Positions 1 through 64,000 of a stretch of 64,000 bases of DNA are shown here, one piece after another. Source of the stretch: an uncultured Eubacteriales bacterium. GTDB lineage: Bacteria > Bacillota > Clostridia > Christensenellales > CAG-138. Numbering within the stretch: position 1 is the stretch's first letter; every line of letters begins with the position of its first letter. The notes beneath the pieces are model-generated. The model saw only the letters and a program-made list of their open reading frames with translations, did no database searches and was not told the DNA's origin. The position numbers were made by a program, and so were the translations under genes. Where the stretch lies: NCBI GenBank assembly GCA_902801845.1, contig CADCJW010000010.1:19-64018 (forward strand), in the 5' to 3' direction.

Positions 1-729
1 GTCAAGAACATAGCGATCCTGAAAGCCCCGGTTTATTACTATCAGTACACCAAGGGCTCGTTGGTAGACCAAAGTTTGAATTTGAGCAGCACAATCAAAA
101 TGAAGAAAAGCGTCATCGGCTATTATAACGAGTTTTTCAGGAAAACCTTTGACGCGCCTGCTTATCAGGAGCGGCTGCCGGTGATTTACGGCTATCTGCT
201 GGCTGTCAGTCACGACAGCCTGGCGCTGCCCTTCACGCCGGGAACCCGGAAGCTGCAGGAAGGAGAAGCCTTGTCTGCACTATCCGGCGAAAGCGGCACA
301 GCCTTCCCGGTGCGCAGCGCGATCCTGGAAACGCGGCTGCTTGGCCGATATCTGGAAACGCTTGGCCGAAAGCATGGAATGGATGAGGCCAGAATCAGGC
401 TTTTATACTGCATGGAAAAGAAAAAAGAACCTTGCAGCATTGAGAGCCTGTGTTTGCTGACCGGTATAAGAAAACCTGCTGTGATTGTGGCAATGGCCCG
501 ACTTCTGGCGGACGGCCTGGTGAGGCGAGAGTCCCCCCTTGGAGGCAAAGAGCGCTTCTCTTTCCAGGCACCGGAGTTCACAGAGGAACTGAAGCAGTTG
601 GATCGGGATGTGGACGCGGTGTGTTTTGCAGAGTTCACAGAAGAAGAGATTCGGCAGTACCGCAATCATAGGCCTCAGGTATACCAGCCTAATATAGAAT
701 TCAGAGGAGTTTTGGAGAATGGCGACTGA
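1..729 (+). CDS. 5'-partial protein: glycosyltransferase family 2-like C-terminal segment fused to a MarR-like winged-helix domain
   Basis: The reading frame is open from nt 1 (VKNIAILKAPVYYYQYTKGSL...), so the listed ATG at 61 is internal. The C-terminal 'SIESLCLLTGIRKPAVIVAMARLLADGLVRRE' looks like a MarR-type HTH plus wing. Confidence 0.5.
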   Translation, partial: VKNIAILKAPVYYYQYTKGSLVDQSLNLSSTIKMKKSVIGYYNEFFRKTFDAPAYQERLPVIYGYLLAVSHDSLALPFTPGTRKLQEGEALSALSGESGTAFPVRSAILETRLLGRYLETLGRKHGMDEARIRLLYCMEKKKEPCSIESLCLLTGIRKPAVIVAMARLLADGLVRRESPLGGKERFSFQAPEFTEELKQLDRDVDAVCFAEFTEEEIRQYRNHRPQVYQPNIEFRGVLENGD

Positions 730-1648
730 CCGCCTGATAAACTTGATATTGCTGTTTTTTGCCTATGCTTTCCTTGGCTGGTGCATCGAGGTCACACTGA
801 AGTACTTTCAGTTTCACCGTTTCATCAACCGCGGCTTTCTGACCGGCCCGTGGCTCCCAATCTACGGCTCCGGTGCGGCGCTAATCACCGTCGTGATAAA
901 GGGGCTTGCTCCGTTGGAATTTTCCGTCGGTACGACTTTCATCGTATCGTTCCTTCTATGTGGCGTTCTGGAATACATGACGAGCTATGTTCTGGAGAAA
1001 CGCTTCCATGCTCGTTGGTGGGATTATAGCCAGAAGCCCATGAATCTACATGGCAGAGTCTGGATCGGAAACCTGATTCTGTTCGGGCTTGGCGGAGTGG
1101 TGATCGTGGAGCTGATCAATCCGTTGTTGCTCCGTCTTTCCGAACATGTTAGCCTTACTGTGCGAGAGATTATGGCGCTCTCCCTGACCACGATCTTTAT
1201 CGCAGACAATGTGATGTCTCACTTTGTGCTGAAACTGGTCAAAACGGGCGTTGAAAGCAGTCAGGCAGACGAAACAGAAGCCATAAGCAAAGAGGTTCGG
1301 CTGCTGCTCAGCAACCGCTCCGTTTTCTACCGCCGCTTTGCAGAGGCTTATCCCGAGGTCATTTTTAAGACGGAACGCATCACCAAACGCATGGAGGAAA
1401 TCCGGATAGAGACGGAAAGATTGCGTCAGGAGGCAGAAGAGCGTGTTGTTCAGATGCGGCTGGAGGTTGCAGAGAACCTGGAACCCACAAGAAGCGTGAA
1501 AAACGAGATCATCGAAAAACAAGACGCCTTGATCGGTCTGCTTTACCGGGAAGAAGACGCTAGTCCGGAGATCCGGAAATTGAAGCGGGAAGTCGAAACG
1601 AAAAAGGCTGTGCTGCAGAAGCGGCGTGCGCGGTTTCCAAAGTTGTAA
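719..1648 (+). CDS. Polytopic membrane protein (resembles the 'putative ABC-transporter type IV' / CmpB-like family) with a C-terminal coiled-coil tail
   Basis: The N-terminus 'LLFFAYAFLGWCIEVTLKYF...RGFLTGPWLPIYGSGA' is typical of that family. The C-terminal part is charged and heptad-like. It overlaps the upstream gene by 11 nt. Confidence 0.55.
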   Translation: MATDRLINLILLFFAYAFLGWCIEVTLKYFQFHRFINRGFLTGPWLPIYGSGAALITVVIKGLAPLEFSVGTTFIVSFLLCGVLEYMTSYVLEKRFHARWWDYSQKPMNLHGRVWIGNLILFGLGGVVIVELINPLLLRLSEHVSLTVREIMALSLTTIFIADNVMSHFVLKLVKTGVESSQADETEAISKEVRLLLSNRSVFYRRFAEAYPEVIFKTERITKRMEEIRIETERLRQEAEERVVQMRLEVAENLEPTRSVKNEIIEKQDALIGLLYREEDASPEIRKLKREVETKKAVLQKRRARFPKL

Positions 1649-1677
1649 ACGGCATGGCTGACGGACACCTGCCTGGA

Positions 1678-1704
1678 CGGACAGGATTCTTTTGTCCGGC
1701 TTTT
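1678..1704 (+). terminator. Rho-independent terminator after the membrane protein gene
   Basis: CGGACA-(9 nt)-TGTCCG hairpin followed by GCTTTTCG. Confidence 0.5.
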
Positions 1705-1929
1705 CGATATGCTGGGGATCCCGCATCCCTGATGACCGAGGTTCCAATTATGATAACTTTTGACTGCATTTTGACTGTACTTTGCATGAGCATGCTATCT
1801 TAGAGTGATTTGAATGAGCATAGTAAACAATGCCGATTTTTCCCTAAATTACTGGCTTTTTGAGTTTTATCCAGACGCCGTCTAGCTTTAAGAGCCATGC
1901 GTAGTTGCAGTTCTCCTAAGCGGAACGCC

Positions 1930-1957
1930 GCGCGTTCGAATCGCGCCGGGGACGCCA
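1930..1957 (+). other. Orphan tRNA 3'-end-like module 1 (T-arm + acceptor 3' strand + GCCA); no matching 5' half
   Basis: GCGCG-TTCGAAT-CGCGC (canonical T-stem and T-loop), then CGGGGAC-G-CCA. No GTCCCCG acceptor partner, D-arm or anticodon arm lies upstream. Confidence 0.55.
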
Positions 1958-1959
1958 AT

Positions 1960-1986
1960 CCCCCGAAAACACTGCGTTTTCGGGGG
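1960..1986 (+). terminator. Rho-independent terminator immediately after tRNA-like module 1
   Basis: CCCCCGAAAAC-actgc-GTTTTCGGGGG (11-bp stem) followed by ATTACTTTT. Confidence 0.6.
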
Positions 1987-2026
1987 ATTACTTTTCCTAA
2001 AACTTCTCCTGTCGAATTGCGCTTCA

Positions 2027-2140
2027 TCATTCCATGCAATGCATACTAAGGTGCTCTTCTGATGTGTTCATCAAAACATCAGGAGCAATCACACGTTCAA
2101 ATGCTGCGTGATCTAAGAATTCTTGTACTGGATCAGGCAT
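2027..2140 (-). CDS. Hypothetical 37-aa ORF in the AT-rich spacer (MPDPVQEFLDHAAFERVIAPDVLMNTSEEHLSMHCME)
   Basis: ATG at 2140 is preceded by GGGAGGAATGAAAA (strong SD). It is absent from the ORF track because it is short. I recognise no homology, so it may be a gene remnant. Confidence 0.25.
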   Translation of the reverse strand: MPDPVQEFLDHAAFERVIAPDVLMNTSEEHLSMHCME

Positions 2141-2481
2141 TTTTCATTCCTCCCACATAGATTTGTATATATCAATGACATTTACTTTCGTTTTTGTCGT
2201 TCCAGTTCCCGCCCCACCAGCAGATCGCTGAAGGTAGAATATGCGAGAAATACGGTATCCCGCTTGAAATAATGATGATTATTTGGACAGCCATCGAATC
2301 ATAGTTCGAGCTGCTCTACCACATTTCTACTACACACCGGTGTGAGGAATGTACTATTGAACTCGGTTTAGGGATATATGTAACAAAGACAATTGATGGA
2401 AAAAAGCCCAGAAATCGGCGAATTCCCTTATTTATCTGCATCTTTGAGTACCCTGTCTGGTCGGCTCCGACTCTAAAGGCC

Positions 2482-2509
2482 GCACGTTCGAACCGTGTCA
2501 GGCACGCCA
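2482..2509 (+). other. Orphan tRNA 3'-end-like module 2 (T-arm + acceptor 3' strand + GCCA)
   Basis: GCACG-TTCGAAC-CGTGT, then CAGGCAC-G-CCA. CTCTAAA lies upstream but no canonical anticodon stem forms around it. No 5' acceptor or D-arm is present. Confidence 0.5.
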
Positions 2510-2545
2510 AACAAATACCCCCACCACCCGGTGGGGGTATTTGTT
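2510..2545. terminator. Perfect 16-bp hairpin immediately after tRNA-like module 2
   Basis: AACAAATACCCCCACC-accc-GGTGGGGGTATTTGTT, with A/T-rich stem ends on both sides, so it could act in either direction. Confidence 0.6.
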
Positions 2546-2563
2546 TGATGCGCTCCTTGAGCG

Positions 2564-2666
2564 CATAGTTCGAACGTAGTTCGCATACGGGGCGGCGAAG
2601 CCGCCCCGTTCCGGGATTCCTTCCTTGTTTTTCTTTGTTCAAAGGAATCCCGTACCGTGTCAGGCA
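2564..2666 (+). repeat. Structured unit B: CATAGTTCG.. / GC hairpin / TTCC / long-loop hairpin / GTACCGTGTCAGGCA
   Basis: Hairpin 1 is CGGGGCGGC-gaa-GCCGCCCCG (2588-2608). Hairpin 2 is GGGATTCCTT-(19 nt)-AAGGAATCCC (2613-2651). The tail at 2652-2666 shares ACCGTGTCAGGCA with module 2. Confidence 0.55.
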
Positions 2667-2677
2667 TGTATGATGAA

Positions 2678-2766
2678 CATAGTTCACATAAGCGGCCTTT
2701 GGCCGCCTCCCGGCGCTGCTACCTTGTTAAAGGTCATTCAAAGCAGCGCCGTACCGTGTCAGGCAC
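2678..2766 (+). repeat. Structured unit C: same architecture as unit B with different stem sequences
   Basis: It contains CATAGTTCACATA. Hairpin 1 is GCGGCC-ttt-GGCCGC (2692-2706), followed by linker CTCC. Hairpin 2 is GGCGCTGCT-(21 nt)-AGCAGCGCC (2712-2750). The tail is GTACCGTGTCAGGCAC. Both hairpin-2 loops start with CCTTGTT and end with TTCA. Confidence 0.55.
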
Positions 2767-2816
2767 AAATTCTTTGTGTACAAGTACGAACATAATTTGT
2801 TTTTCTCATCAACCCA

Positions 2817-2825
2817 TGCTATAAT
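2817..2825 (+). promoter_or_regulatory. Extended -10 promoter element (TGcTATAAT) upstream of the transglutaminase-like gene
   Basis: TGCTATAAT lies 44 nt upstream of the ATG at 2869. The -35 region is weak. Confidence 0.45.
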
Positions 2826-2868
2826 TTGAAAAACTTGTTGGTTTAAACGAAAAAAGGAATCCGTAGAA

Positions 2869-4302
2869 ATGAAAAAGAGTGTTGCATTTATTTGCTTATT
2901 TCTGTTGCTGCTGACCACATACGGCTTTGATGCGCAAAAACCGGCCACGCCTATCATGGCGGAAAACGAGGGGCCGACGCCTGTCCCGACGATCGCCCCC
3001 GCGGCGGAAGAAACGGCAGTCGATCTGGACGCGTATGTCGGCTTCTATGGGAACGACGACGGCGATTCGGTAACCATCGAAGCAACCGGCGACGGGTACG
3101 CCATGTCAGTGGAACTGTACCGGCTGACCGGTTTGGAGGCAGGAACGGTTTCAGCTTCTGCTGAGGGGATCGTTTTTCATACCATCGACGCCGCCGAGAA
3201 CCCGATGGTGGTATCCTTCTATCCGGACGGCGAGGGATACGCGCTGCGAGTGGAGGAAAGCACCTGGCCGCTGCTGGAACAGGGAACGATCATCGGCGGA
3301 TTCAGAAGAACGACGCCGGAAAAGGTTGTGACCGAGGGCGACCCGGAAGATGACTTCGAACGCGGGGATCTGATCGACCCGGCGGACCTGCCGGATACGC
3401 CCCTGGGTCACTATGTGTTCAAGCCCAAGGTCTGTTCCGTCTATATGGAGGAGCTTTTCGGCAAGACCATGTGCGAGACCTGGTACAACCTGGTGGACGC
3501 GGTCATGGCCGGAAAGAATACCTTCGCCTGCCCGGATCAGCACACCTATGACTGGGTCATGGGCCAGTTTCCCGAACGGTGTTTCCCGGTGCTGACCGAG
3601 CTCATCGACTATGCATGGGATCGGGAGCACTCCGTCAAGGACGGCGTCGCCAGCTTCACCTATCTCATGCCCGTGGATGAAGCCGCTGCCAGGATCAAAG
3701 AATTCGGGACCATGATCGAGGACATTCTCAACCAGGTCCTGGAGGACGACTATTCGGATATGGAGAAGGCGCTGGCCCTGTACGACTACTTTTCCAGGAC
3801 CTATTCCTATGATTACGATACCTTTGGGAAAATGGCCGATGCCTATGTGGACTATACCCGCAGCTATCGCTTCTTCCAAACCGGCATCGGCATCTGTCAC
3901 GAGATCTCGACCGCTTATTCCTACCTGCTCATGCAGGCAGGGGTGAAGGCGACGATCATGATGGGGAGCGACCATCAATGGAGCTACGTCCGCATCAACG
4001 GCCACGATTACCATGTCGACCCCACCTTTGCGATCAACAACCCGGGGTCCCTATCCTATTTCATGATGACCGACGAACAGCGGGCGGCGACCGGCTACGT
4101 CAAGAAGGAGCATATCATCACCTCCAACTACGCTCAGGATCACCCCCATCCCGACTATGTTGCAGACGACGATACCTTCCAACCCCTGTGGAATACGAAC
4201 TTCGAGGCGTTCTTCCACGATACTCACACCATCCTCTGCTGGGCAGAGACCGGGGAGCACGGCGAGTGGACCCAAATCGAATTTGACTATACCGGGTATT
4301 GA
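2869..4302 (+). CDS. Secreted transglutaminase-like cysteine protease superfamily protein
   Basis: Signal peptide MKKSVAFICLFLLLLTT. The C-terminal Cys-His-Asp core is 'GIGICHEISTAYSYLL...HQWSYVRINGHDYHVDPTF'. Confidence 0.7.
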   Translation: MKKSVAFICLFLLLLTTYGFDAQKPATPIMAENEGPTPVPTIAPAAEETAVDLDAYVGFYGNDDGDSVTIEATGDGYAMSVELYRLTGLEAGTVSASAEGIVFHTIDAAENPMVVSFYPDGEGYALRVEESTWPLLEQGTIIGGFRRTTPEKVVTEGDPEDDFERGDLIDPADLPDTPLGHYVFKPKVCSVYMEELFGKTMCETWYNLVDAVMAGKNTFACPDQHTYDWVMGQFPERCFPVLTELIDYAWDREHSVKDGVASFTYLMPVDEAAARIKEFGTMIEDILNQVLEDDYSDMEKALALYDYFSRTYSYDYDTFGKMADAYVDYTRSYRFFQTGIGICHEISTAYSYLLMQAGVKATIMMGSDHQWSYVRINGHDYHVDPTFAINNPGSLSYFMMTDEQRAATGYVKKEHIITSNYAQDHPHPDYVADDDTFQPLWNTNFEAFFHDTHTILCWAETGEHGEWTQIEFDYTGY

Positions 4303-4315
4303 TGTCGAAAGGCTG

Positions 4316-5476
4316 TCAATTCTGCCCGCGCATCAGCTTGACAAAGGCAGAATAGATCGTGACCACGTCCAGTTTTTCCAACTCCGGAGCGGCGGTGACG
4401 TCCATGGCCTTGGATCGGGCCACGAGCCGGTCCATGAGGCACTCGTCCCGCAGGGAGGAAAGCTGTTCCGCGTCATCATTCAGCCTTTTTTTGAGATCCT
4501 TTCGCAAGATGATATAGAACCCGGTCTCCCCCTCCACCACGGCGCTGACCTGGCCTGGGGTTAGGGCCTGAGCGGCCGCTTCATAGACGGCGTTCATGGT
4601 CCCCGGGGCGAAGATATAGCCCTCCGGATTGTCGGCCCGATACGGGTCCTCGCTGGCCTCGTCAGCCAGGGCCGCAAAGACGGCTTCCGGGTCCTGCGCG
4701 GCGGCGATCTGCCGGGCAAGCTCCTCCGCTTTCTGTTTCTTGGCAGCGACGGTCTCTTTGGAAAGCTCCTTATAGCTGGAAAGATCCACCTTGGACAGGT
4801 AGATATGGTCCGTGAAGAGGCCATACTCGTTTAGATCCTCCACGCCGATATACAGGGGGCTGCCTTCTGTGGCCGCCAGCACCGCCAGCTTGTCGAGCCA
4901 AAGGGAATAGGCGCTGATCCTATCGTAATTTGCCCGGGAAAGGCCCATTTGGGCGATATAATCGGCGAACGCCTCCTCGCCGCCCAGGCTCTTCACCAGC
5001 TCCTGCCGCTCCGCTTCCAGCGTCTTTTGATCGTTTTCATCCAGCGTAAGCCCGTTTTCCGCGGCGACGGCTTCCACAGCCATATACAGACGGGCGGTTT
5101 CGTCGGTCTGTCGGTTCAGATAAGCCCGCAGGGTATCGCTGTCGCCGAAGGGCGCTTCCCAATTCAAATAGCCGTCGGTGCCCATGACGCTTTTGAACTC
5201 CGGATGATCCTCCGCATAGGTGTACACCCGGTATTCCATAAGGCTCGCGTTGTAGACCTGCCAATAGCAATACAGCGCCAGAGGAATGGAAACGCCTTCC
5301 GCCGACATCACCGTCGTCTCCGGATCGAGGCCCGTGATCGTTCCGAATACGTCCTTTCCGGTCCATGCCGGGATGGCCACAGGTTCAACAGCCGTCTTCT
5401 TTTCGCCCGTGGTGCAGCCGGCAAGGGCGCTCAGCATCAGCATGCAGGCGATCAGCAAGGCTATCTTTTGTTTCAT
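4316..5476 (-). CDS. PrsA/SurA-like peptidyl-prolyl isomerase (parvulin-type) lipoprotein
   Basis: I moved the start to ATG 5476, which has a GGAGGA SD. The lipobox is LSALAGC. The parvulin-like C-terminus reads 'PGQVSAVVEGETGFYIILRKD'. Confidence 0.75.
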   Translation of the reverse strand: MKQKIALLIACMLMLSALAGCTTGEKKTAVEPVAIPAWTGKDVFGTITGLDPETTVMSAEGVSIPLALYCYWQVYNASLMEYRVYTYAEDHPEFKSVMGTDGYLNWEAPFGDSDTLRAYLNRQTDETARLYMAVEAVAAENGLTLDENDQKTLEAERQELVKSLGGEEAFADYIAQMGLSRANYDRISAYSLWLDKLAVLAATEGSPLYIGVEDLNEYGLFTDHIYLSKVDLSSYKELSKETVAAKKQKAEELARQIAAAQDPEAVFAALADEASEDPYRADNPEGYIFAPGTMNAVYEAAAQALTPGQVSAVVEGETGFYIILRKDLKKRLNDDAEQLSSLRDECLMDRLVARSKAMDVTAAPELEKLDVVTIYSAFVKLMRGQN

Positions 5477-5630
5477 ACGTTTTCCTCCGGATCCTTCCGT
5501 TTGCCGCCCGATCCAAAGCCCTCGGGCGAAGGGATTTCGTGGCAGGAAGCACAACGAATAAAAATGGTTCCGGGGAGCTTTCGCAAGAAGGCTCCCCGAT
5601 CGGATTCAGTTTAGATTGCGCCCCACGGCA

Positions 5631-6797
5631 TCAATCGTAGTAGATGCGATCGGCCGGTGCGGTAGCGGGATCGTAGTAGTAGGGCGCCAGGCTCTTGCAC
5701 ATATCCTCATAGGAGGGGATCCCTTCCACCTGGATGGTCTGGGTGGGATTGATCATATTGTTCCACTCGATGGTCTTGAGGATCGTGGTGATATGGCGGG
5801 CCACCCGCTTTTCGATGGGCCAGCCGTTTTCATCGATGGGCGCGTAGAGGAGCTTGTGCTCCCCGGCCATCATGACGAAACGATCCTTGCCCTCCATGAG
5901 CAAAGCCTCGTCCGTGATGCCGCGGATACGGTCCAGCATGGGCTCGGCCACCTCGAAGGTGTAGGGCACGCAGTCAGACCAGTCGCCGATCTCCCGATGG
6001 CTCAAGCCGTGCAGGGCCTCCGGCGAGTAGTTGCAGGTGATGGCCACGTCGAAGGGAGAAGCGGTCAAATCCATGGACACCATGGAGCCCACGACCTCGC
6101 CCCGCTGATGGAACACGATGGTGTTCTCCACGGAGTACTCCAGTTCCGCCTCGTGCAGGTCGATGGCAAGATCGATATGCTCCTGCTGGATCATCTGCAT
6201 GGCCGCGTAGTTGGTGCGCTCGGTCATGAGGCCGTTGGCCTTGCCGGGCCAGGTACGGTTGATGTTCCGCACGTCCACGTTGGCCAGGTTCTGTCCGCTG
6301 GGATAGTGGATATAGACCTCGGGATCGGGCCAGGAATCCAGCTGGTTGCCGGCTCTGTCGCCGAAGCGCCACTTCATGTTGCCCCATCCGCAGTCATAGG
6401 TGAAGAACCGGGGATAGGCTTCGCCCACACGGGTGTTGGTGGAGGCGCTGGTGTTCAGGCTGTCGATGATGAACACCCGGCCCTGGGTAACCTTCAGATT
6501 TTCCACCAGCAGCTGGCAGGCCATGATGCCCACGGGCTCCTCGGGATGGCTGCGGCCCCAGATCAGGATGGTTCCGCCGGGAACACCGCTGTCGAAGATA
6601 TACACGTTGCAGTCGTTCACGGTGCCCTTGATCACATCGCTGTAATCGGAGAGCTTCTTGACCTCCGTGATGTACTCGCTGACGACCACCGGCTCCTTAT
6701 AGGTCCGGTGCTCCCGGAACATGTATCCGGCGATGGCCATCATGACGATCGCCAGGGCCACGGCTACGATTTTAATGATGGTAGTTTTGTTTTTCAT
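5631..6797 (-). CDS. Membrane-anchored zinc peptidase/deacylase of the M14 / succinylglutamate desuccinylase-aspartoacylase (AstE/AspA) type
   Basis: N-terminal TM helix (IIKIVAVALAIVMMAIAGY). The motifs 'IWGRSHPEEPVG' and 'DLHEAE' fit this family. A GGAGG SD precedes the start. Confidence 0.65.
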   Translation of the reverse strand: MKNKTTIIKIVAVALAIVMMAIAGYMFREHRTYKEPVVVSEYITEVKKLSDYSDVIKGTVNDCNVYIFDSGVPGGTILIWGRSHPEEPVGIMACQLLVENLKVTQGRVFIIDSLNTSASTNTRVGEAYPRFFTYDCGWGNMKWRFGDRAGNQLDSWPDPEVYIHYPSGQNLANVDVRNINRTWPGKANGLMTERTNYAAMQMIQQEHIDLAIDLHEAELEYSVENTIVFHQRGEVVGSMVSMDLTASPFDVAITCNYSPEALHGLSHREIGDWSDCVPYTFEVAEPMLDRIRGITDEALLMEGKDRFVMMAGEHKLLYAPIDENGWPIEKRVARHITTILKTIEWNNMINPTQTIQVEGIPSYEDMCKSLAPYYYDPATAPADRIYYD

Positions 6798-6811
6798 TTC
6801 CTTCAGCCTCC

Positions 6812-6985
6812 TTACTTCAGTCGCAGCAAGCGAAGGACGAACGGGATCATGATCACAACGTATACCAGGGCATCCTGCACATTCTTGGTTTTGATGAACA
6901 CCCGAATGGTGGCAAACAGGAAGAATGCGGCCGTAGCATAGGTGCAGATTGTGATGATCAAATTAACGATAACCAATGCGCTCAT
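6812..6985 (-). CDS. 57-aa two-TM small membrane protein (possible small subunit of the adjacent permease)
   Basis: MSALVIVNLIITICTYATAAFFLFATIRVFIKTKNVQDALVYVVIMIPFVLRLLRLK. The ATG lies 4 nt after the permease stop, and its own stop lies 14 nt before the next gene. It is not in the ORF track. Confidence 0.5.
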   Translation of the reverse strand: MSALVIVNLIITICTYATAAFFLFATIRVFIKTKNVQDALVYVVIMIPFVLRLLRLK

Positions 6986-6989
6986 ATGC

Positions 6990-8327
6990 TTACACCCCCA
7001 GGAAGTTGCCGAACGGCTTGTTGAAGATCATGGCGATCGTGCAGATCAGGAGGATGAACAGCATGGGCACCAAGGCTTTTTTGACAAAGCCCGTATAATA
7101 GTTGCCCTTGTAGTCCAGCTCCAGCACTGCAGCACGGCCCACCACAGCGGTAGGCGGCAGGCAGTCGCCCACAGGCCACATGACCGCCCAGCAGGATAGG
7201 GCGATGATCGGGTTGTAGCCCAGCATGTTGAACAGCATGATCAGCGGCACGCCGAATAGCGGCGCCACAGCGTACTGCAGCACGCCCTCGGTGACCGGCA
7301 AGATCAGCCACAGGCCGGCGAACAGCAGCCAGATGGGCAGGATGACCACGGCCAGGGACAGCAGGCCCCTTGCACCGGTCAGGGTCATGATCTGGTTCAG
7401 CACGCCGACCACCATCATGATGCCCACCAGTTCCTTCAGGTTGGTGACGGTGGTCATGGCGATGTCGAAGACGTTCACCTTCTTCGGGCTGCACAGGAGC
7501 GTCGTGAACGCGCACAGCATGAAGATCATAGGCAGACCGAAGGTGGGCCACCAGGCGGGGAACACCCGGGCGCCCAGGATCAAAACGATCATCACGATGA
7601 ACGGGACAAAGGCCTTGAGCATGTTCCAACCCGCAGGCGCTTCCGGCAGCGAGCTCAGCACGTCGTCCACCGCACCCTTTTTCTCTCCCTTTCCGGCGAG
7701 ATAGAAGGTGGCGAAGATGGCGCCCACGCCGCTCAGGATGAGCAGCGGCATGGTGAAGCCCGTGTAGGGCATGTTCGCGCCGGCGGCCGCCATCATGGCC
7801 CACAGGTTGATGGGCGGGCAGGCGGCGGACATGGCGGCCAGGATGAAGATGAGCGCGACGCGGCGGTCCTCATCCACGCCCATGGCGGTGAGCACCGCGC
7901 CCACCAGGCCGCCCACGGTCAAGACCGTGGTCGCGCCGGAACCGGTGACGGCGCCGGGGACCATCATCACCACCATGAGCAGAAGCAGGCAGATGACCCG
8001 GTGGTCATAGAAGCGCTTCACGATGGTCCGAACCAGGTAGGACACGCCGCCAGTCTCCTTATACAGTGTCATGAAGAAGGTCGCCGTCAGGAAGGTCATG
8101 CAGACGTCGAAATAGGTGAAGGTGCCCTCCACCAGATGACGGATGATCTCCGTGAAGGGGAGCGCCGAACGGGGGTCCTCCCCCATCGGCAGAATCACAT
8201 GAGCCACAACAGCGCCCAGTGCGCCCAGCAATAAGCACAGCTCCGTGTTCAGACGAAGCTTTTTCGCGACCGCGAAAACAACGGCGATCACGATGATTAC
8301 CGCCAGGGAATGCGTTAACATAGTCAA
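6990..8327 (-). CDS. Multi-pass permease of uncertain family (TctA/DctM-like large transporter subunit?)
   Basis: Highly hydrophobic protein of 445 aa with roughly 12 TM segments, containing 'MMVPGAVTGSGATTVLTVGGLVG'. The start is TTG at 8327 (SD AAGGGGG) or ATG at 8321. Confidence 0.7.
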   Translation of the reverse strand: MTMLTHSLAVIIVIAVVFAVAKKLRLNTELCLLLGALGAVVAHVILPMGEDPRSALPFTEIIRHLVEGTFTYFDVCMTFLTATFFMTLYKETGGVSYLVRTIVKRFYDHRVICLLLLMVVMMVPGAVTGSGATTVLTVGGLVGAVLTAMGVDEDRRVALIFILAAMSAACPPINLWAMMAAAGANMPYTGFTMPLLILSGVGAIFATFYLAGKGEKKGAVDDVLSSLPEAPAGWNMLKAFVPFIVMIVLILGARVFPAWWPTFGLPMIFMLCAFTTLLCSPKKVNVFDIAMTTVTNLKELVGIMMVVGVLNQIMTLTGARGLLSLAVVILPIWLLFAGLWLILPVTEGVLQYAVAPLFGVPLIMLFNMLGYNPIIALSCWAVMWPVGDCLPPTAVVGRAAVLELDYKGNYYTGFVKKALVPMLFILLICTIAMIFNKPFGNFLGV

Positions 8328-8361
8328 AACGAATACACCCCCTTTTAGCTCATGCTGCCCG

Positions 8362-9108
8362 TCAACCCAGGATAGTGGTGATGGACTTGGCGTCCTTGAC
8401 CTTGATCAGCGGGATGTTGTGCTCAGTGCAATAGTTGGTGAACAGCCCGTCGTTGTCGCTCTCCTCGATGACCAGGACCACGTCGGCTACAGCCAGCATG
8501 GCGTCGATGGACGCCTGGTCAGCATAATCGGTGCGGCGGGCGGAGCCCTCAATATGGGCGCAGACAACGGTCATCCCGGCATCCTTGGCAGCCTGGGCCA
8601 GCTTGGTGCAGCGGGCGATCTCATCGTCCACGTCGGTGCCGGCGGCACCCATGCCCTTGCCGGAAGTGCCGGTGGTGATGACCAGGGTCTTGGCGTTGGG
8701 CGCCACCTCAAGGAGCTGCTCCGCGGTGAGCGCGTTCTCGTTCACCGCCTCGAGACCCACCGTGCCGGCCAGGGATTTGAACATGACGGCGCCGGGGCTT
8801 TGACCGCAGGTGGTGGAGACGAAGGGCCCATAGAGCTTGCCCTCCTCCTGTTCGGCAGGCGCAGCTTCCTCGGCTGCGGCGGGTGCTTCGGCGGCGGGGG
8901 CTTCCGCGGCAGGCGCTTCCGCAGCGGGGGCCTCGGCTGCGGGGGCTTCCGCGGCGGGCTCTTCGGTAGCGGGGGCGGGAGCTTCCGTGGCGACGGGCGC
9001 CGGTTCCGCAGGCTTCTCCGCGGCGGGGGCCGCTGCTTCCTTGCTGCCGCAGGCGGCCATGGACAGCACCATCGCCAGCGTCAAAAGAATAACGATGAAT
9101 TTCTTCAT
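8362..9108 (-). CDS. Lipoprotein with a (PAAEA)5 linker and a ~150-aa C-terminal alpha/beta domain of unknown function
   Basis: The lipobox is LSMAACG. I prefer the ATG at 9108 because of its spacing from the AGGAG SD. The C-terminal domain reads 'TTCGQSPGAVMFKS...VITTGTSGKGMGAAGTDVDDE'. Confidence 0.65.
   Translation of the reverse strand: MKKFIVILLTLAMVLSMAACGSKEAAAPAAEKPAEPAPVATEAPAPATEEPAAEAPAAEAPAAEAPAAEAPAAEAPAAAEEAAPAEQEEGKLYGPFVSTTCGQSPGAVMFKSLAGTVGLEAVNENALTAEQLLEVAPNAKTLVITTGTSGKGMGAAGTDVDDEIARCTKLAQAAKDAGMTVVCAHIEGSARRTDYADQASIDAMLAVADVVLVIEESDNDGLFTNYCTEHNIPLIKVKDAKSITTILG
8881..8958. repeat. 15-bp tandem coding repeat (x5) encoding PAAEA
   Basis: Five near-identical GCTTC(C/G)GC(G/A)GC(G/A)GG(G/C)G-type units lie within the lipoprotein linker. 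Confidence 0.8.
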
Positions 9109-9238
9109 TTTCATTTACTCCTGTTTCATTCTTGGGAAAAACGGCACCCGGTCATACAGCCCCACCCGGAGAGGAAGGGAGTATGCGCACCGGGTGCCGC
9201 GCTCAGTCAATTATTGCCGATCCGGTCCGCAGGCCCGA

Positions 9239-10894
9239 TCAGTTGATACCCAGGGCAGCCTTGTCCTCGAGGCTGGTGGCGCCGAAGTTGACGGCCTCCA
9301 GATACTCGTGGTCATAGCCGCGGTTGGTGGAGGAGCCATCCTCGTTGATGTGCATGCCGTCGTAGTTGGTGCCGACGAGCTTCCAGGCAAAGGCCCACCA
9401 GCCCTCGTACACTTCGTCCATGCACTTGCAGGTGTACTCGGTCAGATACGCACGGGCACCTTCGAGATCACCGGCATTGTAGAGCTCCATGGCCTTTGCA
9501 TCGACTTCAGCCTGCTCCGCGAAGAACTTGTCCTCAAAGGCAGCCTTGGCTTCCAGGATCTGGGGATACATGTTGTCCCACTGGAGCTGGGCGTAGTTGT
9601 TCACGAAGTTGAACGCCCACCAGGCACAGGTGGTATCGAAGGCCTTGCGGTTGCCGATGGCCCAGGGCTCGGGCACCTTGGTCACGCCGGCATAGATGGG
9701 CACGTACACGGTGGTGTCGGGGCAGTCAGCGCCGTACCAAAGGACGGAACCGATCTCGCCGGGCATATCGGGCCGAAGCTCTGCCACGAAGGCGTAGCTG
9801 CAGCGATACTGGGCGATCTCGCGCTCCCAATCTTCGGAAGCGGCGGATTCGGGCTTATCCTTGCCGACGGCATAGCGATGGGGGTTGTGGAACGCGCCGG
9901 CAGCGGCATCGGCGGTCAGATCATACTTGGTGCCTTCCAGATGGTCGGCGTAGATGCTCATGATCTTCTGCACGGTGACGGGCTCGTCGGGCTTGATGGC
10001 GAAATCATAATGATCCTGACGGCTCACCACGGGGAACTCCTGGGAGGGAGCCAGCAGGGAGAACGCACGCCACTCACGGCGGGAGGCATAGAACTCATAC
10101 CCGTAGGGGGAGGGGTTGAAGATCTTGGTGTAGTTGAAGGGTTCACCCTCGGTGTACTTGCCGATGGAGGCAGGATACTTGGTGATATCGGTGGACCACA
10201 TGAAGTTGTCGGGATCGTTGAAGTCGATCACGCCCAGACGGGAGCGGTTGGCGCCCACGAAGGTGGCGTCATCGGGCACACGACGGGCAGCCCAGTGGGC
10301 ACCGGGCGTGCCGGAATCCTTCTCCCAGAGGGGACCGGCGCCGCAGACGTCGAAGATCCAGATCTCGTCCTTGTCGGCAACCAGCAAGCACTCGCCGCCA
10401 TCGCAATAGCCGTATTCCTCGGCCAGAGCGCCCATGACCTTAACGCACTCACGAGCGGTCGCCGCCCGCTGCAGACCCAGCTGCTCCAGGTTGGCGATGA
10501 CGAACAGGCCGTTGCCGGAATAATAGGAGGTGTAGTCGCCGGACCAGGTGAACTCGCTGATAACGACGCCCTTTTCATTCATGAAGGGATAGCCCACGTT
10601 GAAGTAGGTGTAGGTTTCCTCGGCCTGGGGGATCTGGCCGCTGAGCTGGGGCTCGCTCTTGGTAGCCGTGCAGGGATCGTTGTAGATGTCAACCATCTCA
10701 CCGGCCTCATGCTTGCCGCCTTCCACGATGACGATACGATGATCATACCAGCCGTCGCAGGTATGAGAAACGATGGTGGAACCGTTGGCCGTTGCATCCT
10801 TGCCGCTTGCGGTGGTCGTGCAGGCCAGAGCAGCGCTCAGGGGCACAGACAGCACAAACACGAGGGCAATGATCATACACAGTACTTTCTTCAT
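9239..10894 (-). CDS. Secreted peptidase family C69 dipeptidase
   Basis: A signal peptide is followed by 'ALACTTTASGKDATANGSTIVSHTCDGWYD'. This matches the N-terminal nucleophile Cys typical of C69 / dipeptidase A. The SD is AAGGAGAAGGA. Confidence 0.8.
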   Translation of the reverse strand: MKKVLCMIIALVFVLSVPLSAALACTTTASGKDATANGSTIVSHTCDGWYDHRIVIVEGGKHEAGEMVDIYNDPCTATKSEPQLSGQIPQAEETYTYFNVGYPFMNEKGVVISEFTWSGDYTSYYSGNGLFVIANLEQLGLQRAATARECVKVMGALAEEYGYCDGGECLLVADKDEIWIFDVCGAGPLWEKDSGTPGAHWAARRVPDDATFVGANRSRLGVIDFNDPDNFMWSTDITKYPASIGKYTEGEPFNYTKIFNPSPYGYEFYASRREWRAFSLLAPSQEFPVVSRQDHYDFAIKPDEPVTVQKIMSIYADHLEGTKYDLTADAAAGAFHNPHRYAVGKDKPESAASEDWEREIAQYRCSYAFVAELRPDMPGEIGSVLWYGADCPDTTVYVPIYAGVTKVPEPWAIGNRKAFDTTCAWWAFNFVNNYAQLQWDNMYPQILEAKAAFEDKFFAEQAEVDAKAMELYNAGDLEGARAYLTEYTCKCMDEVYEGWWAFAWKLVGTNYDGMHINEDGSSTNRGYDHEYLEAVNFGATSLEDKAALGIN

Positions 10895-10998
10895 CCTTTT
10901 CCTTCTCCTTTTAATTTTTTCTTGCGCTGCGTGAGTCGCCGGGAAACCGCCCCTTTCCCCCTTGGAACGGCGGCCGGTATATCACGCCTGCCATATCC

Positions 10999-11015
10999 GT
11001 CATATCAGATATGAC
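10999..11015. promoter_or_regulatory. Perfect 8-1-8 palindrome GTCATATC-A-GATATGAC (candidate operator)
   Basis: It lies about 5-20 nt downstream of the predicted -10 of the minus-strand dipeptidase operon promoter. Confidence 0.4.
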
Positions 11016-11027
11016 ACGCTCACCTAC

Positions 11028-11055
11028 ATTTTACCACAGGGGTCCCTGTTGTCAA
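11028..11055 (-). promoter_or_regulatory. Sigma-70-type promoter of the C69 / permease / M14 operon
   Basis: Minus strand: TTGACA (11055-11050), 16-nt spacer, TAAAAT (11033-11028). Confidence 0.55.
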
Positions 11056-11147
11056 TCCAAACCGCGAAAGAAAATATATCTTCTTTTCCCCCTTTTCCCC
11101 CAATTTTTGCGAAATCGGCGCCGCCGAAAGAAGATCGAATCAAATCA

Positions 11148-11183
11148 TTGAGTCAGGCGACGAGATATGATATACTGTATAAT
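11148..11183 (+). promoter_or_regulatory. Promoter of pssA-psd
   Basis: TTGAGT, 17-nt spacer, TATACT (11171-11176), with an overlapping TATAAT at 11178-11183. Confidence 0.55.
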
Positions 11184-11233
11184 TAAAGTCTGGCGGGGGT
11201 GAAGCTGCCCCGGCCGACCGGAGGTTTTTTCCT

Positions 11234-11860
11234 ATGCTTGGCATCTACAATTACACGGTGATCCTTACCTATTTGGGGATGCTGTCGGGCTTCGCCGGCA
11301 TCCTCTTCCTCCTCAACGGCAACGTCCGCGGGGCGTTGATCTGCCTGATGATCTCTGGCGTTTGCGACATGTTCGACGGGAAGGTAGCCTCCACCAAGAA
11401 GGACCGGACCCGCAGCGAAAAGCGGTTCGGCATCCAGATCGACTCTCTGAGCGACCTCATCTGCTTCGGGGTGCTGCCGGCCCTCATCGTCTATTCCGTG
11501 GGCCGGAGGACATGGCTCAGGGCCGCGGCCTGCGGGGCCTACGCGCTCTGCGCTCTCATCCGTCTGGCCTGGTTCAACGTGGACGAGGAGGCTCGCCAGG
11601 ACTTCGATACGGGCCGCCGGAAGGTGTATCTGGGGCTGCCCGTGACCAGCGCTGCGGCCGTCTTCCCCCTGCTGTCCCTGGTCTGCCATCTTTGCCGCTG
11701 GCCCTTCAGCGTCCTTTCCCTGTTCGTTTTGCTGCTGGTGGCGACGGCCTTTTTGACTCCCTTCTCCATACGAAAGCCCTCTCTGTCCGTGCGAAGGAAG
11801 CCCAAGCTCCGCGGGTCCCGGCGGTCGAGGCGGCGGAGGAAAAAAGATGCAAACGCATGA
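11234..11860 (+). CDS. pssA: CDP-diacylglycerol--serine O-phosphatidyltransferase
   Basis: CDP-alcohol phosphatidyltransferase motif 'DMFDGKVASTKK...FGIQIDSLSDLICFG'. The protein is polytopic and has an Arg/Lys-rich tail. Confidence 0.8.
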   Translation: MLGIYNYTVILTYLGMLSGFAGILFLLNGNVRGALICLMISGVCDMFDGKVASTKKDRTRSEKRFGIQIDSLSDLICFGVLPALIVYSVGRRTWLRAAACGAYALCALIRLAWFNVDEEARQDFDTGRRKVYLGLPVTSAAAVFPLLSLVCHLCRWPFSVLSLFVLLLVATAFLTPFSIRKPSLSVRRKPKLRGSRRSRRRRKKDANA

Positions 11861-12689
11861 GAACGACGGCTCCGTCCGCTTTTTATATGGGACCGCCCTG
11901 GGCCGCGGCCTGCTGAAGATGGTGCAGGCGCTGCACCTGGACCGGGTGGCGGTTTGGTATCTTCGTTCCGGTCTTTCCAAGCCCTATATCGTCAAGTTCG
12001 CCCGAAAGAACGGCATCCCCCTGTCGAAGGAGGTGCTGCAGCAGTTCCCCACTTACCGGGACTTTTTCCTGCGGGAGCGGACGCCGCTGCCCATGGACGC
12101 CGCCCCGGACCACCTCATCAGCCCCTGCGACGGGTATCTGAGCGTCTTCCCCGTCAGTGCCCAAAGCAGCTTCGCCCTGAAGGGCTCCCAGTACCGGCTC
12201 CAGGATCTGCTGGGGGACGTAGGGCTGGCGAAACGATATGAAGGCGGGCTCAGCCTGGTATTTCGCCTCTGCGCCTCGGACTATCATCACTATTGCTACA
12301 TCGACGACGGCATCCAGGGCCCCAACCACTTCATCGAGGGCCAGCTCCACAGCGTGCAGCCCATCGCCTGCGAGCAGTACCCCATCTTCACCCTGAACCG
12401 GCGCAGCTGGTGTTTGCTGGATACGGCCCACTTCGGCCCCGTGGTCCAAACGGAGATCGGCGCCCTGATCGTGGGCGGGATCGTCAATCTGAACACGGGC
12501 GGTCCCTTCTGCCGGGGCCAGGAGAAGGGATACTTCGATCTGGCCGGGTCCACCATCGTGCTCCTGATGGAGTCGGAGCGGGTGGCGCTGCTGCCGGAGC
12601 TTATGGCCACCCTGGGGAGCGGCCAAGAGACACGGGTCCGGCAGGGCCAGTGGATCGGCAGCCGCCAGGAAGGGAAAGCTAAGCTCTGA
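11847..12689 (+). CDS. psd: Phosphatidylserine decarboxylase proenzyme
   Basis: 'FDLAGSTIVLL' contains the G-S-T self-cleavage site. It overlaps pssA by 14 nt and has a GGAGGA SD. Confidence 0.8.
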   Translation: MQTHENDGSVRFLYGTALGRGLLKMVQALHLDRVAVWYLRSGLSKPYIVKFARKNGIPLSKEVLQQFPTYRDFFLRERTPLPMDAAPDHLISPCDGYLSVFPVSAQSSFALKGSQYRLQDLLGDVGLAKRYEGGLSLVFRLCASDYHHYCYIDDGIQGPNHFIEGQLHSVQPIACEQYPIFTLNRRSWCLLDTAHFGPVVQTEIGALIVGGIVNLNTGGPFCRGQEKGYFDLAGSTIVLLMESERVALLPELMATLGSGQETRVRQGQWIGSRQEGKAKL

Positions 12690-12729
12690 TCCTCTGCAGG
12701 AACGGGAAACCGTTCACAAAAAAGGTCTT

Positions 12730-13839
12730 ATGTGGTATGCGATCATCCTCATCGTGTTGGCCGTCACCTTGGCCGGCCTCCTATATCTTTCCTTTCGAGC
12801 GGCCCGGCTCCCCGTCGTGCGAAAGCTGACGCGGGATAGGCGGTGGCTGGCCCGGACGCTGTGTCTTTTGGGCTATGGGGCGCTGCTCGCCCTGCTGTGG
12901 CGGCTGTGGAACGGGATGAACGCCATCGTCTGCCTGCTCCACCTGGTCCTGTTCCAGGCGATAGCCGATCTCGTTGGCCTGGTCCTCTCCAAGCTGCGCC
13001 GCAGACCTCGCGTCTATGGGCTCACATGGGCGGCCCTGTTCCTGTGCGTCCTGTATCTGGGGGCGGGGTGGCATGCCGACCATGCCGTGCGTCCCACCTT
13101 CTACACCCTGGAAACGGACAAGTTCCAGGGGGATCTTCGGATCGTCCAGATCACCGACGCCCACGTGGGCACCACCTTTTCCGGCGATGGGCTGTTGAAA
13201 TACGCGGCAGAGATCAATGCGCTGTCCCCGGACATCGTGGCCGTGACGGGGGACTTTGTGGACGACGACACCTCCCGGGAGGACATGCTTTCAGCCTGCC
13301 GCGCTCTGGGCGAGCTGAAAGCCCGACACGGGGTGTTCTATGTATACGGCAACCACGACAAAGGATATTACAGCGAAGGAGACAAGGGCTGGACCGACAG
13401 GGAGTTTCGGGAAAGCCTTCTGCAGAACGGCGTCGTCATGCTGGAGGATCAGGCATATCCCATAGGCGACGATCTGTACATCGTGGGACGAAAGGACCGC
13501 TCCCAGGCCCAGCGAGGCACCGGCCGGCAGACGGCGGCGGACCTGCTTTCCGACTTGGATCGGGACCGGTATGTCCTGCTCCTCGATCATCAGCCCTACG
13601 ACTTCGACGGGGAAGCGGAGGCGGGCGCGGACCTGGTCCTGTGCGGCCACACCCACGGTGGACAGTTCATCCCCATCCGTCGAGTGGGGGTATGGATCGG
13701 GGAAAACTGCCGCACCTACGGCCACGAACGTCGGCTCCGTACGGATTTCATCGTTTCCTCCGGCATCAGCAACTGGGCGTTTCGTTTCAAGACCGGTTGC
13801 TTCTCCGAATACGTGATCGTGGATATCCATGGCAGATGA
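12730..13839 (+). CDS. Membrane-anchored metallophosphoesterase (YkuE/YaeI-like)
   Basis: Calcineurin-like motifs 'VQITDAHVG', 'GDFVDD', 'GNHD' and 'GHTHGGQ'. TM helices at the N-terminus. Confidence 0.8.
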   Translation: MWYAIILIVLAVTLAGLLYLSFRAARLPVVRKLTRDRRWLARTLCLLGYGALLALLWRLWNGMNAIVCLLHLVLFQAIADLVGLVLSKLRRRPRVYGLTWAALFLCVLYLGAGWHADHAVRPTFYTLETDKFQGDLRIVQITDAHVGTTFSGDGLLKYAAEINALSPDIVAVTGDFVDDDTSREDMLSACRALGELKARHGVFYVYGNHDKGYYSEGDKGWTDREFRESLLQNGVVMLEDQAYPIGDDLYIVGRKDRSQAQRGTGRQTAADLLSDLDRDRYVLLLDHQPYDFDGEAEAGADLVLCGHTHGGQFIPIRRVGVWIGENCRTYGHERRLRTDFIVSSGISNWAFRFKTGCFSEYVIVDIHGR

Positions 13840-13896
13840 GTGATAAAAAACAAGGACCGCTGAAAAAGCGGTCCTTTCGCTTTGTCGTGAAAATCG

Positions 13897-15081
13897 TTAC
13901 CAGCCGCCCCGTCCTCCGCGGCCGCCTTTGCCGCCTTGACCTCCGGGATCACCGCCCCAGCCGCCCATGCCGCCGCGGCCGCCCATCATCTGGTTGGGGA
14001 TGTAGTCGATCTGCTGGCCGTTGGCGATGATGGTGCCGCCGTTGTACTGGGCGGAGCCATCGTAATCGAAGGTGGAGTTGCCGGTAACGCGGATTGTGCC
14101 GCCGTTGACGACGATATCCCCGTTGGAATCCACCCCGTCCGTGTCCCCGGCAGCCATGGCTACGGTGATGTCGCCGCCGTTGATCTCCACGGTGGCCCGG
14201 TAGGCGCCGGACTTCTGGGCGGCGTTGATGCCGTCGTCCTGGGCGTCGATGGAGATGGTGCCGCCGTTAAGCTGGATATAGGTGGCCTCGATGCCCTCGG
14301 AGGCGGTGATGGTCAGGGTGCCGCCGTCGATCTGGACGGCGGAGTTGGCGTGTATCGCGTCGTCCCCGGCCCGCAACGTCAGGGTGCCGCCGCCGATGTA
14401 GATATAGCCCTTCTCATCGTCGTCGCCGTTCTCCGCATGGAGGGCGTCCATCCCGGCGGTAAGATCCAGCGTGCCGTCGGCCACCCGGATGGAATCCTTG
14501 GCCTCCAGGGCCTTGGAGGCGGCGGTGATAGAATAGGTGCCGCCAGTGACCTTGAGATCGTCCTTGCTCACGATACCGTTCTTGGCGGAGTTGATGGTGA
14601 GCTTGGCTGTCCCGTTCAGGGTGAGATCGCTCTTGGAGAAGATGACGCCGTCCGTCTTGGTGTCGCCGTCGGAAGCAAAGGCCCCCGTCACGGATACGGT
14701 GCTGTCAGCGCTGGTGGTGACAAAGACCTTGTCGGCGGACTTCACGTAGATCGCCGGGAAATCCTGATTGGTGATGGAGACCCCGTCCAGCACCAGCTGT
14801 ACCTTGTCCTCCTTCCCCGCCTCCACGTACACCGTCACGTCAGAGGCGGAACCGGAGAGCACGTAGACCCCGGCCGCGGTGATGTGAAGGTCCTGGCCGT
14901 CGGCAAGGGTATAGGCGGCGGCGCCGGTGAGATCCGCGGTCTGCTGCAGGTCCCGACTGGAGAAGAGGTCGCCGTAGCTATAGAGGACCTTGTTCGTGTC
15001 CGCCGCTGCCACCGACGTGCCGACGACGGCCAGCAGACAGAGGATCAGGGCAGCCGAGAGGAATTTATGTATCTTTTTCAT
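13897..15081 (-). CDS. Secreted beta-helix-like carbohydrate-binding domain protein (Cthe_2159-like)
   Basis: Signal peptide, then repetitive 'GGT(L/I)x(I/L)xAxDDxI(H/N)A'-type segments, then a Gly-rich tail GGRGGMGGWGG. Confidence 0.6.
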   Translation of the reverse strand: MKKIHKFLSAALILCLLAVVGTSVAAADTNKVLYSYGDLFSSRDLQQTADLTGAAAYTLADGQDLHITAAGVYVLSGSASDVTVYVEAGKEDKVQLVLDGVSITNQDFPAIYVKSADKVFVTTSADSTVSVTGAFASDGDTKTDGVIFSKSDLTLNGTAKLTINSAKNGIVSKDDLKVTGGTYSITAASKALEAKDSIRVADGTLDLTAGMDALHAENGDDDEKGYIYIGGGTLTLRAGDDAIHANSAVQIDGGTLTITASEGIEATYIQLNGGTISIDAQDDGINAAQKSGAYRATVEINGGDITVAMAAGDTDGVDSNGDIVVNGGTIRVTGNSTFDYDGSAQYNGGTIIANGQQIDYIPNQMMGGRGGMGGWGGDPGGQGGKGGRGGRGGW

Positions 15082-15167
15082 AGGGTAACACCGTCCTTTC
15101 TGTTCGATGGCCCTATCCTACCCGGTCAACCTTAAATCAATTATAAAAAGAAAAACTTTTTTTCCGA

Positions 15168-15971
15168 CTACTCCGCGTACCCCGCAAGGCCCCGGACGGA
15201 GGCCTCTCCGGAGCGGATCAGCGCCTCTTCGCCGTCCGGATAGCGCACGAAAAGGCCCAGCGCCTCGTCCACGTCCAGGGCGTGGGCGGGGGTGGAAAGC
15301 CCGTTCTTCACCAGCAGCACGTCCCGGCCCAGGGTGAGGCAATGCTGACGATACCCCGACAGATACGCCCCCGCATCCCCGGCCAGCAGGGCTTCGTACA
15401 GGGCGTCCAGCTCCTCCACCATGGCGGCGGCGATGGGCGCCAGGGGGAAGGTCTGCCCCAGCTCCGTGCGCAAGGACCCGGCCATGTCCCGCAGCTCCTC
15501 GGGGAAGTCCCCCCGATCATAGTTCACGTTTACACCGATGCCCACCACCACGTAGCTGAGCCGTCCCTCCGCCGAAAAGGCGCTTTCCGTCAGGATGCCG
15601 CAAAGCTTTTTGCCGTTCAGCAGCAGGTCGTTGACCCACTTGATTTGGGTCTTGGCGCCCACGGCTCGCTTCAGGGCACGGCCCATGGCCTCCGCCGTGA
15701 AGCCCATCAAAGGCAGCAGCGCTTCCGGGGGCAGCGACGGCCTGAGCAGGGCGGATAGATAGATCCCCTTCCCCGCCGCGGAGGTGAAGCTCCGGCCCAG
15801 GCGGCCCTTGCCTCGGGTCTGCTCCCCTGCTACCAGCACGGTCCCCTCGGCGGCCCCCGCCTCCGCCATGACCTTCAACAAGTCGTTGGTGGAGGTAACG
15901 GAGGGCAGATAGGCTATCTCTTTTCCCACCCGGACCACCGGTCCCAGGCAGGCCTTGATCTCGTTTTGCAT
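15168..15971 (-). CDS. birA: Biotin--[acetyl-CoA-carboxylase] ligase, group I (no N-terminal HTH)
   Basis: 'GEQTRGKGRLGRSFTSAAGKGIYLSALL' is the biotin-protein ligase signature. The protein is 267 aa with no DNA-binding domain. Confidence 0.8.
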   Translation of the reverse strand: MQNEIKACLGPVVRVGKEIAYLPSVTSTNDLLKVMAEAGAAEGTVLVAGEQTRGKGRLGRSFTSAAGKGIYLSALLRPSLPPEALLPLMGFTAEAMGRALKRAVGAKTQIKWVNDLLLNGKKLCGILTESAFSAEGRLSYVVVGIGVNVNYDRGDFPEELRDMAGSLRTELGQTFPLAPIAAAMVEELDALYEALLAGDAGAYLSGYRQHCLTLGRDVLLVKNGLSTPAHALDVDEALGLFVRYPDGEEALIRSGEASVRGLAGYAE

Positions 15972-16047
15972 GGCATTTCCTTCCTTTTGAGGTACTGTAT
16001 CAGATTCCCCCGTCCTTGTAAAGCCTTTGCCGGAGGCTCACTCCAAG

Positions 16048-16076
16048 TTGACAGACGAGGGTGAAAAGCGTATAGT
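16048..16076 (+). promoter_or_regulatory. Promoter of bioY
   Basis: TTGACA, 17-nt spacer, TATAGT. Confidence 0.6.
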
Positions 16077-16111
16077 ATTGACCAGTTTGGGGAAAGAAGG
16101 TGGTCTGATCC

Positions 16112-16636
16112 ATGAAGCTGAAAACGAAGGACTTGGCCCTCGTCGGCCTGTTCGCGGCGCTGATGGCCGTGTGCGCCTGGATCTCCATTCCCGTAGGCCC
16201 GGTGCCCGTCACGCTGCAGACCTTCGCCGTGTTCCTGGCGGCAGCCTTGCTGGGCTCCAAGCGGGGCACTCTGGCCGTGCTGGTCTATATCCTGCTGGGG
16301 GTGGTTGGCCTGCCGGTGTTCGCCCGGTTCTCCACGCTGAACCCGGTGACCTTCGGCTACGTGCTGGGCTTTTTGCCCCTAGGCATGCTGACGGCGGCTG
16401 CGGAGAAGCTCTTCCCCAAAAAGGCGTTCGCTCTGCCTTTGGGCATGGTGCTGGGCCTTTTGGTGTGCTATCTTATCGGCACGGTCTGGTTCTACTACGT
16501 GATGCACTTTCGGGGTACCGAGTACTCCATCGGAAAGATCTTGAGCGTCTGCGTCACCCCCTTTATTTTCCCCGACCTCGTGAAGCTGGGGCTGGCATGC
16601 TTCCTGTCGCAGAAACTGTCCAAAGTTGTAAAATAA
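16112..16636 (+). CDS. bioY: Biotin transporter BioY (ECF S-component)
   Basis: 'ISIPVGPVPVTLQTFAVFLAAALLGSKRGTLAVLVYILLGVVGLPVFA' is typical of BioY. Confidence 0.85.
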   Translation: MKLKTKDLALVGLFAALMAVCAWISIPVGPVPVTLQTFAVFLAAALLGSKRGTLAVLVYILLGVVGLPVFARFSTLNPVTFGYVLGFLPLGMLTAAAEKLFPKKAFALPLGMVLGLLVCYLIGTVWFYYVMHFRGTEYSIGKILSVCVTPFIFPDLVKLGLACFLSQKLSKVVK

Positions 16637-16743
16637 ACGTAATATTTTGGACCGACTGGTCAACCTTAACACTTTTGCCACCTTTAGGTCACATACGTGG
16701 TGTTTAATGATAGGAAACGAAAGCCAGAAAGGAGACCGGCCCC

Positions 16744-17733
16744 ATGAACGACCGCATCCATATCCATACCATCCTGAGCGGGCTGCTCCTGGCGGGCATC
16801 CTCCTTATGGGGTGCGCCCAGGCGAAAAAAACCGCCGCCGAGCCCAGCCGCGCCCCGGAGGCGACAGCCGCCCCTGCTGCAGAGGAGACGTATGCTCCCG
16901 TGGCCGTGGAAACCGCAGCGCCCACCGATTTGCCTGAGGAAGCGGAGGCTGCCGAGCCTCAGTGGGTGGGGACCTGTCACAGCCTGCTGGACGAACTCCC
17001 CTATGCGGTGGACCTGGATCTGGACGGCCGGATGGAGCTTATAGACCTGCGGGCCATCCCCGGACCGGACGAATACCCCCGCTGGGCCATCGTCCTGACA
17101 AAGGATGGAGAGGAGCGGCTCTTTCAGACAGAGATCCCCTACGACATGCCCCATGATCTGTGGTTGGGGGATCTAAACGAGGACGGAGCCTACGAGCTCT
17201 TCTTCCACGGGGACATGGCCTCGGACGACTATCTCATCTATGCCCTCCACCCGGATCTGACCCCCATCCCCTTCGAGCCCGACGATCGCTATGCCGCCTG
17301 GATTGAGCAGCAGGACAACACCATCTTCGGCGGGTACATCGACGGATTTGAGGACGATCACATCGTCATCGAAGGGGTGGTGGACATGCTGGGCACCCAC
17401 TTCGGCGTACGCAACTTCGCCATCGGCGACGACGGGGTCATCGGCCCTGTGAGCTCCGTGTGGGAATTCAACGAGGAGGACCGACCCCTGACGGTGGTAC
17501 GGGAACTGACCGCCTACCGGGCAGCCGTCCGCAAGGAACCCGGGGAAGCCTTCACCCTCATGCCCGGGGAAATAATCGTTCCTCTGGCCAGCGACGGCTG
17601 CGAGCGCATGTGGTTCGAGACGGCGGACGGCAAGGGCGGCGTGCTGCTGCTCACGCGGGATGAAGAGACCATGTGGCGCATCGACGGGGTGCCGGAGGCG
17701 GCGTATTTCGAGCTTTTGCCCTATGCAGGCTGA
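16744..17733 (+). CDS. Hypothetical lipoprotein with FG-GAP/VCBS-like Asp-rich loops
   Basis: Lipobox LLMGC, an Ala/Pro/Glu linker, and the loops 'DLDLDGRMELID' and 'GDLNEDGAYELFF'. Confidence 0.55.
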   Translation: MNDRIHIHTILSGLLLAGILLMGCAQAKKTAAEPSRAPEATAAPAAEETYAPVAVETAAPTDLPEEAEAAEPQWVGTCHSLLDELPYAVDLDLDGRMELIDLRAIPGPDEYPRWAIVLTKDGEERLFQTEIPYDMPHDLWLGDLNEDGAYELFFHGDMASDDYLIYALHPDLTPIPFEPDDRYAAWIEQQDNTIFGGYIDGFEDDHIVIEGVVDMLGTHFGVRNFAIGDDGVIGPVSSVWEFNEEDRPLTVVRELTAYRAAVRKEPGEAFTLMPGEIIVPLASDGCERMWFETADGKGGVLLLTRDEETMWRIDGVPEAAYFELLPYAG

Positions 17734-17759
17734 GAGAGAATACTATTGGGAGAGAGAGT

Positions 17760-19097
17760 ATGAAAGAGCGCAAAGGAACATTTTGGAAGATACTGTTGAC
17801 CCTGCTCATTTTGGGCGGATTGGGTTACGGCGGCTGGTATGCCTATGGCCGCTTCTTCGCGGAGGCGCCTCAGGAGGGGACCGTCTTCGTCCAGTCCGTG
17901 TCGGCCATCACCGGCGTGGGCCCTGCCGGGGTCAACAACCGGTACTCCGGCGTAGTGGAGGCCAAGAACATCGTCAAGGTGGACCCGGACAAGAATCTAA
18001 CCGTCAAAGAATGCCTGGTGGCTGCCGGAGACAAGGTGCAGCAGGGCTCGCCCCTGTTCCGCTATGACGTGGAAAGCATGCAGCTGGCCTATGAACAGCT
18101 TCAGCTGGACATCCTGGGGCTGGAAAACGGTATCAAGACCGGCCATGAGAAGGTGGAGAGCCTGACCGTCCAGCTGGAACGGGCCCGGGAAAACCGGAAG
18201 TACGACATCCAGATGAACATCCAGACCGAGGAGCTGGAGATCCGCAAAAAGGAGTATGAGCTTTCCGGCAAGCGCAAGCAGGCCGAGGACATGCTGAAGG
18301 CCCTGAACAACAGCACCATTTACTCCCCTGTGGAGGGCACGATCCGCTCCGTCAAGTCCACCGACAGCAGCGGCGCCAGCTACGGCTACGGCGGCGGCGA
18401 GGAGGAGACCGCCTACATCACCATCGTGGCCGGAAACGACTACTGCGTGAAGGGCACCGTCTCCGAGCAGACCATCCGCACCCTGCAGGAGGGGATGCCG
18501 GTTCGGGTCACCAGCCGGGTGGATGACCAGGTATGGCAGGGCCGCATCTACCGGATCAACACTGAGGAGACCAAGCAGAGCAGCAACCGCTACTACTATT
18601 ATGACGAGGGCTCCGGTGAGAAGGCCAGCAAGTATGACTTCTTCGTGGAGCTGGACTCCATCGAAGGCCTGCTCATGGGCCAGCACGTGTATATCGAGCC
18701 CGGCGCCGAGGGCGATGAGGATTCCGACGAGCTGCGCCTGCCCGCCTACTACCTCCTGCGGGAGGAGGGGAAATCCTTCGTCTACGCTGCCGACGGGGAC
18801 GGCCGCATCGAGAAGCGGCCCGTGCTCCTGGGCAAAGAGGACGATGAGACCGGTACGGTGGTCATTTTGGAGGGGCTCAGCTATCTCGACCGCATCGCCT
18901 TCCCGGACGAGACCGTCCAAGTGGGCATGGCCGTGTCCGAAACCTCCTACATGCCGGAGGACATGATGGGTTCGGACGATGAGATGGGCTTCATGGACGG
19001 CATGGAGGGCATGGACGGCATGCCCGGCATGCCGATGGACGAGTATGCGTCCGACATGGATGCCCCCGAGGAACCGGTAGGAGGCCCCGACGCATGA
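17760..19097 (+). CDS. Efflux transporter periplasmic adaptor (HlyD/MacA family), copy 1
   Basis: I moved the start to ATG 17760. It has an N-terminal TM helix, the coiled-coil 'LQLDILGLENGIKTGHEKVESLTVQLERARE', a beta-barrel region and an acidic Met-rich tail. Confidence 0.75.
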   Translation: MKERKGTFWKILLTLLILGGLGYGGWYAYGRFFAEAPQEGTVFVQSVSAITGVGPAGVNNRYSGVVEAKNIVKVDPDKNLTVKECLVAAGDKVQQGSPLFRYDVESMQLAYEQLQLDILGLENGIKTGHEKVESLTVQLERARENRKYDIQMNIQTEELEIRKKEYELSGKRKQAEDMLKALNNSTIYSPVEGTIRSVKSTDSSGASYGYGGGEEETAYITIVAGNDYCVKGTVSEQTIRTLQEGMPVRVTSRVDDQVWQGRIYRINTEETKQSSNRYYYYDEGSGEKASKYDFFVELDSIEGLLMGQHVYIEPGAEGDEDSDELRLPAYYLLREEGKSFVYAADGDGRIEKRPVLLGKEDDETGTVVILEGLSYLDRIAFPDETVQVGMAVSETSYMPEDMMGSDDEMGFMDGMEGMDGMPGMPMDEYASDMDAPEEPVGGPDA

Positions 19098-19771
19098 TCA
19101 TCCAGCTGGACCACATCGAAAAGACCTACGGCTCCGGGTCCAACAAGGTCCCGGTGCTTCACGATGTGAACATGCGGGTGGAGGAGGGAGAATACATCGC
19201 CATCATGGGCCCCTCCGGCTCCGGCAAAAGCACCCTCATGAACATCCTGGGATATCTGGACACCCCTACGGGCGGCACCTATCTCTTTGACGGCGAGGAC
19301 AACGCCCGCGCCGGGGACGCCCGCATGGCCCGCATCCGCAACCAGAAGATCGGCTTCGTGTTCCAAAGCTTCCACCTGATGCAGCGGCGCCGGGCCTGGG
19401 AAAACGTGGCCCTGCCCCTCATGTACGGCAACGTGCGCCGCAAGGAGCGAAAACAGCGGGCGGAGGAAGCCCTCTGTCAGGTGGGCCTGGAGGACAGGAT
19501 CAGCTTTTATCCCAATCAGCTGTCCGGCGGCCAGTGCCAGCGGGTGGCCATCGCCCGGGCCATCTGCACCCGGCCCAAGCTCCTCTTGGCGGACGAGCCC
19601 ACGGGGGCCCTGGATTCCAAGGCGGGACAGCAGATCATGGACATCTTCGACGAGCTCCACGATCAGGGCATGACCATCGTGATGATCACCCACGAGCACG
19701 CCGTGGCTCAGCGGGCTCGGCGCATGCTCTATATCTATGACGGCTGGCTCAGAGAGGAGGAACGGGCATGA
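19094..19771 (+). CDS. ABC transporter ATP-binding protein (MacB/LolD/FtsE type)
   Basis: Walker A GPSGSGKST, signature LSGGQCQRVAIARA, Walker B LLLADEPTGALD. It overlaps its neighbours by 4 nt at each end. Confidence 0.9.
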   Translation: MIIQLDHIEKTYGSGSNKVPVLHDVNMRVEEGEYIAIMGPSGSGKSTLMNILGYLDTPTGGTYLFDGEDNARAGDARMARIRNQKIGFVFQSFHLMQRRRAWENVALPLMYGNVRRKERKQRAEEALCQVGLEDRISFYPNQLSGGQCQRVAIARAICTRPKLLLADEPTGALDSKAGQQIMDIFDELHDQGMTIVMITHEHAVAQRARRMLYIYDGWLREEERA

Positions 19772-21801
19772 AACGACTGTTGAAGACCCTCCTCGTTTTG
19801 CTCATCATCGGCGGCCTCGTCGCCGGCGGCATCTACGGCTACAGCCGCTATACCATGAGCCAGCCTGCGGAGGTGCAGCCCGTGGGCAACTGGCTCATGG
19901 AGTATGTCCCCAATCAATCCTATATCGGCGGCAGCGTGGTGTCCGATGAAAGCTTGCTCTTCCTCGGCGAAAAGGAGCAGACCGTCACCCAGGTCTTCGT
20001 ATCCCTGGGGCAGCAGGTCCATGTGGGCGATCCTCTGCTGCAGTTCGACACCACCAAGGACGAATTGGATTTGGCCGAAAAGCTGCTGGAGCGGCAGAAG
20101 CTCTACGACTCCCTCCAGGAGCAATATAAGGAATATCAGCGATACGCCAACGAGCCCTACGAGCGCACCGTGCCCACGGCCACGCCCACCCCGGAACCGA
20201 CCCCCACGCCCACCCCCGCCCCCATTCAGGGCGCGGCGGCAAGGGGCGGCCGTTCTTTGGGGATCGTGCGGCTGTCCGCCGGGATTCAGCGGGCGCTGCA
20301 GCCCACCAGCGGAGACGGGGCCCCTGACTCGCCCTATCAGTATTCCCTGTCCGGCGGCGATCCCATCCCCGAAGCGCTGCTTTCGGAGCTTCAGGCCCGG
20401 GCGAACCAGCAGCACAAAACGATCTGCGTCACCTTCGCCTCCGACGTGGGGAGCCTGGACATGCGCTTTCAGCCCGCCAACGGGGAAAACCCCAAGGGCA
20501 GCGCCAGCTTCGTCGCCTTTGAGGAGAAATGGAGTTCCCCTCGGACCAGCACGGGCGAGGCCTCGCTGCTCACGACCCCGCCCTCCGGCAAGGGCACGCT
20601 GAACAGCCCCTATATCTACCACTATACCCAGGGCGAAGAGGTCACCTGGAAATTCCTCAGCTATTGCAGCCGCCGGGCGGCCGCCAGCGGCCGGTATCTC
20701 TATGTACAGCTGGTGGGCAAGAGCGTCAACGATCTCATGCTCTCATTGGACTTCACCAGCATGGGGACCTATCTTGTCCGCCTGGGCAAGACGCCTTCCT
20801 GCACCGTCACCTTTGACGCCAACGGCGGCGAAGGCTCTTCCACCGCCACGGTGGTCTACGGCAGCGCCTACGGGAAGCTCCCCGTCCCTACCCGGGAGGA
20901 ATACACCTTCGCCGGCTGGTGGACCACTCGGGATACCGGCGGCGAAGAGATCACCGAAAAGGCCGTGGTCATCAAGGACCACACCGTCTACGCCCGCTGG
21001 ACCCCCAAGCCCACGCCCACGCCCACCCTGGTCCCCGACGGCACGCCCATGCCCACCGAAACGCCCTTCGAGCCCTACTACGGGGGCGGCATGTCCCGGT
21101 CGGAGCGGATGGCCTACGTCCAGGAGCTGGCCCAAAAGATCCGGGACGACGAGCTCAAATACAGCCAGCTGTCCCTGGACATCTTCAAACTCCAGTCCGG
21201 GACGAAGGACGGCATCGTCCGCAGCACCATCGACGGCACTATCACCACCCTCGCCCCGGATGCGGGCGAAGGGAACGTGCTGCTGGAGGTGAAGGGCGGC
21301 GGCGGGGTCCACATCGTCTGCATGCTGGGAGAAACGGACCTGACCAAATACCCCGTGGGCACGGAGATGACCGGTTTCTGCTATGATATCGGGGAAAACG
21401 TGGACGCCCGGGTCTCCTTTGTGAGCCCCATGCCCGCCACCGAAAGCTATTCGAGCGGCGGCAACCCCAACTCCTCCGGCTTCATGGTCCAGCTGGAGGT
21501 TCTGGGCGATATTCAGCTCCCCCTGGGCGCATACGTGGAGTTCACCTCCTTCGCCCCCCTCTCCAAGAGCGGCACCATCTACCTGTACGAGGCCTTCGTC
21601 CGGGAGATCGACGGCCAGGACTACATCTTCGTGGACCGGGACGGCGTGCTGCGCCAGGAGCAGGTTCACACAGGGCGGCGGGTGATGGAGTATATCGAGC
21701 TGGTGGGGAGCGATCTCACCCGGGACGACTATATCGCCTTCCCCTACGGCAAGACCGTGCGGGACGGAGCCGTCACCAAGATCACCGACGGTGAATGGTA
21801 A
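19768..21801 (+). CDS. Second HlyD-like adaptor carrying Pro/Thr linkers and an inserted Listeria-Bacteroides (Flg_new / InlB B-repeat-like) domain
   Basis: It has an N-terminal TM helix and a coiled-coil, and ends with an adaptor beta-barrel. The insert reads 'TVTFDANGGEGSSTATVVYGSAYGKLPVPTREEYTFAGWWTTRDTGGEEITEKAVVIKDHTVYARW'. Confidence 0.65.
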   Translation: MKRLLKTLLVLLIIGGLVAGGIYGYSRYTMSQPAEVQPVGNWLMEYVPNQSYIGGSVVSDESLLFLGEKEQTVTQVFVSLGQQVHVGDPLLQFDTTKDELDLAEKLLERQKLYDSLQEQYKEYQRYANEPYERTVPTATPTPEPTPTPTPAPIQGAAARGGRSLGIVRLSAGIQRALQPTSGDGAPDSPYQYSLSGGDPIPEALLSELQARANQQHKTICVTFASDVGSLDMRFQPANGENPKGSASFVAFEEKWSSPRTSTGEASLLTTPPSGKGTLNSPYIYHYTQGEEVTWKFLSYCSRRAAASGRYLYVQLVGKSVNDLMLSLDFTSMGTYLVRLGKTPSCTVTFDANGGEGSSTATVVYGSAYGKLPVPTREEYTFAGWWTTRDTGGEEITEKAVVIKDHTVYARWTPKPTPTPTLVPDGTPMPTETPFEPYYGGGMSRSERMAYVQELAQKIRDDELKYSQLSLDIFKLQSGTKDGIVRSTIDGTITTLAPDAGEGNVLLEVKGGGGVHIVCMLGETDLTKYPVGTEMTGFCYDIGENVDARVSFVSPMPATESYSSGGNPNSSGFMVQLEVLGDIQLPLGAYVEFTSFAPLSKSGTIYLYEAFVREIDGQDYIFVDRDGVLRQEQVHTGRRVMEYIELVGSDLTRDDYIAFPYGKTVRDGAVTKITDGEW

Positions 21802-21825
21802 GGCATGGAAGGGATGTGATTCGAT

Positions 21826-23076
21826 ATGTTGGAAAACTTTCGAGAGGCCTTTGACGGCATCTGGTCCCATAAGCTGAGAAGCGCCCTCACCATGCTGGGC
21901 ATCATCATCGGCATCGCCTCCATCATCGCCATCTCCTCCACCATCATGGGCACCAACGAGCAGATCAAGCAAAATCTGGTGGGGGCGGGGAACAACACCG
22001 TGGAAGTGGCCCTCTATCAGGGGGACTACGTGCTGGACCCTTCCTATCAGCAGGTGCCCGAGTACGTGAAGCCTTTGACGGAGGACATCCTCCCCGAGAT
22101 CACCAAGATCAAGGAGGTAAAGGACGCCAGCTTGTTCTATCGCCGGGACGCCTATGGCATGATCTGGTACGGCTCGGAGGGGCTGAACCAGGGCTCCGTC
22201 TATGGGGTGGACGAGCATTTCCTCTCCGTCAACGGCTATGTGATCCGCAGCGGACGCAGCTTTCTGCCGGAGGATTTCAAGACCTTCAAGAAGGTGGCCC
22301 TCATCGACAGGACCGTGTCCGAGACCCTGTTCATGGGCGCCAACCCCATCAACAAGACCATCGAGATCTCCTCGGAGCCCTATGTGGTGGTGGGCGAGTT
22401 CACCCAAAACACCGCCTTCACCCCCACCATCACCTCCATCAGCGACTACTTCACCTACACCGACCATTCCGGCGGCAAGGTGCTGATCCCCGCCACCACC
22501 TGGCCCACCCTCTTTGCCTACGACCAGCCCAGCTCCGTGATGGTCCGGGCCGGAAGCACGGACGAGATGACCGAGGCGGGCAAGCAGACCGCGGCCGTGC
22601 TGAACGCCACCCTCACCGGATCCGGAGACGTGACCTACAAGAGCAAGGACCTGCTGGAACAGGCCAAGAAGCTCCAGGAGCTGAGCAACGCCACCAACCG
22701 GCAGCTCATCTGGATCGCCAGCATCTCGCTGCTGGTGGGGGGCATCGGCGTCATGAACATCATGCTGGTGTCCGTCACGGAGCGGACCCCGGAGATCGGC
22801 CTCAAAAAGGCCCTGGGGGCCCGAAAGCGGAAGATCTCCGCCCAGTTCCTCACGGAGGCCGGCGTGCTCACCTGCATCGGCGGCGTACTGGGGGTCCTGG
22901 TGGGCATCGGCCTTGCCTATATGGTGTCCCGGGTGTCCGGGGTGCCCATCTTCATCAGCTGGTACATCGTGGCCGCCACGGTGGTCTTCTCCTTCGTGGT
23001 AGGGCTGTTCTTCGGGGCGGTCCCCGCCGTCCAGGCGGCCCGGCTGAACCCCATCGACGCCCTGCGGCGGGAGTGA
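21826..23076 (+). CDS. ABC transporter permease (MacB/FtsX family)
   Basis: One N-terminal TM helix, a large extracytoplasmic domain, and a C-terminal FtsX-type bundle 'GGIGVMNIMLVSVTERTPEIGLKKALGA'. Confidence 0.85.
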   Translation: MLENFREAFDGIWSHKLRSALTMLGIIIGIASIIAISSTIMGTNEQIKQNLVGAGNNTVEVALYQGDYVLDPSYQQVPEYVKPLTEDILPEITKIKEVKDASLFYRRDAYGMIWYGSEGLNQGSVYGVDEHFLSVNGYVIRSGRSFLPEDFKTFKKVALIDRTVSETLFMGANPINKTIEISSEPYVVVGEFTQNTAFTPTITSISDYFTYTDHSGGKVLIPATTWPTLFAYDQPSSVMVRAGSTDEMTEAGKQTAAVLNATLTGSGDVTYKSKDLLEQAKKLQELSNATNRQLIWIASISLLVGGIGVMNIMLVSVTERTPEIGLKKALGARKRKISAQFLTEAGVLTCIGGVLGVLVGIGLAYMVSRVSGVPIFISWYIVAATVVFSFVVGLFFGAVPAVQAARLNPIDALRRE

Positions 23077-23109
23077 GCATCCCTTTCCATGGCAAATCCT
23101 GCCTCCGAT

Positions 23110-23140
23110 TTGACATCGGCGGAAAGATGTGCTATACAAT
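23110..23140 (+). promoter_or_regulatory. Promoter of the SH3 lipoprotein gene
   Basis: TTGACA, 17-nt spacer, TATACA(AT). Confidence 0.5.
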
Positions 23141-23211
23141 ATTTGTAGATATTTTGGAAAAATGGGCGGCGAACGAAAGCCTTTTCCCCGTTTATCTTTG
23201 GAGGTCATGCT

Positions 23212-24777
23212 ATGAAAGGAAAGAATCTTCGGACCGGGCTGCTGATCCTGGCGGCGGTGCTGCTGCTCGCCCTTATGGCGGGCTGCGGGAAGAACGATCC
23301 CTCCGTGCTGAAGCTCCCGGAGCACACGGCGTCAACCAACGCCGCGCCCCAGGAGACCCCTGCGCCTTTGACGCCTTTGGGGGACCGCTTCTGCCGCGTA
23401 GGCCAGGAGACTATCCCGGAGAGCAATTTGTTCTCCTTCATCCTCACATCGGCCAACTATGATCCCCAGCAGGGGCTGCTGCTCCAGCTGAGCTACACCA
23501 ACAAGTCCACCAACCGGAGCTTTCTCGTGACGCTGGACTATCTGGCCGTGAACGGATACATGCAGGATACGGCCTTTGCCGCCCCCGTGGCCGCCGGGCA
23601 ATCCGGCACCGGGGAGATCCGTATCGAAGCGGATTCCCTGCGCAGCGCCGGCATCTCCTCCGTGGACGAGCTGGTCCTCTACCCCTACATCTATGACGAC
23701 AGCGTCCCCGCAGGTCAAGGGGACCTGGTGGACGGAGCGTTCAGCTTCTATCCCACGGGGCTCACGGCCAAGACCGTGGTCTATCCCGTGCGGCAGCGGA
23801 CGCCCCAGGAGGCCACCTTCCTGGACAACACCTTCGCCACGGTGGTCATCCTGAGTGCGGCGGAGAACGCCGCCGGGGACGTGGATGTAAACTGCTACCT
23901 CGAAAACAAATCGGACCGGCTTTTGAACTTCGCCTGGAAGGACGTTTCCATCAACGGCACCCCCGTCTCCACGACGGAGGAGGCCGTGGTGGCGTCCCGG
24001 ATGCGGCGGTACGCCACGCTGACGGTGCCCGCCGGCGAGCTTTCCGCCCAGGGCATCACCTCTCCCGGAGAGGTGAGCTTCCGCATGGTGGGCACGCCGC
24101 TATCCGGTCTCATGACCTCGCCGCTCTTTGAGCAGCAGGGCACCTACCGGTTCGCCGCCACCCCTGACACAAGCACCGGCACGGACACGGACCCCGGCGA
24201 CGAGCCTGAGCTGGAACCGGCGGCCACTCCGGACACCGCCGTGCCCGAGACGGCCACCCCGGCGCCCACCACCGTCATCTACACCAGCCCCACCTCCGCC
24301 CACAAGAAGAACGCCAAGAACGGCTACGTGTCCAAGGAGGGCGTGAACATGCGCTCCGGCCCCGACACCAAGTATAAAAAGGTGAAGTCCGATATCCCGG
24401 AAAACACGGCGGTAGTCCTTTACGAGCTTCAGAACGGTTGGTGGTTCCTGAAATGCGACGGTAAGTACGGTTACATCCGTCAGGATATGATCCATCAGGG
24501 CAAGGCGCCCAAGGCTACGGAGCCTCCGTCTGAAGCCGGCGAGGAGGGCAAGGCCCAAAAGGGTGCGGTGGCCACCCGGTCCAAGGCGGCCATGCGCGCG
24601 GAGGCCGACAAGGATTCCAAATGCCTGACCGAGCTTGGCGACGGCAAAGAACTGACGGTCTACTACAAGACCAAGGGCAAGGACGGGAAGACCTGGTACT
24701 ACGTGTCCGACGGCAAGCACAAGGGCTTCATCCGCTCCGATCTTGTGAAGGTGAAGGGCAAGGTCCCCAGCAAGTAA
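23212..24777 (+). CDS. Lipoprotein with two C-terminal bacterial SH3 domains
   Basis: Lipobox LMAGC. The SH3b-like segments are 'GYVSKEGVNMRSGPDTKYKKV...WWFLKCDGKYGYIRQDMI' and '...TWYYVSDGKHKGFIRSDLV'. Confidence 0.65.
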   Translation: MKGKNLRTGLLILAAVLLLALMAGCGKNDPSVLKLPEHTASTNAAPQETPAPLTPLGDRFCRVGQETIPESNLFSFILTSANYDPQQGLLLQLSYTNKSTNRSFLVTLDYLAVNGYMQDTAFAAPVAAGQSGTGEIRIEADSLRSAGISSVDELVLYPYIYDDSVPAGQGDLVDGAFSFYPTGLTAKTVVYPVRQRTPQEATFLDNTFATVVILSAAENAAGDVDVNCYLENKSDRLLNFAWKDVSINGTPVSTTEEAVVASRMRRYATLTVPAGELSAQGITSPGEVSFRMVGTPLSGLMTSPLFEQQGTYRFAATPDTSTGTDTDPGDEPELEPAATPDTAVPETATPAPTTVIYTSPTSAHKKNAKNGYVSKEGVNMRSGPDTKYKKVKSDIPENTAVVLYELQNGWWFLKCDGKYGYIRQDMIHQGKAPKATEPPSEAGEEGKAQKGAVATRSKAAMRAEADKDSKCLTELGDGKELTVYYKTKGKDGKTWYYVSDGKHKGFIRSDLVKVKGKVPSK

Positions 24778-24792
24778 ACAAGCAAGATAAAA

Positions 24793-24827
24793 AACAGGCG
24801 GTTCGCTGCATCCGCCTGTTTTCTTTT
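24793..24827 (+). terminator. Rho-independent terminator
   Basis: AACAGGCGG-(10 nt)-CCGCCTGTT followed by TTCTTTT. Confidence 0.7.
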
Positions 24828-24847
24828 GGCGCCGCGCCGCATAGGCT

Positions 24848-25894
24848 ATGATCATGAGAAAGCTATGCGTGCTGCTGGGCCTGCTCGTCGCGGCGGGCTG
24901 TATGCCCTTTCATGCGGCGGCCGCCCAGGAGGGGGTGGCGCTGCCCATCCTCATGTACCACAGCGTGCTGAAGGACCCCAAGCGGACGGGCCTGTACGTG
25001 GTGACCCCGGATCGGCTCCGGGAGGACCTTCTGTACCTAAAAGCAAAGGGGTACGTCACCGTCACGGCGGCGGACCTGACGGCCTACGTCCAGGGCGGAG
25101 CGCTGCCCGAAAAGCCGGTGATGATCACCTTTGACGACGGCCATTACAACAACCTGACCTATGCCCTGCCCCTGCTGCAGGAGCTGGGCATGGAGGCGGT
25201 CATCTCTGTGGTGGGCCGATACACAAAGGAATACAGCGACCACCCGGACCCCAATCCCAACTACGCCTATCTTTCCTGGGCGGACATCTCCGCCCTGACG
25301 GACTCCGGCCATGTGGAGATCGGCAGCCATTCCTTCGACATGCACCGGCAGAGCCCCCGCATGGGCAGCGACCGGATGCGGGGCGAGGACGAAGCGTCCT
25401 ACCAGGCCGCCTTCCTGGCCGACACCCGGCGGCTCCAGGATATGCTGGAGGAGAAGTGCGGCTTTTCGCCCATCGTCTACGCCTATCCCTTCGGGGCCGT
25501 GGGCCGGGGGACGGCCGACATGCTTCGGGAGCTGGGCTTTGCCTGCTCCCTCACCTGCCGGGAGAAGGTGAACCGGATCCGCCGGGACCCGGACAGCCTC
25601 TTCTCCCTGGGGCGCTTCAACCGACCGGGGGACATGACCACGGAAGCGTTCATGGAAAAACTGGGGGTTGCAATTTCGAAAACAGCTGATATAATAGTCC
25701 ACAATGACAGCAAGGCTGTGATGGAAAGAGTAGACGGCGCAGGGCCTTTCAGAGAGCATCCGGCAGGTGAAAGGATGTGGCGAACGCCGAGCGAAGTACA
25801 TTCCGGAGCCGCTTCCCTGAACCTGAGTAGGGGGAGACGGGTGCGCCCGATACAGCGTCCAAGGAGAAGCGTCCGCCCGCGTGGCGTCGCTTGA
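24848..25894 (+). CDS. Polysaccharide deacetylase (NodB-type), exported; the C-terminal ~75 codons run through the tyrS promoter and T-box leader
   Basis: 'LPILMYHSV', 'VMITFDDGHYNN' and 'IGSHSFDMH'. The recognisable domain ends near 'FMEKLG' (about 25665), but the first in-frame stop is at 25892-25894. Confidence 0.75.
   Translation: MIMRKLCVLLGLLVAAGCMPFHAAAAQEGVALPILMYHSVLKDPKRTGLYVVTPDRLREDLLYLKAKGYVTVTAADLTAYVQGGALPEKPVMITFDDGHYNNLTYALPLLQELGMEAVISVVGRYTKEYSDHPDPNPNYAYLSWADISALTDSGHVEIGSHSFDMHRQSPRMGSDRMRGEDEASYQAAFLADTRRLQDMLEEKCGFSPIVYAYPFGAVGRGTADMLRELGFACSLTCREKVNRIRRDPDSLFSLGRFNRPGDMTTEAFMEKLGVAISKTADIIVHNDSKAVMERVDGAGPFREHPAGERMWRTPSEVHSGAASLNLSRGRRVRPIQRPRRSVRPRGVA
25668..25695 (+). 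promoter_or_regulatory. Promoter of the tyrS T-box leader
   Basis: TTGCAA, 16-nt spacer, TGaTATAAT (extended -10). Confidence 0.65.
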
Positions 25895-25950
25895 ATTGAG
25901 GTGGTACCACGGCTTAGGTCGTCCTCTGTTTTCGCAGAGGGCTTTTTTAT
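25700..25950 (+). promoter_or_regulatory. T-box riboswitch leader, tyrosine specifier (UAC)
   Basis: Stem I elements are AGAGTAG and GGTGAAA. The specifier-loop GAAGTACA places TAC at 25797-25799. The T-box sequence AATTGAGGTGGTACCACGG is at 25893-25911. The terminator is CCTCTG-ttttcg-CAGAGG followed by GCTTTTTT. Confidence 0.85.
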
Positions 25951-25969
25951 TACGACAGGAGGAAAGAAC

Positions 25970-27196
25970 ATGGGAATCTATGAGGAACTGAAGGAACGGG
26001 GCCTGCTGGCCCAGGTGACCAACGAGGACGAGATCCGCGAGATGGTGAACGCGGGCAAGGCCACCTTCTATATCGGCTTCGACTGTACGGCGGACAGTCT
26101 GACCGCGGGCCACTTCATGGCGCTGACGCTCATGAAGCGGCTGCAGATGGCGGGGAACAAGCCCATCGCCCTCATCGGCGGCGGCACCACCATGATCGGC
26201 GATCCCTCGGGCCGGACCGACATGCGCAAGATGCTGACCCGGGAGGACATCGACCACAACGCCGCCTGCTTCAAGCGGCAGATGGAGAAGTTCATCGAGT
26301 TTGGCGAGGGCAAGGCCATGATGGTGAACAACGCCGACTGGCTCCTGGGGCTCAACTACATCGAGCTTATCCGGGAGGTGGGTCCCTGCTTCTCCGTAAA
26401 CAACATGCTGCGGGCGGAGTGCTACAAGCAGCGCATGGAGAAGGGGCTCTCCTTCCTGGAGTTCAACTACATGATCATGCAGAGCTACGACTTCTACTAC
26501 CTGTTCCAGCACTACGGCTGCAACATGCAGTTCGGCGGCGACGACCAGTGGTCCAACATGCTGGGCGGCACGGAGCTCATCCGCAAGAAGCTGGGCAAGG
26601 ACGCTCACGCCATGACCATCACCCTTCTCACCGACTCCCAGGGGCACAAGATGGGCAAGACCGCCGGCAACGCCGTGTGGCTGGACCCCAACAAGACCAG
26701 CCCCTTCGAGTTCTACCAGTACTGGCGGAACGTGGGCGACGCGGACGTGATGAAGTGCATCCGCATGCTCACCTTCCTGCCCCTCGATACCATCCGGGAG
26801 ATGGACGGCTGGCCTGACGAGCGGATCAACGAGAAGAAGGAGATCCTGGCCTTCGAGCTCACCGCTTTGGTCCACGGCCGGGAGGAGGCCGAAAAGGCCC
26901 AGTCCGCCGCCCGGGCCCTGTTCTCCGGGGAGGGGGACGAGTCCAGCATGCCCACCACCTGCCTGTGCTGCGAGCAGGTGCCGGAGGAGGGCATCAACAT
27001 CATCGACCTCATGGTCTGCTGCGGTCTGGTGAAGAGCCGGGGCGAAGCAAGGCGGCTCATCGAGCAGGGCGGCGTAAAGGTGGACGGGGAAAAGGTCACC
27101 TCCACCTACGCCATCGTCTCCCGGGAGCAGCTCTGCGCCGGGGCCAAGGTCAAGTACGGCAAGAAGGCCTTCCACAAGGCCCTGCTGAAGATGTGA
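25970..27196 (+). CDS. tyrS: Tyrosine--tRNA ligase
   Basis: I moved the start to ATG 25970 (SD AGGAGGAAAG), giving MGIYEELKERGLLAQV. The HIGH-type motif is 'TAGH', the KMSKS-type motif is 'KMGKT', and the C-terminus is an S4-like domain. Confidence 0.92.
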   Translation: MGIYEELKERGLLAQVTNEDEIREMVNAGKATFYIGFDCTADSLTAGHFMALTLMKRLQMAGNKPIALIGGGTTMIGDPSGRTDMRKMLTREDIDHNAACFKRQMEKFIEFGEGKAMMVNNADWLLGLNYIELIREVGPCFSVNNMLRAECYKQRMEKGLSFLEFNYMIMQSYDFYYLFQHYGCNMQFGGDDQWSNMLGGTELIRKKLGKDAHAMTITLLTDSQGHKMGKTAGNAVWLDPNKTSPFEFYQYWRNVGDADVMKCIRMLTFLPLDTIREMDGWPDERINEKKEILAFELTALVHGREEAEKAQSAARALFSGEGDESSMPTTCLCCEQVPEEGINIIDLMVCCGLVKSRGEARRLIEQGGVKVDGEKVTSTYAIVSREQLCAGAKVKYGKKAFHKALLKM

Positions 27197-27202
27197 CGGT
27201 TA

Positions 27203-27262
27203 TGTTTTCTTTTGCCGCTTTTTCTCTTTGTATAAAGAGAAAAAGCGGCGCAAAAAGAGAAA
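27203..27262. repeat. Nested Y/R palindromic hairpin element (GCCGC subfamily)
   Basis: The core at 27214-27249 is GCCGCTTTTTCTCTTT-gtat-AAAGAGAAAAAGCGGC (16 bp, perfect). The outer arms are GTTTTCTTTT / AAAAAGAGAAAC. It begins 7 nt after the tyrS stop. Confidence 0.75.
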
Positions 27263-27322
27263 CTCATTTGGGATAAGGAAAAACGCCGCCCATCATCTTC
27301 TCCCCCAGTGCGTTCTTTTGCG

Positions 27323-27348
27323 CAGCTTTTCTTCCAAGAAAAGCTGCA
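27323..27348. repeat. Y/R hairpin element (GCAGC variant)
   Basis: GCAGCTTTTCTT-cc-AAGAAAAGCTGC. Confidence 0.55.
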
Positions 27349-27374
27349 AAGCTTTCCGTAAAACCTACTGACAC

Positions 27375-28752
27375 ATGACCAAGGGCACCATAAAAAACCT
27401 GCTTTCCCGTCGGGATGTGGACATGACCAGCGGCAACGTGTACGGCCTGCTGATCCGGTTCGCCGTGCCGCTGCTTTTGGGGAATCTGTTCCAACAATTA
27501 TATAACACCGTGGACACCTGGGTGGTGGGCAACTACGTAGGGAAGGAGGCCTTCTCCGCCGTGGGCACCGTGACCCCTATCCTTAACATGCTCATCGGCT
27601 TCTTCATGGGCCTGTCCACCGGCGCGGGCGTGGTCATCTCCCAGTATTACGGAGCCAAGCAGGAGGAAAAGGTCAGCGACACGGTCAATACGGCCCTGGT
27701 CATGACCGCCATTTTGGGCGTGCTGTTCACGGCCATCGGCGTGGGCATGACGCCGCTGATGCTTCGGTTCATGAAGACCCCGGCGGAGGTGTTCTCCGAG
27801 GCCCGGACCTATCTTACCATCTACTTCTCCGGCATCTTCGGGCTCATGCTCTACAACATGGGCGCAGGGATCCTCCGGGCGGTGGGCGACTCCCAGCGGC
27901 CCTTCTATTTCCTGGTTTTGTCCGCATCGCTGAACATCGTGCTGGATCTTTTGTTCGTCCTCGCCTTCCATATGGGCGTGGCGGGCGTGGCCTATGCCAC
28001 CATCCTTTCCCAGGGCATTTCAGCGCTGCTGGTGCTCCTGGTGCTCGTCCGATCCAGCAACTGCTGCAAGGTGCATGTGCGGAAGCTGAAGCTCCACTGG
28101 GCCGTGCTCAAGAAGATCGTCCGGGTGGGCATCCCCGCCGCTATCCAGATGGCCATCACCGCCTTTTCCAACGTGTTCGTCCAGTCCTACATCAACTTTT
28201 TTCGGTGCGGACTGCATGGGCGGCTGGACCGCCTACGCCAAGATCGACGCCTTTCTGTTTTTGCCCATGCAGAGCGTGTCCATGGGCGCAACCACCTTCG
28301 TGGGGCAGAATCTGGGCATGAACGACGTGCCGCGGGCCCGGCAAGGGGTGGGCGCGGCCCTCAAGATCTCGGCATTGATCACCGTGTGCCTCATGGCGCC
28401 GGTGGTGGCCTTCGCGCCCCATCTGGTCCGCTTCTTCAACGATTCGCCCGAGGTGGTCCGCTTCGGCACCCTGTTTCTCCGGCTCATGTCCCCCTTCTAC
28501 GTGCTCTGCTGCGTGAACCAGATCCTGGCCGGGTCCCTTCGCGGCGCCGGGGACAGCCGGGCGCCCATGTTCATCATGCTGTTCAGCTTCGTCCTGTTCC
28601 GGCAGATTTATCTCTACCTCATGACCCATTTCGTGGCCAACACCATCGTGGTGGTGGCCCTGGGCTACCCGGCGGGCTGGCTGGTGTGCAGCACCGTCAC
28701 CTACCTCTACTTCCGCTTCGCCCACTGGGAGAAGCACCGGATCGTCGAATAA
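27375..28752 (+). pseudogene. MATE family efflux transporter interrupted by a +1 frameshift at about 28203
   Basis: ORF 27375-28775 is MATE-like up to '...VQSYINFF', then becomes an Arg/Gly-rich out-of-frame tail. The +1 frame continues with 'GADCMGGWTAYAKIDAFLFLPMQ...' to 28752. The junction is TTTTTT-C-GGTGCGGAC. Confidence 0.8.
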
Positions 28753-28771
28753 GCTTTCAGGGAGATCGGAT

Positions 28772-29473
28772 ATGAAAAAGCCTTTGATCCTGGTCACGGT
28801 CAGCACGGAGCGCATGGACGACACGCCCATCGTGCGGCTGAACCGGGAGTACGTGAACGCCATCGTGGCGGCCGGCGGCGTGCCGGTGCCCGTGAGCCAT
28901 CGGTTCGGCATGGACGAGCTCGTGGATCTGGCGGACGGGCTCTTGCTCAGCGGCGGCGTGGACGTGGACCCGGTCCGCTTCGGACAGAAGAAGCTGAACG
29001 ATTCCGTCTGCATCGACGCAGATCGGGACGAGCTGGAGCTGGAGCTCATCGAAAAATATTGGCGGACGGGCAAGCCCGCCCTGGCCATCTGTCGGGGGCT
29101 TCAGGTGCTGAACGTGGCCTTCGGCGGCACCCTCGTCCAGGATATCCCCACCTGGTGCGGGGCGAACCATACCCAAACGGACCACCCGGTGCAGGTGGCC
29201 GCGGGGAGCCTCCTTCGCACCCTCACGCAAAAAGACACCCTGCAGGTGAACAGCTATCACCACCAGTGTGTCCCTTGGGGCGGCCTTGCCGCCGGCTTTG
29301 TCCCCACCGCCACCTGGACCGGCAACGGCGTCACCATGATCGAGGCCTTCGAGCAGCCCGGCTACCCTCTGCTGGCCGTCCAGTGGCACCCGGAGCGGGC
29401 CTACCGGGACCCCCACGGGCTCACGAACATGGACCCCCTCTTTCGCTGGCTGGTGGAAAAGGCGAGAGACTGA
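28772..29473 (+). CDS. Class I glutamine amidotransferase-like gamma-glutamyl hydrolase (peptidase C26 / PuuD-like)
   Basis: 'LAICRGLQVLNVAFGG' (nucleophile elbow), 'SYHHQ' and 'AVQWHPE'. Confidence 0.8.
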   Translation: MKKPLILVTVSTERMDDTPIVRLNREYVNAIVAAGGVPVPVSHRFGMDELVDLADGLLLSGGVDVDPVRFGQKKLNDSVCIDADRDELELELIEKYWRTGKPALAICRGLQVLNVAFGGTLVQDIPTWCGANHTQTDHPVQVAAGSLLRTLTQKDTLQVNSYHHQCVPWGGLAAGFVPTATWTGNGVTMIEAFEQPGYPLLAVQWHPERAYRDPHGLTNMDPLFRWLVEKARD

Positions 29474-29477
29474 TCAA

Positions 29478-29524
29478 CCAATGCCGCTTTCCTCTCTTCG
29501 ATGAAGAGAAGAAAGCGGCATTGG
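29478..29524. repeat. Y/R hairpin element (GCCGC subfamily) between convergent genes
   Basis: CCAATGCCGCTTTCCTCTCTTC-gat-GAAGAGAAGAAAGCGGCATTGG, 22 bp with one mismatch. Confidence 0.7.
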
Positions 29525-29532
29525 TATATGCT

Positions 29533-31095
29533 TTATTTGCCCAAATTGTCCGTGATGTCCACGGTCCGATGCTCCTGGTAGGCGGAGAACATGTCCTCCA
29601 CGTGGACCGGCCGGAAGCGGCGGGCGAATAGATCCACCAGGGGCACCAGGATGAGGCCGCCCACCATGGCGATGACGCCGGAGTAGATGGAGTTTTTGAA
29701 CACGAAGGAAAGGAGCGGTCCGCGGACGGAAAGCGCGCCCAGGGAGATCAGAAGCTGCACCGTCTCCAGACCCACGCCCCAAAGGAAGCACACCGCGGCG
29801 GAAAGCTTGGTGGCCCGCTTGGAGTAGAGGCCGTAGAGGAAGGGGGCCAGGAACGCGCCCGCCAGCGCGCCCCAGCTGACGCCCATCATCTGGGCGATGA
29901 ACAGGCTCCTGGAGCGGGCCTGCTTGATGGCGATGAGGGCGGAGACGGCGATGAACAGGACCACGAACCCCCGCATGATGAGCAGCTGCCCCCGTTCCCG
30001 AAGGGGCTTTTTCTTATGGGGCGCGATGAGGTCCAGCGTCATGGTGGAGGCGGAGGTAAGGACCAGGCTGGACAAAGTGGACATGGACGCGGACAGCACC
30101 AGCACGATGACGATGCCGATGATCACCGCGGGCAGGGAGGAGAGCATCCGGGGCACGACGGCGTCGAATCCCTCCGCCCGGACGTCGATGTCATAGAGCC
30201 GGCCAAAGCCACCCAAGAAGTAGCAGCCCCCCGCCACCACCACGGCAAAGAGGGTGGAGATCACGGTGCCCTTCTGGATGGAGGCTTCGTTTTTGATGGC
30301 ATAGAATTTGCCCACCATCTGGGGGAGCCCCCAGGTGCCCAGGGAGGTCAGTATCACCACGAACAGCAGGAATATGGGGTCCGCCCCCAGGAAGGAGGCG
30401 TACTGCCAGCCGCCGGTGGGGCCGGTGGCCAGCCGTTCCATGGCGAGGGACAGGCCCCCGTTGTCCCCCAGGACCGCCGCGATGACCGCCACGATGCCGA
30501 AGAGCATGATGATGCCTTGGATAAAATCGTTCCAGGCCGTGGCCATGTACCCGCCCAGGATCACGTATATGCCGGTCAACACCGCCATGAGGAGCACGCA
30601 TACCGCGTAATCCACCCCGGGGAAGGCGATGGCGAAGAGCCGGGACAGGCCGTTATAGAGGGAGGCCGTGTAGGGGATCAAAAACACGAAGGTGATGAGG
30701 CTGGCCGCCGTGCGCAGCTTCGGGCTTTCGTACCGGGTGCCGAAAAAGTCGGGCATGGTCTTGCTGGAGAGGTGCTGGGTCATGATCCGGGTCCGGCGGC
30801 CCAAGATGAGCCAGGCCAGCAGGGACCCAATAAAGGCGTTGCCAAGGCCGATCCAGGTGGATGCCAGGCCGAAGTTCCAACCGAACTGGCCCGCGTAGCC
30901 CACGAAGATGACGGCGGAGAAATAGGAGGTTCCGTAGGCGAAGGCGGAGAGCCAGGGCCCCACCTGTCGGGAGCCCAAAACAAAGCCGTCGATATCCCCG
31001 GCATGGCGGCGGGCGCGCAGGCCGATCCACAGCATGATGGCGAAGAAGCAGACCATGAAGAGCAGGGTGATCAGGGAAGCGGAGTTCATACACAT
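29533..31095 (-). CDS. Sodium:solute symporter family (SSS) transporter
   Basis: Polytopic protein of 520 aa with an SSS-like N-terminus: 'GFVLGSRQVGPWLSAFAYGTSYFSAVIFVGYAGQFGW'. Substrate unknown. Confidence 0.8.
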   Translation of the reverse strand: MCMNSASLITLLFMVCFFAIMLWIGLRARRHAGDIDGFVLGSRQVGPWLSAFAYGTSYFSAVIFVGYAGQFGWNFGLASTWIGLGNAFIGSLLAWLILGRRTRIMTQHLSSKTMPDFFGTRYESPKLRTAASLITFVFLIPYTASLYNGLSRLFAIAFPGVDYAVCVLLMAVLTGIYVILGGYMATAWNDFIQGIIMLFGIVAVIAAVLGDNGGLSLAMERLATGPTGGWQYASFLGADPIFLLFVVILTSLGTWGLPQMVGKFYAIKNEASIQKGTVISTLFAVVVAGGCYFLGGFGRLYDIDVRAEGFDAVVPRMLSSLPAVIIGIVIVLVLSASMSTLSSLVLTSASTMTLDLIAPHKKKPLRERGQLLIMRGFVVLFIAVSALIAIKQARSRSLFIAQMMGVSWGALAGAFLAPFLYGLYSKRATKLSAAVCFLWGVGLETVQLLISLGALSVRGPLLSFVFKNSIYSGVIAMVGGLILVPLVDLFARRFRPVHVEDMFSAYQEHRTVDITDNLGK

Positions 31096-31117
31096 AGTTT
31101 CCTTTCGTCAAAATGGA

Positions 31118-31151
31118 CAAAAAAGAGCGTGGCACCGGCCCGGCGCCACGC
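31118..31151 (-). terminator. Leader terminator (attenuator 3:4 hairpin) upstream of the symporter
   Basis: Minus strand: GCGTGGCGCCG-ggc-CGGTGCCACGC followed by TCTTTTTTG. It lies about 20 nt before the symporter SD. Confidence 0.6.
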
Positions 31152-31173
31152 CCTCAGAACACGTTTCAAGGGA

Positions 31174-31254
31174 TCATGGGCACAGCCGACCGGCCTTGCT
31201 GCGGGCAGCAAAGCGGTAATAATAATACCGAGCTGTGCGGCGAACGGCGATCAT
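31174..31254 (-). CDS. Candidate leader peptide MIAVRRTARYYYYRFAARSKAGRLCP (four consecutive Tyr codons)
   Basis: The ATG is preceded by GGGAGGG, and there is an in-frame upstream ATG at 31266. TAT TAT TAT TAC occupies 31227-31216. The stop lies 22 nt before the terminator hairpin. Confidence 0.45.
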   Translation of the reverse strand: MIAVRRTARYYYYRFAARSKAGRLCP

Positions 31255-31283
31255 ATGCCCTCCCATGCCTTAAAAGTGTATAT

Positions 31284-31312
31284 AATTTACCACTTAAGGG
31301 GGCCTCTGTCAA
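31284..31312 (-). promoter_or_regulatory. Promoter of the symporter leader
   Basis: Minus strand: TTGACA, 17-nt spacer, TAAATT. Confidence 0.5.
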
Positions 31313-31348
31313 GAAAAATATATGATTTGGTCTATCCAAGGGCGTCCG

Positions 31349-32092
31349 TTACGTGAACTCCCCCGTGTAGAGGCAGATGCGGCCGGAAAAGATGCCCGTC
31401 AAAGCTTCCACCAGCTCCTGCCGGGCGCCGTTAGACAGATCATAGACCTCCAGCCGGGCGGGGGCCATGCCCACCAGAAGGCTGATGAGCCCCTCGCCGG
31501 TCTCGTCCACGTACTCCATCCGGAGGGCCTCCCCGTCGGACAGGGAGCAAAGGCCGTCCCTATGGAGGCACAGCCGAAGGGCGGGGCATCGGGGCGGCCG
31601 CTCGTTCAGCAGCAGCCGCAGCACGTCCGCCGCCCGGGCGTATTCCTGTTCCAGCAGCAGCGCGGAGAAGGCCTCCTCCACGCAGAGCCGCCAGAAGAGG
31701 ACCGTCTCCTGCATCCGAAAGCGCAGGAACCCCTCCAGACACAGCTTCCCCTCCTCCTTCAGATAGGCGGTCAGCCGCTGTACCGTTTCGCTCAGGTCCT
31801 CCTTCTGCCGGGCCGCGTCCACCGCCCGGGCAAGGACCTGCCGCTTTTCGGGGAGTGGCAGGGGCGTCTCGTCCGTCATGGCCGCCACCTCGAAGGACAC
31901 CAGATCCTCCGTGATCAGCGTCCCCAGGGCCCGGGCAAGGGTCTCCAGCCCGTACCGCCCCTCCATGCGCACGCCCACGCCGCCCTGAGCCGCCAGCAGG
32001 GAAAAGGGCGCGCCGCCCTCCCGGAGCCGCCGATCCAGCAGCGCCTCCAGGTCCACATCATATTCCATTGTTTGAATGATCCAGGACGACAC
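31349..32092 (-). CDS. ytxC: Putative sporulation protein YtxC
   Basis: 'KLCLEGFLRFRMQE' is a YtxC-like motif. The GTG start at 32092 is supported by the SD GGAAGGAAG. Confidence 0.6.
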   Translation of the reverse strand: MSSWIIQTMEYDVDLEALLDRRLREGGAPFSLLAAQGGVGVRMEGRYGLETLARALGTLITEDLVSFEVAAMTDETPLPLPEKRQVLARAVDAARQKEDLSETVQRLTAYLKEEGKLCLEGFLRFRMQETVLFWRLCVEEAFSALLLEQEYARAADVLRLLLNERPPRCPALRLCLHRDGLCSLSDGEALRMEYVDETGEGLISLLVGMAPARLEVYDLSNGARQELVEALTGIFSGRICLYTGEFT

Positions 32093-32232
32093 CGAACTTC
32101 CTTCCCGATGAAACGCTTTCCTTTCATCCTATGTGGGTCGGTGTCTATTGTGTGCGGGAATGCGGATGTTATTCTTCAAAAGATCTTTACTATGGCAATA
32201 AGGTTTTTTGCTGCTGTCATTTTTCAAAAATG

Positions 32233-32296
32233 CATTTCTCTTTTTCCGCCGCTTCTTCTCTTTAGCCGAAAGAGAAAAAGCGGCAAAAGAAAAACA
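32233..32296. repeat. Nested Y/R palindromic hairpin element (GCCGC subfamily)
   Basis: The core at 32247-32283 is GCCGCTTCTTCTCTTT-agccg-AAAGAGAAAAAGCGGC. The outer arms are TTTCTCTTTTT / AAAAGAAAAAC. It ends 2 nt from the mutY stop. Confidence 0.75.
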
Positions 32297-32297
32297 C

Positions 32298-33296
32298 TCA
32301 CCGAAGACACTTCAAAAACGCTTCGGGGATGGGCTCGCCCCCCGTGTACCAGACCCAGCCCGGCGCCTCGATCCGCTCCGCGTTCAAGCGGACCACCTGC
32401 ATGTGCCAGATCACGTGGGTGAAGATGTGCTGCCGCTGGACGATCTCCCAGGCCCCCAGGGGCCGGACCCCCAGCTTTGTCAGCGCCTGGCCGATCCTTT
32501 CCTGATCGAGATGCCCGCTTTGGTTCGGCAGCTCGTACAGCCCCGACAGCAGCCCCGTCTCCGGCCGCCGACGAATGAGGAAGCTATCCCCGCTCCTCAC
32601 GACGAACACGGTCAGATCCTCCTGCCGCTTCGCCTTCTTCTCCCCCCGGTTGGGGTAGTCCGCCTGGGTGCCGTGGGCATGGGCCAGGCACGTCGCCCTT
32701 AGGGGACAGCTTTCGCACAGGGGCGATTTGGGCAGGCAGATCAGGGACCCCAGATCCATGAAGGCCTGGTTCAAATCCCCGGGACGGTCGCCCATGCGGC
32801 TTTTGAGATACGCGGTCCACCGGTCCCGGACCTTTTGCTCGGTCACGTTCTCCCCGTCCTCCATGAGCCGGGCCATGACCCGGAGCACGTTCCCGTCCAC
32901 GGCGGGCTCAGGCCGGCGGAAGGCGATGGAGGCGATGGCCCCGGCGGTGTAGGGGCCGACGCCGGGAAGCTTCTTCAGCTCCTCCACGGTCTGGGGGAAC
33001 CTGCCCCCGTGCTCCGCCACCACGGCCTGGGCGCACTTCTTCAAATTTCGGGCCCGGGAATAGTATCCCAGCCCCTCCCACAGCTTTAAAAGCCGCTCCT
33101 CCGGGCACTCGGCCAGGGCTTCCACCGTGGGGAGCGCCGCCATGAACCGGCCGTAATAGGGGATCACCGCCGCCGCCCGGGTCTGCTGGAGCATGATCTC
33201 CGACACCAGAACGGCGTAGGCGTCTCCGGCCCCCCGCCAGGGCAGGGTCCGTTTGTTTCGATCGTACCATTGGAGCAAAGTATCCGTAAATTCCAT
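32298..33296 (-). CDS. mutY: A/G-specific adenine DNA glycosylase
   Basis: I moved the start to ATG 33296, giving MEFTDTLLQWYDRNKRTLPWR. The HhH motif is 'LPGVGPYTAGAIASIAF'. The 4Fe-4S cluster loop is 'CLPKSPLCESCPLRATC'. The C-terminus is a NUDIX-like domain. Confidence 0.88.
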   Translation of the reverse strand: MEFTDTLLQWYDRNKRTLPWRGAGDAYAVLVSEIMLQQTRAAAVIPYYGRFMAALPTVEALAECPEERLLKLWEGLGYYSRARNLKKCAQAVVAEHGGRFPQTVEELKKLPGVGPYTAGAIASIAFRRPEPAVDGNVLRVMARLMEDGENVTEQKVRDRWTAYLKSRMGDRPGDLNQAFMDLGSLICLPKSPLCESCPLRATCLAHAHGTQADYPNRGEKKAKRQEDLTVFVVRSGDSFLIRRRPETGLLSGLYELPNQSGHLDQERIGQALTKLGVRPLGAWEIVQRQHIFTHVIWHMQVVRLNAERIEAPGWVWYTGGEPIPEAFLKCLR

Positions 33297-33366
33297 GAAA
33301 GCAGTATACCATACCCAGGGCAAATGTGCTATACTGGTATCATCACAAAAGAAGAAGGAAGCAAGT

Positions 33367-33927
33367 ATGGATTTTGAAGCGATCACCAACCAGGCCCGGG
33401 AGGCCATGAACATCCTTTTGACGGCGGCCAAGCCCAAGCCCGGCCAGCTCATGGTCCTGGGCTGCTCCACCAGCGAGACCGTGGGCAGCCGCATCGGCTC
33501 CAACTCCAGCGCCGATGCCGCCCAGGCCATTTTGAAGGGCATCCTGCCCAAGGTCAGGGAGGCTGGCCTCATCTTGTCCGTCCAGGGCTGCGAGCACATC
33601 AACCGCTCGTTGTGCCTGGAGAGGGCGGACGCGGAGAAGCTGGGCCTCACGGAGGTCTGGGTGCGCCCCCACGCCCACGCCGGCGGCGCCTGCATCACCG
33701 CCTACTATGAGCAATGCGCCGACCCGGTCATGGTGGATGGTCTGCAGGCGAAGGCCACCCTGGGCATGGACGTAGGCGACACCCTCATCGGCATGCACAT
33801 GCGGCCCGTGGTGGTGCCGGTCCACTCCCCCCTCCGCAGGATCGGCGAAGCGAATCTGGTGCTGGCCTTCTCCCGGCCCCGGTACGTGGGCGGTCCGAGA
33901 GCCCAGTACGTGCAGCAGACCCGATAA
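33367..33927 (+). CDS. TIGR01440 / UPF0340 family protein (YwlG-like)
   Basis: I moved the start to ATG 33367. 'GQLMVLGCSTSETVGSRIG...VQGCEHINRSL' fits this family. Confidence 0.7.
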   Translation: MDFEAITNQAREAMNILLTAAKPKPGQLMVLGCSTSETVGSRIGSNSSADAAQAILKGILPKVREAGLILSVQGCEHINRSLCLERADAEKLGLTEVWVRPHAHAGGACITAYYEQCADPVMVDGLQAKATLGMDVGDTLIGMHMRPVVVPVHSPLRRIGEANLVLAFSRPRYVGGPRAQYVQQTR

Positions 33928-33946
33928 ACCGGGACCAAAACACCAA

Positions 33947-33981
33947 GACGGCAGGTCTCAAACGGCCTGCCGTCCTTTTTG
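33947..33981. terminator. Bidirectional rho-independent terminator
   Basis: GACGGCAGG-(10 nt)-CCTGCCGTC followed by CTTTTTG. The opposite strand is also T-rich. Confidence 0.7.
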
Positions 33982-33991
33982 TAAAATACGA

Positions 33992-34714
33992 TCATTCCAG
34001 CTCCAGGAACAGGGCCCCGTCCCGCTCTAAAAGCTCCCCCAGGGGGGCGATGAAGTCGATGGCGTAAAAGCCCCGGGAGTCCGTATCGGCCAGGAACGCC
34101 CGGTAGAGAAGCAGCCGCCCGCCGTCCTCCGCCAAGGCCAGGGCGCCGTTTTTCAGCAGGAACGAAGCGGTCCGATTCTCCAGCGTCGTCAGATCCAGCC
34201 AGCCCACCCGAGCGGCGGGGCCATCCTCCGACTCGGCGGTGTAGGTATAGACCAGCTCCTTCCCTTCGTCCGCGTCCAGATCGGCGAAGAGGGCGTTCAC
34301 CACGCCGCAGCCCTCCGTCCGTTCCCCAAGGCGCAGGTACCGGCCGTCGGGCAGCCGCAAAAAGCTGTACCCCAGCTCCACATGCCGAAAGAGGGTGTAG
34401 CCCTCCACCTTCTCGTTGGTGGGGGTCACGTCCACCCAAAAGTCACGGCCCAGCTGGTCCCCGTGCTCCTCCAGGATCGCGTTCATGCCCTCCATCTTGG
34501 CCAGGTCCGGGTCAAAGTTTACCGGGTGATAGTTGGGCAGCGGCGTGGGCGTAGGGGGCTCCGTGGGGATGTTGGAGGGGGTGGGCGTGGCGTTCAGCTC
34601 CCGCTGCCGGCGGGCGTACACCGTGGCCACCGTCCCCATAAGGAGCAGCACCAAAAACAGGATCACGCCCATGAGGATCAGTATCCATTTGCGCTTATAG
34701 AAGGGCATTTTCAT
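33992..34714 (-). CDS. Hypothetical membrane-anchored protein with a Pro/Thr linker
   Basis: N-terminal TM helix (WILILMGVILFLVLLLMGTV) followed by the PTPS linker. I recognise no domain. Confidence 0.55.
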   Translation of the reverse strand: MKMPFYKRKWILILMGVILFLVLLLMGTVATVYARRQRELNATPTPSNIPTEPPTPTPLPNYHPVNFDPDLAKMEGMNAILEEHGDQLGRDFWVDVTPTNEKVEGYTLFRHVELGYSFLRLPDGRYLRLGERTEGCGVVNALFADLDADEGKELVYTYTAESEDGPAARVGWLDLTTLENRTASFLLKNGALALAEDGGRLLLYRAFLADTDSRGFYAIDFIAPLGELLERDGALFLELE

Positions 34715-34726
34715 CCATCCGTCCTT

Positions 34727-35365
34727 TCAAAGCTTGTGCCGAGGGGCCATAAGCTCCTCCATCCGCTGCAGCAGGTCCCGCACGTGGGCCCCGTCCAGGA
34801 GCCGGTGGTTGAGCTGCAGGGTAAAGTTCACCAGCTTCCGGCCCTTTTCCTCGTGGATCCTGTCCCACAGCACCCGGGGGAAGCTGTCGTCCGGATTGGT
34901 GGGCTGCTCCTGGAGCACCGAGGTGGTGACGAACCAGGGCACACAGGAGAAGAAGATGAGGTCGTCCCGCACGTCGTCCTCCACCACCATCCCATCTCCC
35001 TGCCGCTTCTCCTGTTCCAGGGCCCGGCGGCAGAAGTCCGCCATGGTCTCCCCGGGAAGATAGTCCACGTTGCAGATGCCGAAGGTGCCCTCCCGGCCTG
35101 CCGTGGTATAGGAGGGGGACACGGTGTCGCAGACGGCAATGCCCTGGGGCCGGATGCGGAGCCGGAAGGGCTCCAGCTCGTTCATGGCCCGGGTCACCAC
35201 GTAGATCATGGCCCGATAGAAGGACAGCCCCTCCCCCTTGGCGTACCGGCAGAGTTCCGTCACGTCCAGGGGCGTGGTCACGGAGAAATAGGGGAGATAT
35301 CCTCGGGAAAAGAGTTGATAGGCGTCCTTCCGGGGCCAGGTCTCCACGTCGATATACCTATCCAT
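34727..35365 (-). CDS. Chloramphenicol acetyltransferase-like (CAT family) acyltransferase
   Basis: I moved the start to ATG 35365, giving MDRYIDVETWPRKDAYQLF. The catalytic-type motif is 'LQLNHRLLDGAHV'. An ATGA overlap links it to the upstream gene. Confidence 0.75.
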   Translation of the reverse strand: MDRYIDVETWPRKDAYQLFSRGYLPYFSVTTPLDVTELCRYAKGEGLSFYRAMIYVVTRAMNELEPFRLRIRPQGIAVCDTVSPSYTTAGREGTFGICNVDYLPGETMADFCRRALEQEKRQGDGMVVEDDVRDDLIFFSCVPWFVTTSVLQEQPTNPDDSFPRVLWDRIHEEKGRKLVNFTLQLNHRLLDGAHVRDLLQRMEELMAPRHKL

Positions 35366-36057
35366 CAGAACGGCCTCCTGGCCCATTGAAAGGCGTTGGT
35401 CCAATAGGTGTTGATGGGCGAGAGGATGACCGTCCCCTTGCTGGTGGAGGGGTAGATCATCTGCTCGTCGCCGAGATAGATGCAGACGCAGTTGATGTTC
35501 TCGTTGTCGCCGGTCTTGAAGAAGACCAGATCCCCGGGCTGCAGGTCCGAGAGGCGGGTGATCTTTTCCCAGCCCTCCTCCTCGGCGTAGCCGGCGGAGT
35601 TCCGACGCTTCACCTTCAGGCCCATCTCCTTCAGGCACCAGTAGACGAAGCCGCTGGGATCGAAGCCCGTGTCCGGGGACTTTCCGCCCCGGGTGTAGGG
35701 ATAGTTTATGTACTGCTGGGCGATCATGACCAGCTGCAGCCCCCGATCCACGTCCGGCGTGGCCGTAGGCTCTGCCGTGGGGACCGGGGTCTCATCCGGC
35801 TCCGGAGTAGGCGTCGCCGTGGGCGTGGGGGTGGGCGTCGCCGTGGGCTCCGCCGTAGGCGCCTTGGTGGGCGGCAGGGTGACCACGGGCGTCGCCGTCA
35901 CCACAGGCGTGGCCGTGGCGGGGACGGTGCTCTCGATGGTGGCCACGATGCGGATGGGTTCGTCCTTCTCCACGTCGTTGATGATGTTGGTGGGCTCCAC
36001 GCCGCAGCCGGTCAGCAGCAGGGCGCAAAAAAGCAGGATACACAGGGCTCGTTTCAT
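35365..36057 (-). CDS. NlpC/P60 (C40) cell-wall endopeptidase lipoprotein
   Basis: I moved the start to ATG 36057 (SD GGAGGA). Lipobox LLTGC, a PT-rich linker, the catalytic Cys region 'DPSGFVYWCLKEMG' and 'GDLVFF'. Confidence 0.8.
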   Translation of the reverse strand: MKRALCILLFCALLLTGCGVEPTNIINDVEKDEPIRIVATIESTVPATATPVVTATPVVTLPPTKAPTAEPTATPTPTPTATPTPEPDETPVPTAEPTATPDVDRGLQLVMIAQQYINYPYTRGGKSPDTGFDPSGFVYWCLKEMGLKVKRRNSAGYAEEEGWEKITRLSDLQPGDLVFFKTGDNENINCVCIYLGDEQMIYPSTSKGTVILSPINTYWTNAFQWARRPF

Positions 36058-36172
36058 ACGATATTCCTCCATATCCTGCACTGTATCAGAAAGACTTGTC
36101 AAGGATGCAACAAAGGGGTTAACAAGGTGTTAATTCTATCGTGCACGCCGAGCAGAACAGCGCGGAAGCGGG

Positions 36173-36820
36173 TCACTTCCGTCCCGTGGGGATCTTGTCC
36201 AGGGCCTTGGCCAGCACGAAGGAGAGGACGATGCAGATGATCAGGTCCACCAGCAGGTAGGCCCCGTTGTAGGCGGCGGAGTAGACCCAGGCGTTGCTCC
36301 AGCCCTCGGGCATCCATTCGCCGAAGAAGACGGCCCCGGAGATGATATGGCAGATCCAGCGGCCCGCCACGCCCAGGATGGACCCCAGCTGCAGGTTCTT
36401 CACGCTCCCCGCCAATCCCAGCATCATGAACGCCAGAGGGTAGTCCAGCAGGACCTGGACCCAGTGATAGATCTCCGGCTTCTGGATGAGCTGCAAGAGG
36501 CCGTAGGCCGCCCCGGCGATGAAGCCGTTCCGCATGCCGAACTTGTTGCTGTACCACAGAAGGGGCAGCATGGAGGCCAGCGTCACGCTGCCGCCCAGGG
36601 GCATGGAATAAAGCTTGATATAGCTCAACACGAAGCTCATGGCCATGCACAGGGCGCCGTAGGTCAGGGCGCGCACGTCCGTCTTCCCTTCCTTTTGGGG
36701 CCGCTTGGCAAGATAGATCAGCAGGCCCACCATGACCACCAGGGCGCCGATGGCGAAGCACCACTGGCGGGTGGTCATCTTGCTGAGCTTTTCGATGAGC
36801 ACGAATTCATTCAGAAACAT
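36173..36820 (-). CDS. thiT: Thiamine transporter ThiT (ECF S-component)
   Basis: I moved the start to ATG 36820 (SD GGAGGAAAAG). It is a 6-TM protein and a TPP riboswitch lies immediately upstream. Confidence 0.8.
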   Translation of the reverse strand: MFLNEFVLIEKLSKMTTRQWCFAIGALVVMVGLLIYLAKRPQKEGKTDVRALTYGALCMAMSFVLSYIKLYSMPLGGSVTLASMLPLLWYSNKFGMRNGFIAGAAYGLLQLIQKPEIYHWVQVLLDYPLAFMMLGLAGSVKNLQLGSILGVAGRWICHIISGAVFFGEWMPEGWSNAWVYSAAYNGAYLLVDLIICIVLSFVLAKALDKIPTGRK

Positions 36821-36837
36821 ATCTTTTCCTCCTCCAT

Positions 36838-36985
36838 AAAAAAATCCGCACCGTCGGGCAACGGTACGGAAAAACTGCTCTATGGCGCCGCTTCCTCCGA
36901 TGGCATTACCCAACAGGTTCCAAGGGTACTTCTCAGGCCGACGCGAGGAATATGATTCCGAGCTTCGGTCGCCCCTGCGATCAAG
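36838..36985 (-). promoter_or_regulatory. TPP (THI-box) riboswitch with terminator
   Basis: Minus strand: CAGGGGCGACC...GGCCTGAGAAGTACCCTTGGAACCTGTTGGGTAATGCCATCGGAGGAAGC. The terminator is CCGTACCGT-tgcccg-ACGGTGCGG followed by ATTTTTTT. Confidence 0.85.
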
Positions 36986-37014
36986 AGGAAGTATAGGCTT
37001 TTTTCAATGGTTTG

Positions 37015-37902
37015 TCAAGCCTGCTCGGCCTTCTCCCCTTGTCGGTCCAAGAAGAGGGCCAACGCAAAGCCCAGGACCAGGGTGACGCAGCCCGCGACGA
37101 TATGGCCCGTACCCATGGCGGAGAAGTCCAGGCCGGACTTGATGAAGATGGGATAGGGAGAGGCCAGCATCAAGCCCATGATGGCGTAGTAGGTGGGGAC
37201 GGGATGATGGCCCAGGAGCCACTTGATCCACCGGCTCACCAGCAAAAGCCCCACCAGGGCGCCCACGGCGAAGAAGCCCAGGGCGAACACGTGGTCCCAG
37301 GGGATGGCGGCCCCGGAGAGGCCCCCCTTCACGATGTCCTTGAGGCCCGTGATGTGGCCGATGATGTCGTTATAGTAGCCCAGCACCAGCATGACCATGG
37401 AGCCGGAGATGCCCGGCACGATCATGGTGCCCGCGCCGATGAAGCCCAAAATCAGGGCCATGAGGGCGCCGGTGACGCTCATGGTCAGCCGCCCTTCGCC
37501 GCCCGCCTTGCTGGACAGGTGGGGCAGAGCGATCATGATGACCACCATCAGCACGAAGAGGATGGCCCCCACAAGGCTGAACTTCTCCCCCTTCACCTTC
37601 TTGTAGAGCATGGGGAGGCTCCCCAGGATCATGCCGATGAAGCACAGGGCCGTCTCGAAGAGATACCGCTCCATGAGCCACTTGATGATGAAAGCGAGGC
37701 CCAGGATGCCCACCACGATGCCGATGCCGTAGGGGATCAAAAAGAAGATGGCCGCCCGCCGGACCTTCTTGTCCCGGCTGGTGATGGAGATGGCCTGCTC
37801 GTAGATGCCCATGGTCATGATCATGGACCCGCCGCTGACCCCGGGGATCAGCACGGCCAACCCCACGAGGATCCCTTTAAGAATAGCAATCACGTATTTC
37901 AT
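37015..37902 (-). CDS. DUF368 family membrane protein
   Basis: I moved the start to ATG 37902. It has the duplicated motifs 'IPGVSGGSMIM' and 'VPGISGSMVML'. Confidence 0.75.
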   Translation of the reverse strand: MKYVIAILKGILVGLAVLIPGVSGGSMIMTMGIYEQAISITSRDKKVRRAAIFFLIPYGIGIVVGILGLAFIIKWLMERYLFETALCFIGMILGSLPMLYKKVKGEKFSLVGAILFVLMVVIMIALPHLSSKAGGEGRLTMSVTGALMALILGFIGAGTMIVPGISGSMVMLVLGYYNDIIGHITGLKDIVKGGLSGAAIPWDHVFALGFFAVGALVGLLLVSRWIKWLLGHHPVPTYYAIMGLMLASPYPIFIKSGLDFSAMGTGHIVAGCVTLVLGFALALFLDRQGEKAEQA

Positions 37903-37995
37903 AGCCCCGCCATTGTACCCCATGGCCGTCCGTTCGTCAAGAAAGGACCGGCTTGCGGGGAAAATGTTTACAAGTCCCGGTCCCCAAGGGCCCCG

Positions 37996-38029
37996 GGCAA
38001 AGAAAAAGCCGGGAGGATCTCCCGGCTTT
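37996..38029 (-). terminator. Rho-independent terminator after the TRAP permease
   Basis: Minus strand: AAAGCCGGGAG-atc-CTCCCGGCTTT followed by TTCTTTG. Confidence 0.65.
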
Positions 38030-38046
38030 GGCTCGAAGGGAAGGGG

Positions 38047-40056
38047 TCACGCCTGAGCGGGCGTGGCGGTGTGCTTCTTGGAGAGCAGGTACTGGATGAC
38101 GATCACGCCGGCCACGATCACCAGGCCCACGATATCGGTCCAGGTGGAGGGTGCCAGCAGCATCAGGCCGCCCACGATGGCCAGGATACGCATGTACCAG
38201 GTCATGTTGGTGAAGGTGAAGCCCGCCAGACCCGAGGCCACGCCGTAGATGCCGATGACGGAGGTGATGCAGATGAGGACCACCTGATACCAGGTCACGC
38301 CGCCCACGAACATCATGGTGGGATCCATGGCGAAGATGTAGGGCACGATGAACGCCGCTATGGCGAGCCGTGTGGCGTTGACGCCTGTCTTCATGGGGTC
38401 GGACTTGGCGATGGCCGAGCCTGCGTAGGCAGCCAAGGCCACGGGCGGGGTGATGTCCGCCACGATGCCGAAGTAGAACACGAAGAAGTGGGCCGCGATG
38501 ATGGGCACGCCCATCTTGATGAGGATGGGGGCGCAGGTGGAGGCCATGATGCAGTAGTTGGCCGTGGTGGGCACGCCCATGCCCAGCACGATGCAGCAGA
38601 GCATGGTGAAGAACAGGGCGATGATCAGCTTATCCCCGGCGATCCGGATGATGAAGGAGATGATCTGGGACGCGAGGCCCGTCATGGCGATGCAGCCCGC
38701 CACGCAGCCCGCGATGCCGCAGGCCGCGATGATGGAGATGCAGCTCTTGCCGCCGTTAGCGAGGGCGTCGAAGAACTTCATGGGCGTGATCCGGTTTTCC
38801 TTATTGAACAGGCTCACCACGATGCAGGCCACGATGGCGGTGGCGGCGGAGAAAGCCATGGTCTTCAGATTCATGGACACCATGACCACCAGGATGATCA
38901 GCGGCAGCAGCAGATACGCCTTTTTGATGAGCTTGGAGAACACGGGCAGCTGATCCTTGGGGATGCCGCGCAGGCCGGTGCGCTTGGCTTCCAGATGGAC
39001 GGCGATGAAGATGCCCATGAAGTATAGCGCCGCGGGCAGGATGGCCCGGACGATGATGCTGGAATAGGGCACGCCCACGTAGTCGATCATCAGGAAGGCT
39101 GCGGCGCCCATGACCGGGGGCATGATCTGTCCGCCCGTGGAGGCAGCCGCTTCCACGGCGCCGGCGAACTCAGGCCGATAGCCGGTCTTCTTCATCATGG
39201 GGATGGTCACGGAGCCGGTGGTCACCGTGTTGCCCACGGAGGAGCCGGAGACCATGCCGCAGAGAGCGGAGGAGATGACCGCCACCTTGGCGGGACCGCC
39301 GCTGGCGGAACCCGCCAGGGAGTTGGCCAGCTGGATGAAGAAGTCGGAGATGCCGGTCCGCTCCAGGAAGGCGCCGAAGATGATGAACACGGCGATATAC
39401 TTGGAGCACACGTCGATGGGCGTGGTGAAGATGCCGGTGGTGGTATAGAAGAGCCGATAGATCATGGTCTTCAACGCGCCCAGGAAGCCCAGCTTCTGAG
39501 AGAAGAAGTAGAGGGCGTAGCACACGAAGAAGGCCGCCACGCACAGGATGGGGATGCCCACGCTCCGGCGGCACAGCTCTGCGAGAGCCAAAATGCCGAT
39601 GGCGCCGATGACATACTCATACCAGGCGAAGTAGATGCCCTGTTTGATGATGGCCTGGGCGTTGAACACGAAGTAGAAGAAGGCGGCCGTGCCCAGGATC
39701 ATGATGATCCAATCGTACCAGGGGATGTGGTTGATCTTCTGCTTGCCCTTTCTGGCGGGATAGACCAGATAGCCCATCAGGATGCCGAGGCCCACGAAGC
39801 TGGGCAGCCGGACCTGGTCCAGGAGGGTGGCGAACAGGGTGACGTAGATGGTGTACACGGAGAAGGCGGCCAGGATGCCCTTCACGGCGTATTCCTGCCA
39901 GCCGCTCCAGATCCGGACGTTGCTTTCCGGATCGTAGTTCTTCATGATCTCATCCACTTCCTCCTGGGAGACCACGTCGAATTCGCCCCGCTCGTGCTTG
40001 GGCTTCATTTCCGGCGCGTCCACGACGCCGGCCTTGCGTTTTCTGTTCAATGGCAT
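38047..40056 (-). CDS. TRAP transporter fused permease (4TM/12TM, TAXI-type)
   Basis: Polytopic protein of 669 aa with DctM-like segments 'GSASGGPAKVAVISSALCGMVSGSSVGN' and 'AAASTGGQIMPPVMGAAAF'. Confidence 0.85.
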   Translation of the reverse strand: MPLNRKRKAGVVDAPEMKPKHERGEFDVVSQEEVDEIMKNYDPESNVRIWSGWQEYAVKGILAAFSVYTIYVTLFATLLDQVRLPSFVGLGILMGYLVYPARKGKQKINHIPWYDWIIMILGTAAFFYFVFNAQAIIKQGIYFAWYEYVIGAIGILALAELCRRSVGIPILCVAAFFVCYALYFFSQKLGFLGALKTMIYRLFYTTTGIFTTPIDVCSKYIAVFIIFGAFLERTGISDFFIQLANSLAGSASGGPAKVAVISSALCGMVSGSSVGNTVTTGSVTIPMMKKTGYRPEFAGAVEAAASTGGQIMPPVMGAAAFLMIDYVGVPYSSIIVRAILPAALYFMGIFIAVHLEAKRTGLRGIPKDQLPVFSKLIKKAYLLLPLIILVVMVSMNLKTMAFSAATAIVACIVVSLFNKENRITPMKFFDALANGGKSCISIIAACGIAGCVAGCIAMTGLASQIISFIIRIAGDKLIIALFFTMLCCIVLGMGVPTTANYCIMASTCAPILIKMGVPIIAAHFFVFYFGIVADITPPVALAAYAGSAIAKSDPMKTGVNATRLAIAAFIVPYIFAMDPTMMFVGGVTWYQVVLICITSVIGIYGVASGLAGFTFTNMTWYMRILAIVGGLMLLAPSTWTDIVGLVIVAGVIVIQYLLSKKHTATPAQA

Positions 40057-40100
40057 GGAGCTGACCTCCGAAAAAAAGTTTTTGAAACGGGGATGGAAGG

Positions 40101-40154
40101 ATATAAAAGGGCAGGAGCCGCCGCGCTTCCCGAAAGAAACGATGGGGCTCCTGC
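40101..40154 (-). terminator. Intra-operon hairpin/terminator between the TAXI binding protein and the permease
   Basis: Minus strand: GCAGGAGCC-(26 nt)-GGCTCCTGC followed by CCTTTTATAT. Confidence 0.45.
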
Positions 40155-40183
40155 GTATTCAGTTCAGCCTATTTTCGGGTCCA

Positions 40184-41176
40184 TTATTTGCCCGTGTCCA
40201 CGGTGATGCCCTTCTCGGCGAAGTACTTGGCAGCGCCGGGATGGAAGGGGATGGCCATGCCGTCGGTGGCGAAGTTGAGGTCCAGCTCAGCGCCCTTGGC
40301 GTGGGCCTTGGTGATCTCTTCCTTGCCCTCGAAGATGGTCTTCACGATGGCGTAGGCCACGTCGTCAGACACGGAGGCATCGGCAACCAGGGTGGCCTTC
40401 ACGGTCACGGTCTGGCAGTCTTCGGGGGTCTTGTAGACGTCCTTGCCGATGATGTACTTGGCATAGAAGGGGCAGTCGGCGATGAGCTTGGTGATGTGCT
40501 CGTCGTCGATGGAAACCAGGTACACGGTCTTGGCGGTGCCCAGGTCGACCACGGAAGTGGTGGGGGCGCCGGCGCACAGGAAGGCGGCGTCGATCTTGCC
40601 GTCCTTAAGGCTCTCGGTGGAGGCGCCGAAGGACTGGAAGATGGGCTCGATATCCTTCTCGATGTCCATGCCGTAGGCGTTGAACACGTCGGTGGCGTTG
40701 AAGTAGGTGCCGGAGTTCACGTCACCCACGCAGACCTTCTTGCCCTTCAGATCGGCAACGGTCTTGATGTCGGGGTTGGTGGTGACGATCTGCACGGTCT
40801 CAGGATAGAGGCCGGCCAGGATCCGGACGTTGGGGACCTTGCCCGTCTGCTCGAAGGAACGGGTGCCGTTGAAGGCATAGGTCATAACGTCGGACTGAAC
40901 GGTGGCCAGCTGGTAGACGCCGGCAGCCATGTTCTGCAGGTTGTCGCCGGAACCGCCGGTGGAAACCACGTTCACGTTCATGAGGTCGGGATTCTTCTCG
41001 TTCAGCACGTTCGCCAGAACGCCGCCAACCGCGAAGTAGGTGCCGGACTCACCGCCGGTGCCCATGGTCAGGGCCGCCTTCTTGGCGGCGGGGGCGCCAG
41101 CTTCCGTCTTAGTGCCGCAGGCCACGGCGGAGACGGCCAGAACCAGAACCAGAACGATTGCCAGGAACTTTTTCAT
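40184..41176 (-). CDS. TAXI family TRAP transporter solute-binding lipoprotein
   Basis: I moved the start to ATG 41176. Lipobox AVSAVACG. 'MGTGGESGTYFAVGGVLANV' is typical of TAXI proteins. Confidence 0.85.
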   Translation of the reverse strand: MKKFLAIVLVLVLAVSAVACGTKTEAGAPAAKKAALTMGTGGESGTYFAVGGVLANVLNEKNPDLMNVNVVSTGGSGDNLQNMAAGVYQLATVQSDVMTYAFNGTRSFEQTGKVPNVRILAGLYPETVQIVTTNPDIKTVADLKGKKVCVGDVNSGTYFNATDVFNAYGMDIEKDIEPIFQSFGASTESLKDGKIDAAFLCAGAPTTSVVDLGTAKTVYLVSIDDEHITKLIADCPFYAKYIIGKDVYKTPEDCQTVTVKATLVADASVSDDVAYAIVKTIFEGKEEITKAHAKGAELDLNFATDGMAIPFHPGAAKYFAEKGITVDTGK

Positions 41177-41227
41177 GATAGATCTCCTTTTTTCGTTTTC
41201 TTTGCCGGGGGATGATCCGGCTCTTTT

Positions 41228-41256
41228 ATTGTATGGCAAAGCAATAAAAATTGCAA
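41228..41256 (-). promoter_or_regulatory. Promoter of the TAXI-TRAP operon
   Basis: Minus strand: TTGCAA, 17-nt spacer, TACAAT. Confidence 0.6.
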
Positions 41257-41356
41257 GGTGTTTTAGCTATTTTATATCTCTTTTTCGAAATAAACATACC
41301 GGGGCGCCCTCTCTCGGACGCCCCGATACAAACGGATATATCCAAAGTTTTTCGCC

Positions 41357-42655
41357 TCAGGAAAGCAGCCGCCTGGCCGCCTGCCGGGCCTCGAAGAGGA
41401 TGCGGTCCCGATCCATGGTCAGATATTCCCCGTTTTCGTAGAGGACGCGGCCGTCCACCATGGTCATAACGACGTCCGCCCCCTGGGCCGAATAGACCAG
41501 GTTCGAAATAGGATCGATGGCGGGAACGAGGTGGGGTCGATCCGTGTCCAGGGCAACGATATCCGCCTTGTTGCCAACGGTTAAAACGCCCGTATCGGTC
41601 CGGCCCTGGAGCCGGGCTCCGTTCACCGTGGCCATCTGCAGCACCTGGCCGGGGGACAGGAGGGTGGGGTCCCGACGGACGCCCTTGTGGAGGAGGGAGA
41701 CCAGGTGCATCTCCTCGATCAGGTTCAGATTGTTGTTGCTGGCGGGGCCGTCGGTGCCCAGAGCCACGGCCACGCCTTCGCGGATAAGGGCGGGCACGTC
41801 CGCCACGCCGCTGCCCAGCTTCAGGTTGCTTTCGGGGCAGTGGACCACGGTGACGCCCCGTTCCTTCAGCAGCGCCCGGTCCTCCGTCGTGAGCCAAACG
41901 CCGTGGGCGGCATAGGCCCGACCGGAAAAAGCGCCCAGGCTGTCGAACCAGCGGGCGGGGGTCATGCCGTACTTTTCCACGCAGGCCTGCTGCTCCGCCT
42001 CCGTCTCCGACAGGTGGATATGCATGCCGGCGCCCCGGCGCCGGGCTTCCTCGGCGGCGGCGCGGACCATTTTCTTGGTGCAGGTGTATTCGGCGTGGAT
42101 GGAGAAATCCACCTGGATCCGGCCATTCCCGGCCCCGTTCCATTGATCGTAGAGGGAGAGCATCTCCTGCATCCGGCGGCAGGTCATGGGGTCCTCCTCC
42201 GGGTCGAAGGACTGCAGGGGGCGGCACAGGTTGGCCTTCATGCCCGCGTCCAGCACCGCCTGGGCGGTGTAGCCCGCGCCCATGTACATGTCCGTGAAGG
42301 CGGTGGTGCCGGAGGAAAGCATCTCCAGCATGGCGAGCTCCATGCCGATTTTAAGGTCCTCATCCGTGAGCCGGTCCTCCACGGGGAACACCGTGTCGAA
42401 CAGCCACTCCTTCAGGGGCAGATCGCTCCCCAGGCCCCGCAAAAGGCTCATGCCCGTGTGGGTGTGACCGTTGACCAGGCCCGGCAGCAGGAGCGTATGG
42501 GTCATGTCCCTGGTTTCGTCGTAGGCGAGCGCGGGGGGGGCCGTGCCGATATAGTCGATCCTGTCCCCGTCGATGCCCAGATACCCGTTTTTCAGGCAGC
42601 GAAAGCCGCCGTTCTCCCAGGCAAGGACGTCCGCACCTTTCAGCAAGCGTTTCAT
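41357..42655 (-). CDS. mtaD: Amidohydrolase, 5-methylthioadenosine/S-adenosylhomocysteine deaminase-like
   Basis: 'LLPGLVNGHTHTGMSLLRGLGSDLPLKEWL' (HxH metal site) and 'HCPESNLKLGSG'. Confidence 0.8.
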   Translation of the reverse strand: MKRLLKGADVLAWENGGFRCLKNGYLGIDGDRIDYIGTAPPALAYDETRDMTHTLLLPGLVNGHTHTGMSLLRGLGSDLPLKEWLFDTVFPVEDRLTDEDLKIGMELAMLEMLSSGTTAFTDMYMGAGYTAQAVLDAGMKANLCRPLQSFDPEEDPMTCRRMQEMLSLYDQWNGAGNGRIQVDFSIHAEYTCTKKMVRAAAEEARRRGAGMHIHLSETEAEQQACVEKYGMTPARWFDSLGAFSGRAYAAHGVWLTTEDRALLKERGVTVVHCPESNLKLGSGVADVPALIREGVAVALGTDGPASNNNLNLIEEMHLVSLLHKGVRRDPTLLSPGQVLQMATVNGARLQGRTDTGVLTVGNKADIVALDTDRPHLVPAIDPISNLVYSAQGADVVMTMVDGRVLYENGEYLTMDRDRILFEARQAARRLLS

Positions 42656-42689
42656 GATCGTCTCCTTTTAGAGAGGTATGTATTAAAGC

Positions 42690-42720
42690 GGACCACCTTT
42701 CTTGAAAGAAAGGTGGTTCC
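42690..42720. repeat. Y/R hairpin element (variant)
   Basis: GGACCACCTTTCTT-ga-AAGAAAGGTGGTTCC with one bulge. A half-copy, CTCTTTTTCGGTTCC, lies at 42778-42793 next to the DUF4349 stop. Confidence 0.5.
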
Positions 42721-42797
42721 AAAGAACTTCAAAAGGGGAATACAGTATCGGTACGGACCCATATATCCCCTTAAGTATCTCTTTTTCGGTTCCAGCC

Positions 42798-43853
42798 TTA
42801 TTTCGTCTCCTTCGTCCCCTGCTCCTTCGCCTGGGCCTCCTGGTACGCCTTCTGCCGCTTCAGGGCCCGGCGGCGCTCCCGCTGCGCGCGGCGCTTGGGC
42901 GCGCCCTTCACGATCAGCACCACGACGAGGACGATGACGCCCAGGAACACGATCCAAACCAGGATCACCGGCAGATCGGACACGAAGTTGATGCCGAACC
43001 GGGCCGCGCCCTCCTTCACGTCCTCCCAGTTCTCCTTGAACCGGCGGGCGATCTCCTGGGCGGCGGTCTCCTTCTCCACGGTGGTCTCCCGGGCCACCTC
43101 CTGGATGCTGAGGTGCACGGAGGAGTAGGTGATCTGATCGTCGAAGGTGCGGAGGGTGGATTCGTAGCTCTCGATCTCATAGAGCACGTCGGACAGCCGG
43201 TTTTGGATGAGGATGATGTCCTCCACCTCCTGGGCCTTCTTGAGCAGCTCCATCAGCGTCTCCTGCTCGGTCCGGAGGGCCTTCACGTGGCTCTCCAGGT
43301 CCACATAGGTCAAGGTCACGTCCCGGGTGTACAGATTCTTATAGGTCACGTTCCCAAGATCCGACATCTGGTCGCAGAAGCTGTCCAGACTCTCCGCAGG
43401 GATCCGGGCGGTCACCTCCGCGGACCGCATCCGGTTCTTGTTGTAGCTGTTCCCGTTGACGCTGGACGCTTCCACATACCCGCCCACGGCGGCGATGGCC
43501 CGGTTCAGGCTCGTCAAGAACTCGTCGAACTCCCGGGTCTGGATGGACAGGTCCCCGTTTTTGATGATCTTCCGGCCCGCGGCGTTCCCGGTCAAATTCT
43601 CCGCTGTTCCATCGTCCTGGGCGCTGGTGGTGGACACCATGCCGGCGGCCTTGGCCGACTTGGCGTTGGAGCTGAGGGCGTACCCCTCGTCCATGACCGC
43701 AGCCTCCATGGGCATCTCCACGTCGTAGGCCGCCTCGGGCTCGGCGTAATACCCGTACTCCCGGGCGCTGGTCGACTTATGGCTGCAGCCCACGAACATC
43801 AGAGCCAGGCTCAACGCCAGCAGCATGGCGACAAAAGCTTTCACGCGCTTCAT
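42798..43853 (-). CDS. DUF4349-like lipoprotein with a C-terminal TM anchor
   Basis: I moved the start to ATG 43853. The lipobox is MFVGC. A coiled-coil-rich middle is followed by the C-terminal TM helix 'LPVILVWIVFLGVIVLVVVLIV' and a basic tail. Confidence 0.65.
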   Translation of the reverse strand: MKRVKAFVAMLLALSLALMFVGCSHKSTSAREYGYYAEPEAAYDVEMPMEAAVMDEGYALSSNAKSAKAAGMVSTTSAQDDGTAENLTGNAAGRKIIKNGDLSIQTREFDEFLTSLNRAIAAVGGYVEASSVNGNSYNKNRMRSAEVTARIPAESLDSFCDQMSDLGNVTYKNLYTRDVTLTYVDLESHVKALRTEQETLMELLKKAQEVEDIILIQNRLSDVLYEIESYESTLRTFDDQITYSSVHLSIQEVARETTVEKETAAQEIARRFKENWEDVKEGAARFGINFVSDLPVILVWIVFLGVIVLVVVLIVKGAPKRRAQRERRRALKRQKAYQEAQAKEQGTKETK

Positions 43854-43923
43854 GTTTTGTTTCCTCCCTTGTGGTGTCTTCACCTACAACACCGGCTGGG
43901 GCGGGCGCAGGTTGCAGCGGGCC

Positions 43924-46344
43924 TCAAATTTTTCCCGCCAGCACCGGCCGCACGCTCACCACGTCGTCGTCCAGGAGCACCTGCACCGCCATGGTCCCCT
44001 TACTGAACCGATCCTCCAGCCGCAGCTGCTCCGTGTTCAGGTTCGTCTCCGGGCTCCGCCGCTGGACGATGACGATATCGTAGGGCTCCTTCACCGGCGC
44101 GGCCCAGACGAGCCGGGTGCCGTTGCTGCCCTTCTTGTTGAAGTCGAAGGTCTTGAGACCCTTCCCGCCCCGGCCCTGGGGCTCGTACTCAAAGAGGAAG
44201 GACCGCTTGGAGAACCCCCGGTCCGTGACCAGGGCCAGCTCCCCTTCGTCGTCGGTCTGCCCGGCGTAAAGGACCCTGTCCCCGTCGTCCAGCTTGATCC
44301 CCCGCACGCCCGAGGACACCCGGCCCATGCCGGGCACCTCCTGGGCCTCGAAACGGATGGACATGCCCTTCTCCGTCACCATCAGGATGGAGAGGCCGTT
44401 GGCCTTCTCCACGCCGATCAATTTGTCCTTATCCTTCAAGTTCAGGGCCGCGGTCCGCTTCACCCGCACGGCGTACTCCTGGCAGGCGGTCCGCTTCACC
44501 GCGCCGCCCGCGGTATAGAAGAGGTAGTCCCCCTCCCCGTCCTCGCCGAAGACGGCCACGATCTGCTCGTTCTTCTCGAAGGCCAGGAGCGAAGTGAGGC
44601 TCACCGCCCGGGCCGTGGGCCGGGTCTCGGGGATGTCCGCCACGTTCAGGATCAGCATATCCCCCCGGTCCGTGAACAGACGGAGCTTCCCGTCGCCCAT
44701 GACCTTCATCACCCGCCAGGGCTTGTCGGCGCTGATCTCCCCCAGGGTGAAGAGCCGGGAGGGCCACTTGCGCACCTTCAGATCCGCACAGAAGGCCACG
44801 GCCATCTCCTCCGTCACCGGCGTCCCCTCCTCCGGCAGCTCGATCCGGGTGTCCCCCTTCACGATCTGGGTCCGGCGGGGGATGGGGAAGAGCTTCTTGA
44901 TGTCCAAAAGCTCCTTCTTAATGAGGGCCATGAGCTTCCGATCGGAGGCCAGTATCCCTTCCAGCTCGGCGATCCGCCGCTGGACGTCGTGATACTCCTT
45001 CTCGATGGCCACCAATTCCAAATTCGTGAGCCGCTGCAGGCGCAGATCCAGAATGGCTTGGGCCTGGACCTCGGAAAGGCCGTATTTCGCCATCAGCTTC
45101 TCCTTGGCCTCCTTGGGGGACTTGCTGCCCCGAATGAGCTTGATGACCGCGTCCACGTGGTCCACCGCCACCATGAGGCCCTCCAGGATGTGCTCCCGGC
45201 GGCGGGCCGTCTCCAGCTCGCACTTTGTACGCCGGGTGATCACATTCCGCTGATGGCCGATGAAGTATTTGAGGATGCTCTTAAGGTCCAGCTGCTGGGG
45301 CTTGCCCTCGGCGATGGCGGTCATGTTCACGCCGAAGGTGCACTGGAGATCCGAATACTTGAACAGAGCCTGGAGGATCTTCTCCGGGTCCGCGTCCTTC
45401 TTCACCTCGATGACCGCCCGCATGCCCTGCCGGTCCGATTCGTCCCGGATGTCGGCGACACCGGAGAACATGGCCTTCTTCTCCTGGGTCACGGCCAAAA
45501 TCTTTTGCAGGGCCGCCGCCTTGTTGATGCCGTAGGGGATCTCGGTGATGACGATGAGGGTCTTCCCGTTCTTCAGCTGTTCGAAGTGGGTCTTGGCCCG
45601 CATGGTCAGCTTCCCCCGGCCCGTTTCATAGGCCGTGGCCAGCTCCGTCGAGTCGATGAGGTAGCCCCCCGTGGGGAAGTCCGGCCCGGGCATGATCTCC
45701 ATGAGCTTTTTGAGGCTCACCCGGGGATCGTCGATCATGGCTATCGCCGCGTCGATGGCCTCCCCCGGGTTATGGGGCGGGATGTTGGTGGCGAGGCCCA
45801 CGGCGATGCCCGTGGCCCCGTTGATGAGCAGGTTGGGGAACCGACCGGGTAACAGGTCCGGCTCCTTTAGGGTGTCGTCGAAGTTCAACGAGTAATCCAC
45901 CGTATCGAGGTCGATGTCCCTGAGGAGCTGCATGGCCGCGTTGGTCATCCTGGCCTCGGTGTACCGCATGGCGGCGGCGGAGTCCCCGTCGATGGAGCCG
46001 AAGTTGCCGTGGCCGTCCACCAGGGGCAAACTCATGGCGAAGGGCTGGGCCATGTGGACCATGGCCTCGTAGACGGAGCTGTCGCCGTGGGGGTGGTATT
46101 TGCCCAGGCAGTCGCCCACGATACGGGCGCTCTTACGGTGGGGCTTGTCCGGGGACAGGCCCAGCTCCATCATGGTGTAGAGGATGCGCCGCTGAACGGG
46201 CTTCAGACCGTCCTCCACCCGAGGCAGGGCCCGCTCCAAAATAACGTGCTCCGCATAGGGGATCATGGAGTCGTGCATGACCTCGTCCATGCTGCGGTAG
46301 AGGATGATCTCCTCCTTCTTCGGTTCTTCAGGATTCTTTTTCAT
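43924..46344 (-). CDS. Type IIA DNA topoisomerase subunit A (GyrA/ParC family)
   Basis: '[19 protein letters not shown]', '[16 protein letters not shown]' and '[10 protein letters not shown]' (catalytic Tyr). A QGRGGKG GyrA-box-like motif sits late in the C-terminal domain. Confidence 0.88.
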
Positions 46345-48305
46345 TGCCGTTCTCTCAGCTTCTCAAAAGCGGTCTTGTCCTTGTTGAAGTCGGCGTAGGA
46401 GAAGATATACTCCTTCCGGGACTGGACTTTGTCCCCCATGAGCACCGTCACCAGATGCTCCACGTCCGCCGCGTCCTCGATATGCACCCGGGTGAGCCGA
46501 CGAGCCGACGGGTCCATGGTGGTCTCCCACAGCTGCTCCGGGTTCATTTCGCCGAGACCCTTGTACCGCTGGAGGGTGTAGTTCTTGCCCACGGACTTGA
46601 GCGCCTGCTTCAGCGCCGGATCGTCGTAGCAGTAGATGGGCTTCTCGTCCTTCTTTTGCACCCGATAGAGGGGGGCCATGCCGATATACACGTGGCCCTG
46701 GTTGATGAGCTCCCGCATGTACCGGTAGAAGAAGGTGAGAAGGATGGCCCGGATGTGGGCGCCGTCCTGGTCCGCATCCGCCAGGATGATGACCTTGTCG
46801 TATTTCAGGTTGGTGATGTCGAAGTCCTCGCCGATGCCCGTGCCGAGAGCCGTGATGATGGAGCGGAACTCCTCGTTTTGGAGGACCTGTTCGAGGCGCT
46901 TCTTCTCCACGTTCAAAGGCTTGCCTCTGAGGGGCAATATGGCCTGGAACCGGCGGTCCCGGCCCTGCTTCGCCGACCCGCCGGCGGAGTCGCCCTCCAC
47001 GATGAACAGCTCGTTGATGGCGTAGTTCCGGCCGGTGCAGCTACTGAGCTTGCCCACCAGGGGCGCGTTCTCCAGCTTGTTCTTCTCCCGGGCGTTCTCC
47101 TTGGCCTTCCGGGCGGCCTGACGGGCCTTGCTGGCCTTGATGGCCTTGTCGGCGATGATGTTGCCGGTGGAAGCGTTCTTGATGTCCTCCAGAAACTTGC
47201 TGAGCTCCTGGGTCACCACCGCCTCCACGGCGGGCCGGGCCTCGGTGTTGCCCAGCTTCGTCTTGGTCTGGCCCTCGAACTGGATGTTCCGCATCTTCAC
47301 GGACAGGACCACGGTGAGCCCCTCCCTAAAATCCTCGCCGGCCAGGGACGGGTCCTTGTCCTTGATAAGCCCGGTCCGGCGGCAGTAGTCGTTCATGCAC
47401 TTGGTGAACGCCGCCTTGAAGCCGGTCTCGTGGGTGCCGCCCTCGGAGGTGGGGATGTTGTTCACGTAGGAGAACAGGTTCTCCGTGTAGCCGTCGTTGT
47501 GCTGGATGGCCAGGTCCACCAAAATGTCGCCGCTCTTGCCGCCGATATGGATGGGCGTGTCGTAGAGGGGCGTGCTCTCGCTGTTCAGATACCGGACAAA
47601 GTCGGAAAGCCCACCCTCGAAGCAGAACTCGTCCCGGCGGTCTTTCTTCCCGGGCCGCTGATCCTCCAGCGTCAGCTTCACGCCCCGGTTCAGATACGCC
47701 AGCTCCCGCAGCCGCCGCATGATCACGTCGTAGTTCCATTCCACGGTCTCAAAGACCCGATCGTCGGGCAGGAAGGTGATGAGGGACCCCTGCTTCCGGG
47801 TCCGGCCCGTCTCCATAAGGGGATACTTGGGCCGGCCGGAGACGATCTTCCCGTCGGGGCCCTCGGCGCTTTCGAACTCCTGTTTATAGGACCGGTTCTG
47901 GGTGAACACCTCCACGGTGACCCACCGGGAGAGGGCGTTCACCACCGACGCGCCCACGCCGTGGAGGCCGCCGGAGTAACCGTAGGAGTCGTAGCCGAAC
48001 TTGCCGCCGGCATGCAGCTGGGTGAAGACCACCTCCACGCCGGACACGCCCAGCTTCTCGTGGATGCCCACGGGGATGCCCCGGCCGTTGTCGAAAACGG
48101 TGGCGGAGCCGTCCTTGTTCAAGGTCACGCTGATCTCGTTGGCATAGCCGTTGGCCGCCTCGTCGATGGCGTTGTCCACGATCTCCCACAGCAGATGGTG
48201 GAGCCCCTTGGGGCCCGTGGTGCCGATGTACATGCCGGGACGCATGCGTACCGCGTCCAGCCCCTCCATGACCGTTATATTGGAAACACTGTAGTTGGAT
48301 TCCAT
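46341..48305 (-). CDS. Type IIA DNA topoisomerase subunit B (GyrB/ParE family)
   Basis: I moved the start to ATG 48305. '[14 protein letters not shown]', '[15 protein letters not shown]', '[15 protein letters not shown]' and the Toprim motif '[20 protein letters not shown]'. It overlaps subunit A by 4 nt. Confidence 0.9.
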
Positions 48306-48406
48306 ATCTTGTGCATTCCTCCCAAATCTTACAGGCCAGTATACCACACCTTGTGCCCGACTCGCTGGGTTTTTCTTCTTTTTTTACTGATTGTTAATGT
48401 TTTTTT

Positions 48407-48443
48407 GCGACTTTTTCTCTTTGTACAAATGAGAAAAAGTCGC
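48407..48443. repeat. Y/R hairpin element (GCGAC subfamily)
   Basis: GCGACTTTTTCTC-tttgtacaaat-GAGAAAAAGTCGC, flanked by T7 and CCAAAAAGAAG. Confidence 0.7.
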
Positions 48444-48451
48444 CCAAAAAG

Positions 48452-48506
48452 AAGCTTAAGAAAAAAGGAAGGGATAGCGATCCAAACGCAATCCCTTCCT
48501 AAGCTT
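48452..48506. repeat. Imperfect long hairpin between two Y/R elements
   Basis: AAGCTTAAG-a6-GGAAGGGAT-(15 nt)-ATCCCTTCC-T-AAGCTT. Confidence 0.5.
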
Positions 48507-48515
48507 TTCTTTTCG

Positions 48516-48548
48516 GTTCCTTTTCTTTTCACTGAAAAGAAAAGGAAC
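48516..48548. repeat. Y/R hairpin element (GTTCC subfamily)
   Basis: GTTCCTTTTCTTTTC-act-GAAAAGAAAAGGAAC (15 bp, perfect). It ends 6 nt from the stop of the zinc-ribbon protein gene. Confidence 0.75.
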
Positions 48549-48553
48549 AAATC

Positions 48554-49240
48554 TCAATCCTCCCTAAGGTCCGTCAGCAGCCAGCCGATGCCGGCCCAGA
48601 CCTTCAGGGCGGTGCCGCAGTAGCTGCAGACCTTGGAGCCCACGGCGGGGATGGGCGCGCCGCAGTTGGGGCAGTTGGCCTTCCGAACGCCGTTCTCCGT
48701 GTCCGTGGCCCAGGCGGCCAGGTACTTGAGGATCAGCCGCCGCTGCCGGGTGACGCCGGCGGGGTCCTTGAAGGCGGCCGCCGCCTGGAAGGTCAGTACC
48801 CGATCCTCGGACACGTCGTCATAGGCGGCCAGGGCCACCTTGTGGATGCGGATATCCCCCGCCACGTCCGGGGGCAAAAAGCTTTCGAGCCGCTCCCGCA
48901 GCTGATCCGAGATGCCGTCCGCGTAGAGGCACTTTCCCGCCTGGGCGCTCTCATAGAAGGTCCTGGCGTCCTTCGTCACCCGCTGCCGGATCAGCTCCGG
49001 ATTATACTCGGGAAAATCCCGCTTGATCCGGTTCAGGAGCAGCGGCTCCGCCGAGGACAGGGACTTGGGCGTGTTCTCCGCCTCGTAGTCCGCCTTTTTG
49101 ATGATGTCCGTCACGGTGGAGGCCAGACGCCCCACCTTGGTCGCCGAGCGGACGATGGCCCGCAGCGCGACGATGGCTCCGCCGCCGATGAGCAGCACCA
49201 GCAGGATCGTTCCGATCCCTCCTATACTCAAACCTTCCAT
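48554..49240 (-). CDS. Membrane-anchored protein with a C-terminal zinc ribbon (Tim44-like middle region?)
   Basis: I moved the start to ATG 49240. It has a TM helix (GIGTILLVLLIGGGAIVAL) and 'CPNCGAPIPAVGSKVCSYCG'. Confidence 0.5.
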   Translation of the reverse strand: MEGLSIGGIGTILLVLLIGGGAIVALRAIVRSATKVGRLASTVTDIIKKADYEAENTPKSLSSAEPLLLNRIKRDFPEYNPELIRQRVTKDARTFYESAQAGKCLYADGISDQLRERLESFLPPDVAGDIRIHKVALAAYDDVSEDRVLTFQAAAAFKDPAGVTRQRRLILKYLAAWATDTENGVRKANCPNCGAPIPAVGSKVCSYCGTALKVWAGIGWLLTDLRED

Positions 49241-49308
49241 ACCGCGCCTCCCATGATCCTTTAGATGGAGTATACCAGACCCCGCGGCCCATCGCAATAG
49301 CCGCCGAC

Positions 49309-49346
49309 AAAAAGCGGAGAACGGCCCGTTCCGCTCTCCGCTTTTT
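49309..49346. terminator. Bidirectional rho-independent terminator
   Basis: AAAAAGCGGAGA-(14 nt)-TCTCCGCTTTTT. Confidence 0.7.
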
Positions 49347-49360
49347 GAATGCGCTGTGCC

Positions 49361-50662
49361 TTACTTGCCCGAGATGGTGATGCCGTCGAAGGCCATGTAG
49401 GGCAGGACGGTCATGCCGTCGGCCACCTGCTCGGTGGAGATGGCCCGAAGCCGGTTCAGCATGTCGGCCATGTTGCCGGAGACCATGGTCTCGGAGAGGG
49501 CGCGGCCGATCTTCCCGTTTTCGATGAGGAAGCTGTTCTTGGCCACGCCGGAGAAGTCGCCGTTGCTGGCCGGCTGACCGCCGGAGAACCGGCCCACCAG
49601 GATGCCCTTGTCGATGGAGGCGATGATGTCCGCGATGGGCTTGTCGCCGGGGGCCACGATCACGTTGAAGCTGTCGTTCTTCCCCCGGGGAAGCTTCAGC
49701 TTGTTGGAGGCGTAGAGCCCCAGATAGAAGGCGTTCAGCTTGCCGTTTTGGATAATGTCGAAATCCTCCGCCCGGAAGCCCTCGCCGGTGGTCCTGTTCC
49801 CGCAGACGATCCGCTCGTCGAGGGGCGCCAGGCTGATGGTGATCCGCTCGTCCGCCACTTTTTCCCCCAGCTTGTCCTTCCAGGGGCTGGTGCCGGAGAG
49901 GAGGCCGCCCTCGCCCGCGAAGTCGGAGAGCAGGGAATAGAACAGGGACCCAAGGCATCCGGGCATGACCACCATGGTGCCCTCGAACTTGCCGGAGACG
50001 CCGGTGGTCTCGATCTGCTTCTGGACGTTTTCAAGATCCTCCGCCAGGGACCCCATCTCCAGGAAGGGCCTGTCCAGGCTGTCGGCAATGACGCCGCTGC
50101 CGAAGAAGGAGGAGGCCTTGTCGCCGTCGTGGCCGGAGAACATGAGCTGGACCTCGTAGCAGCCCTCGTGGGTGGAGAAGAGCACGCCGTAGGAGTTGGC
50201 CTGGGCCTTGCAGATCTCCTTGTGGGCCACGATCATCTGCTCCATGATGATCTTGGGGAACCGCTCCTTCACCGACGCCATGAGCTCCTGGCAGCGGAAG
50301 AAGAGCCTGTCCGTGTCGGGCTTCACCTGCCCCAGCACGAAGTCCTCGTTTTGGGAAACGGGCGCGAAGTCCCAGTTCTCGTCGGGCTGGGCCGAGGCCG
50401 CGGCCTCCAAACACGCCTTGGCGCTCTCGGCGATGGTCTTTTCGTCGTACCGATTCTGGGCCACGGTGCCCTTTTTGCCGCCCTCTATGGCGGTCATGGC
50501 CAGCTGCTTGTCGAACAGGGTGCGGAAGAGGCTGAACTCGCCTCCGTCCACGTTGAATTCATGGGTGACGGTATAGGACACGTTGGCCTGGGTCTTGTCC
50601 GCGCCGGCGTCCTGCAGGGCGGCCACCGCCGCCTGGGCCGTTTTCTTCAAAGTTTCGATCAT
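49361..50662 (-). CDS. pmbA: TldD/PmbA family metalloprotease, PmbA (TldE)-like subunit
   Basis: 433 aa. It is collinear with and paralogous to the upstream tldD-like gene. The C-terminus 'GVAKNSFLIENGKIGRAL' is typical of this family. Confidence 0.75.
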   Translation of the reverse strand: MIETLKKTAQAAVAALQDAGADKTQANVSYTVTHEFNVDGGEFSLFRTLFDKQLAMTAIEGGKKGTVAQNRYDEKTIAESAKACLEAAASAQPDENWDFAPVSQNEDFVLGQVKPDTDRLFFRCQELMASVKERFPKIIMEQMIVAHKEICKAQANSYGVLFSTHEGCYEVQLMFSGHDGDKASSFFGSGVIADSLDRPFLEMGSLAEDLENVQKQIETTGVSGKFEGTMVVMPGCLGSLFYSLLSDFAGEGGLLSGTSPWKDKLGEKVADERITISLAPLDERIVCGNRTTGEGFRAEDFDIIQNGKLNAFYLGLYASNKLKLPRGKNDSFNVIVAPGDKPIADIIASIDKGILVGRFSGGQPASNGDFSGVAKNSFLIENGKIGRALSETMVSGNMADMLNRLRAISTEQVADGMTVLPYMAFDGITISGK

Positions 50663-50675
50663 GGCTTTTCCCTCC

Positions 50676-52067
50676 TTATCGTCCGCCGATGGTCACCCGG
50701 CACTTGATGGCCGGTCCGCCCATGCCCACGGGCATGGGCTGCTTCTTGCCGCACATGCCGGAGCTGGCCCAGATCATTTCGTCCGAGATCATGTCCACGG
50801 TCTTGAGCATGTCGAAGGCCACGCCGGAGATAGTGGTGTCCAGGAGCGGCCTGGCCAGCTTCCCCTTCTTGATCTCGTAGCCGAAGGTGACGCCGAACAT
50901 GAACTCGCCCGTGGTGTCCGCCTGGCCGTTGTTGGTGTCCAAAAGATAGTAGCCGTCGTCGATGGAGGCGATCATGTCCTCCAGCTTGGACGTGCCCGGC
51001 AGCACGGCGGTGTTCCGCATGCGGATCAGGGGCTCGTCGGAGAAGAGGAAGGCCCGGGCGTTGCCCGTGGGGGCCATGCTGAAGCGCTCGGCGCTCTCCC
51101 GGCTGTTCATGTACCCCACCAGGATGCCGTCCCGGATGAGCACGGCGTCGGTGGCGGCGGTGCCCTCGTCGTCCACGTAGATGGGCAGGGGTGTGGGCTT
51201 GCCGAAGGCGGTGTGGGCGTAGTCCACCAGGTTCACGAGATCGCTGCCCACTCGCTTATGGAGGCAGGGCCCCGCCACGGACCCGCCGATGACCAGATCC
51301 GCTTCCACGGTGTGGCCCACGGCCTCATGGGCCAGCATCCCGGAGAGGATGCCTCCCAGGATCACGGTCTTGTTCCCCGCGTCGGGATAGACGCCGTCCT
51401 TGGCCTTCTGCTGGATCCGGTCATAGAGGCCGTCGATCTCGTCGAAGCAGTCCTCGGGCTTCGAATAATTCTGATCGAAGGTGCCGTAGCCGCCGCCCAC
51501 CACCTTGTAGAGCTCCACGGGTTTGCCGTCGGCACCCATGGCGGTCATCATCACGTAGATGTAGCTCCGGGGGAGGATGCTGTGGCCGTCGCAGCCGTTG
51601 CTGACGCACAGGAGCTTCTCCATGGAATCGCCCATGACCACCACGGTCCTGCTGACCAGATCCGGATACTTCCCGGCAATGTAGTTGTCCAGGGCCTGGG
51701 CGAACTCGATGTAGGTCCGCTGCTCCACGTCGGTAAGGTCGTAGGCCGTGACGATCCGGTTGGGGGCCATGGCCTTGTGGGGTCCCTTGCCCTTGCCGGC
51801 ATGCTTCGCCAGGAAGGCCGCGTTCTCGCTGGCCGCCTTCAGCACGTCCTTCACGGTCTCGTCGGTGTACTCCGCCGTGGAGGAGAAGCCGTAGACGCCG
51901 TTTTCGTAGACCCGGGCGGACACGCCGAATTGCTCCGTCCGCACGTTGCCCACCAAGGCCCCATTCAAGAGCACCGCCCGCCGGTTCATGTTCCGCTGGG
52001 CCCTGAGCTCCGTGTTGGCGCCCGAGGCAAACAGATACTTTTTGTTCGTCAAGAGATCCTGTATCAT
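50676..52067 (-). CDS. tldD: TldD family metalloprotease
   Basis: I moved the start to ATG 52067 (SD AAGGAG). 'GILSGMLAHEAVGHTVEADL' carries the HExxxH-type metal site typical of TldD. Confidence 0.8.
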   Translation of the reverse strand: MIQDLLTNKKYLFASGANTELRAQRNMNRRAVLLNGALVGNVRTEQFGVSARVYENGVYGFSSTAEYTDETVKDVLKAASENAAFLAKHAGKGKGPHKAMAPNRIVTAYDLTDVEQRTYIEFAQALDNYIAGKYPDLVSRTVVVMGDSMEKLLCVSNGCDGHSILPRSYIYVMMTAMGADGKPVELYKVVGGGYGTFDQNYSKPEDCFDEIDGLYDRIQQKAKDGVYPDAGNKTVILGGILSGMLAHEAVGHTVEADLVIGGSVAGPCLHKRVGSDLVNLVDYAHTAFGKPTPLPIYVDDEGTAATDAVLIRDGILVGYMNSRESAERFSMAPTGNARAFLFSDEPLIRMRNTAVLPGTSKLEDMIASIDDGYYLLDTNNGQADTTGEFMFGVTFGYEIKKGKLARPLLDTTISGVAFDMLKTVDMISDEMIWASSGMCGKKQPMPVGMGGPAIKCRVTIGGR

Positions 52068-52277
52068 CTGCACGCTCCTTTGTTTGGATTGACGGCCGTC
52101 GCCGGCTGTGTTCTGCCTAGTATACCATATTTTTCCCGGTTGTGGAATCATCCAGCCGTTGAGTTCACAAAAAATCCCCCTCAACCGGGGGAAAGTCGAT
52201 CCTCCCGGCCATGCCGTTGACGCAGATCAAGCCATCGTGTACAATCAGGCAAAACGGATCGGCATCGGGAGGGCATC

Positions 52278-52754
52278 ATGGACATCACCTTTACGACGGA
52301 GGAGGGACGGTTCAACTATCGGGTATGCGCCGTTTTGCTGGATGGGGGACGGATACTGGCCATGCACGACGAAAACAGCCCCTATTTCTATCTGCCCGGG
52401 GGCCGGGTCAAGATGGGGGAACGGGCGGAGGACGCAGTGCTCCGGGAGGTGCGGGAGGAGCTGGGGATCGAGGCGAGGATCCTCCGGCCCCTGTGGCTGA
52501 GCCAGTCCTTCTTCAACGAGGACGTGACGAAGGTGGATTTCCACGAGCTATGCCTCTACTTCCTGCTGGACGCTTCCGGCACGGACCTGCTGACAAGGGG
52601 CGACCGGTTCAGAGGCCCGGAGCGGCGCCACGTCCACGATTTCGAATGGCTGCCCTTCGACCGGCTGAAGGACGAATATTTCTACCCCCTCTTTTTGAAA
52701 ACGGAGATCTATCGTCTGCCGGAGCATTTGACCATCCGAACGGATCTTGAGTAA
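52278..52754 (+). CDS. NUDIX hydrolase
   Basis: Nudix box 'GGRVKMGERAEDAVLREVREELG'. Confidence 0.85.
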   Translation: MDITFTTEEGRFNYRVCAVLLDGGRILAMHDENSPYFYLPGGRVKMGERAEDAVLREVREELGIEARILRPLWLSQSFFNEDVTKVDFHELCLYFLLDASGTDLLTRGDRFRGPERRHVHDFEWLPFDRLKDEYFYPLFLKTEIYRLPEHLTIRTDLE

Positions 52755-52762
52755 AACGCTTA

Positions 52763-52792
52763 GCCGGGATACCCTTCCCGGCCTTTCTTTTT
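52763..52792 (+). terminator. Rho-independent terminator after the NUDIX gene
   Basis: GCCGGG-(8 nt)-CCCGGC followed by CTTTCTTTTT. Confidence 0.6.
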
Positions 52793-52825
52793 GCGACGAT
52801 TTTCCCTTCACCGAAAAGAAAATGT
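52793..52825. repeat. Degenerate Y/R hairpin element (GCGAC-type left end)
   Basis: GCGACGATTTTCCCTTC-accg-AAAAGAAAATG. The arms are imperfect. Confidence 0.35.
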
Positions 52826-52896
52826 TACAATCTCCCATCCCAAAATCACAGTTTCCTTGCATTTGTGCCCTTTTGATTTCAAATTCGAGGGGTAGG

Positions 52897-54160
52897 ATGA
52901 GAGCATCAGAAAAGGAGATGAACGCTATGGAACATCCTGAAACTAACAGAGCTCGGCGGCAAGGTCGCCTGTCGGTGGGCGTGGGTCTGTTTTTGACCTG
53001 CCTCGTGCTGACCACCATCATCGGCCTCTTCGGCGGTCTCATGATCAGCAACTATACCCACAACAATTACGTGATGTACGCGGAGAAGGCGGAGACGGCC
53101 CCCGTCCAGCGGGAACTGCAGCAGGCCGTTCCGGAACCGGCCCAGGCCGGCGGGGAAAGCGAAGCGAAGGCCGAATCCAACGCGGCCGACGCGAAAGCCG
53201 GTACCATGGCCGCCTTTGCCGAGAACAACCAGTTCACCAAGGCCCAGATCGTGGAGATGAGCGCCCCCTCCGTGGTGGGCATCGACACCGTCACCACCGT
53301 CACCACAAATAACTTCTGGTACGGCTACGGTCAAAGCTATGAGGCCCCCGGCAGCGGCAGCGGCGTGATCCTCACCGAGGAGGGCTACATCGCCACCTGC
53401 GCCCACGTGGTGGAGGGCGCCAAGTCCGTGAAGGTAACGCTGAACGACGACACCAGCTACGACGCCACCATCGTAGGCACCGACAAAAAGAACGACATCG
53501 CCATCATCAAGATCGAAGCCAAAAATCTGACCCCGGCCATCGTGGGCGACTCCACGATTCTGACCGTGGGCAGCGAGGTCATCGCCATCGGCAACCCCCT
53601 GGGCGAGCTCCGGGGCACGGCCACAGCGGGCATCATCTCCGCCACCAACCGGACCATTGAGGTGGAGGGCCAGGCCATGACCCTGATTCAGACCGACGCG
53701 GCCATCTCTCCGGGCAACTCCGGCGGCGGCCTCTTCGACGCCACGGGCAAGCTCATCGGCATCGTCAACGCCAAGGTCAGCGACAGCCGGGCCGAGGGAT
53801 TGGGCTTCGCCATCCCCGTGAACAGCGTGCTGGACGAGATCAGTGAAGGGTCGTCCCTATCTGGGCGTGGCGACCCAGGACGTGACGCTGCGGAGCCGGG
53901 ACCGCATGTGGTACTACTCCGAGGGCACCCGCTGCGTACTGGTGGAGAAGGTGGTCCCCGACAGCGCCGCCGAGAAGGCGGGCATCCAGGCGGGGGATCT
54001 GATCCTCAAGCTGGAGGACAAGCAGATCGCCTCCGGGGATGATCTTTCCAGCGCCATCGGTGCATATAAACCCGGCGATACGGCCACACTTACCTTGCAG
54101 CGGGACGGCAAGGAGATGACCGTAGAGGTCACCTTCGGCGAATACGCCCCTGCGAACTAA
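52897..54160 (+). pseudogene. htrA: HtrA/DegP-type S1C serine protease with a PDZ domain, interrupted by a +1 frameshift at about 53845-53851
   Basis: The trypsin domain is in one frame ('GSGSGVILTEEGYIATCAHVV', 'DIAIIKI', 'ISPGNSGGGLFD'). The PDZ domain is in the +1 frame ('(V)KGRPYLGVATQDV...AEKAGIQAGDLILKLEDKQI'). The start is uncertain: 52897, 52918 or 52927. Confidence 0.8.
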
Positions 54161-54208
54161 CCCATATTCGCCTGAACAGGCGTTTGTTGGATACCCCTCC
54201 CCCCAATC

Positions 54209-54248
54209 AAAGAGGGCGGTACAGAAGTTGATCCGTACCGCCCTCTTT
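54209..54248. terminator. Bidirectional rho-independent terminator
   Basis: AAAGAGGGCGGTAC-(12 nt)-GTACCGCCCTCTTT. Confidence 0.7.
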
Positions 54249-54267
54249 GTCCGTTTATATGGTTGTG

Positions 54268-54326
54268 CTTCTCTTTTTTCGGTTCCTTTTTCTCTTCCCA
54301 TGAAGAGAAAAAGGAACAAAGAAAAG
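54268..54326. repeat. Nested Y/R palindromic hairpin element (GTTCC subfamily)
   Basis: The core at 54282-54317 is GTTCCTTTTTCTCTTC-ccat-GAAGAGAAAAAGGAAC (16 bp, perfect). The outer arms are CTTCTCTTTTTT / AAAGAAAAG. It ends 3 nt from the hydrolase stop. Confidence 0.75.
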
Positions 54327-54328
54327 CC

Positions 54329-55051
54329 CTATTCCCCAAGAATCATCCGCTCGATCCGCTCCACGGCCCAGGCGGTCTGCTCCGCCCGGGAGACGGTGGC
54401 CACCCCGTCCCCCTTCTGGGGGCCGTAGTCGCCGAACTGAGCGTGATTGCCTCCGGTCAATTCCTCAGCTGCGGCGGAGGCGGGCAGATACCGCCGCCCC
54501 TTCTCCAGGGCCTTCCGGTTCAGGACCCCATCCTCGCTGCCGTAGAGCACCAGCACCCGCAGCTCCTCGCTGAGGGGCTTCGTGGCGTAGGCCGCCAGCA
54601 GCACCAGGCCCGAAAGCCGGTCCGGATGCCGGGCGGCGTAGAGGGCGGCGCAGGCCCCGCCCAGGGAATGTCCGCCCACATACCAGTGGCTGTACGGGTA
54701 CGCCCGTTGGAGCCGGGCGGCAGCGTTCATGTCCAGAAACGCCATGTTCAGCGGCATCCGCACCAAAAAACAGTCCACGCCATTCTCTGCCAGGCTTGTG
54801 AGCAGGGGGAGATAGGCCGTGGGCTCCACCTTGGCCCCGGGATAGAAGATGAGGGCGTCCGTTTCCCCCGGCCCGTCCAGCCGCCAGCCCGACCGGATGG
54901 CTTCGGTGCGAACGGCCTCGGTGCCCGAAAGCAGGGCCGCGGCCTCCGGCCCGGCGGCGTAAACCTTCCCGAAACAGAGGCCGGCAGCCAGGCCCAGCAA
55001 AAGCAGCGCCAGGCCCACGGCCGGCAGCGTTCCCTTCGTTCTTTTTTTCAT
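54329..55051 (-). CDS. Exported alpha/beta hydrolase
   Basis: A signal or anchor sequence, plus the nucleophile elbow 'VGGHSLGG'. Confidence 0.75.
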   Translation of the reverse strand: MKKRTKGTLPAVGLALLLLGLAAGLCFGKVYAAGPEAAALLSGTEAVRTEAIRSGWRLDGPGETDALIFYPGAKVEPTAYLPLLTSLAENGVDCFLVRMPLNMAFLDMNAAARLQRAYPYSHWYVGGHSLGGACAALYAARHPDRLSGLVLLAAYATKPLSEELRVLVLYGSEDGVLNRKALEKGRRYLPASAAAEELTGGNHAQFGDYGPQKGDGVATVSRAEQTAWAVERIERMILGE

Positions 55052-55061
55052 ATTGACCCTC

Positions 55062-56471
55062 CTATGGGGCGATGGGATCCCCGTCCCCGTCGATGACCCG
55101 GGCCGCCCGGGTCAGCACGCGGCTGCGGCGGAAGTAGAGATAGATGGCCCCGTCCGTCACCAGCCAGGACAAAGGATAGCACACGCACAGGGTGAGCAGC
55201 ACCGGCGACAGGCGGAAGGCGGTGAGCAGCCACAGGATCCGAAAGCCGCAGATGCCCCCGGCCAGGATCAGGGAGGGGATCAGCACGTCTCCCACCCCCC
55301 GGAGCACCCCGGAGAGGACCTCAATGGGCACCCACAGCACATAGAACGGCACGAAGAGCAGGATGATATACCAGGTGGTGTCGATGACGGCGGGATCGTC
55401 GGTGAGCAGCCGCAGCAGCGGCCGGGCGGCCAGCAGCAGCGCCCCGCTGACGGCCAGGGTGACAAGGGCCATGAAAACCAGGCTCTTTTTGGCGCTCTCC
55501 CGGACCCGGTCCAGCTGGCCCGCCCCGTAGTTTTGGCCCACGAAGGTGGTGAGCGCGGTGCCGAAGGCGCTGGTGACGGCCCAGTAGGCCCCGTCCACCT
55601 TGCCGCTCATGGCCCAGGAGGCCACCACCACCGTGCCCAGGGTGTTGACGCCCACCTGCAGCAGCACGTTGCTCAGGCCGTACATGGAGCTTTGGACCCC
55701 GGAGGGGATGCCGATGCGCAGCATCCGCCTGAGCAGAGCCCCGTCCCCCGGCCCCCTGAGCCGCAGCCGAAAGGGACCCTTCCAGGTCAAAAGCTTTAGG
55801 GTCACCAGCAGGGCGGCCACGGCCTGGCTCACCACGGTGGCCACCGCCACGCCCACGACCCCCCAGGAGAAGAGGATGACGAAGATCACGTCCAGCAAAA
55901 TGTTCAGCCCGCAGCCCACGAACAGGCAGAGGAAGGGGAATTGGGCGTCCCCCACGGAGCGGAGGATGCCGGAGCCCATGTTGAACAGCAGCAGGAACAC
56001 GGCCCCCGAAAAGTAGACCCGCTGATAGACCAAGGCCTGGGGGAAGGTGTCCGCCGGGGTTTTCAGCAGCCGCAGCAGCTGGGGGGAAAGCAGGCACACC
56101 GCCGCCCCCACCAGCAGCCCCATGAGGGCGCACATCCGATAGGAGACGGTCATGGCCCGGGCCACCCGGTCATACTCCTGGGCGCCGTAGAGCTGGGCGA
56201 TGACCACCGCCGCCCCGCCGGTGAGAGCCACGAAGAAGCCGATGATCAGATTGCTCAAAATGGCGGGGCTGCCCCCCACGGCGGCCAAGGCCTCCGTGCC
56301 CACGAACTTGCCCACCACAAAGGCGTCCACGGCGTTATAGAGCTGCTGAAACAACGTCCCCGCGGCGATAGGCAAAAAGAAGGTCACCAGCTTTTGGATG
56401 ATGGGACCTTCTGTCAGCTCTGCCGGGGGCAGATGGGGTATCTTTCGGTTGGGAGAGCGGAGGGAATTCAT
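55062..56471 (-). CDS. MATE family efflux transporter
   Basis: 'FFLPIAAGTLFQQLYNAVDAFVVGKFVGTEALAAVG'; 12-TM protein. Confidence 0.88.
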   Translation of the reverse strand: MNSLRSPNRKIPHLPPAELTEGPIIQKLVTFFLPIAAGTLFQQLYNAVDAFVVGKFVGTEALAAVGGSPAILSNLIIGFFVALTGGAAVVIAQLYGAQEYDRVARAMTVSYRMCALMGLLVGAAVCLLSPQLLRLLKTPADTFPQALVYQRVYFSGAVFLLLFNMGSGILRSVGDAQFPFLCLFVGCGLNILLDVIFVILFSWGVVGVAVATVVSQAVAALLVTLKLLTWKGPFRLRLRGPGDGALLRRMLRIGIPSGVQSSMYGLSNVLLQVGVNTLGTVVVASWAMSGKVDGAYWAVTSAFGTALTTFVGQNYGAGQLDRVRESAKKSLVFMALVTLAVSGALLLAARPLLRLLTDDPAVIDTTWYIILLFVPFYVLWVPIEVLSGVLRGVGDVLIPSLILAGGICGFRILWLLTAFRLSPVLLTLCVCYPLSWLVTDGAIYLYFRRSRVLTRAARVIDGDGDPIAP

Positions 56472-56483
56472 TTTTTTCGCTCC

Positions 56484-58898
56484 TCAGGGCTCGGGGACCA
56501 GGTCGCTGGCGAGGAAGCCCACCATGTCCTGCAGGCCCCGCCAGCCGCCGCCCAAAAAGGCGGATCGGTTGACCGTCTCACCCAGGAAGACCATCATGCT
56601 GGAGCGGCCCCCGTCCAGGTTGTAGGCGATGGTGCAGCCATAATCCAGCAGGTTCTCCACCACCTGTGCCAGAGTACAGGACCCATAGGCGGCGCCGATG
56701 TGGTGGTAGGGGCAGATGGAGGCCATGACGGAGCGCATGGTCACGTCGTTGTAGGCCAGGGGGTGCTTATGGATATCCAGGGCCAGCCCGTCCTCGATGA
56801 GCGTGGGCCCAAACACCCAGGAATCATTCACGCCCTGGGCCAGCAGCTCCTCGGCCGTGGTCGCATAGGGGTCAATGATCCGCATGGACCCGTCGGGGAA
56901 GAAGCCGAAGCCCACCTCGTCCTTCTTCTCTTTGAAAACATGGCCCCGGCGGATCTGCAGGCCGTCGGCGTTGTAGCCGAAGGTGAAATAGTCCCCCGTG
57001 AGCGCGAAGACCGCCTTGTTCTGCTTGGCCAGCTTGGAGGCGCTGACGGAGCGTTGGGGCTCGTTGCCGCCGCCGGACAGGATGCCCACCGGCGGATGGC
57101 CATAGGTGCAGATCAGGTCTGCCCGGGTGGCTTTCATCTTGCCGGTGTCCACGTCGAAGGCTATGATCACGCTGCCCTCGCCGCTGCAATAGAACCAGGG
57201 CCCGTCCTTGGGGTCGCCGATATAGACCATCTCCGTCTCCGAACCAAAGACGGGGGCGGTCCGCTGGGCCTTCTCCTCCGCCGGGAACAGGGACACGCCC
57301 TCCAGGGCGCACTGGTCGTGGTCGTTGGCCCCGGCGGTGACGATGGTACCGTCGCTGAGCAGAGCCACGGTGTGCCAAAGCCCCGCGTCGAAAGCCATGA
57401 CCTCCTGCCAGTCGGATACGTTGCACTGGCCGCAGCTGTTGTCCCCCGTGGCCAGCAGCCGATAATCGGCGGTGAGGCCCACCGTAAAGTTGCCGCCGCA
57501 GCGGATTTCGATCACGTCTCGCCAGCCGGACACGTCGCATTGGCCAAAGCTGTTGTCCCCGGTGGCCACCACCCGGCCGCTCTTCAACAGGGCCACGGTG
57601 TGCCGGAGCCCGGCGTCCACGGCGACCACGTTAGTCCACCCGCTCACCCGGCATTGGCTGTCCAAATTCAACCCTGCCGCAACCACCATGCCCCGGCGGG
57701 TCAGGCCCACGCTGTGGAAGGCCCCGGCCGCCACCTGGACGATGCCGCGCCATTCCTCCGCCGCGTCCCGGCCGTACTGCCGGGCGCCCAGGTGCGTCAC
57801 GGTCCCGTTCCTATGGAGGACGAGGCCGTGGTTCAGGCCCAGGGCGGCGTCCTTGGCGTCGGTGATCTCCTCCACGACCTTGGTGGCCCCCAGGGTGTCC
57901 CCCAGCAGCTCCACCCGACCGTCGGTCAACCGGATCAGGGAAAAGAGGCCGCTCACCACCCGATCCTCCGGGGTGAAAACCTGCTTCAAATCCTCATACC
58001 GCCGATCCCCGGTGAGCTGGGGTTCGTCCCCCAGAACGAGGGAGTACCAGGCCCCGGCCAGGACCTTATCGGCATACTTGGTCCGCAGCTCCTGGATCAT
58101 ATCCTTCCGAGCATCCGTCAAGACCCGCTTCATGGTCCGCCGGATGTTGTTGTTGGATAGCTCCGAAAGGATGTCCATGGCCCGCTGGGGCGCCTTAGCT
58201 TCCATGGCTTCCCAGGCCTGGTCGATCAGCTTCCGATCGTTTTCATCCGTGATCTGGCGCTGGATCTCGTCGATGAGCTCCGGCTGAAGCCCGGATTCCT
58301 TCACCAGGGCCAGAGCCTCCTCCAGCCGGCCCTCCTCCCGGGCCTTCAATGCGGAGAGCAGGATCTCCTGCCGGTTCAATGTGTCTGTCAGCTCGTCAAT
58401 CAAGGCAAGGGCCCTGGGCGAAGTCAGGCCGGACGCCTTCACCAAGGCCAAAGCCTCCTTCAAGTCCCCTTCTTCGTTGGCCAGGACGGCCCGGGCGAAC
58501 AGGGCCCGTTGATCCAGCGCCTCCCTCAAAGAGGCGACGGGCGCGTCGGGATGGGTGGCATGATCGGGCACGGTCTCAAAGACGTTCTGCTCCATCAGAT
58601 AGCGGGGGCCGTCCTCCGTTTCCAAAAGGGCGTCCACGCAGGAGAGGACCCCCTCGGCGCCTGCCTGGGGCAGCTCCTTCCCCAGGGGCGTATAGCGCAG
58701 AGGCGTAATGTCCTCCATAAGCTGGGCGTAGGCCTCCATCGCCTCGCCGTATTGGCCCTCAGCATACAGCTTGTCTCCGGTTTTTTTGGCTGTCTCCCGG
58801 CCTTGCAGCTGGCTGTACAGATACCATCCTGCGGCCAGCAGCGCCGACAGCAAAAGGAGTAAAATTATATATAAAAATCTATGTTTTTTCCGTTCCAT
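56484..58898 (-). CDS. Membrane-anchored protein: helical repeat region + RCC1-like beta-propeller repeats + C-terminal phosphodiester glycosidase (NAGPA/DUF2233) domain
   Basis: I moved the start to ATG 58898, giving MERKKHRFLYIILLLLLSALLAAGWY. The RCC1 repeats read 'ATGDNSFGQCDVSGW...ATGDNSCGQCNVSDW...AGANDHDQCALEG'. The NAGPA-like region reads 'FALTGDYFTF...IAYNLDGGRSSMMVF'. Confidence 0.75.
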   Translation of the reverse strand: MERKKHRFLYIILLLLLSALLAAGWYLYSQLQGRETAKKTGDKLYAEGQYGEAMEAYAQLMEDITPLRYTPLGKELPQAGAEGVLSCVDALLETEDGPRYLMEQNVFETVPDHATHPDAPVASLREALDQRALFARAVLANEEGDLKEALALVKASGLTSPRALALIDELTDTLNRQEILLSALKAREEGRLEEALALVKESGLQPELIDEIQRQITDENDRKLIDQAWEAMEAKAPQRAMDILSELSNNNIRRTMKRVLTDARKDMIQELRTKYADKVLAGAWYSLVLGDEPQLTGDRRYEDLKQVFTPEDRVVSGLFSLIRLTDGRVELLGDTLGATKVVEEITDAKDAALGLNHGLVLHRNGTVTHLGARQYGRDAAEEWRGIVQVAAGAFHSVGLTRRGMVVAAGLNLDSQCRVSGWTNVVAVDAGLRHTVALLKSGRVVATGDNSFGQCDVSGWRDVIEIRCGGNFTVGLTADYRLLATGDNSCGQCNVSDWQEVMAFDAGLWHTVALLSDGTIVTAGANDHDQCALEGVSLFPAEEKAQRTAPVFGSETEMVYIGDPKDGPWFYCSGEGSVIIAFDVDTGKMKATRADLICTYGHPPVGILSGGGNEPQRSVSASKLAKQNKAVFALTGDYFTFGYNADGLQIRRGHVFKEKKDEVGFGFFPDGSMRIIDPYATTAEELLAQGVNDSWVFGPTLIEDGLALDIHKHPLAYNDVTMRSVMASICPYHHIGAAYGSCTLAQVVENLLDYGCTIAYNLDGGRSSMMVFLGETVNRSAFLGGGWRGLQDMVGFLASDLVPEP

Positions 58899-58907
58899 AA
58901 CATGCCC

Positions 58908-58937
58908 ATTGTACAGGGGTCCCCCTAAAATTGTCAA
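58908..58937 (-). promoter_or_regulatory. Promoter of the RCC1-NAGPA / MATE / hydrolase operon (predicts a near-leaderless mRNA)
   Basis: Minus strand: TTGACA, 18-nt spacer, TACAAT. Only 9 nt separate the -10 from the ATG at 58898, and there is no SD. Confidence 0.5.
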
Positions 58938-58944
58938 TATGCTC

Positions 58945-58973
58945 TTGATTCGATAAGGCAAAAAAGGTATACT
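58945..58973 (+). promoter_or_regulatory. Promoter of the PIG-L / NAGPA / LRR operon
   Basis: TTGATT, 17-nt spacer, TATACT. Confidence 0.55.
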
Positions 58974-59003
58974 TAATAACACTGTAAAGTGGAAAGGTGT
59001 ATC

Positions 59004-60287
59004 ATGAGAAGAAAGTGCGCATTCGGTCTTTTTGCTCTGGGCATGGGGCTCTTGCTGGCGTTGCTGGCGCCCGGTCCCGCCCGGGCGGAGGATGGGACGG
59101 CGAAGGAGCTGACCCGCAGCTGCCAATTCTTTAAGAACGGCAACGAGACCCCTGCGCTGTACGCCCATGACCGGCGGCTCGAATCCGTCTGCCCCCTGGC
59201 GGAGGGGGACGTGCTGCGTGTGCAGCCCCGCCGGAAGGGGGAGACCATGAGCACTTTGTATCTTTGTCTGGACCGGCAGGAGGCGGCCTTGACGATGCGC
59301 CAATATGACGCGGAAGGAACGCTCCTAAAGGAATCCCAGCCCACCACCTTGGTCTACCGCCTGGCCGTGCCCCTTGCGGAAGGCTGCGCAAGGGTGGAAC
59401 TCACCGGGGAAGCCGGCCCCGTGGGCATCGCGGATATGAGCGTTTGGAGCGAAGGGGCATTGCCCGACACGTTGGCCCTGCCCCAGCCGCCGGCGGAGCG
59501 GACGGACTTTTTGATCGTCACCACTCATCCCGATGACGAGTGGATCTTTTTGGGGGCCGTCTACCCCATCTACGGGGCGGAGCGGGGCTACACGGGCGCC
59601 TTCGCCTATGTGACCTCCCCCAACATCGGTCGGGTCCACGAGGCCATCAACAGCGTATGGGCCGCGGGCGTGCCCACCCTGCCCTACTTCCTGGGCTTCC
59701 CGGACGTGGACCGGGCGGCGCCCCAACGGCTCAAGGACACCTTTCAGGCGGAGGAGGTCACCTTGGCCCTGGTCCGGCTGTATCGGCGGATCAAGCCCCT
59801 GGTGGTGGTGAGCCAGGACCCGGTCCATGGGGAGTATGGCCACTGGCAGCATATCATCTCCGCCCAGTCCGCCTTAGAGGCGGCGCAGCTGGCCTCCGAT
59901 CCCGCCTTTGATCCGGATTCGGCGGCGGAGTATGGCGTCTGGACCGTGAGAAAGGTCTATCAGCACCTGGCGGAGGAGAACCCCATCACCCTGGACGTGA
60001 CCAGCCCCCTGAGCGCCTACGGGGGGGAGACCGCATTGCAGGTGGCCAAGCGGGCCTTTCAGGAGCACCGCTCCCAGCTGAAGTATGTGTTCCGTCCCTC
60101 CATCGGGAACAACTCCAAGGGGGACATCCGCTATTTCGGCCTGACCTACACCACGGTGGGCCCGGACACGGAGAACGACATGTTCGAGCATCTGGAGAAC
60201 GAGGAGTTGGCAGCGACCATCCTCAGTGCCGCCCCGATGCAGAAATCAACGCCCGAACCGACGCCGACGGAAGCGCCTGTTCGATAA
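59004..60287 (+). CDS. Secreted PIG-L (LmbE-like) family N-acetylglucosaminyl deacetylase
   Basis: Start at ATG 59004, followed by a signal peptide. 'DFLIVTTHPDDEWIFLG' is the PIG-L motif. The protein ends in a PT-rich tail. Confidence 0.75.
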   Translation: MRRKCAFGLFALGMGLLLALLAPGPARAEDGTAKELTRSCQFFKNGNETPALYAHDRRLESVCPLAEGDVLRVQPRRKGETMSTLYLCLDRQEAALTMRQYDAEGTLLKESQPTTLVYRLAVPLAEGCARVELTGEAGPVGIADMSVWSEGALPDTLALPQPPAERTDFLIVTTHPDDEWIFLGAVYPIYGAERGYTGAFAYVTSPNIGRVHEAINSVWAAGVPTLPYFLGFPDVDRAAPQRLKDTFQAEEVTLALVRLYRRIKPLVVVSQDPVHGEYGHWQHIISAQSALEAAQLASDPAFDPDSAAEYGVWTVRKVYQHLAEENPITLDVTSPLSAYGGETALQVAKRAFQEHRSQLKYVFRPSIGNNSKGDIRYFGLTYTTVGPDTENDMFEHLENEELAATILSAAPMQKSTPEPTPTEAPVR

Positions 60288-60300
60288 AGGAACGGACCAT

Positions 60301-62403
60301 ATGGCCAAGCGAACGAGCATTTTCATATTGTTGCTGCTGTTGCTGCTGACCGCCGCCGTCCCCGCCCGGGCGGAGGAGGGGGCGGCTTCGCCATATCTGC
60401 CCTACACCATCACCGTGCCCGCAGGCCGGGAAGCCTTCGCCGGGAACCTGACGGACGACAACGATGCCACCCGCTTCACTCTGACCTCCGGCCAAGCTTT
60501 GTCCGTGTCCTGGACCGGGGCGGCGGCGGGGGTCCTGCTCCAGTGGTACGACGTGAACTATCGGGCCACCATCAACTTTTACGATCCCGAGGGGAAGCAG
60601 CTTTCCAGCACCGTCTATCCCTCCATGGAATACCGCATGTTCCTGCCGGCGGAGGGGGCGAGCCGCATGGAGATCCTCTGCCCCCGGGGCGTGGTGAACA
60701 TGGCCAGCCTCTGTGAAGTCCGGGTCCTGGCGGAGGGCCATGCGCCGGAATATTTGAGCCGGGTGGAGCCGGTGGATCTGATGCTGGTCCTTTCCGGCGT
60801 CAGCGAGGAGGTGGACCTGCTGGGCGGGCTCTTGCCCCTGTACGCGGGAGAGCACGGCATCCGCACGGCGGTGGTCTACGTGGGCCGGGACGACGGCAAC
60901 CAGGTCCAGGAAGCCTTCCGAGCCCTTGCGGCCATGGGGGTGGAGGTGATCCCCCTGTTCCTGCTCCGAGACGATCAGGCCACCTGCAGCATCGATCGGC
61001 TGGCGAGCTTTTGGAAGGAAAACCAGCTGCGGGAATCCCTCGTCTCCCTGTTTCAGCAGTACGCCCCCAAGGTGGTGGTGACCTGCGACCCCGCTGACGG
61101 CATCTCCCGGGTGCGGACCCCCTACACCGGTCGGCTGGTGACCCAGATACTCACCGGGATCCGGGTCAACAAGCTGCCCGTACAAAAGTTTTATCATCTG
61201 TCCCAGGAAGGGGAGACCCAGGTGGATTGGACCCAACCCCTGGCCGTCTACGATGGGCGGACCGCCCGGGAGGTGGCCCAGGCTGGCTACGCCTGCTACG
61301 GGTCCGAGGCCTCCTTCGGCACCGTCATCCCCGAAAGCTGCCGCTTCACCCTGGCCTTTTCCCGGGTGGGGGAGGACGAGGCGAAGGACGATCTCTTCGA
61401 GCACATCCCGACCGAGAGCCTGCTCCGCTATGAAGCGCCCACCCCGAGACCCGCGGCCGCGCCCATGCCCGAGCCCACGGCCGAGCCAACCGCAAGCCCC
61501 ACCTTAGAGGCAGCGGACAAGCCCACGGCGGAACCCGACTCCTCGCCGGACCCCAACGATCAGTATTTCCGGCAGGAGGGAGACCCGGCCGAGGTGGTGA
61601 TCCAGGACTATGAGAACGGCCATTGGGAATATCGCTCGGACATCCTTTCCGTCATCATCGACCGAAAGATCACCCGGGAGAACAACAAGCCCTACTGCAA
61701 ATATATCGCCCATATCCGCATGCGGAAGGTGAACAGCTACCGGTCCATGGTCTCCTCCCACTACGAGGTGGCCTCGGCCTCCGAGCCCCCCTGGCGGCTG
61801 GCGCGAAACTTCCGGGCGGTGCTGGCCATCACCGGCGACAACATCAACAACGCGGATGTGGATTTCAAGGGCGTGCTGATCCGCCGGGGCATCCTCTATT
61901 CGGACCGGGCCGGGGACGACACCCTGGTGATCCGGAACGATCTGTCCATGGACATCGTCCACCGGGGCCAGGTGCCCGGGGTGGACCTGCTGGACAGCGG
62001 CGTGCTCACCACCTACAGTTTCGGGCCCACCCTGGTGGAGAATCACCAGATCAGCCCGGACATCGGCCGCCATCGGGTGATCAAGGAGAACCCCCGCTGC
62101 GGCGTGGGCATGGTGGAGCCGGGCCATTTCGTGGCCATCGTCACGGACGGACGGGACGAAAAGCGAGCCTTCGGCTATACGATGGAACAATTCGCCCAGG
62201 TGTTCATGGACGAGGGCGTGGAGTTCGCCTACAATCTGGACGGCGGCTCCTCCTCAGCCATGGTGTTCATGGGCGAGCATGTGAACTGGCATTCCAGCGA
62301 TCCCCAGCGGACCTGGGCGGACGCCCTGGCCTGGGGCTACTCCCTGTTGGTCCCCACGCCAACGGACCCGGTACTGCATACAGGAGGCGGTGATTTCTAT
62401 TGA
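60301..62403 (+). CDS. Secreted two-domain protein: degenerate PIG-L-like N-terminal region + phosphodiester glycosidase (NAGPA/DUF2233) C-terminal domain
   Basis: Start at ATG 60301 with signal peptide MAKRTSIFILLLLLLLTAAVPARA. 'DLMLVLSGVSEEVDLLGG' occupies the position of HPDDE. The NAGPA-like region reads 'AITGDNINNADVDFKG...FAYNLDGGSSSAMVF'. Confidence 0.7.
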   Translation: MAKRTSIFILLLLLLLTAAVPARAEEGAASPYLPYTITVPAGREAFAGNLTDDNDATRFTLTSGQALSVSWTGAAAGVLLQWYDVNYRATINFYDPEGKQLSSTVYPSMEYRMFLPAEGASRMEILCPRGVVNMASLCEVRVLAEGHAPEYLSRVEPVDLMLVLSGVSEEVDLLGGLLPLYAGEHGIRTAVVYVGRDDGNQVQEAFRALAAMGVEVIPLFLLRDDQATCSIDRLASFWKENQLRESLVSLFQQYAPKVVVTCDPADGISRVRTPYTGRLVTQILTGIRVNKLPVQKFYHLSQEGETQVDWTQPLAVYDGRTAREVAQAGYACYGSEASFGTVIPESCRFTLAFSRVGEDEAKDDLFEHIPTESLLRYEAPTPRPAAAPMPEPTAEPTASPTLEAADKPTAEPDSSPDPNDQYFRQEGDPAEVVIQDYENGHWEYRSDILSVIIDRKITRENNKPYCKYIAHIRMRKVNSYRSMVSSHYEVASASEPPWRLARNFRAVLAITGDNINNADVDFKGVLIRRGILYSDRAGDDTLVIRNDLSMDIVHRGQVPGVDLLDSGVLTTYSFGPTLVENHQISPDIGRHRVIKENPRCGVGMVEPGHFVAIVTDGRDEKRAFGYTMEQFAQVFMDEGVEFAYNLDGGSSSAMVFMGEHVNWHSSDPQRTWADALAWGYSLLVPTPTDPVLHTGGGDFY

Positions 62404-64000
62404 AAAACAAAGGTACGATCCTATTAGCGGTGAGCCTGTGTCTGCTGCTGTCGGTGGCTTGTGCCCAAGGCCGGCCGGCGGAGGCGACTTTGTCTACGGA
62501 GGCCCCCGCTCCAGTGGAAACGGCGGCGCCCGCGCAGACGGCTGTGCCGGAAGAGACCGCGGAGGTCCAGCCCAGCGTGTCCGTGGCCTATATCTCCCCG
62601 GATCCCACGCCGGAACCGACCCCGGAGCCCACTTTGGAACCTACTCCGGAACCCACCGTGGAGCCCACGCCGGAGCCCACAGCGGAACCCACCGCAGAGC
62701 CTACATCGGAGCCCACGCTGGAACCGACTTCAGAAGCCACCTTGGCGCCCACGCCGGAACCGACGTTGGAACCCACCGCGGAGCCCACGCCCGAACCAAC
62801 ACCCGAGCCCACGCCTGAGCCCACGCCCGAACCCACACCCGAGCCCACGCCCATGGTGGAATACGCCTTCACAGGCGGGGCCGACAGCTGGGCGGAGCTG
62901 ATGGGGCTGCTGGAAGCGAACCCCTCCCTGCGCCGGCTGGATCTGCAGGAAAGCGGGCTGGATATCCGGGCCCACGCGGCAGAGTTGGTCGCCCTGGAAC
63001 TGGACCAACTGCGGTTCAGGGCGGAGCTTTGCGGCACGGAGGTGACCGACGGGACGAAGGTCTTCACGCCCCTGACCGTTCCGGATAAAGAGGATCTGGC
63101 GGTGCTGAAGCTGGTGAAGGGGCTGCTTTGCGTGGATTTGACCGGCGCGACCTTCGATCCGGAGCAAATCATGGCCATCCAGGACGCTCTTCCGGATAAG
63201 AAGGTGCATTGGAAGCTGGATCTGTGCGGCGTGCAGGTGGGCCCCGACACCAGGGCCTTGAACTTCAACGACCGGCCCATCGACTCCCTGGCGCCCTTCT
63301 ACCGGGTGCTGCCCCTGCTCAAGAAGCTCACCTCCCTGGAGATGTGCGGCTGCGGCATAGGGAACGAGGACATGGACGCCCTGAGGACCGCCTTCCCCCA
63401 GGCGGGGATCGTTTGGTCCATCGAGACCCCCCATTGGACCGTGCGCACCGACATGGATCACTTCGCCACCTGGCGCATCGCTCGGACGGACGAGGCGGGG
63501 AAGATCCTGGAGGCCTACAACATCTCCAACACCGACGAGGAGCTGAGCTGGCTTCAGTATTGTCACGATCTGATCGCTCTGGACGTGGGCCACAACAGGC
63601 TGACCAACTGCGAGTTCGTGCGGAACATGCCCAAGCTTCAGTTCCTCATCGTGGCGGACAACAAAATCACGGACCTGTCCCCCATCGGCACCCTGTCGGA
63701 GCTTCGGTATCTGGAGATCTTCACCAACCCCATCACGGACCTTAGCCCCCTGTCGAGCCTTTCCAACCTGCTGGACCTCAACATGTGCGGCTGCTACATT
63801 TCGGACCTGTCGCCCCTCTATGGGCTCAAGAAGCTGGAACGGGTGTGGATGACGCCCTTCAATCTGACGGACACGCGGGCCACGGCGGCGGAATTTAAGG
63901 AAGCGCTGCCGAATTGCCAGCTCCAGTACATCTCGGACAAGGACTTCACCGGCATGGGTTGGCGCTACCACGAGCGCTATCGTGAGCTGCGCCTGGCTTT
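62400..64000 (+). CDS. Leucine-rich-repeat lipoprotein with a long (E/T)PTPEPT linker (3' partial; open to the window end)
   Basis: It is not in the ORF track because it runs off the window. The TTG start at 62400 overlaps the upstream stop, giving (M)KNKGTILLAVSLCLLLSVAC with a lipobox. The LRRs read 'LIALDVGHNRLTNCEFVRNMPKLQFLIVADNKITDLSPIGTLSELRYLEIFTNPITDLSPLSSLSNLLDLNM'. Confidence 0.7.
   Translation, partial: MKNKGTILLAVSLCLLLSVACAQGRPAEATLSTEAPAPVETAAPAQTAVPEETAEVQPSVSVAYISPDPTPEPTPEPTLEPTPEPTVEPTPEPTAEPTAEPTSEPTLEPTSEATLAPTPEPTLEPTAEPTPEPTPEPTPEPTPEPTPEPTPMVEYAFTGGADSWAELMGLLEANPSLRRLDLQESGLDIRAHAAELVALELDQLRFRAELCGTEVTDGTKVFTPLTVPDKEDLAVLKLVKGLLCVDLTGATFDPEQIMAIQDALPDKKVHWKLDLCGVQVGPDTRALNFNDRPIDSLAPFYRVLPLLKKLTSLEMCGCGIGNEDMDALRTAFPQAGIVWSIETPHWTVRTDMDHFATWRIARTDEAGKILEAYNISNTDEELSWLQYCHDLIALDVGHNRLTNCEFVRNMPKLQFLIVADNKITDLSPIGTLSELRYLEIFTNPITDLSPLSSLSNLLDLNMCGCYISDLSPLYGLKKLERVWMTPFNLTDTRATAAEFKEALPNCQLQYISDKDFTGMGWRYHERYRELRLA
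62601..62852. repeat. Degenerate tandem coding repeat encoding (PEPT[LVA]E)n
   Basis: About 14 units of GAGCCCACGCC(G/C)GAACC-type sequence. This explains the three overlapping artefactual ORFs in the other frames. Confidence 0.8.

Follow-up and report, generated by a model that had tools for sequence, protein, structure and literature searches.

A mosaic intergenic repeat family occurs in rumen Christensenellales-type Clostridia, and the hairpins found beside stop codons in the window (the whole 64,000-nucleotide stretch of DNA that was analyzed) are very probably modules of its composite elements. Judged by its architecture, the family appears to be an A/T-rich variant of the E. coli BoxC/PIT "intrastrand triplex" repeats, the closest known kind, rather than a set of ordinary terminators, because the tract beside each hairpin mirrors the purine arm, a three-strand signature.

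Hairpins and composite elements in the window

The hairpins are real and exceed chance expectation. All those listed by an earlier note on this DNA are present at, or no more than 1 nt from, the positions it gave (starts 27214, 27322, 29477, 32248, 42690, 48407, 48516, and 54282 below), as are its degenerate copy (52793-52828) and its "half copy" (42776-42793). Its gene names and stop-codon adjacencies are correct, and so is its report that U-tracts are absent: direct reading found no T-run after the stems on either strand, and the hairpins are missing from lists of terminator-like structures. The core CTTTTTCTCTTT, with up to two mismatches allowed, matched 13 times in the window against 2.07 expected, a count reached by none of 100 shuffles. 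Pyrimidine-arm-first hairpins numbered eight, compared with a mean of 0.09 and a maximum of 1 across 200 Markov resamplings, and the same criteria returned no purine-arm-first hairpins in the window. Predicted RNA folding energies ranged from -14.9 to -35.7 kcal/mol (z-scores -4.6 to -9.7).

These hairpins had been described as nine equivalent copies of a single nested hairpin, a unit that we replace with a mosaic composite of ~150–170 nt; the pairs 27214 and 27322, 48407 and 48516, and 42690 and 42776 are the modules of three such elements. In order, a full element comprises a T-rich flank, hairpin H1, a purine tract, a variable central hairpin, a pyrimidine tract, hairpin H3, and a short tail, so that two modules, inverted relative to each other, flank a central hairpin of locus-specific sequence. 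Each module is a GC-clamped hairpin (pyrimidine arm, then purine arm) with an adjoining tract complementary to the purine arm in parallel orientation, and hence the mirror of the neighboring arm. Arms are strictly homopurine or homopyrimidine and clamps are mixed, and the join between tract and hairpin consists of 2–4 nt plus a 4–5-bp clamp (5–10 nt overall). An A-tract precedes the central hairpin and a T-tract follows it; the long central stems have a GC content of only 41%. The inverted module pair folds as one long hairpin. The "outer Y/R arms" of the earlier description are not a simple second stem, as the inner tract mirrors rather than complements the neighboring arm. The elements and their parts in the window are as follows.

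27203-27369, plus strand: composite element 1, spacer between tyrS and the MatE gene
27203-27213, plus: T-rich outer flank
27214-27249, plus: H1
27252-27263, plus: purine tract AAAAAGAGAAAC, mirror of the H1 purine arm (AAAGAGAAAAA / AAAAAGAGAAA)
27264-27311, plus: central-hairpin slot, degenerate, 3' half replaced
27312-27319, plus: pyrimidine tract GTTCTTTT, TTCTTTT mirroring the H3 pyrimidine arm TTTTCTT
27322-27347, plus: H3
27348-27369, plus: tail
48398-48548, plus strand: composite element 2, spacer between the zinc-ribbon gene and the gyrB-like gene, antisense to both
48398-48406, plus: T-rich flank
48407-48443, plus: H1, one mismatch
48446-48455, plus: purine tract AAAAAGAAGC, short by one base
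48466-48500, plus: central hairpin
48504-48513, plus: pyrimidine tract CTTTTCTTTT, exact mirror of arm TTTTCTTTTC
48516-48548, plus: second hairpin, arm TTTTCTTTTC
42690-42793, minus strand: composite element 3, spacer between the DUF4349 gene and the amidohydrolase gene, sense on the minus strand
42690-42719: H3-type hairpin
42720-42727: complement of the pyrimidine tract (tract TTCTTT, arm TTTCTT, three T's each)
42733-42772: central hairpin
42776-42786: complement of the purine tract
42787-42793: clamp remnant CGGTTCC
32235-32294, minus strand: partial element, 3' of mutY
32235-32245: pyrimidine tract TTTCTCTTTTT
32248-32284: H1, with a C:A mismatch on the plus strand that is G:U on the mutY transcript
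32285-32294: A-rich outer flank
54208-54326, minus strand: partial element between convergent genes
54208-54249: GC-rich hairpin occupying the central slot
54268-54279: pyrimidine tract CTTCTCTTTTTT
54282-54317: H1, arm TTTTTCTCTTC
54318-54326: outer flank
29477-29525, no strand assigned: solo 23-bp hairpin, arm GCCGCTTTCCTCTCTTC, filling the convergent GATase/SSF spacer
52763-52828, plus strand: degenerate half element, 3' of the NUDIX gene
52763-52782, plus: GC hairpin
52783-52792, plus: pyrimidine tract CTTTCTTTTT
52793-52828, plus: decayed hairpin (TTTTCCCTTC / GAAAAGAAAA)

Completeness varied among these elements. Element 3 is missing the H1 hairpin itself at the gene end, the solo hairpin has no mirror tract, and the element beside mutY lacks a second hairpin and carries a decayed central hairpin on its left, with a perfect core in its ortholog in the related stretch L100. 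In the element at 54208, the tract (CTTCTC...) has the C that corresponds to the G in this variant of the purine arm (GAAGAGAAAAA).

Spread, genomic setting, and turnover

Enrichment extends beyond the window. A pattern scan of genome contigs, requiring an exact match to 24 specified bases, found the core in at least 112 stretches from ~11 rumen Christensenellales-type species-level MAGs, at a density of roughly 85–125 hairpins per Mb. Arms that are nearly identical recur at loci that are not orthologous and across families (Christensenellales, Oscillospiraceae SIG666, and a Clostridia MAG of 39% GC). When 123 copies were aligned with their flanks, the extension was asymmetric; 99 copies could be oriented, 64 of them with the second hairpin, and a consensus was built from a 47-sequence alignment. 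The earlier view of dispersed, multi-copy extragenic palindromes of the REP/BIME/BOX kind, not represented in Rfam, is borne out, except that the single hairpin is not the unit.

The covariation proposed for the stem-base 5-mer also holds. In a sample collected by the core alone, the four-nucleotide clamps were complementary in 92 of 103 cases (null of about 1 in 20) and fell into 9 distinct complementary types, and RNAalifold showed compensatory changes in 10 of 24 pairs. Selection on the hairpin is supported by the covarying clamps, the compensatory pairs, and the exclusively pyrimidine-first polarity.

Elements almost always sit 3' of genes, 11–38 nt from the stop codon, and usually fill the spacer. 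Divergent spacers are avoided (3 of 81 contexts), and tandem contexts show no strand bias (31 sense, 24 antisense). The difference in minimum free energy between strands did not track gene direction, and mismatches were of both the G:U type (25) and the A:C type (18), with wobble-compatible ones on both strands. Separately, we observed the same hairpin-plus-mirror design 3' of tRNA genes in DPANN archaea.

Turnover of the elements is seen between close relatives, and their positions coincide with breakpoints of recombination and of synteny. At the site orthologous to 29477-29525, relatives carry either a complete composite or just a plain terminator, or have an empty site, compared with the solo hairpin of the window, and synteny with five related contigs stops at 29464-29530. 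The left half of element 1 is identical in relatives L086 and L123–L127 and the right half is different; in this comparison, a recombination breakpoint falls inside the element. The central part of the L128 element is orthologous to the plain terminator of L125.

Mirror tracts and the predicted triplex

The earlier note remarked on mirror symmetry between the outer pyrimidine run and the inner arm, with the potential to form H-DNA, and this relation turned out to be the key feature and to be valid across the family. More than 12 variants of the purine arm, differing in run length or in A/G, are each paired with their own matching tract: AGAAA/TCTTT, AGAAAA/TCTTTT, AGAAAAA/TCTTTTT, AAAAAA/TTTTTT, GAAAAGAAAAA/CTTTTCTTTTT, GAAAAGAAGAAA/CTTTTCTTCTTT, AAAGAGAAAA/TTTCTCTTTT, and GAAGAGAAAAA/CTTCTCTTTTT. 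With descent ignored, arm-tract agreement across 59 distinct types was 0.888, compared with 0.81±0.016 in permuted data (0 of 2,000 permutations reached it), and was exact in 25 of the 59 (9.2 by permutation, descent likewise ignored). Tracts read in reverse scored lower (0.767), and the outer flank gave no signal. Since arm variants group in subfamilies that also share clamp types, independent concordant changes number about ten, not hundreds. A reading-frame explanation of the mirror was excluded by test.

Templated copying cannot generate mirror repeats. Physically, they would make sense only as parts of a triple helix (T·A-T, C+·G-C). This sequence symmetry suggests that triplex folding is probably the selected feature. 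The selected form would be one strand folded as tract, pyrimidine arm, and purine arm into a pyrimidine-motif intrastrand triple helix of class IV, built from T·A-T triples and isolated C+·G-C ones. In this fold, the third strand would need to reach the A/T part of the hairpin with the clamp paired. The complementary strand would read as class II, a purine-motif reading that would be weak for such A-rich strands. Because pairing between the two tracts also forms the base of the central hairpin, the triplex would compete with an ordinary duplex.

Known systems and alternative explanations

The REP/BIME/BOX kind named in the earlier note remains apt; absent from that note were the nearest named relatives, BoxC/PIT/TMECO (PMC4666352). 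BoxC/PIT (potential intrastrand triplex) elements, described by Hoyne et al. 2000 as cited in PMC4666352, occur in E. coli and other Proteobacteria and have no known function (Holder et al. 2015, PMC4666352). TMECO/BoxC repeats are intergenic without strand bias, form inverted pairs of types A and B, and lie at more rearranged loci; their single strand forms a triplex in vitro, and in vivo footprinting of TMECO gave no sign of a stable triplex (PMC4666352). Both families have three consecutive homopyrimidine/homopurine blocks on one strand (Y-R-R, the third mirroring the second), are multi-copy, strictly intergenic, and without strand bias, often pair two copies of different subtypes in inverted orientation, and occupy loci unusually variable among close relatives. 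Their sequences, however, are unrelated: A/T-rich TTTTTCTCTTT in a 62% GC Firmicute here, G/C-rich CCCTCNCCC/GGGNGAGGG there. The triplex favored here would be of the pyrimidine motif, also open to RNA, the second spacer contains a covarying 4–5-bp GC clamp in place of the 3-nt loop of TMECO, and the pair encloses a long central hairpin. The bias here is strongly 3' of genes, whereas TMECO is more often upstream of ORFs (PMC4666352).

As in H-DNA mirror repeats, a purine/pyrimidine tract is mirror-symmetric about a short spacer. Classical H-DNA leaves half of one strand unpaired, whereas here one mirror half also belongs to an inverted repeat, and the natural fold would therefore be intrastrand, a triplex formed by one single strand or by an extruded arm.

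ENE/MALAT1-type RNA triple helices are viral and eukaryotic 3'-end stabilizers, the ENE gripping the A-rich 3' tail in a U-rich internal loop. The elements could resemble them in U·A-U major-groove triples, with occasional C+·G-C, at transcript 3' regions, but share no sequence or architectural homology, and here a U-rich tract on the 5' side would supply the third strand to its own downstream hairpin. In such an RNA-level device, which we consider unlikely, the U-rich tract and distal hairpin of transcripts reading past the central hairpin would join in a triple helix of U·A-U and C+·G-C, capping the 3' end against 3'-to-5' exonucleases or backing up termination. In function, such a device would be a prokaryotic analog of REP stabilizers and ENE/MALAT1 helices, with the inverted pair serving both directions. 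The position just past stop codons and the avoidance of divergent spacers fit such a role. By the anatomy of the element, the distal module is the pyrimidine-motif, RNA-competent one in each direction of transcription, and T-rich third strands with isolated C's have the composition that forms triplexes at neutral pH, pyrimidine-type intrastrand triplexes also forming in RNA (PMC4666352). Element 3 keeps its distal module intact with the proximal one lost, the second hairpin is retained in 24 of 30 cases when distal and 14 of 22 when proximal (a difference that is not significant), and the DPANN design also follows genes, there for tRNAs. However, no signal is strand-specific, in stability or in wobble-compatible mismatches; the proximal module in tandem contexts, incapable of an RNA triplex, is no less intact than the distal; and the partial element at 32248 retains the proximal module only.

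REP/BIME/REPIN sequences of Enterobacteria and Pseudomonas, associated with RAYT transposases, are short extragenic palindromes with covarying stems, present in hundreds of copies and in mosaic clusters. Their inverted doublets form a long hairpin, and they occupy 3' ends and convergent intergenic spacers, becoming part of transcribed 3' UTRs. Covarying stems, inverted doublets, and 3'-end and convergent siting are shared with the present family; the homopyrimidine/homopurine arms of fixed polarity and the mirror tract are not, REPs having no mirror tract. A selfish REP/REPIN- or MITE-type element, its hairpins serving as sites for a trans-acting transposase such as RAYT and its mirror tracts incidental or part of protein recognition, would account for the multiple copies, the near-identical arms at non-orthologous loci in different families, the REPIN-like long hairpin, the presence/absence differences at orthologous sites, and the extragenic 3' bias. 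We nevertheless judge it unlikely, more so than the RNA-level device. The searches made turned up no machinery for mobility, no duplicated target, and no phage or plasmid carrying the elements: there was, in a weak test, no IS200/RAYT-like ORF in 0.98 Mb of partial genomes searched with an approximate query sequence, neither a target-site duplication nor a conserved GTAG-type 5' tetranucleotide around elements, and no copy among 2.9 million viral contigs. A cut-and-paste unit also leaves the locus-specific center, orthologous in L128 to a plain terminator, unexplained, and protein recognition does not produce mirror symmetry.

That the hairpins are unrelated intrinsic terminators, alike through base composition, is extremely improbable and contradicted by sequence identity between loci: although they lie at gene 3' ends, and the central part resembles a bidirectional terminator (A-tract, hairpin, T-tract) and is a canonical GC-rich one in L125 and at 54208-54249, H1 and H3 lack the T-run that canonical terminators in the window have, most central stems are long and A/T-rich, the flanking hairpins and mirror tracts are foreign to terminators, polarity is exclusive (8 versus 0), and convergence cannot explain one 24-base core recurring unchanged in at least 112 stretches.

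Overall, we lean towards a DNA-level, triplex-type mosaic repeat as the best explanation, and any particular function is doubtful. The fold would matter mostly in the DNA itself, while it is transiently single-stranded or extruded. The elements may behave as palindromic repeats that recombine and amplify and that are tolerated nowhere but at transcription-unit 3' ends, where they would also place very stable 3' structures on transcripts arriving from either direction.

A multi-copy family of composite intergenic repeats

Hairpins with the pyrimidine arm first were far more numerous in the window than expected by chance. A mechanical scan (stems of at least 11 positions, at most one mismatch) recovered eight, compared with a mean of 0.09 and a maximum of 1 in resampled sequence, and the same scan found no purine-arm-first hairpins in the window. 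Allowing at most two mismatches, the core CTTTTTCTCTTT matched 13 times in the window versus 2.07 expected. Folding energies of the hairpins ranged from -14.9 to -35.7 kcal/mol, with z-scores of -4.6 to -9.7. The earlier note had taken these hairpins, all of which are present, for a REP/BIME-like dispersed element with H-DNA potential. It had the right kind of element, but its account was incomplete, as the real unit is a composite. In the following list, H1 and H3 are the first and second hairpins of a composite, and a module is a hairpin with its adjacent tract.

27214-27249 and 27322-27347: two modules of one element
48407-48443 and 48516-48548: two modules of another element
42690-42719, with a supposed half copy at 42776-42793: third element, H1 lost
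32248-32284, 54282-54317 and 52793 (the last not among the eight): partial elements
29477-29525: solo hairpin

The hairpins had been described as lying beside stop codons of named genes, and a GC3-based gene map with Pfam bore this out. A stop codon lies a few bases from every window hairpin, and the neighbors are tyrS, MatE, SSF, mutY, DUF4349, an amidohydrolase, a zinc-ribbon protein, a gyrB-like gene, NUDIX, and an alpha/beta hydrolase. H1, H3, and the solo hairpins do not have the form of an intrinsic terminator, a GC-rich stem with a U-tract within 0-2 nt. As first reported, no T-run follows their stems on either strand, unlike the canonical terminators of the window, which do have one, and they are absent from the window's terminator-like sites. 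We found no convincing pair of -35/-10 hexamers by eye inside the element in either orientation, and window scans listed no promoter-like sites in elements.

Other features of the window were recorded alongside. Its G+C content is approximately 62%, falling to only about 51% in positions 1-4000, where a gene-poor interval (1649-2868) holds two long perfect hairpins of another kind, at 1957-1989 (AATCCCCCGAAAAC...) and 2508-2547 (CAAACAAATACCCCCACC...). Rfam at the gathering score matched only a T-box leader in the window, upstream of tyrS (25709-25929, RF00230, 111 bits). Since the T-box overlaps the longest-ORF call at 24848-25894, the 3' end of that call is probably overcalled. A permissive Rfam scan of 27150-27420 gave only matches to generic hairpins (miRNA precursors), well under the threshold; the element is absent from Rfam. 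The locus is also present in cattle rumen metagenome assemblies.

We aligned 123 exact-core copies with their flanks, oriented them, and derived a consensus from 47 non-redundant copies. The aligned copies revealed an asymmetric element far longer than a single hairpin, extending about 150 nt to the end of H3 and about 170 nt including the tail. The composite consists of two inverted modules, each a hairpin plus a tract, around a central hairpin.

Consensus parts of the composite element, in order
1. T-rich flank, tTTTcTTTT
2. Hairpin H1, GCCG-CTTTTTCTCTTT, loop, AAAGAGAAAAAG-CGGC
3. Two G/C bases
4. Purine tract, AAAAAGAGAAAC
5. Central hairpin, semi-conserved lower stem CTTAAGAAGG...CCTTCTTAAG and locus-specific apex
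6. Pyrimidine tract, (A)GTTCTTTT
7. Two or three G
8. Second hairpin H3, e.g., GCAGC-TTTTCTT-tca-AAGAAAA-GCTGC
9. Weakly conserved tail, GCTTTCAATAAATTCC

The second hairpin was recognizable in 64 of 99 oriented copies, with sequence types TTTTCTT, TTTTTCTTTTC, or another TTTTTCTCTT. Hairpin loops span 3-7 nt, and the spacer from tract to arm spans 5-10 nt, including the paired clamp of 4-5 bp. Stem bases had been reported to covary, and they do so in a sample that makes the test non-circular, as copies were found through the core alone: four-base clamps were complementary in 92 of 103 copies and comprised nine complementary types, against a null of about 1 of 20 types. RNAalifold recovered H1 and H3 from the 47-sequence alignment, with compensatory double changes in 10 of 24 pairs. 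The paired stems have been selected for, or inherited.

The sequence of the central hairpin is locus-specific and MAFFT misaligns it, which is why RNAalifold, applied to the whole composite, missed it; we used per-sequence folds there. In these folds, a long central hairpin forms (median -19.1 kcal/mol, z-score -3.7), with the purine tract paired to the pyrimidine tract at its base. An A-tract before and a T-tract after this hairpin give the central region the layout of a bidirectional terminator. Most central stems are unlike typical terminator stems, and G+C content in the central stem is only 41%; in some loci, the slot is occupied by a canonical GC-rich terminator (e.g., 54208-54249). In one related contig, L128, the composite that follows the GATase gene has a central hairpin (GGACCGTGG...CCACGATCC) orthologous to a plain terminator without modules in two others, L125 and L127 (GGATCGTGG...CCACGATCC), so in at least one case the terminator was already there when modules were added or removed around it. 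That every central hairpin is a native terminator is only partly right. It holds for L128 versus L125, yet the lower stem CTTAAGAAGG/CCTTCTTAAG is conserved from locus to locus.

A family-wide mirror relation between hairpin and tract

Each hairpin is mirrored by the tract next to it. After H1, the purine tract (AAAAAGAGAAA) repeats the H1 purine arm (AAAGAGAAAAA) in reverse order without complementing it, and before H3 the pyrimidine tract (TTCTTTT) is the H3 pyrimidine arm (TTTTCTT) read backward. Read on its pyrimidine strand, each tract is the parallel complement of its own hairpin's purine arm. The earlier note had seen outer runs mirroring inner arms, and this proved to be a relation between hairpin and adjacent tract that holds across the family. 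It survives sequence change: in more than 12 variants of the arm, the tract matches. These variants group into subfamilies, and the independent coupled changes number approximately ten.

Purine arms and their matching tracts
AGAAA: TCTTT
AGAAAA: TCTTTT
AGAAAAA: TCTTTTT
AAGAAAA: TTTCTTTT
AAAAAA: TTTTTT
GAAAAGAAAAA: CTTTTCTTTTT
AAAAGAAAAA: TTTTCTTTTT
GAAAAGAAAA: CTTTTCTTTT
GAAAAGAAGAAA: CTTTTCTTCTTT
AAAGAGAAAA: TTTCTCTTTT
AAAGAGAAAAAA: TTTCTCTTTTTT
GAAGAGAAAAA (8 of 8): CTTCTCTTTTT

Across 59 distinct arm/tract combinations, the mean fractional parallel match was 0.888, compared with 0.81±0.016 for permuted pairings, and none of 2000 permutations reached the observed value. Exact agreement anchored at the 3' end occurred in 25 of the 59 combinations, versus 9.2 expected and a permuted maximum of 18. 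Mirroring coincides with the strictly homopurine/homopyrimidine stretch of the stem and excludes the GC clamp; the outer flank on the hairpin's other side gave no mirror signal.

To our knowledge, templated processes give direct or inverted repeats, never mirror repeats, and the only physical arrangement we know of that demands the parallel complement of a purine strand is the pyrimidine-motif triple helix (T·A-T, C+·G-C). We infer that the mirror relation would arise since a single strand folds tract, pyrimidine arm, and purine arm into a triple helix. In the predicted geometry, the third strand would have to span the paired clamp between tract and arm. A tract may instead pair with the opposite tract; in common composites, direct reading of the alignment shows that it fits its own hairpin better. 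A tract serving as Watson-Crick partner or direct repeat of the arm was rejected, as the reversed reading scored 0.767 versus 0.888. A reading frame or small ORF behind the +1/+1/+1 length covariation was likewise rejected, with module lengths modulo 3 distributed 29/15/13 and stop-free frames not general.

Distribution, genomic context and turnover

The family is enriched beyond the window, as the earlier note's dispersed element implied: the pattern CTTTTTCTCTTY N3-6 RAAGAGAAAAAG matched at least 112 stretches in a scan of one genome per species, and pyrimidine-first hairpins occurred at 85 per Mb in these loci outside the seeded copies, compared with 125 per Mb in the window. Among the at least 112 stretches listed, 93 had a G+C content of at least 56%. 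These came from approximately eleven MAGs labeled uncultured Clostridiales, Christensenellales, or Clostridia (RUG10656, RUG11019, RUG13181, RUG472, RUG14803, RUG11425, RUG14416, RUG14781, ruminal_MAG_432, RGIG5880, and SRR11784291_bin.26 among the matches listed), most with roughly nine to thirteen stretches among those matches. A phage vehicle was rejected, with 0 matches to the pattern among 2.9 million viral contigs (IMG/VR).

Similar structures were also seen outside this group. A hairpin-plus-mirror-tract module of near-identical sequence occurs in Oscillospiraceae SIG666 (49% GC; L015 4311-4370 and L113 427-490) and in a Clostridia MAG (39% GC; L050 1389), in each case followed by TTTTTT and without the Christensenellales central hairpin. 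Near-identical modules across families of very different base composition suggest horizontal spread or strong sequence constraint.

DPANN archaeal MAGs (Iainarchaeum-type) carry the same hairpin, CTTTTTCTCTTTT / AAAAGAGAAAAAG, then a conserved spacer of about 13 nt (TAGACGGCCAGTC-like), then AAAAAGAGAAAA, the mirror of the purine arm. Copies lie in contigs L012 (1437-1620), L036 (5536-5740), and L042 (1677-1800), and also in L026, L032, L079, and L119. The hairpin stands 7-8 nt downstream of tRNA-Arg, tRNA-Ser, and tRNA-Lys genes, and in L012 and L036 the 3' end of the tRNA is repeated about 100 nt later, as if after an integration event. In a Diapherotrites MAG (PEXL01000054; L121 ~7110-7200), a tandem array of ~24-nt units, AAAAGAAAA(A)GAGAAAC TAGTTG(C/T)C, follows directly after the hairpin.

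The polarity of the element is exclusive, and it is placed 3' of genes without strand bias. Among 81 oriented copies with both neighbors called, 31 were co-directional sense, 24 co-directional antisense, 23 convergent, and 3 divergent, and the element usually filled the whole spacer.

Copies turn over rapidly and are associated with breakpoints. The site orthologous to window 29474-29532 differs among relatives, listed here by identity of the GATase protein.

States of the site orthologous to window 29474-29532
96% identical: same solo hairpin
97%: decayed full composite
83% (two relatives): plain terminator
80%: nothing
72%: full composite

The solo hairpin (29464-29530) is where synteny ends, inside or at the hairpin, in comparisons with contigs L124, L125, and L126 and with L086 and L100 of MAG RGIG5880. 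In RGIG5880, the two sides of the site are on separate contigs, each beside decayed module remnants. The element between tyrS and MatE has a left half identical in the window and five relatives (L086, L123-L125, and L127). To the right (compared over window 27264-27375), the window has its own version of the central hairpin's 3' half, of the tract, and of H3, and the MatE gene also begins differently. The recombination breakpoint falls within the central loop, with the tract/arm match kept in each version. In another pair of orthologs (L028 ~1000 versus L083 1513-1560), one has a single copy (GTTCTTTTTCT...) in place of the pyrimidine tract and the second hairpin's pyrimidine arm. This apparently arose by deletion between similar T-rich runs and is an example of module decay.

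Relation to known repeats and possible roles

The nearest known kind of repeat is BoxC, also called PIT or TMECO, found in E. coli and other Proteobacteria with the consensus CCCTCNCCC N3-6 GGGNGAGGG N3 GGGNGAGGG (PMC4666352). TMECO has the Y-R-R order of a 'class II' intrastrand triplex motif, and its complement falls in the pyrimidine-motif class; it is strictly intergenic, lacks strand bias, and forms inverted pairs of two subtypes (PMC4666352). It has neither promoter nor terminator activity, its loci vary between strains more than controls do, and its single strand forms a triplex in vitro that was undetectable in vivo (PMC4666352).

The rumen family shares with it multiple copies, block order, mirror rule, inverted pairs, intergenic location, lack of strand bias, and instability. 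Its three blocks read Y-R-R (H-Y-R on the other strand), the third mirrors the second, and the corresponding triples would be T·A-T/C·G-C or A·A-T/G·G-C. Hairpin loops of 3-7 nt compare with 1-6 nt for the ITxF definition and 3-6 and 3 nt in TMECO, and the tract-to-arm spacer of 5-10 nt lies beyond the published definition. Unlike TMECO, the family is A/T-rich and unrelated in sequence, so it is of the same kind without belonging to the TMECO family proper; it also has a covarying GC clamp within the second spacer, a long central hairpin, and a strong bias to the 3' side of genes. Judged from sequence, the intrastrand-triplex repeat class gains a new variant here, one that is A/T-rich and composite. 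Because the family is A/T-rich, the pyrimidine motif would be the plausible triplex, possible in RNA too, and the purine motif would be weak.

There is also a resemblance to REP/BIME/REPIN in copy number, palindromy, doublet structure, and location, and the hairpins have the size of REP-type repeats (20-40-bp extragenic imperfect palindromes, often in inverted doublets). Unlike REP, they lack a GTAG-type tetranucleotide at the 5' foot, where a T-rich run or mirror tract precedes the clamp. They also differ from REP/REPIN in having no detected RAYT: tblastn gave no match to an IS200/RAYT-like ORF in 0.98 Mb, a weak test with an approximate query and partial genomes. Size (<200 bp) and inverted modules would fit a MITE, but its target-site duplication was not seen, as flanking direct repeats were no longer than the permuted null. 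Literature searches for the core sequences returned only unrelated primers and eukaryotic sequences, and a search for intrinsic terminators with triplexes or mirror repeats returned no bacterial precedent.

The putative triplex could act in DNA or in RNA; the two roles are compatible, and both are candidates. At the DNA level, it would form where strands are transiently single or arms are extruded, as DNA is replicated or recombined or as the element spreads. In RNA, it would cap read-through transcripts with a triple helix located behind the terminator. The RNA role gains no strand signal from fold stability, mismatch types, or retention of the second hairpin. The strand difference in stability was independent of gene direction (-0.4 kcal/mol sense, -2.8 antisense), and G:U-type and A:C-type mismatches had similar frequencies. 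The second hairpin was kept in 24 of 30 copies when distal to the upstream gene versus 14 of 22 otherwise, which is not significant. Because both modules are conserved whatever the direction of transcription and an RNA-strand signal is lacking, we consider the DNA-level role somewhat more likely. A stronger proposal, which we think improbable, is that the three-way covariation reflects a selected pyrimidine-motif triple helix in living bacteria that acts in RNA as a 3'-end cap or terminator fail-safe, a prokaryotic counterpart of the ENE/MALAT1 triple helices with a convergent version after DPANN tRNA genes.

The elements mark recombination and synteny breakpoints, and at about 100 of their hairpins per Mb they are frequent enough to affect assembly and annotation in a widespread rumen bacterial group. 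Ever since BoxC/PIT was described, it has been asked whether bacterial cells form intramolecular triplexes and whether these matter to them. For the E. coli motif, neither function nor formation in vivo could be shown (PMC4666352). That motif is nearly invariant, whereas the rumen family has many natural variants in which the presumed third strand changes with its duplex. The family's main value lies in this variation, which offers evidence of the covariation type for a base-triple fold and opens the triplex question in bacteria to experiment. Because the composition favors the T·A-T/U·A-U motif, RNA triple helices may also be possible at prokaryotic 3' ends.

Follow-up and report, generated by a model that had tools for sequence, protein, structure and literature searches.

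Leader of the symporter gene

What controls the gene of an uncharacterised sodium:solute symporter (SSS) family protein that lies on the minus strand of a DNA stretch from an uncultured clostridial bacterium, and to which signal does it respond? The whole stretch of 64,000 nucleotides (64 kb) is referred to as the window. An earlier note had proposed that the segment between a ytxC-like gene and the symporter gene is a tyrosine-sensing leader-peptide attenuator. Leader-peptide attenuation is a textbook mechanism of Proteobacteria; to our knowledge, only a handful of such attenuators are known in Firmicutes, where T-boxes are mostly used. The core of the proposal is supported by Tyr or aromatic codon runs in front of orthologous genes, and by T-boxes with UAC specifiers in front of others. 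The parts of the leader are present in the sequence, their design is conserved across orthologues, and the T-boxes tie the gene family to tyrosine. The element upstream of the symporter gene is most probably a transcription attenuator of the ribosome-mediated (leader-peptide) type, with charged tRNA-Tyr as its signal.

The promoter, the Shine-Dalgarno (SD) sequence, the leader ORF of 26 codons and its YYYY run were all located on the minus strand as proposed. The promoter is of the sigma-70 type (TTGACA-17-TAAATT with a TG extension, 31284-31312; 10 of 12 matches) and is the sole sigma-70-like site in the interval 30800-31700, where 0.2 such sites are expected from shuffled sequences. The transcription start site is predicted at approximately 31279-31277. 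The -35, -10 and ATATA elements of this promoter are conserved in the related loci L001, L006, L081, and L082. The leader ORF (MIAVRRTARYYYYRFAARSKAGRLCP, 26 codons plus stop, 31174-31254; stop codon at 31176-31174) is preceded by the SD sequence GGGAGGG (31258-31264), with 3 nt between it and the ATG at 31254. The spacing of SD and AUG (3-4 nt) is short and counts against the attenuator reading.

Four consecutive Tyr codons, UAU UAU UAU UAC, occupy positions 31216-31227, and a Phe codon is found two codons after this run. The run ATTATTATTA(C/T) is common to all leaders of group A. The leader ORF is the only small ORF with YYYY in the window, both strands considered, and only 1 of 5000 dinucleotide shuffles of the 300-nt leader contained YYYY in any small ORF. 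An argument based on rare codons was dropped: three UAU to one UAC is ordinary for the genome (47% UAU in a crude ORF set).

An intrinsic terminator (regions 3:4) separates the leader ORF from the symporter gene. It consists of a 15-bp stem (10 G-C pairs) with a 3-nt GGC loop (stem-loop 31155-31123, hairpin free energy -27.5 kcal/mol) and is followed by a U-tract (31124-31119). Hairpin and T-run are thus present as proposed, but the stem-loop is bigger than the 31151-31127 originally assigned to it. Both arms of the terminator vary among the window, L001, and L082, and the pairing is retained. Three traits of leader-peptide attenuators are thus seen in the window: a short ORF close to the promoter that has its own ribosome-binding site, regulatory codons (YYYY) for an amino acid related to the regulated gene, and an intrinsic terminator between leader ORF and structural gene.

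RNA pairings and a model of attenuation

The segments GCACAGC (31238-31232) and GCTGTGC (31186-31180), which had been named as the pairing parts of regions 1 and 2, form a perfect 7-nt inverted repeat. GCACAGC is the core of an extended region 1 (31231-31259), whose pair with region 2 (AGGCCGGUCGGCUGUGCCCA, 31177-31196) is contained in the minimum free energy (MFE) fold; the 1:2 duplex has an energy of -26.7 kcal/mol. The extended strand of region 1 begins at the SD/AUG and stops 3 nt short of the Tyr run; a ribosome paused at the Tyr codons would, by its assumed footprint, cover much of this strand, the core included. Because region 2 extends up to the leader stop codon, it would be covered by a ribosome that has arrived there. 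The alternative partner of region 2 is the 5' arm of the terminator (2:3 duplex, -23.4 kcal/mol), and 19 nt are shared between the 1:2 and 2:3 partners. The proposed pairings of regions 1, 2, and 3 thus exist in the window and are plausible, the 1:2 duplex being part of the MFE fold. However, the energies computed for these alternative structures cannot be separated from chance there: with z = -0.96 for 1:2 and z = -0.17 for 2:3, neither is better than in shuffled GC-rich sequence. The GC-rich relatives of the window likewise have duplex energies no different from those of shuffles.

A further hairpin, GCUUUGCUGC-CCGC-GCAGCAAGGC (31193-31214), follows directly 3' of the Tyr run and was recognized both as an inverted repeat and in the fold. 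Its 5' arm is located inside the footprint of the stalled ribosome, and a hairpin at the same position is kept in L001, L006, L081, and L082 (GCUUUGC...GCAAAG). It may additionally act as a pause hairpin or belong to region 1/2. The post-stop segment CCCAUGAUCCCUUGAAACGUGU (31159-31180) pairs with positions 31279-31261 of the 5' UTR (ACACUUUUAAGGCAUGGGA) in the MFE fold and thereby closes a long leader hairpin; when the fold is truncated, GAGGGCGUGG of the terminator can be the partner of this segment instead. Altogether, the 186-nt leader folds into a long imperfect hairpin and the subsequent terminator, with z = -4.99 compared to shuffles.

From the sequence we infer that the leader ORF is translated, which of the pairings forms under which condition, and that the symporter gene responds to tyrosine. 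Transcription would begin at the promoter (31312-31284), and a ribosome would load on the leader ORF as RNA polymerase nears the terminator. If Tyr-tRNA is ample, the ribosome would reach the stop codon (31176-31174) and cover region 2 (31196-31177); in case it has already left, the long 1:2 hairpin would re-form. By either route, the 15-bp terminator (31155-31123) would fold and transcription would stop before the symporter gene. If Tyr-tRNA is scarce, the ribosome would stall on UAU-UAU-UAU-UAC and mask region 1 together with the 5' arm of the hairpin next to the run. This would leave region 2 available to the 5' arm of the terminator as the latter emerges, and the resulting antiterminator would permit read-through into the symporter gene.

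In full-length equilibrium MFE folds, the very stable terminator was always kept, with the ribosome footprint masked or unmasked. Equilibrium energies are therefore uninformative about antitermination, which would have to be kinetic. When the window leader was folded without the 3' arm and the Tyr codons were masked by a ribosome, 13 of the 15 nt of the terminator 5' arm paired upstream. The 5' UTR, which lies outside the footprint of the Tyr-stalled ribosome, can also pair with the post-stop segment; read-through may therefore require a second, queued ribosome, or be leaky.

Recurrence of the leader design among orthologous loci

In order to follow the leader beyond the window, a set of about 160 symporter loci was used, which are the best 80 per scan out of more than 1100 orthologue loci. 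Among those listed, only 13 of the about 160 loci display the leader design, a low share that counts against the attenuator reading; they are the window and 12 others (L001, L006, L081, L082, L007, L092, L011, L086, L096, L013, L015, and L019). The relatives are gut and rumen Clostridia, and their symporters share 71-91% identical amino acids. The leader-bearing loci fall into at least three unrelated sequence groups, and the GC content of the upstream regions ranges from 36 to 57%. Conservation in orthologues, which the earlier note had suggested as a check, was found in the form of a Tyr or aromatic run in frame with SD and start codon, followed by a terminator. This run is the sole feature common to the leader peptides; other peptide and nucleotide sequence diverges. 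The runs found are YSYYYY, YCYYCYYY, YYYFYFY, YFYFY, YWFWFYF, YFWCWYYF, YYY, YYYSY, and YYGYY, with mixed aromatic ones in L007 (YYYFYFY), L096 (YWFWFYF), and L086 (YFWCWYYF).

An SD-like purine tract precedes the start codon by about 3-9 nt in 11 of 12 loci with a leader ORF, the window included. The exception is L082, whose only SD-like tract is located about 13 nt upstream of the start codon. Each of the 12 distinct leader-bearing loci that were analysed, again including the window, has an intrinsic terminator with a U-tract. ORFs with at least three Tyr in five residues occur on the sense strand of 13 of 154 upstream regions and on the antisense strand of 1; shuffled sequences yield 1.25 +/- 1.04. 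The genes upstream of the ORF-terminator module differ: L019 has a Snf2 helicase there, L011 has a TrpB-like gene, and still other genes are found in L013 and L015.

The alternative 1:2 and 2:3 pairings can be drawn for every locus, on a common plan. Region 1 stops 0-9 nt short of the codon run in each of the 11 distinct leaders, where the partners of the 1:2 and 2:3 duplexes have 11-27 nt in common. Unlike in the GC-rich window, the alternative pairings are well supported in the AT-richer relatives. For L007, L011, L086, and L096, the 1:2 and the 2:3 duplex each beat dinucleotide shuffles, and of 400 shuffles none, or hardly any, equalled the two together. For L019, this is true of the 1:2 duplex only (z = -3.06, compared to z = -0.90 for 2:3), but both were matched in 2 of 400 shuffles. 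Truncated folds are clean for L007, L011, L015, and L019; in L011, L015, and L019, masking the stop codon leaves the terminator 5' arm with 0 paired nt. For the GC-rich group A, these folds are ambiguous because distant GC-rich segments pair by chance.

Tyrosine T-boxes at orthologous symporter genes

A second line of evidence is provided by orthologues that carry a different regulator. Upstream of the symporter gene, L047, L074, L075, and L130 contain an Rfam T-box with scores of 102-107 bits (gathering score 93). Their specifier loops read GAA-UAC followed by A, G, C, and A, respectively, and UAC is a Tyr codon. A shift to the +1 frame would give the Thr (ACN) specifiers ACA, ACG, ACC, and ACA. 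This reading is less likely, since a U and not a purine would then follow all four, and it is also disfavoured by UACAUUCC, which is identical to that of the window's own tyrS T-box. The latter matches at 25709-25929, in agreement with the Tyr (UAC) T-box that had been claimed for tyrS, and is the only T-box in the window. The UAC specifiers of the orthologues tie the symporter family to tyrosyl-tRNA charging independently of the leader. In the interval 30900-31500, no T-box was detected even at E <= 10, and the symporter leader is without Stem I, specifier loop, and T-box sequence. The exchange of T-box and leader peptide at orthologous symporter genes would thus be a clean natural example of regulator swapping.

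Alternative explanations

It is conceivable, albeit unlikely, that the leader is translated and senses Tyr with an output other than the classical interplay of 1:2, 2:3, and 3:4. The ribosome itself might hinder or permit the terminator, or the target might be mRNA stability, the access of Rho, or the translation of the symporter. This explanation gains from the lack of statistical support for a defined antiterminator in the window, L013, and L015, and from group A, where the leader stop codon is located only 18 nt before the terminator stem; there, the position of the ribosome alone could modulate folding. Against it stands the strong intrinsic terminator with its U-tract in each of the distinct leader-bearing loci analysed. 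Furthermore, in L007, L011, L086, and L096, region 2 is complementary to region 1 as well as to region 3, far more so than expected by chance. L019 is arranged likewise, but taken alone its 2:3 duplex is no better than shuffles. Moreover, the SD of the symporter gene is unsequestered in the predicted folds.

Quite improbable is an untranslated structured RNA, be it a riboswitch that binds tyrosine or an aryl metabolite, or a target of a TRAP- or PyrR-type protein; the U-A-Y triplets would then serve as a binding motif, and the ORF would be incidental. Protein-mediated attenuation (TRAP, PyrR) is indeed common in Firmicutes, the leader is strongly structured, and the conserved run, seen as RNA, repeats U-rich triplets (UAU, UAC, UUU, UGG, UGC). 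However, a fold that binds a ligand or a protein would conserve shape or sequence, whereas the three groups share only the in-frame aromatic run, the start codon (with an SD in all loci except L082), the placement of the stop codon, and the terminator. Where Tyr is substituted in the run, its place is taken by the likewise aromatic Phe or Trp, with Cys, Ser, and Gly interspersed, and no match to Rfam was obtained for the leader. A TRAP-type array of 9-11 (G/U)AG repeats with spacers of 2-3 nt is absent from the window leader, which has just four contiguous UAY triplets; across the leaders, there are only 3-8 contiguous, unspaced triplets.

Finally, it is highly improbable that ORF and hairpin are unrelated, the hairpin being a terminator of the ytxC-like gene or an insulator, the YYYY ORF a product of chance, and the start of the symporter transcript elsewhere: the terminator does lie about 190 nt past the stop codon of the ytxC-like gene (31349), after which no other minus-strand terminator is found, and the alternative pairings of the window are no better than chance, but the sole promoter-like site is located upstream of both ORF and terminator, the module accompanies the symporter gene beside quite different upstream genes (L019, L011, L013, and L015), and both the rarity of YYYY in shuffles and the 13 to 1 enrichment of sense over antisense strands speak against coincidence.

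The symporter and its putative cargo

The leader-peptide attenuator would control a protein of 520 residues (29533-31095, minus strand). The gene is monocistronic in the window, the next gene downstream being encoded on the opposite strand. The protein matches TIGR00813 (TC 2.A.21) in residues 38-438 with E = 1e-46 and 159.9 bits (curated cut-off 184), PutP with 170 bits (cut-off 515), and PanF with 144 bits (cut-off 328). According to these profile matches, it is clearly an SSS homologue but would be the equivalog of no characterised member.

Most likely, the symporter imports some source of tyrosine, which could be the amino acid as such. The earlier note had favoured an importer of tyrosine or another aromatic amino acid; leaders and T-boxes support the link to Tyr, but the choice of cargo is perhaps not the best reading, as the operon partners suggest an aryl-acetate. 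The conserved partners of the symporter gene in orthologue operons encode IorAB, an indolepyruvate:ferredoxin oxidoreductase, and two ligases, a PaaK-like phenylacetate-CoA ligase and a FadD-like one. For example, in L011, L086, and L096 the leader is located upstream of symporter-PaaK-like operons whose gaps measure 15-37 nt. The T-box of L075 is followed by the symporter, a FadD-like ligase, and IorA, with no terminator between symporter and ligase. Given these partners, the cargo may be an aryl-acetate such as 4-hydroxyphenylacetate that is salvaged into tyrosine, rather than tyrosine itself. None of the ior, paaK, FadD-like, and TrpB-like genes was found in the 64-kb window; the aryl-acid argument therefore draws on the orthologues only.

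Rumen bacteria are said to make aromatic amino acids from aryl-acetates, as reported by Allison in the 1960s. It is quite possible, though we suggest it tentatively, that the symporter family is the missing importer, and that Tyr/aromatic leaders and Tyr T-boxes are the missing regulators, of a route by which anaerobes of gut and rumen salvage aryl acids into aromatic amino acids. Low charging of Tyr-tRNA (or of Phe- or Trp-tRNA) would then induce the uptake of 4-hydroxyphenylacetate, phenylacetate, or indoleacetate. The PaaK-like or FadD-like ligase would convert the aryl acid to its CoA ester, and reductive carboxylation by IorAB would yield the aryl-pyruvate, which would be transaminated to the amino acid.

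A tyrosine-specific leader attenuator in uncultured gut and rumen Clostridia that alternates with Tyr T-boxes at orthologous genes would provide a function-free handle on an uncharacterised SSS transporter: whatever its identity, the cargo should relieve tyrosine starvation. The conserved partnership with IorAB and aryl-acid CoA ligases would turn the rumen use of aryl-acetates into a testable regulon at the level of genes. If the salvage reading is true, this would be the first known amino-acid-sensing leader peptide for the scavenging of a precursor, as compared to de novo synthesis or amino acid uptake.

Comparison with known systems

All 4227 models of Rfam 15 were applied at the gathering threshold to the window and 19 related loci, and with a permissive E-value to the interval 30900-31500. 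No family reached the gathering threshold for the window leader; the best hits, tfoR with 15.7 bits and Scr6106 with 19.5 bits, fell far short of it and were driven by the terminator. Among the related leaders, no leader family of Rfam was matched, and no leader peptide with a Tyr run was found in Rfam or in the literature searched. The view that this control element is undescribed is thus in line with both sources, and the element is very probably a real, and apparently an undescribed, member of the classical class of leader-peptide attenuators.

The best-known members of this class are pheL-pheA, pheM-pheST, and trpL-trpEDCBA of E. coli, which are expressed more strongly as the cognate charged tRNA runs short (PMC11802643, PMC3082878, PMC1183508). 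The symporter leader resembles them in having a short ORF preceded by an SD, a codon run for one aromatic amino acid, putative mutually exclusive hairpins, and an intrinsic terminator. It differs from pheL, pheM, and trpL in its Tyr codons, in its occurrence in a Firmicute of the class Clostridia rather than a proteobacterium, and in its target, which is a transporter and not a biosynthetic enzyme or a tRNA synthetase; neither sequence similarity nor a match to an Rfam leader family links it to these leaders.

In Corynebacterium glutamicum, aroR-aroF encodes a leader peptide with Phe-Tyr-Phe that controls DAHP synthase and, according to the account of Neshat et al. 2014 given in PMC11802643, reportedly responds to Phe and not to Tyr. 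As far as that account goes, both systems belong to Gram-positive bacteria, would control aromatic supply, and use mixed aromatic codons, as is the case in L007, L096, and L086. In contrast to aroR, which serves de novo synthesis, the element of the window is dominated by Tyr, occurs in Clostridia, and is placed to control an SSS symporter, together with a PaaK-like ligase in relatives.

Within the Firmicutes, leader-peptide attenuators are represented by the His leader of hisZ/hisS* in bacilli (PMC2965389) and by the Leu-rich ilv leader of S. aureus (PMC5794164). The symporter leader would share with them ribosome-mediated attenuation and the ability to replace a T-box at orthologous genes; amino acid, genes, and lineage (Clostridia versus Bacilli) are different, and there is no sequence relation. 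The Tyr T-box (RF00230) of tyrS binds uncharged tRNA directly and without translation, by means of parts that the symporter leader lacks. Nevertheless, both would respond to the charging of tRNA-Tyr with antitermination at an intrinsic terminator as the output, and in L047, L074, L075, and L130 the T-box is found at the same gene family.

Sequence elements of the symporter leader

The leader is encoded on the minus strand between a YtxC-like ORF (31349-32092, minus strand; weak match of 49 bits) and the gene of a sodium:solute symporter (SSS; 29533-31095, minus strand; 520 aa). Its promoter, TTGACA-17-TAAATT (31312-31284), matches the sigma-70 consensus in 10 of 12 positions, has a TG extension, and is the sole sigma-70-like site within the 900 nt scanned. 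Reading of the sequence gave a Shine-Dalgarno (SD) motif GGGAGGG (31264-31258) and an ORF of 26 codons, MIAVRRTARYYYYRFAARSKAGRLCP, which starts with ATG at 31254, ends with TGA at 31176-31174 and contains the Tyr run UAU UAU UAU UAC (31227-31216). GCACAGC (31238-31232) and GCTGTGC (31186-31180) form an inverted repeat that is perfect over 7 nt. These elements are confirmed at the minus-strand positions assigned to them in the earlier note. The proposed terminator hairpin (31151-31127) and its U-tract (31124-31119) also exist, but the stem is larger, comprising 15 pairs at 31155-31123 (-27.5 kcal/mol).

The whole leader folds with -83.2 kcal/mol compared to -61.7 ± 4.3 kcal/mol for shuffles (z = -4.99). 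A small ORF containing YYYY arose once when the leader was dinucleotide-shuffled 5000 times, and the real one is the only such ORF in the 64-kb window. The leader matched no Rfam 15 family at threshold when the window was scanned; a permissive Rfam scan of 30900-31500 gave only two sub-threshold matches, both driven by the terminator. The sole Rfam match in the window is the Tyr (UAC) T-box already noticed ahead of tyrS (25709-25929, plus strand; 111 bits; specifier GAAG-UAC-A); tyrS itself (TIGR00234, 376 bits) lies 3' of it at 25901-27196 on the plus strand. With this T-box and the symporter leader, which lie about 4 kb apart, the genome seems to monitor the charging of tRNA-Tyr in two mechanistically different ways.

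Leader peptides of orthologous symporters

The orthologue set comprised the best 80 genome and the best 80 metagenome loci of more than 1100, with symporter identities of 60-91%. Nearly all loci belong to uncultured Clostridia (Oscillospiraceae, Acutalibacteraceae, Lachnospiraceae and others) that live in the rumen or in the gut of horse, pig, chicken or human. In 12 of the 160 loci (L001-L160), a short ORF with a terminator behind it lies between promoter and symporter. An SD motif precedes 11 of these ORFs; the exception is L082, whose sole SD-like tract lies approximately 13 nt upstream.

The 12 loci were sorted into three groups. Group A is closest to the window, has upstream regions of 53-57% GC, and consists of L001 (MKRSAYSYYYYCFAACKVHRPRL), its close variant L081, L006 (...VYSYYYYRF...) and L082 (MKRTGYCYYCYYYHFASSGKVRRSYS). 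The AT-richer group B contains L007 and L092 (both MRNELSIANVKKYYYFYFYPSCQMG), L011 (MNRVLSIAKYFYFYLSF...), L086 (MKTICGIAKYFWCWYYFTM...) and L096 (MKTLKTAANRYWFWFYFTM). Group C contains L013 (MNTSAFFARRYYYACPG), L015 (MNIFASERYYYSYVPTQYLRG) and L019 (MKRMTRIAYYGYYPTL). Conserved within group A are the promoter, the ATTATTATTA(C/T) run, a hairpin right after the run, and the TGA; the terminator arms of the window, L001 and L082 diverge with pairing kept. Between the groups, neither nucleotide nor peptide similarity is alignable; all three have in common the overall design and a Tyr/aromatic run in frame. On the sense strand, 13 of the 154 upstream regions contain a small ORF with three or more Tyr in five residues, compared to one antisense region and 1.25 ± 1.04 regions in shuffles. 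The conservation of the Tyr run that the earlier note had expected of a genuine attenuator was thus observed.

The leaders of L086 and L096 combine Tyr, Phe and Trp codons (YFWCWYYF, YWFWFYF), and Cys (UGC) is interspersed in the runs of L082 and L086. In some species, a single leader may respond to Tyr, Phe and Trp alike.

Alternative pairings

Regions 1 to 4 designate the alternative pairing segments, 2:3 being the antiterminator and 3:4 the terminator. The 1:2 and 2:3 duplexes of 11 distinct leaders were calculated by RNAduplex, with dinucleotide shuffles of the region 2 segment as controls. In all 11, region 1 ends 0-9 nt 5' of the codon run, inside the footprint of a stalled ribosome, and region 2 can also pair with the 5' arm or loop of the terminator; 11-27 nt of region 2 take part in both pairings. 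Both duplexes reach significance in L007, L011, L086 and L096 (z from -1.5 to -3.3), where at most 1 of 400 shuffles equalled both at once. For L019, 1:2 is significant (z = -3.06) and 2:3 alone is not (z = -0.90); 2 of 400 shuffles equalled both. The pairings exist in the window, but their energies resemble those of shuffles (1:2, -26.7 kcal/mol, z = -0.96; 2:3, -23.4 kcal/mol, z = -0.17), and the duplexes of the other GC-rich leaders are likewise not significant against dinucleotide shuffles.

The terminator is kept in every equilibrium fold. When the fold of the window's leader is cut off before the 3' arm and the Tyr codons are masked by a ribosome, 13 of the 15 nt of the 5' arm pair upstream. 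With the mask at the stop codon, the 5' arm is wholly free in equally truncated folds of L011, L015 and L019. A ribosome stalled at the Tyr codons would cover region 1, and region 2 would then pair with the 5' arm of the terminator. In the minimum free energy structure of the window's leader, the post-stop segment (31180-31159) is also the partner of the 5' UTR (31279-31261), a pairing that may represent a closed "no translation" state favouring termination.

On the basis of the duplex statistics and truncated folds, the classical logic put forward in the earlier note can be regarded as well supported for the leader family and as plausible for the window, where the exact pairings are putative. 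Translation-dependent control without a defined antiterminator seems unlikely. That the leader is an untranslated riboswitch or a protein-binding RNA is quite improbable, as conservation between groups is limited to the design and the codon run in frame. A chance ORF next to the terminator of the upstream gene is hardly credible, because the module accompanies the symporter beside differing upstream genes. We consider it likely that the element is a functional Tyr-sensing attenuator.

Other putative regulators at the position of the leader

In four orthologous loci (L047, L074, L075, L130), a T-box takes the position of the leader (102-107 bits; gathering score 93). The specifier loops are GAA-UAC-A, GAA-UAC-G, GAA-UAC-C and GAA-UAC-A, respectively, and UACAUUCC in L047 and L130 is identical to the string of the tyrS T-box in the window (GAAG-UAC-A-UUCC). 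A +1 frame would specify Thr (ACA, ACG, ACC, ACA) and is less likely: a U follows each codon, where a purine is usual. With UAC as the likelier frame, the T-boxes would link the symporter to tyrosine independently of leader peptides. Since T-boxes occur in four orthologues and leader ORFs in others, the same gene would be switched on in different species either by uncharged tRNA-Tyr or by way of a Tyr/aromatic codon run. Exchange of T-box and leader peptide is documented for other genes (PMC2965389).

Another conserved leader is located approximately 100-130 nt 5' of the symporter start in L003, L084, L087, L088 and L089 (in L087, at about positions 1330-1460 of the locus). In these loci, the symporter lies between TrpB-like and PaaK-like genes, and a separate promoter is present in the intergenic region. 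An outer stem GAAUG:CAUUC, compensatorily changed to GAGUG:CACUC in L084, encloses one or two GC-rich hairpins; U-tract, aromatic ORF and Rfam match are absent from these leaders. This is possibly an undescribed regulatory RNA.

Lower-identity loci (L018, L050, L053, L062, L063, L069, L071, L072, L078, L112, L119, L122-L127 and others) carry two to five CTTTAAAG / ACTTTAA boxes that overlap or flank the symporter promoter; many of these loci are divergons that also comprise a FadD-like ligase and iorA. The boxes resemble operator sites for a DNA-binding regulator, and such a regulator would give the symporter family a third mode of control. A ZMP/ZTP riboswitch (RF01750, 59.5 bits) in L007 (6561-6641, plus strand), approximately 2 kb 3' of the symporter and PaaK-like genes, is unrelated to the leader.

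Cargo of the symporter

The window symporter is a divergent SSS member, scoring below cut-off against PutP (170 bits), the sss superfamily (160 bits) and PanF (144 bits). The neighbourhood of its orthologues is strikingly conserved. In about 60 of the 160 loci (for example L024, 1292-7555; L004, L012, L017, L025), the symporter is clustered with a FadD-like acyl-CoA ligase, IorA (TIGR03336, 722 bits) and IorB (NF005325, 269 bits), both above cut-off, and a PaaK-like phenylacetate-CoA ligase (TIGR02155, 524 bits, below the cut-off of 646); some 50 loci or more share the gene order FadD-like ligase, symporter, IorA, IorB, PaaK-like ligase. About 12 loci have the order TrpB-like PLP enzyme (NF009057, 677 bits), symporter, PaaK-like ligase. 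The leader peptides of L011, L086 and L096 precede symporter-PaaK-like operons with gaps of 15-37 nt. In L075, the T-box is followed by symporter, FadD-like ligase and IorA; the stretch separating the first two genes has no terminator-like site. The cluster of symporter, IorAB and the two ligases is a candidate operon of gut and rumen Clostridia for aryl-acid uptake and reductive carboxylation, or for aromatic fermentation.

The formation of Phe from phenylacetate by rumen bacteria was reportedly described in original papers by Allison. An anabolic route would lead from aryl-acetate via aryl-acetyl-CoA and aryl-pyruvate to the amino acid. This direction is favoured because AMP-forming ligases activate acids, and because induction at low Tyr-tRNA charging suits a supply rather than a catabolic pathway. 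It is further favoured because rumen bacteria make Phe from phenylacetate (PMC7356843) and because the IOR of methanogens is thought to work in reverse for biosynthesis (cited in PMC13285125). The earlier note had suggested an importer of tyrosine or another aromatic amino acid; the T-boxes would uphold the link to tyrosine, but operon partners and pathway direction would make an aryl-acetate at least as likely a cargo as tyrosine itself. As the window symporter is monocistronic and the 64 kb hold neither ior nor paaK nor a ligase gene, this argument is one of orthology alone. Downstream of the window symporter, on the opposite strand, 27375-29473 (plus) encodes a MATE efflux transporter and a class-I glutamine amidotransferase / gamma-glutamyl hydrolase-like protein. 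Synteny with the nearest relatives, L001 and L006, is broken, since these have PaaK-like and TrpB-like genes at that place.

Relation to known systems

Neither Rfam nor the literature searched, which may miss some cases, was found to describe a leader with a Tyr run, an SSS transporter controlled by a leader peptide, or an ior/paaK cluster under a T-box or leader; this agrees with the view of the element as an undescribed control element for the SSS family. Its nearest conceptual relatives include the few leader peptides of Firmicutes, namely a His leader at hisZ/hisS* in bacilli (PMC2965389) and, in S. aureus, the leader of ilv, which is rich in Leu (PMC5794164). A further one is aroR of C. 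glutamicum, a Phe-Tyr-Phe leader 5' of aroF that, according to PMC11802643, responds to Phe and not to Tyr. The closed "no translation" state of the window resembles trp superattenuation, and the working principle of the element is that of pheL, trpL and hisL.
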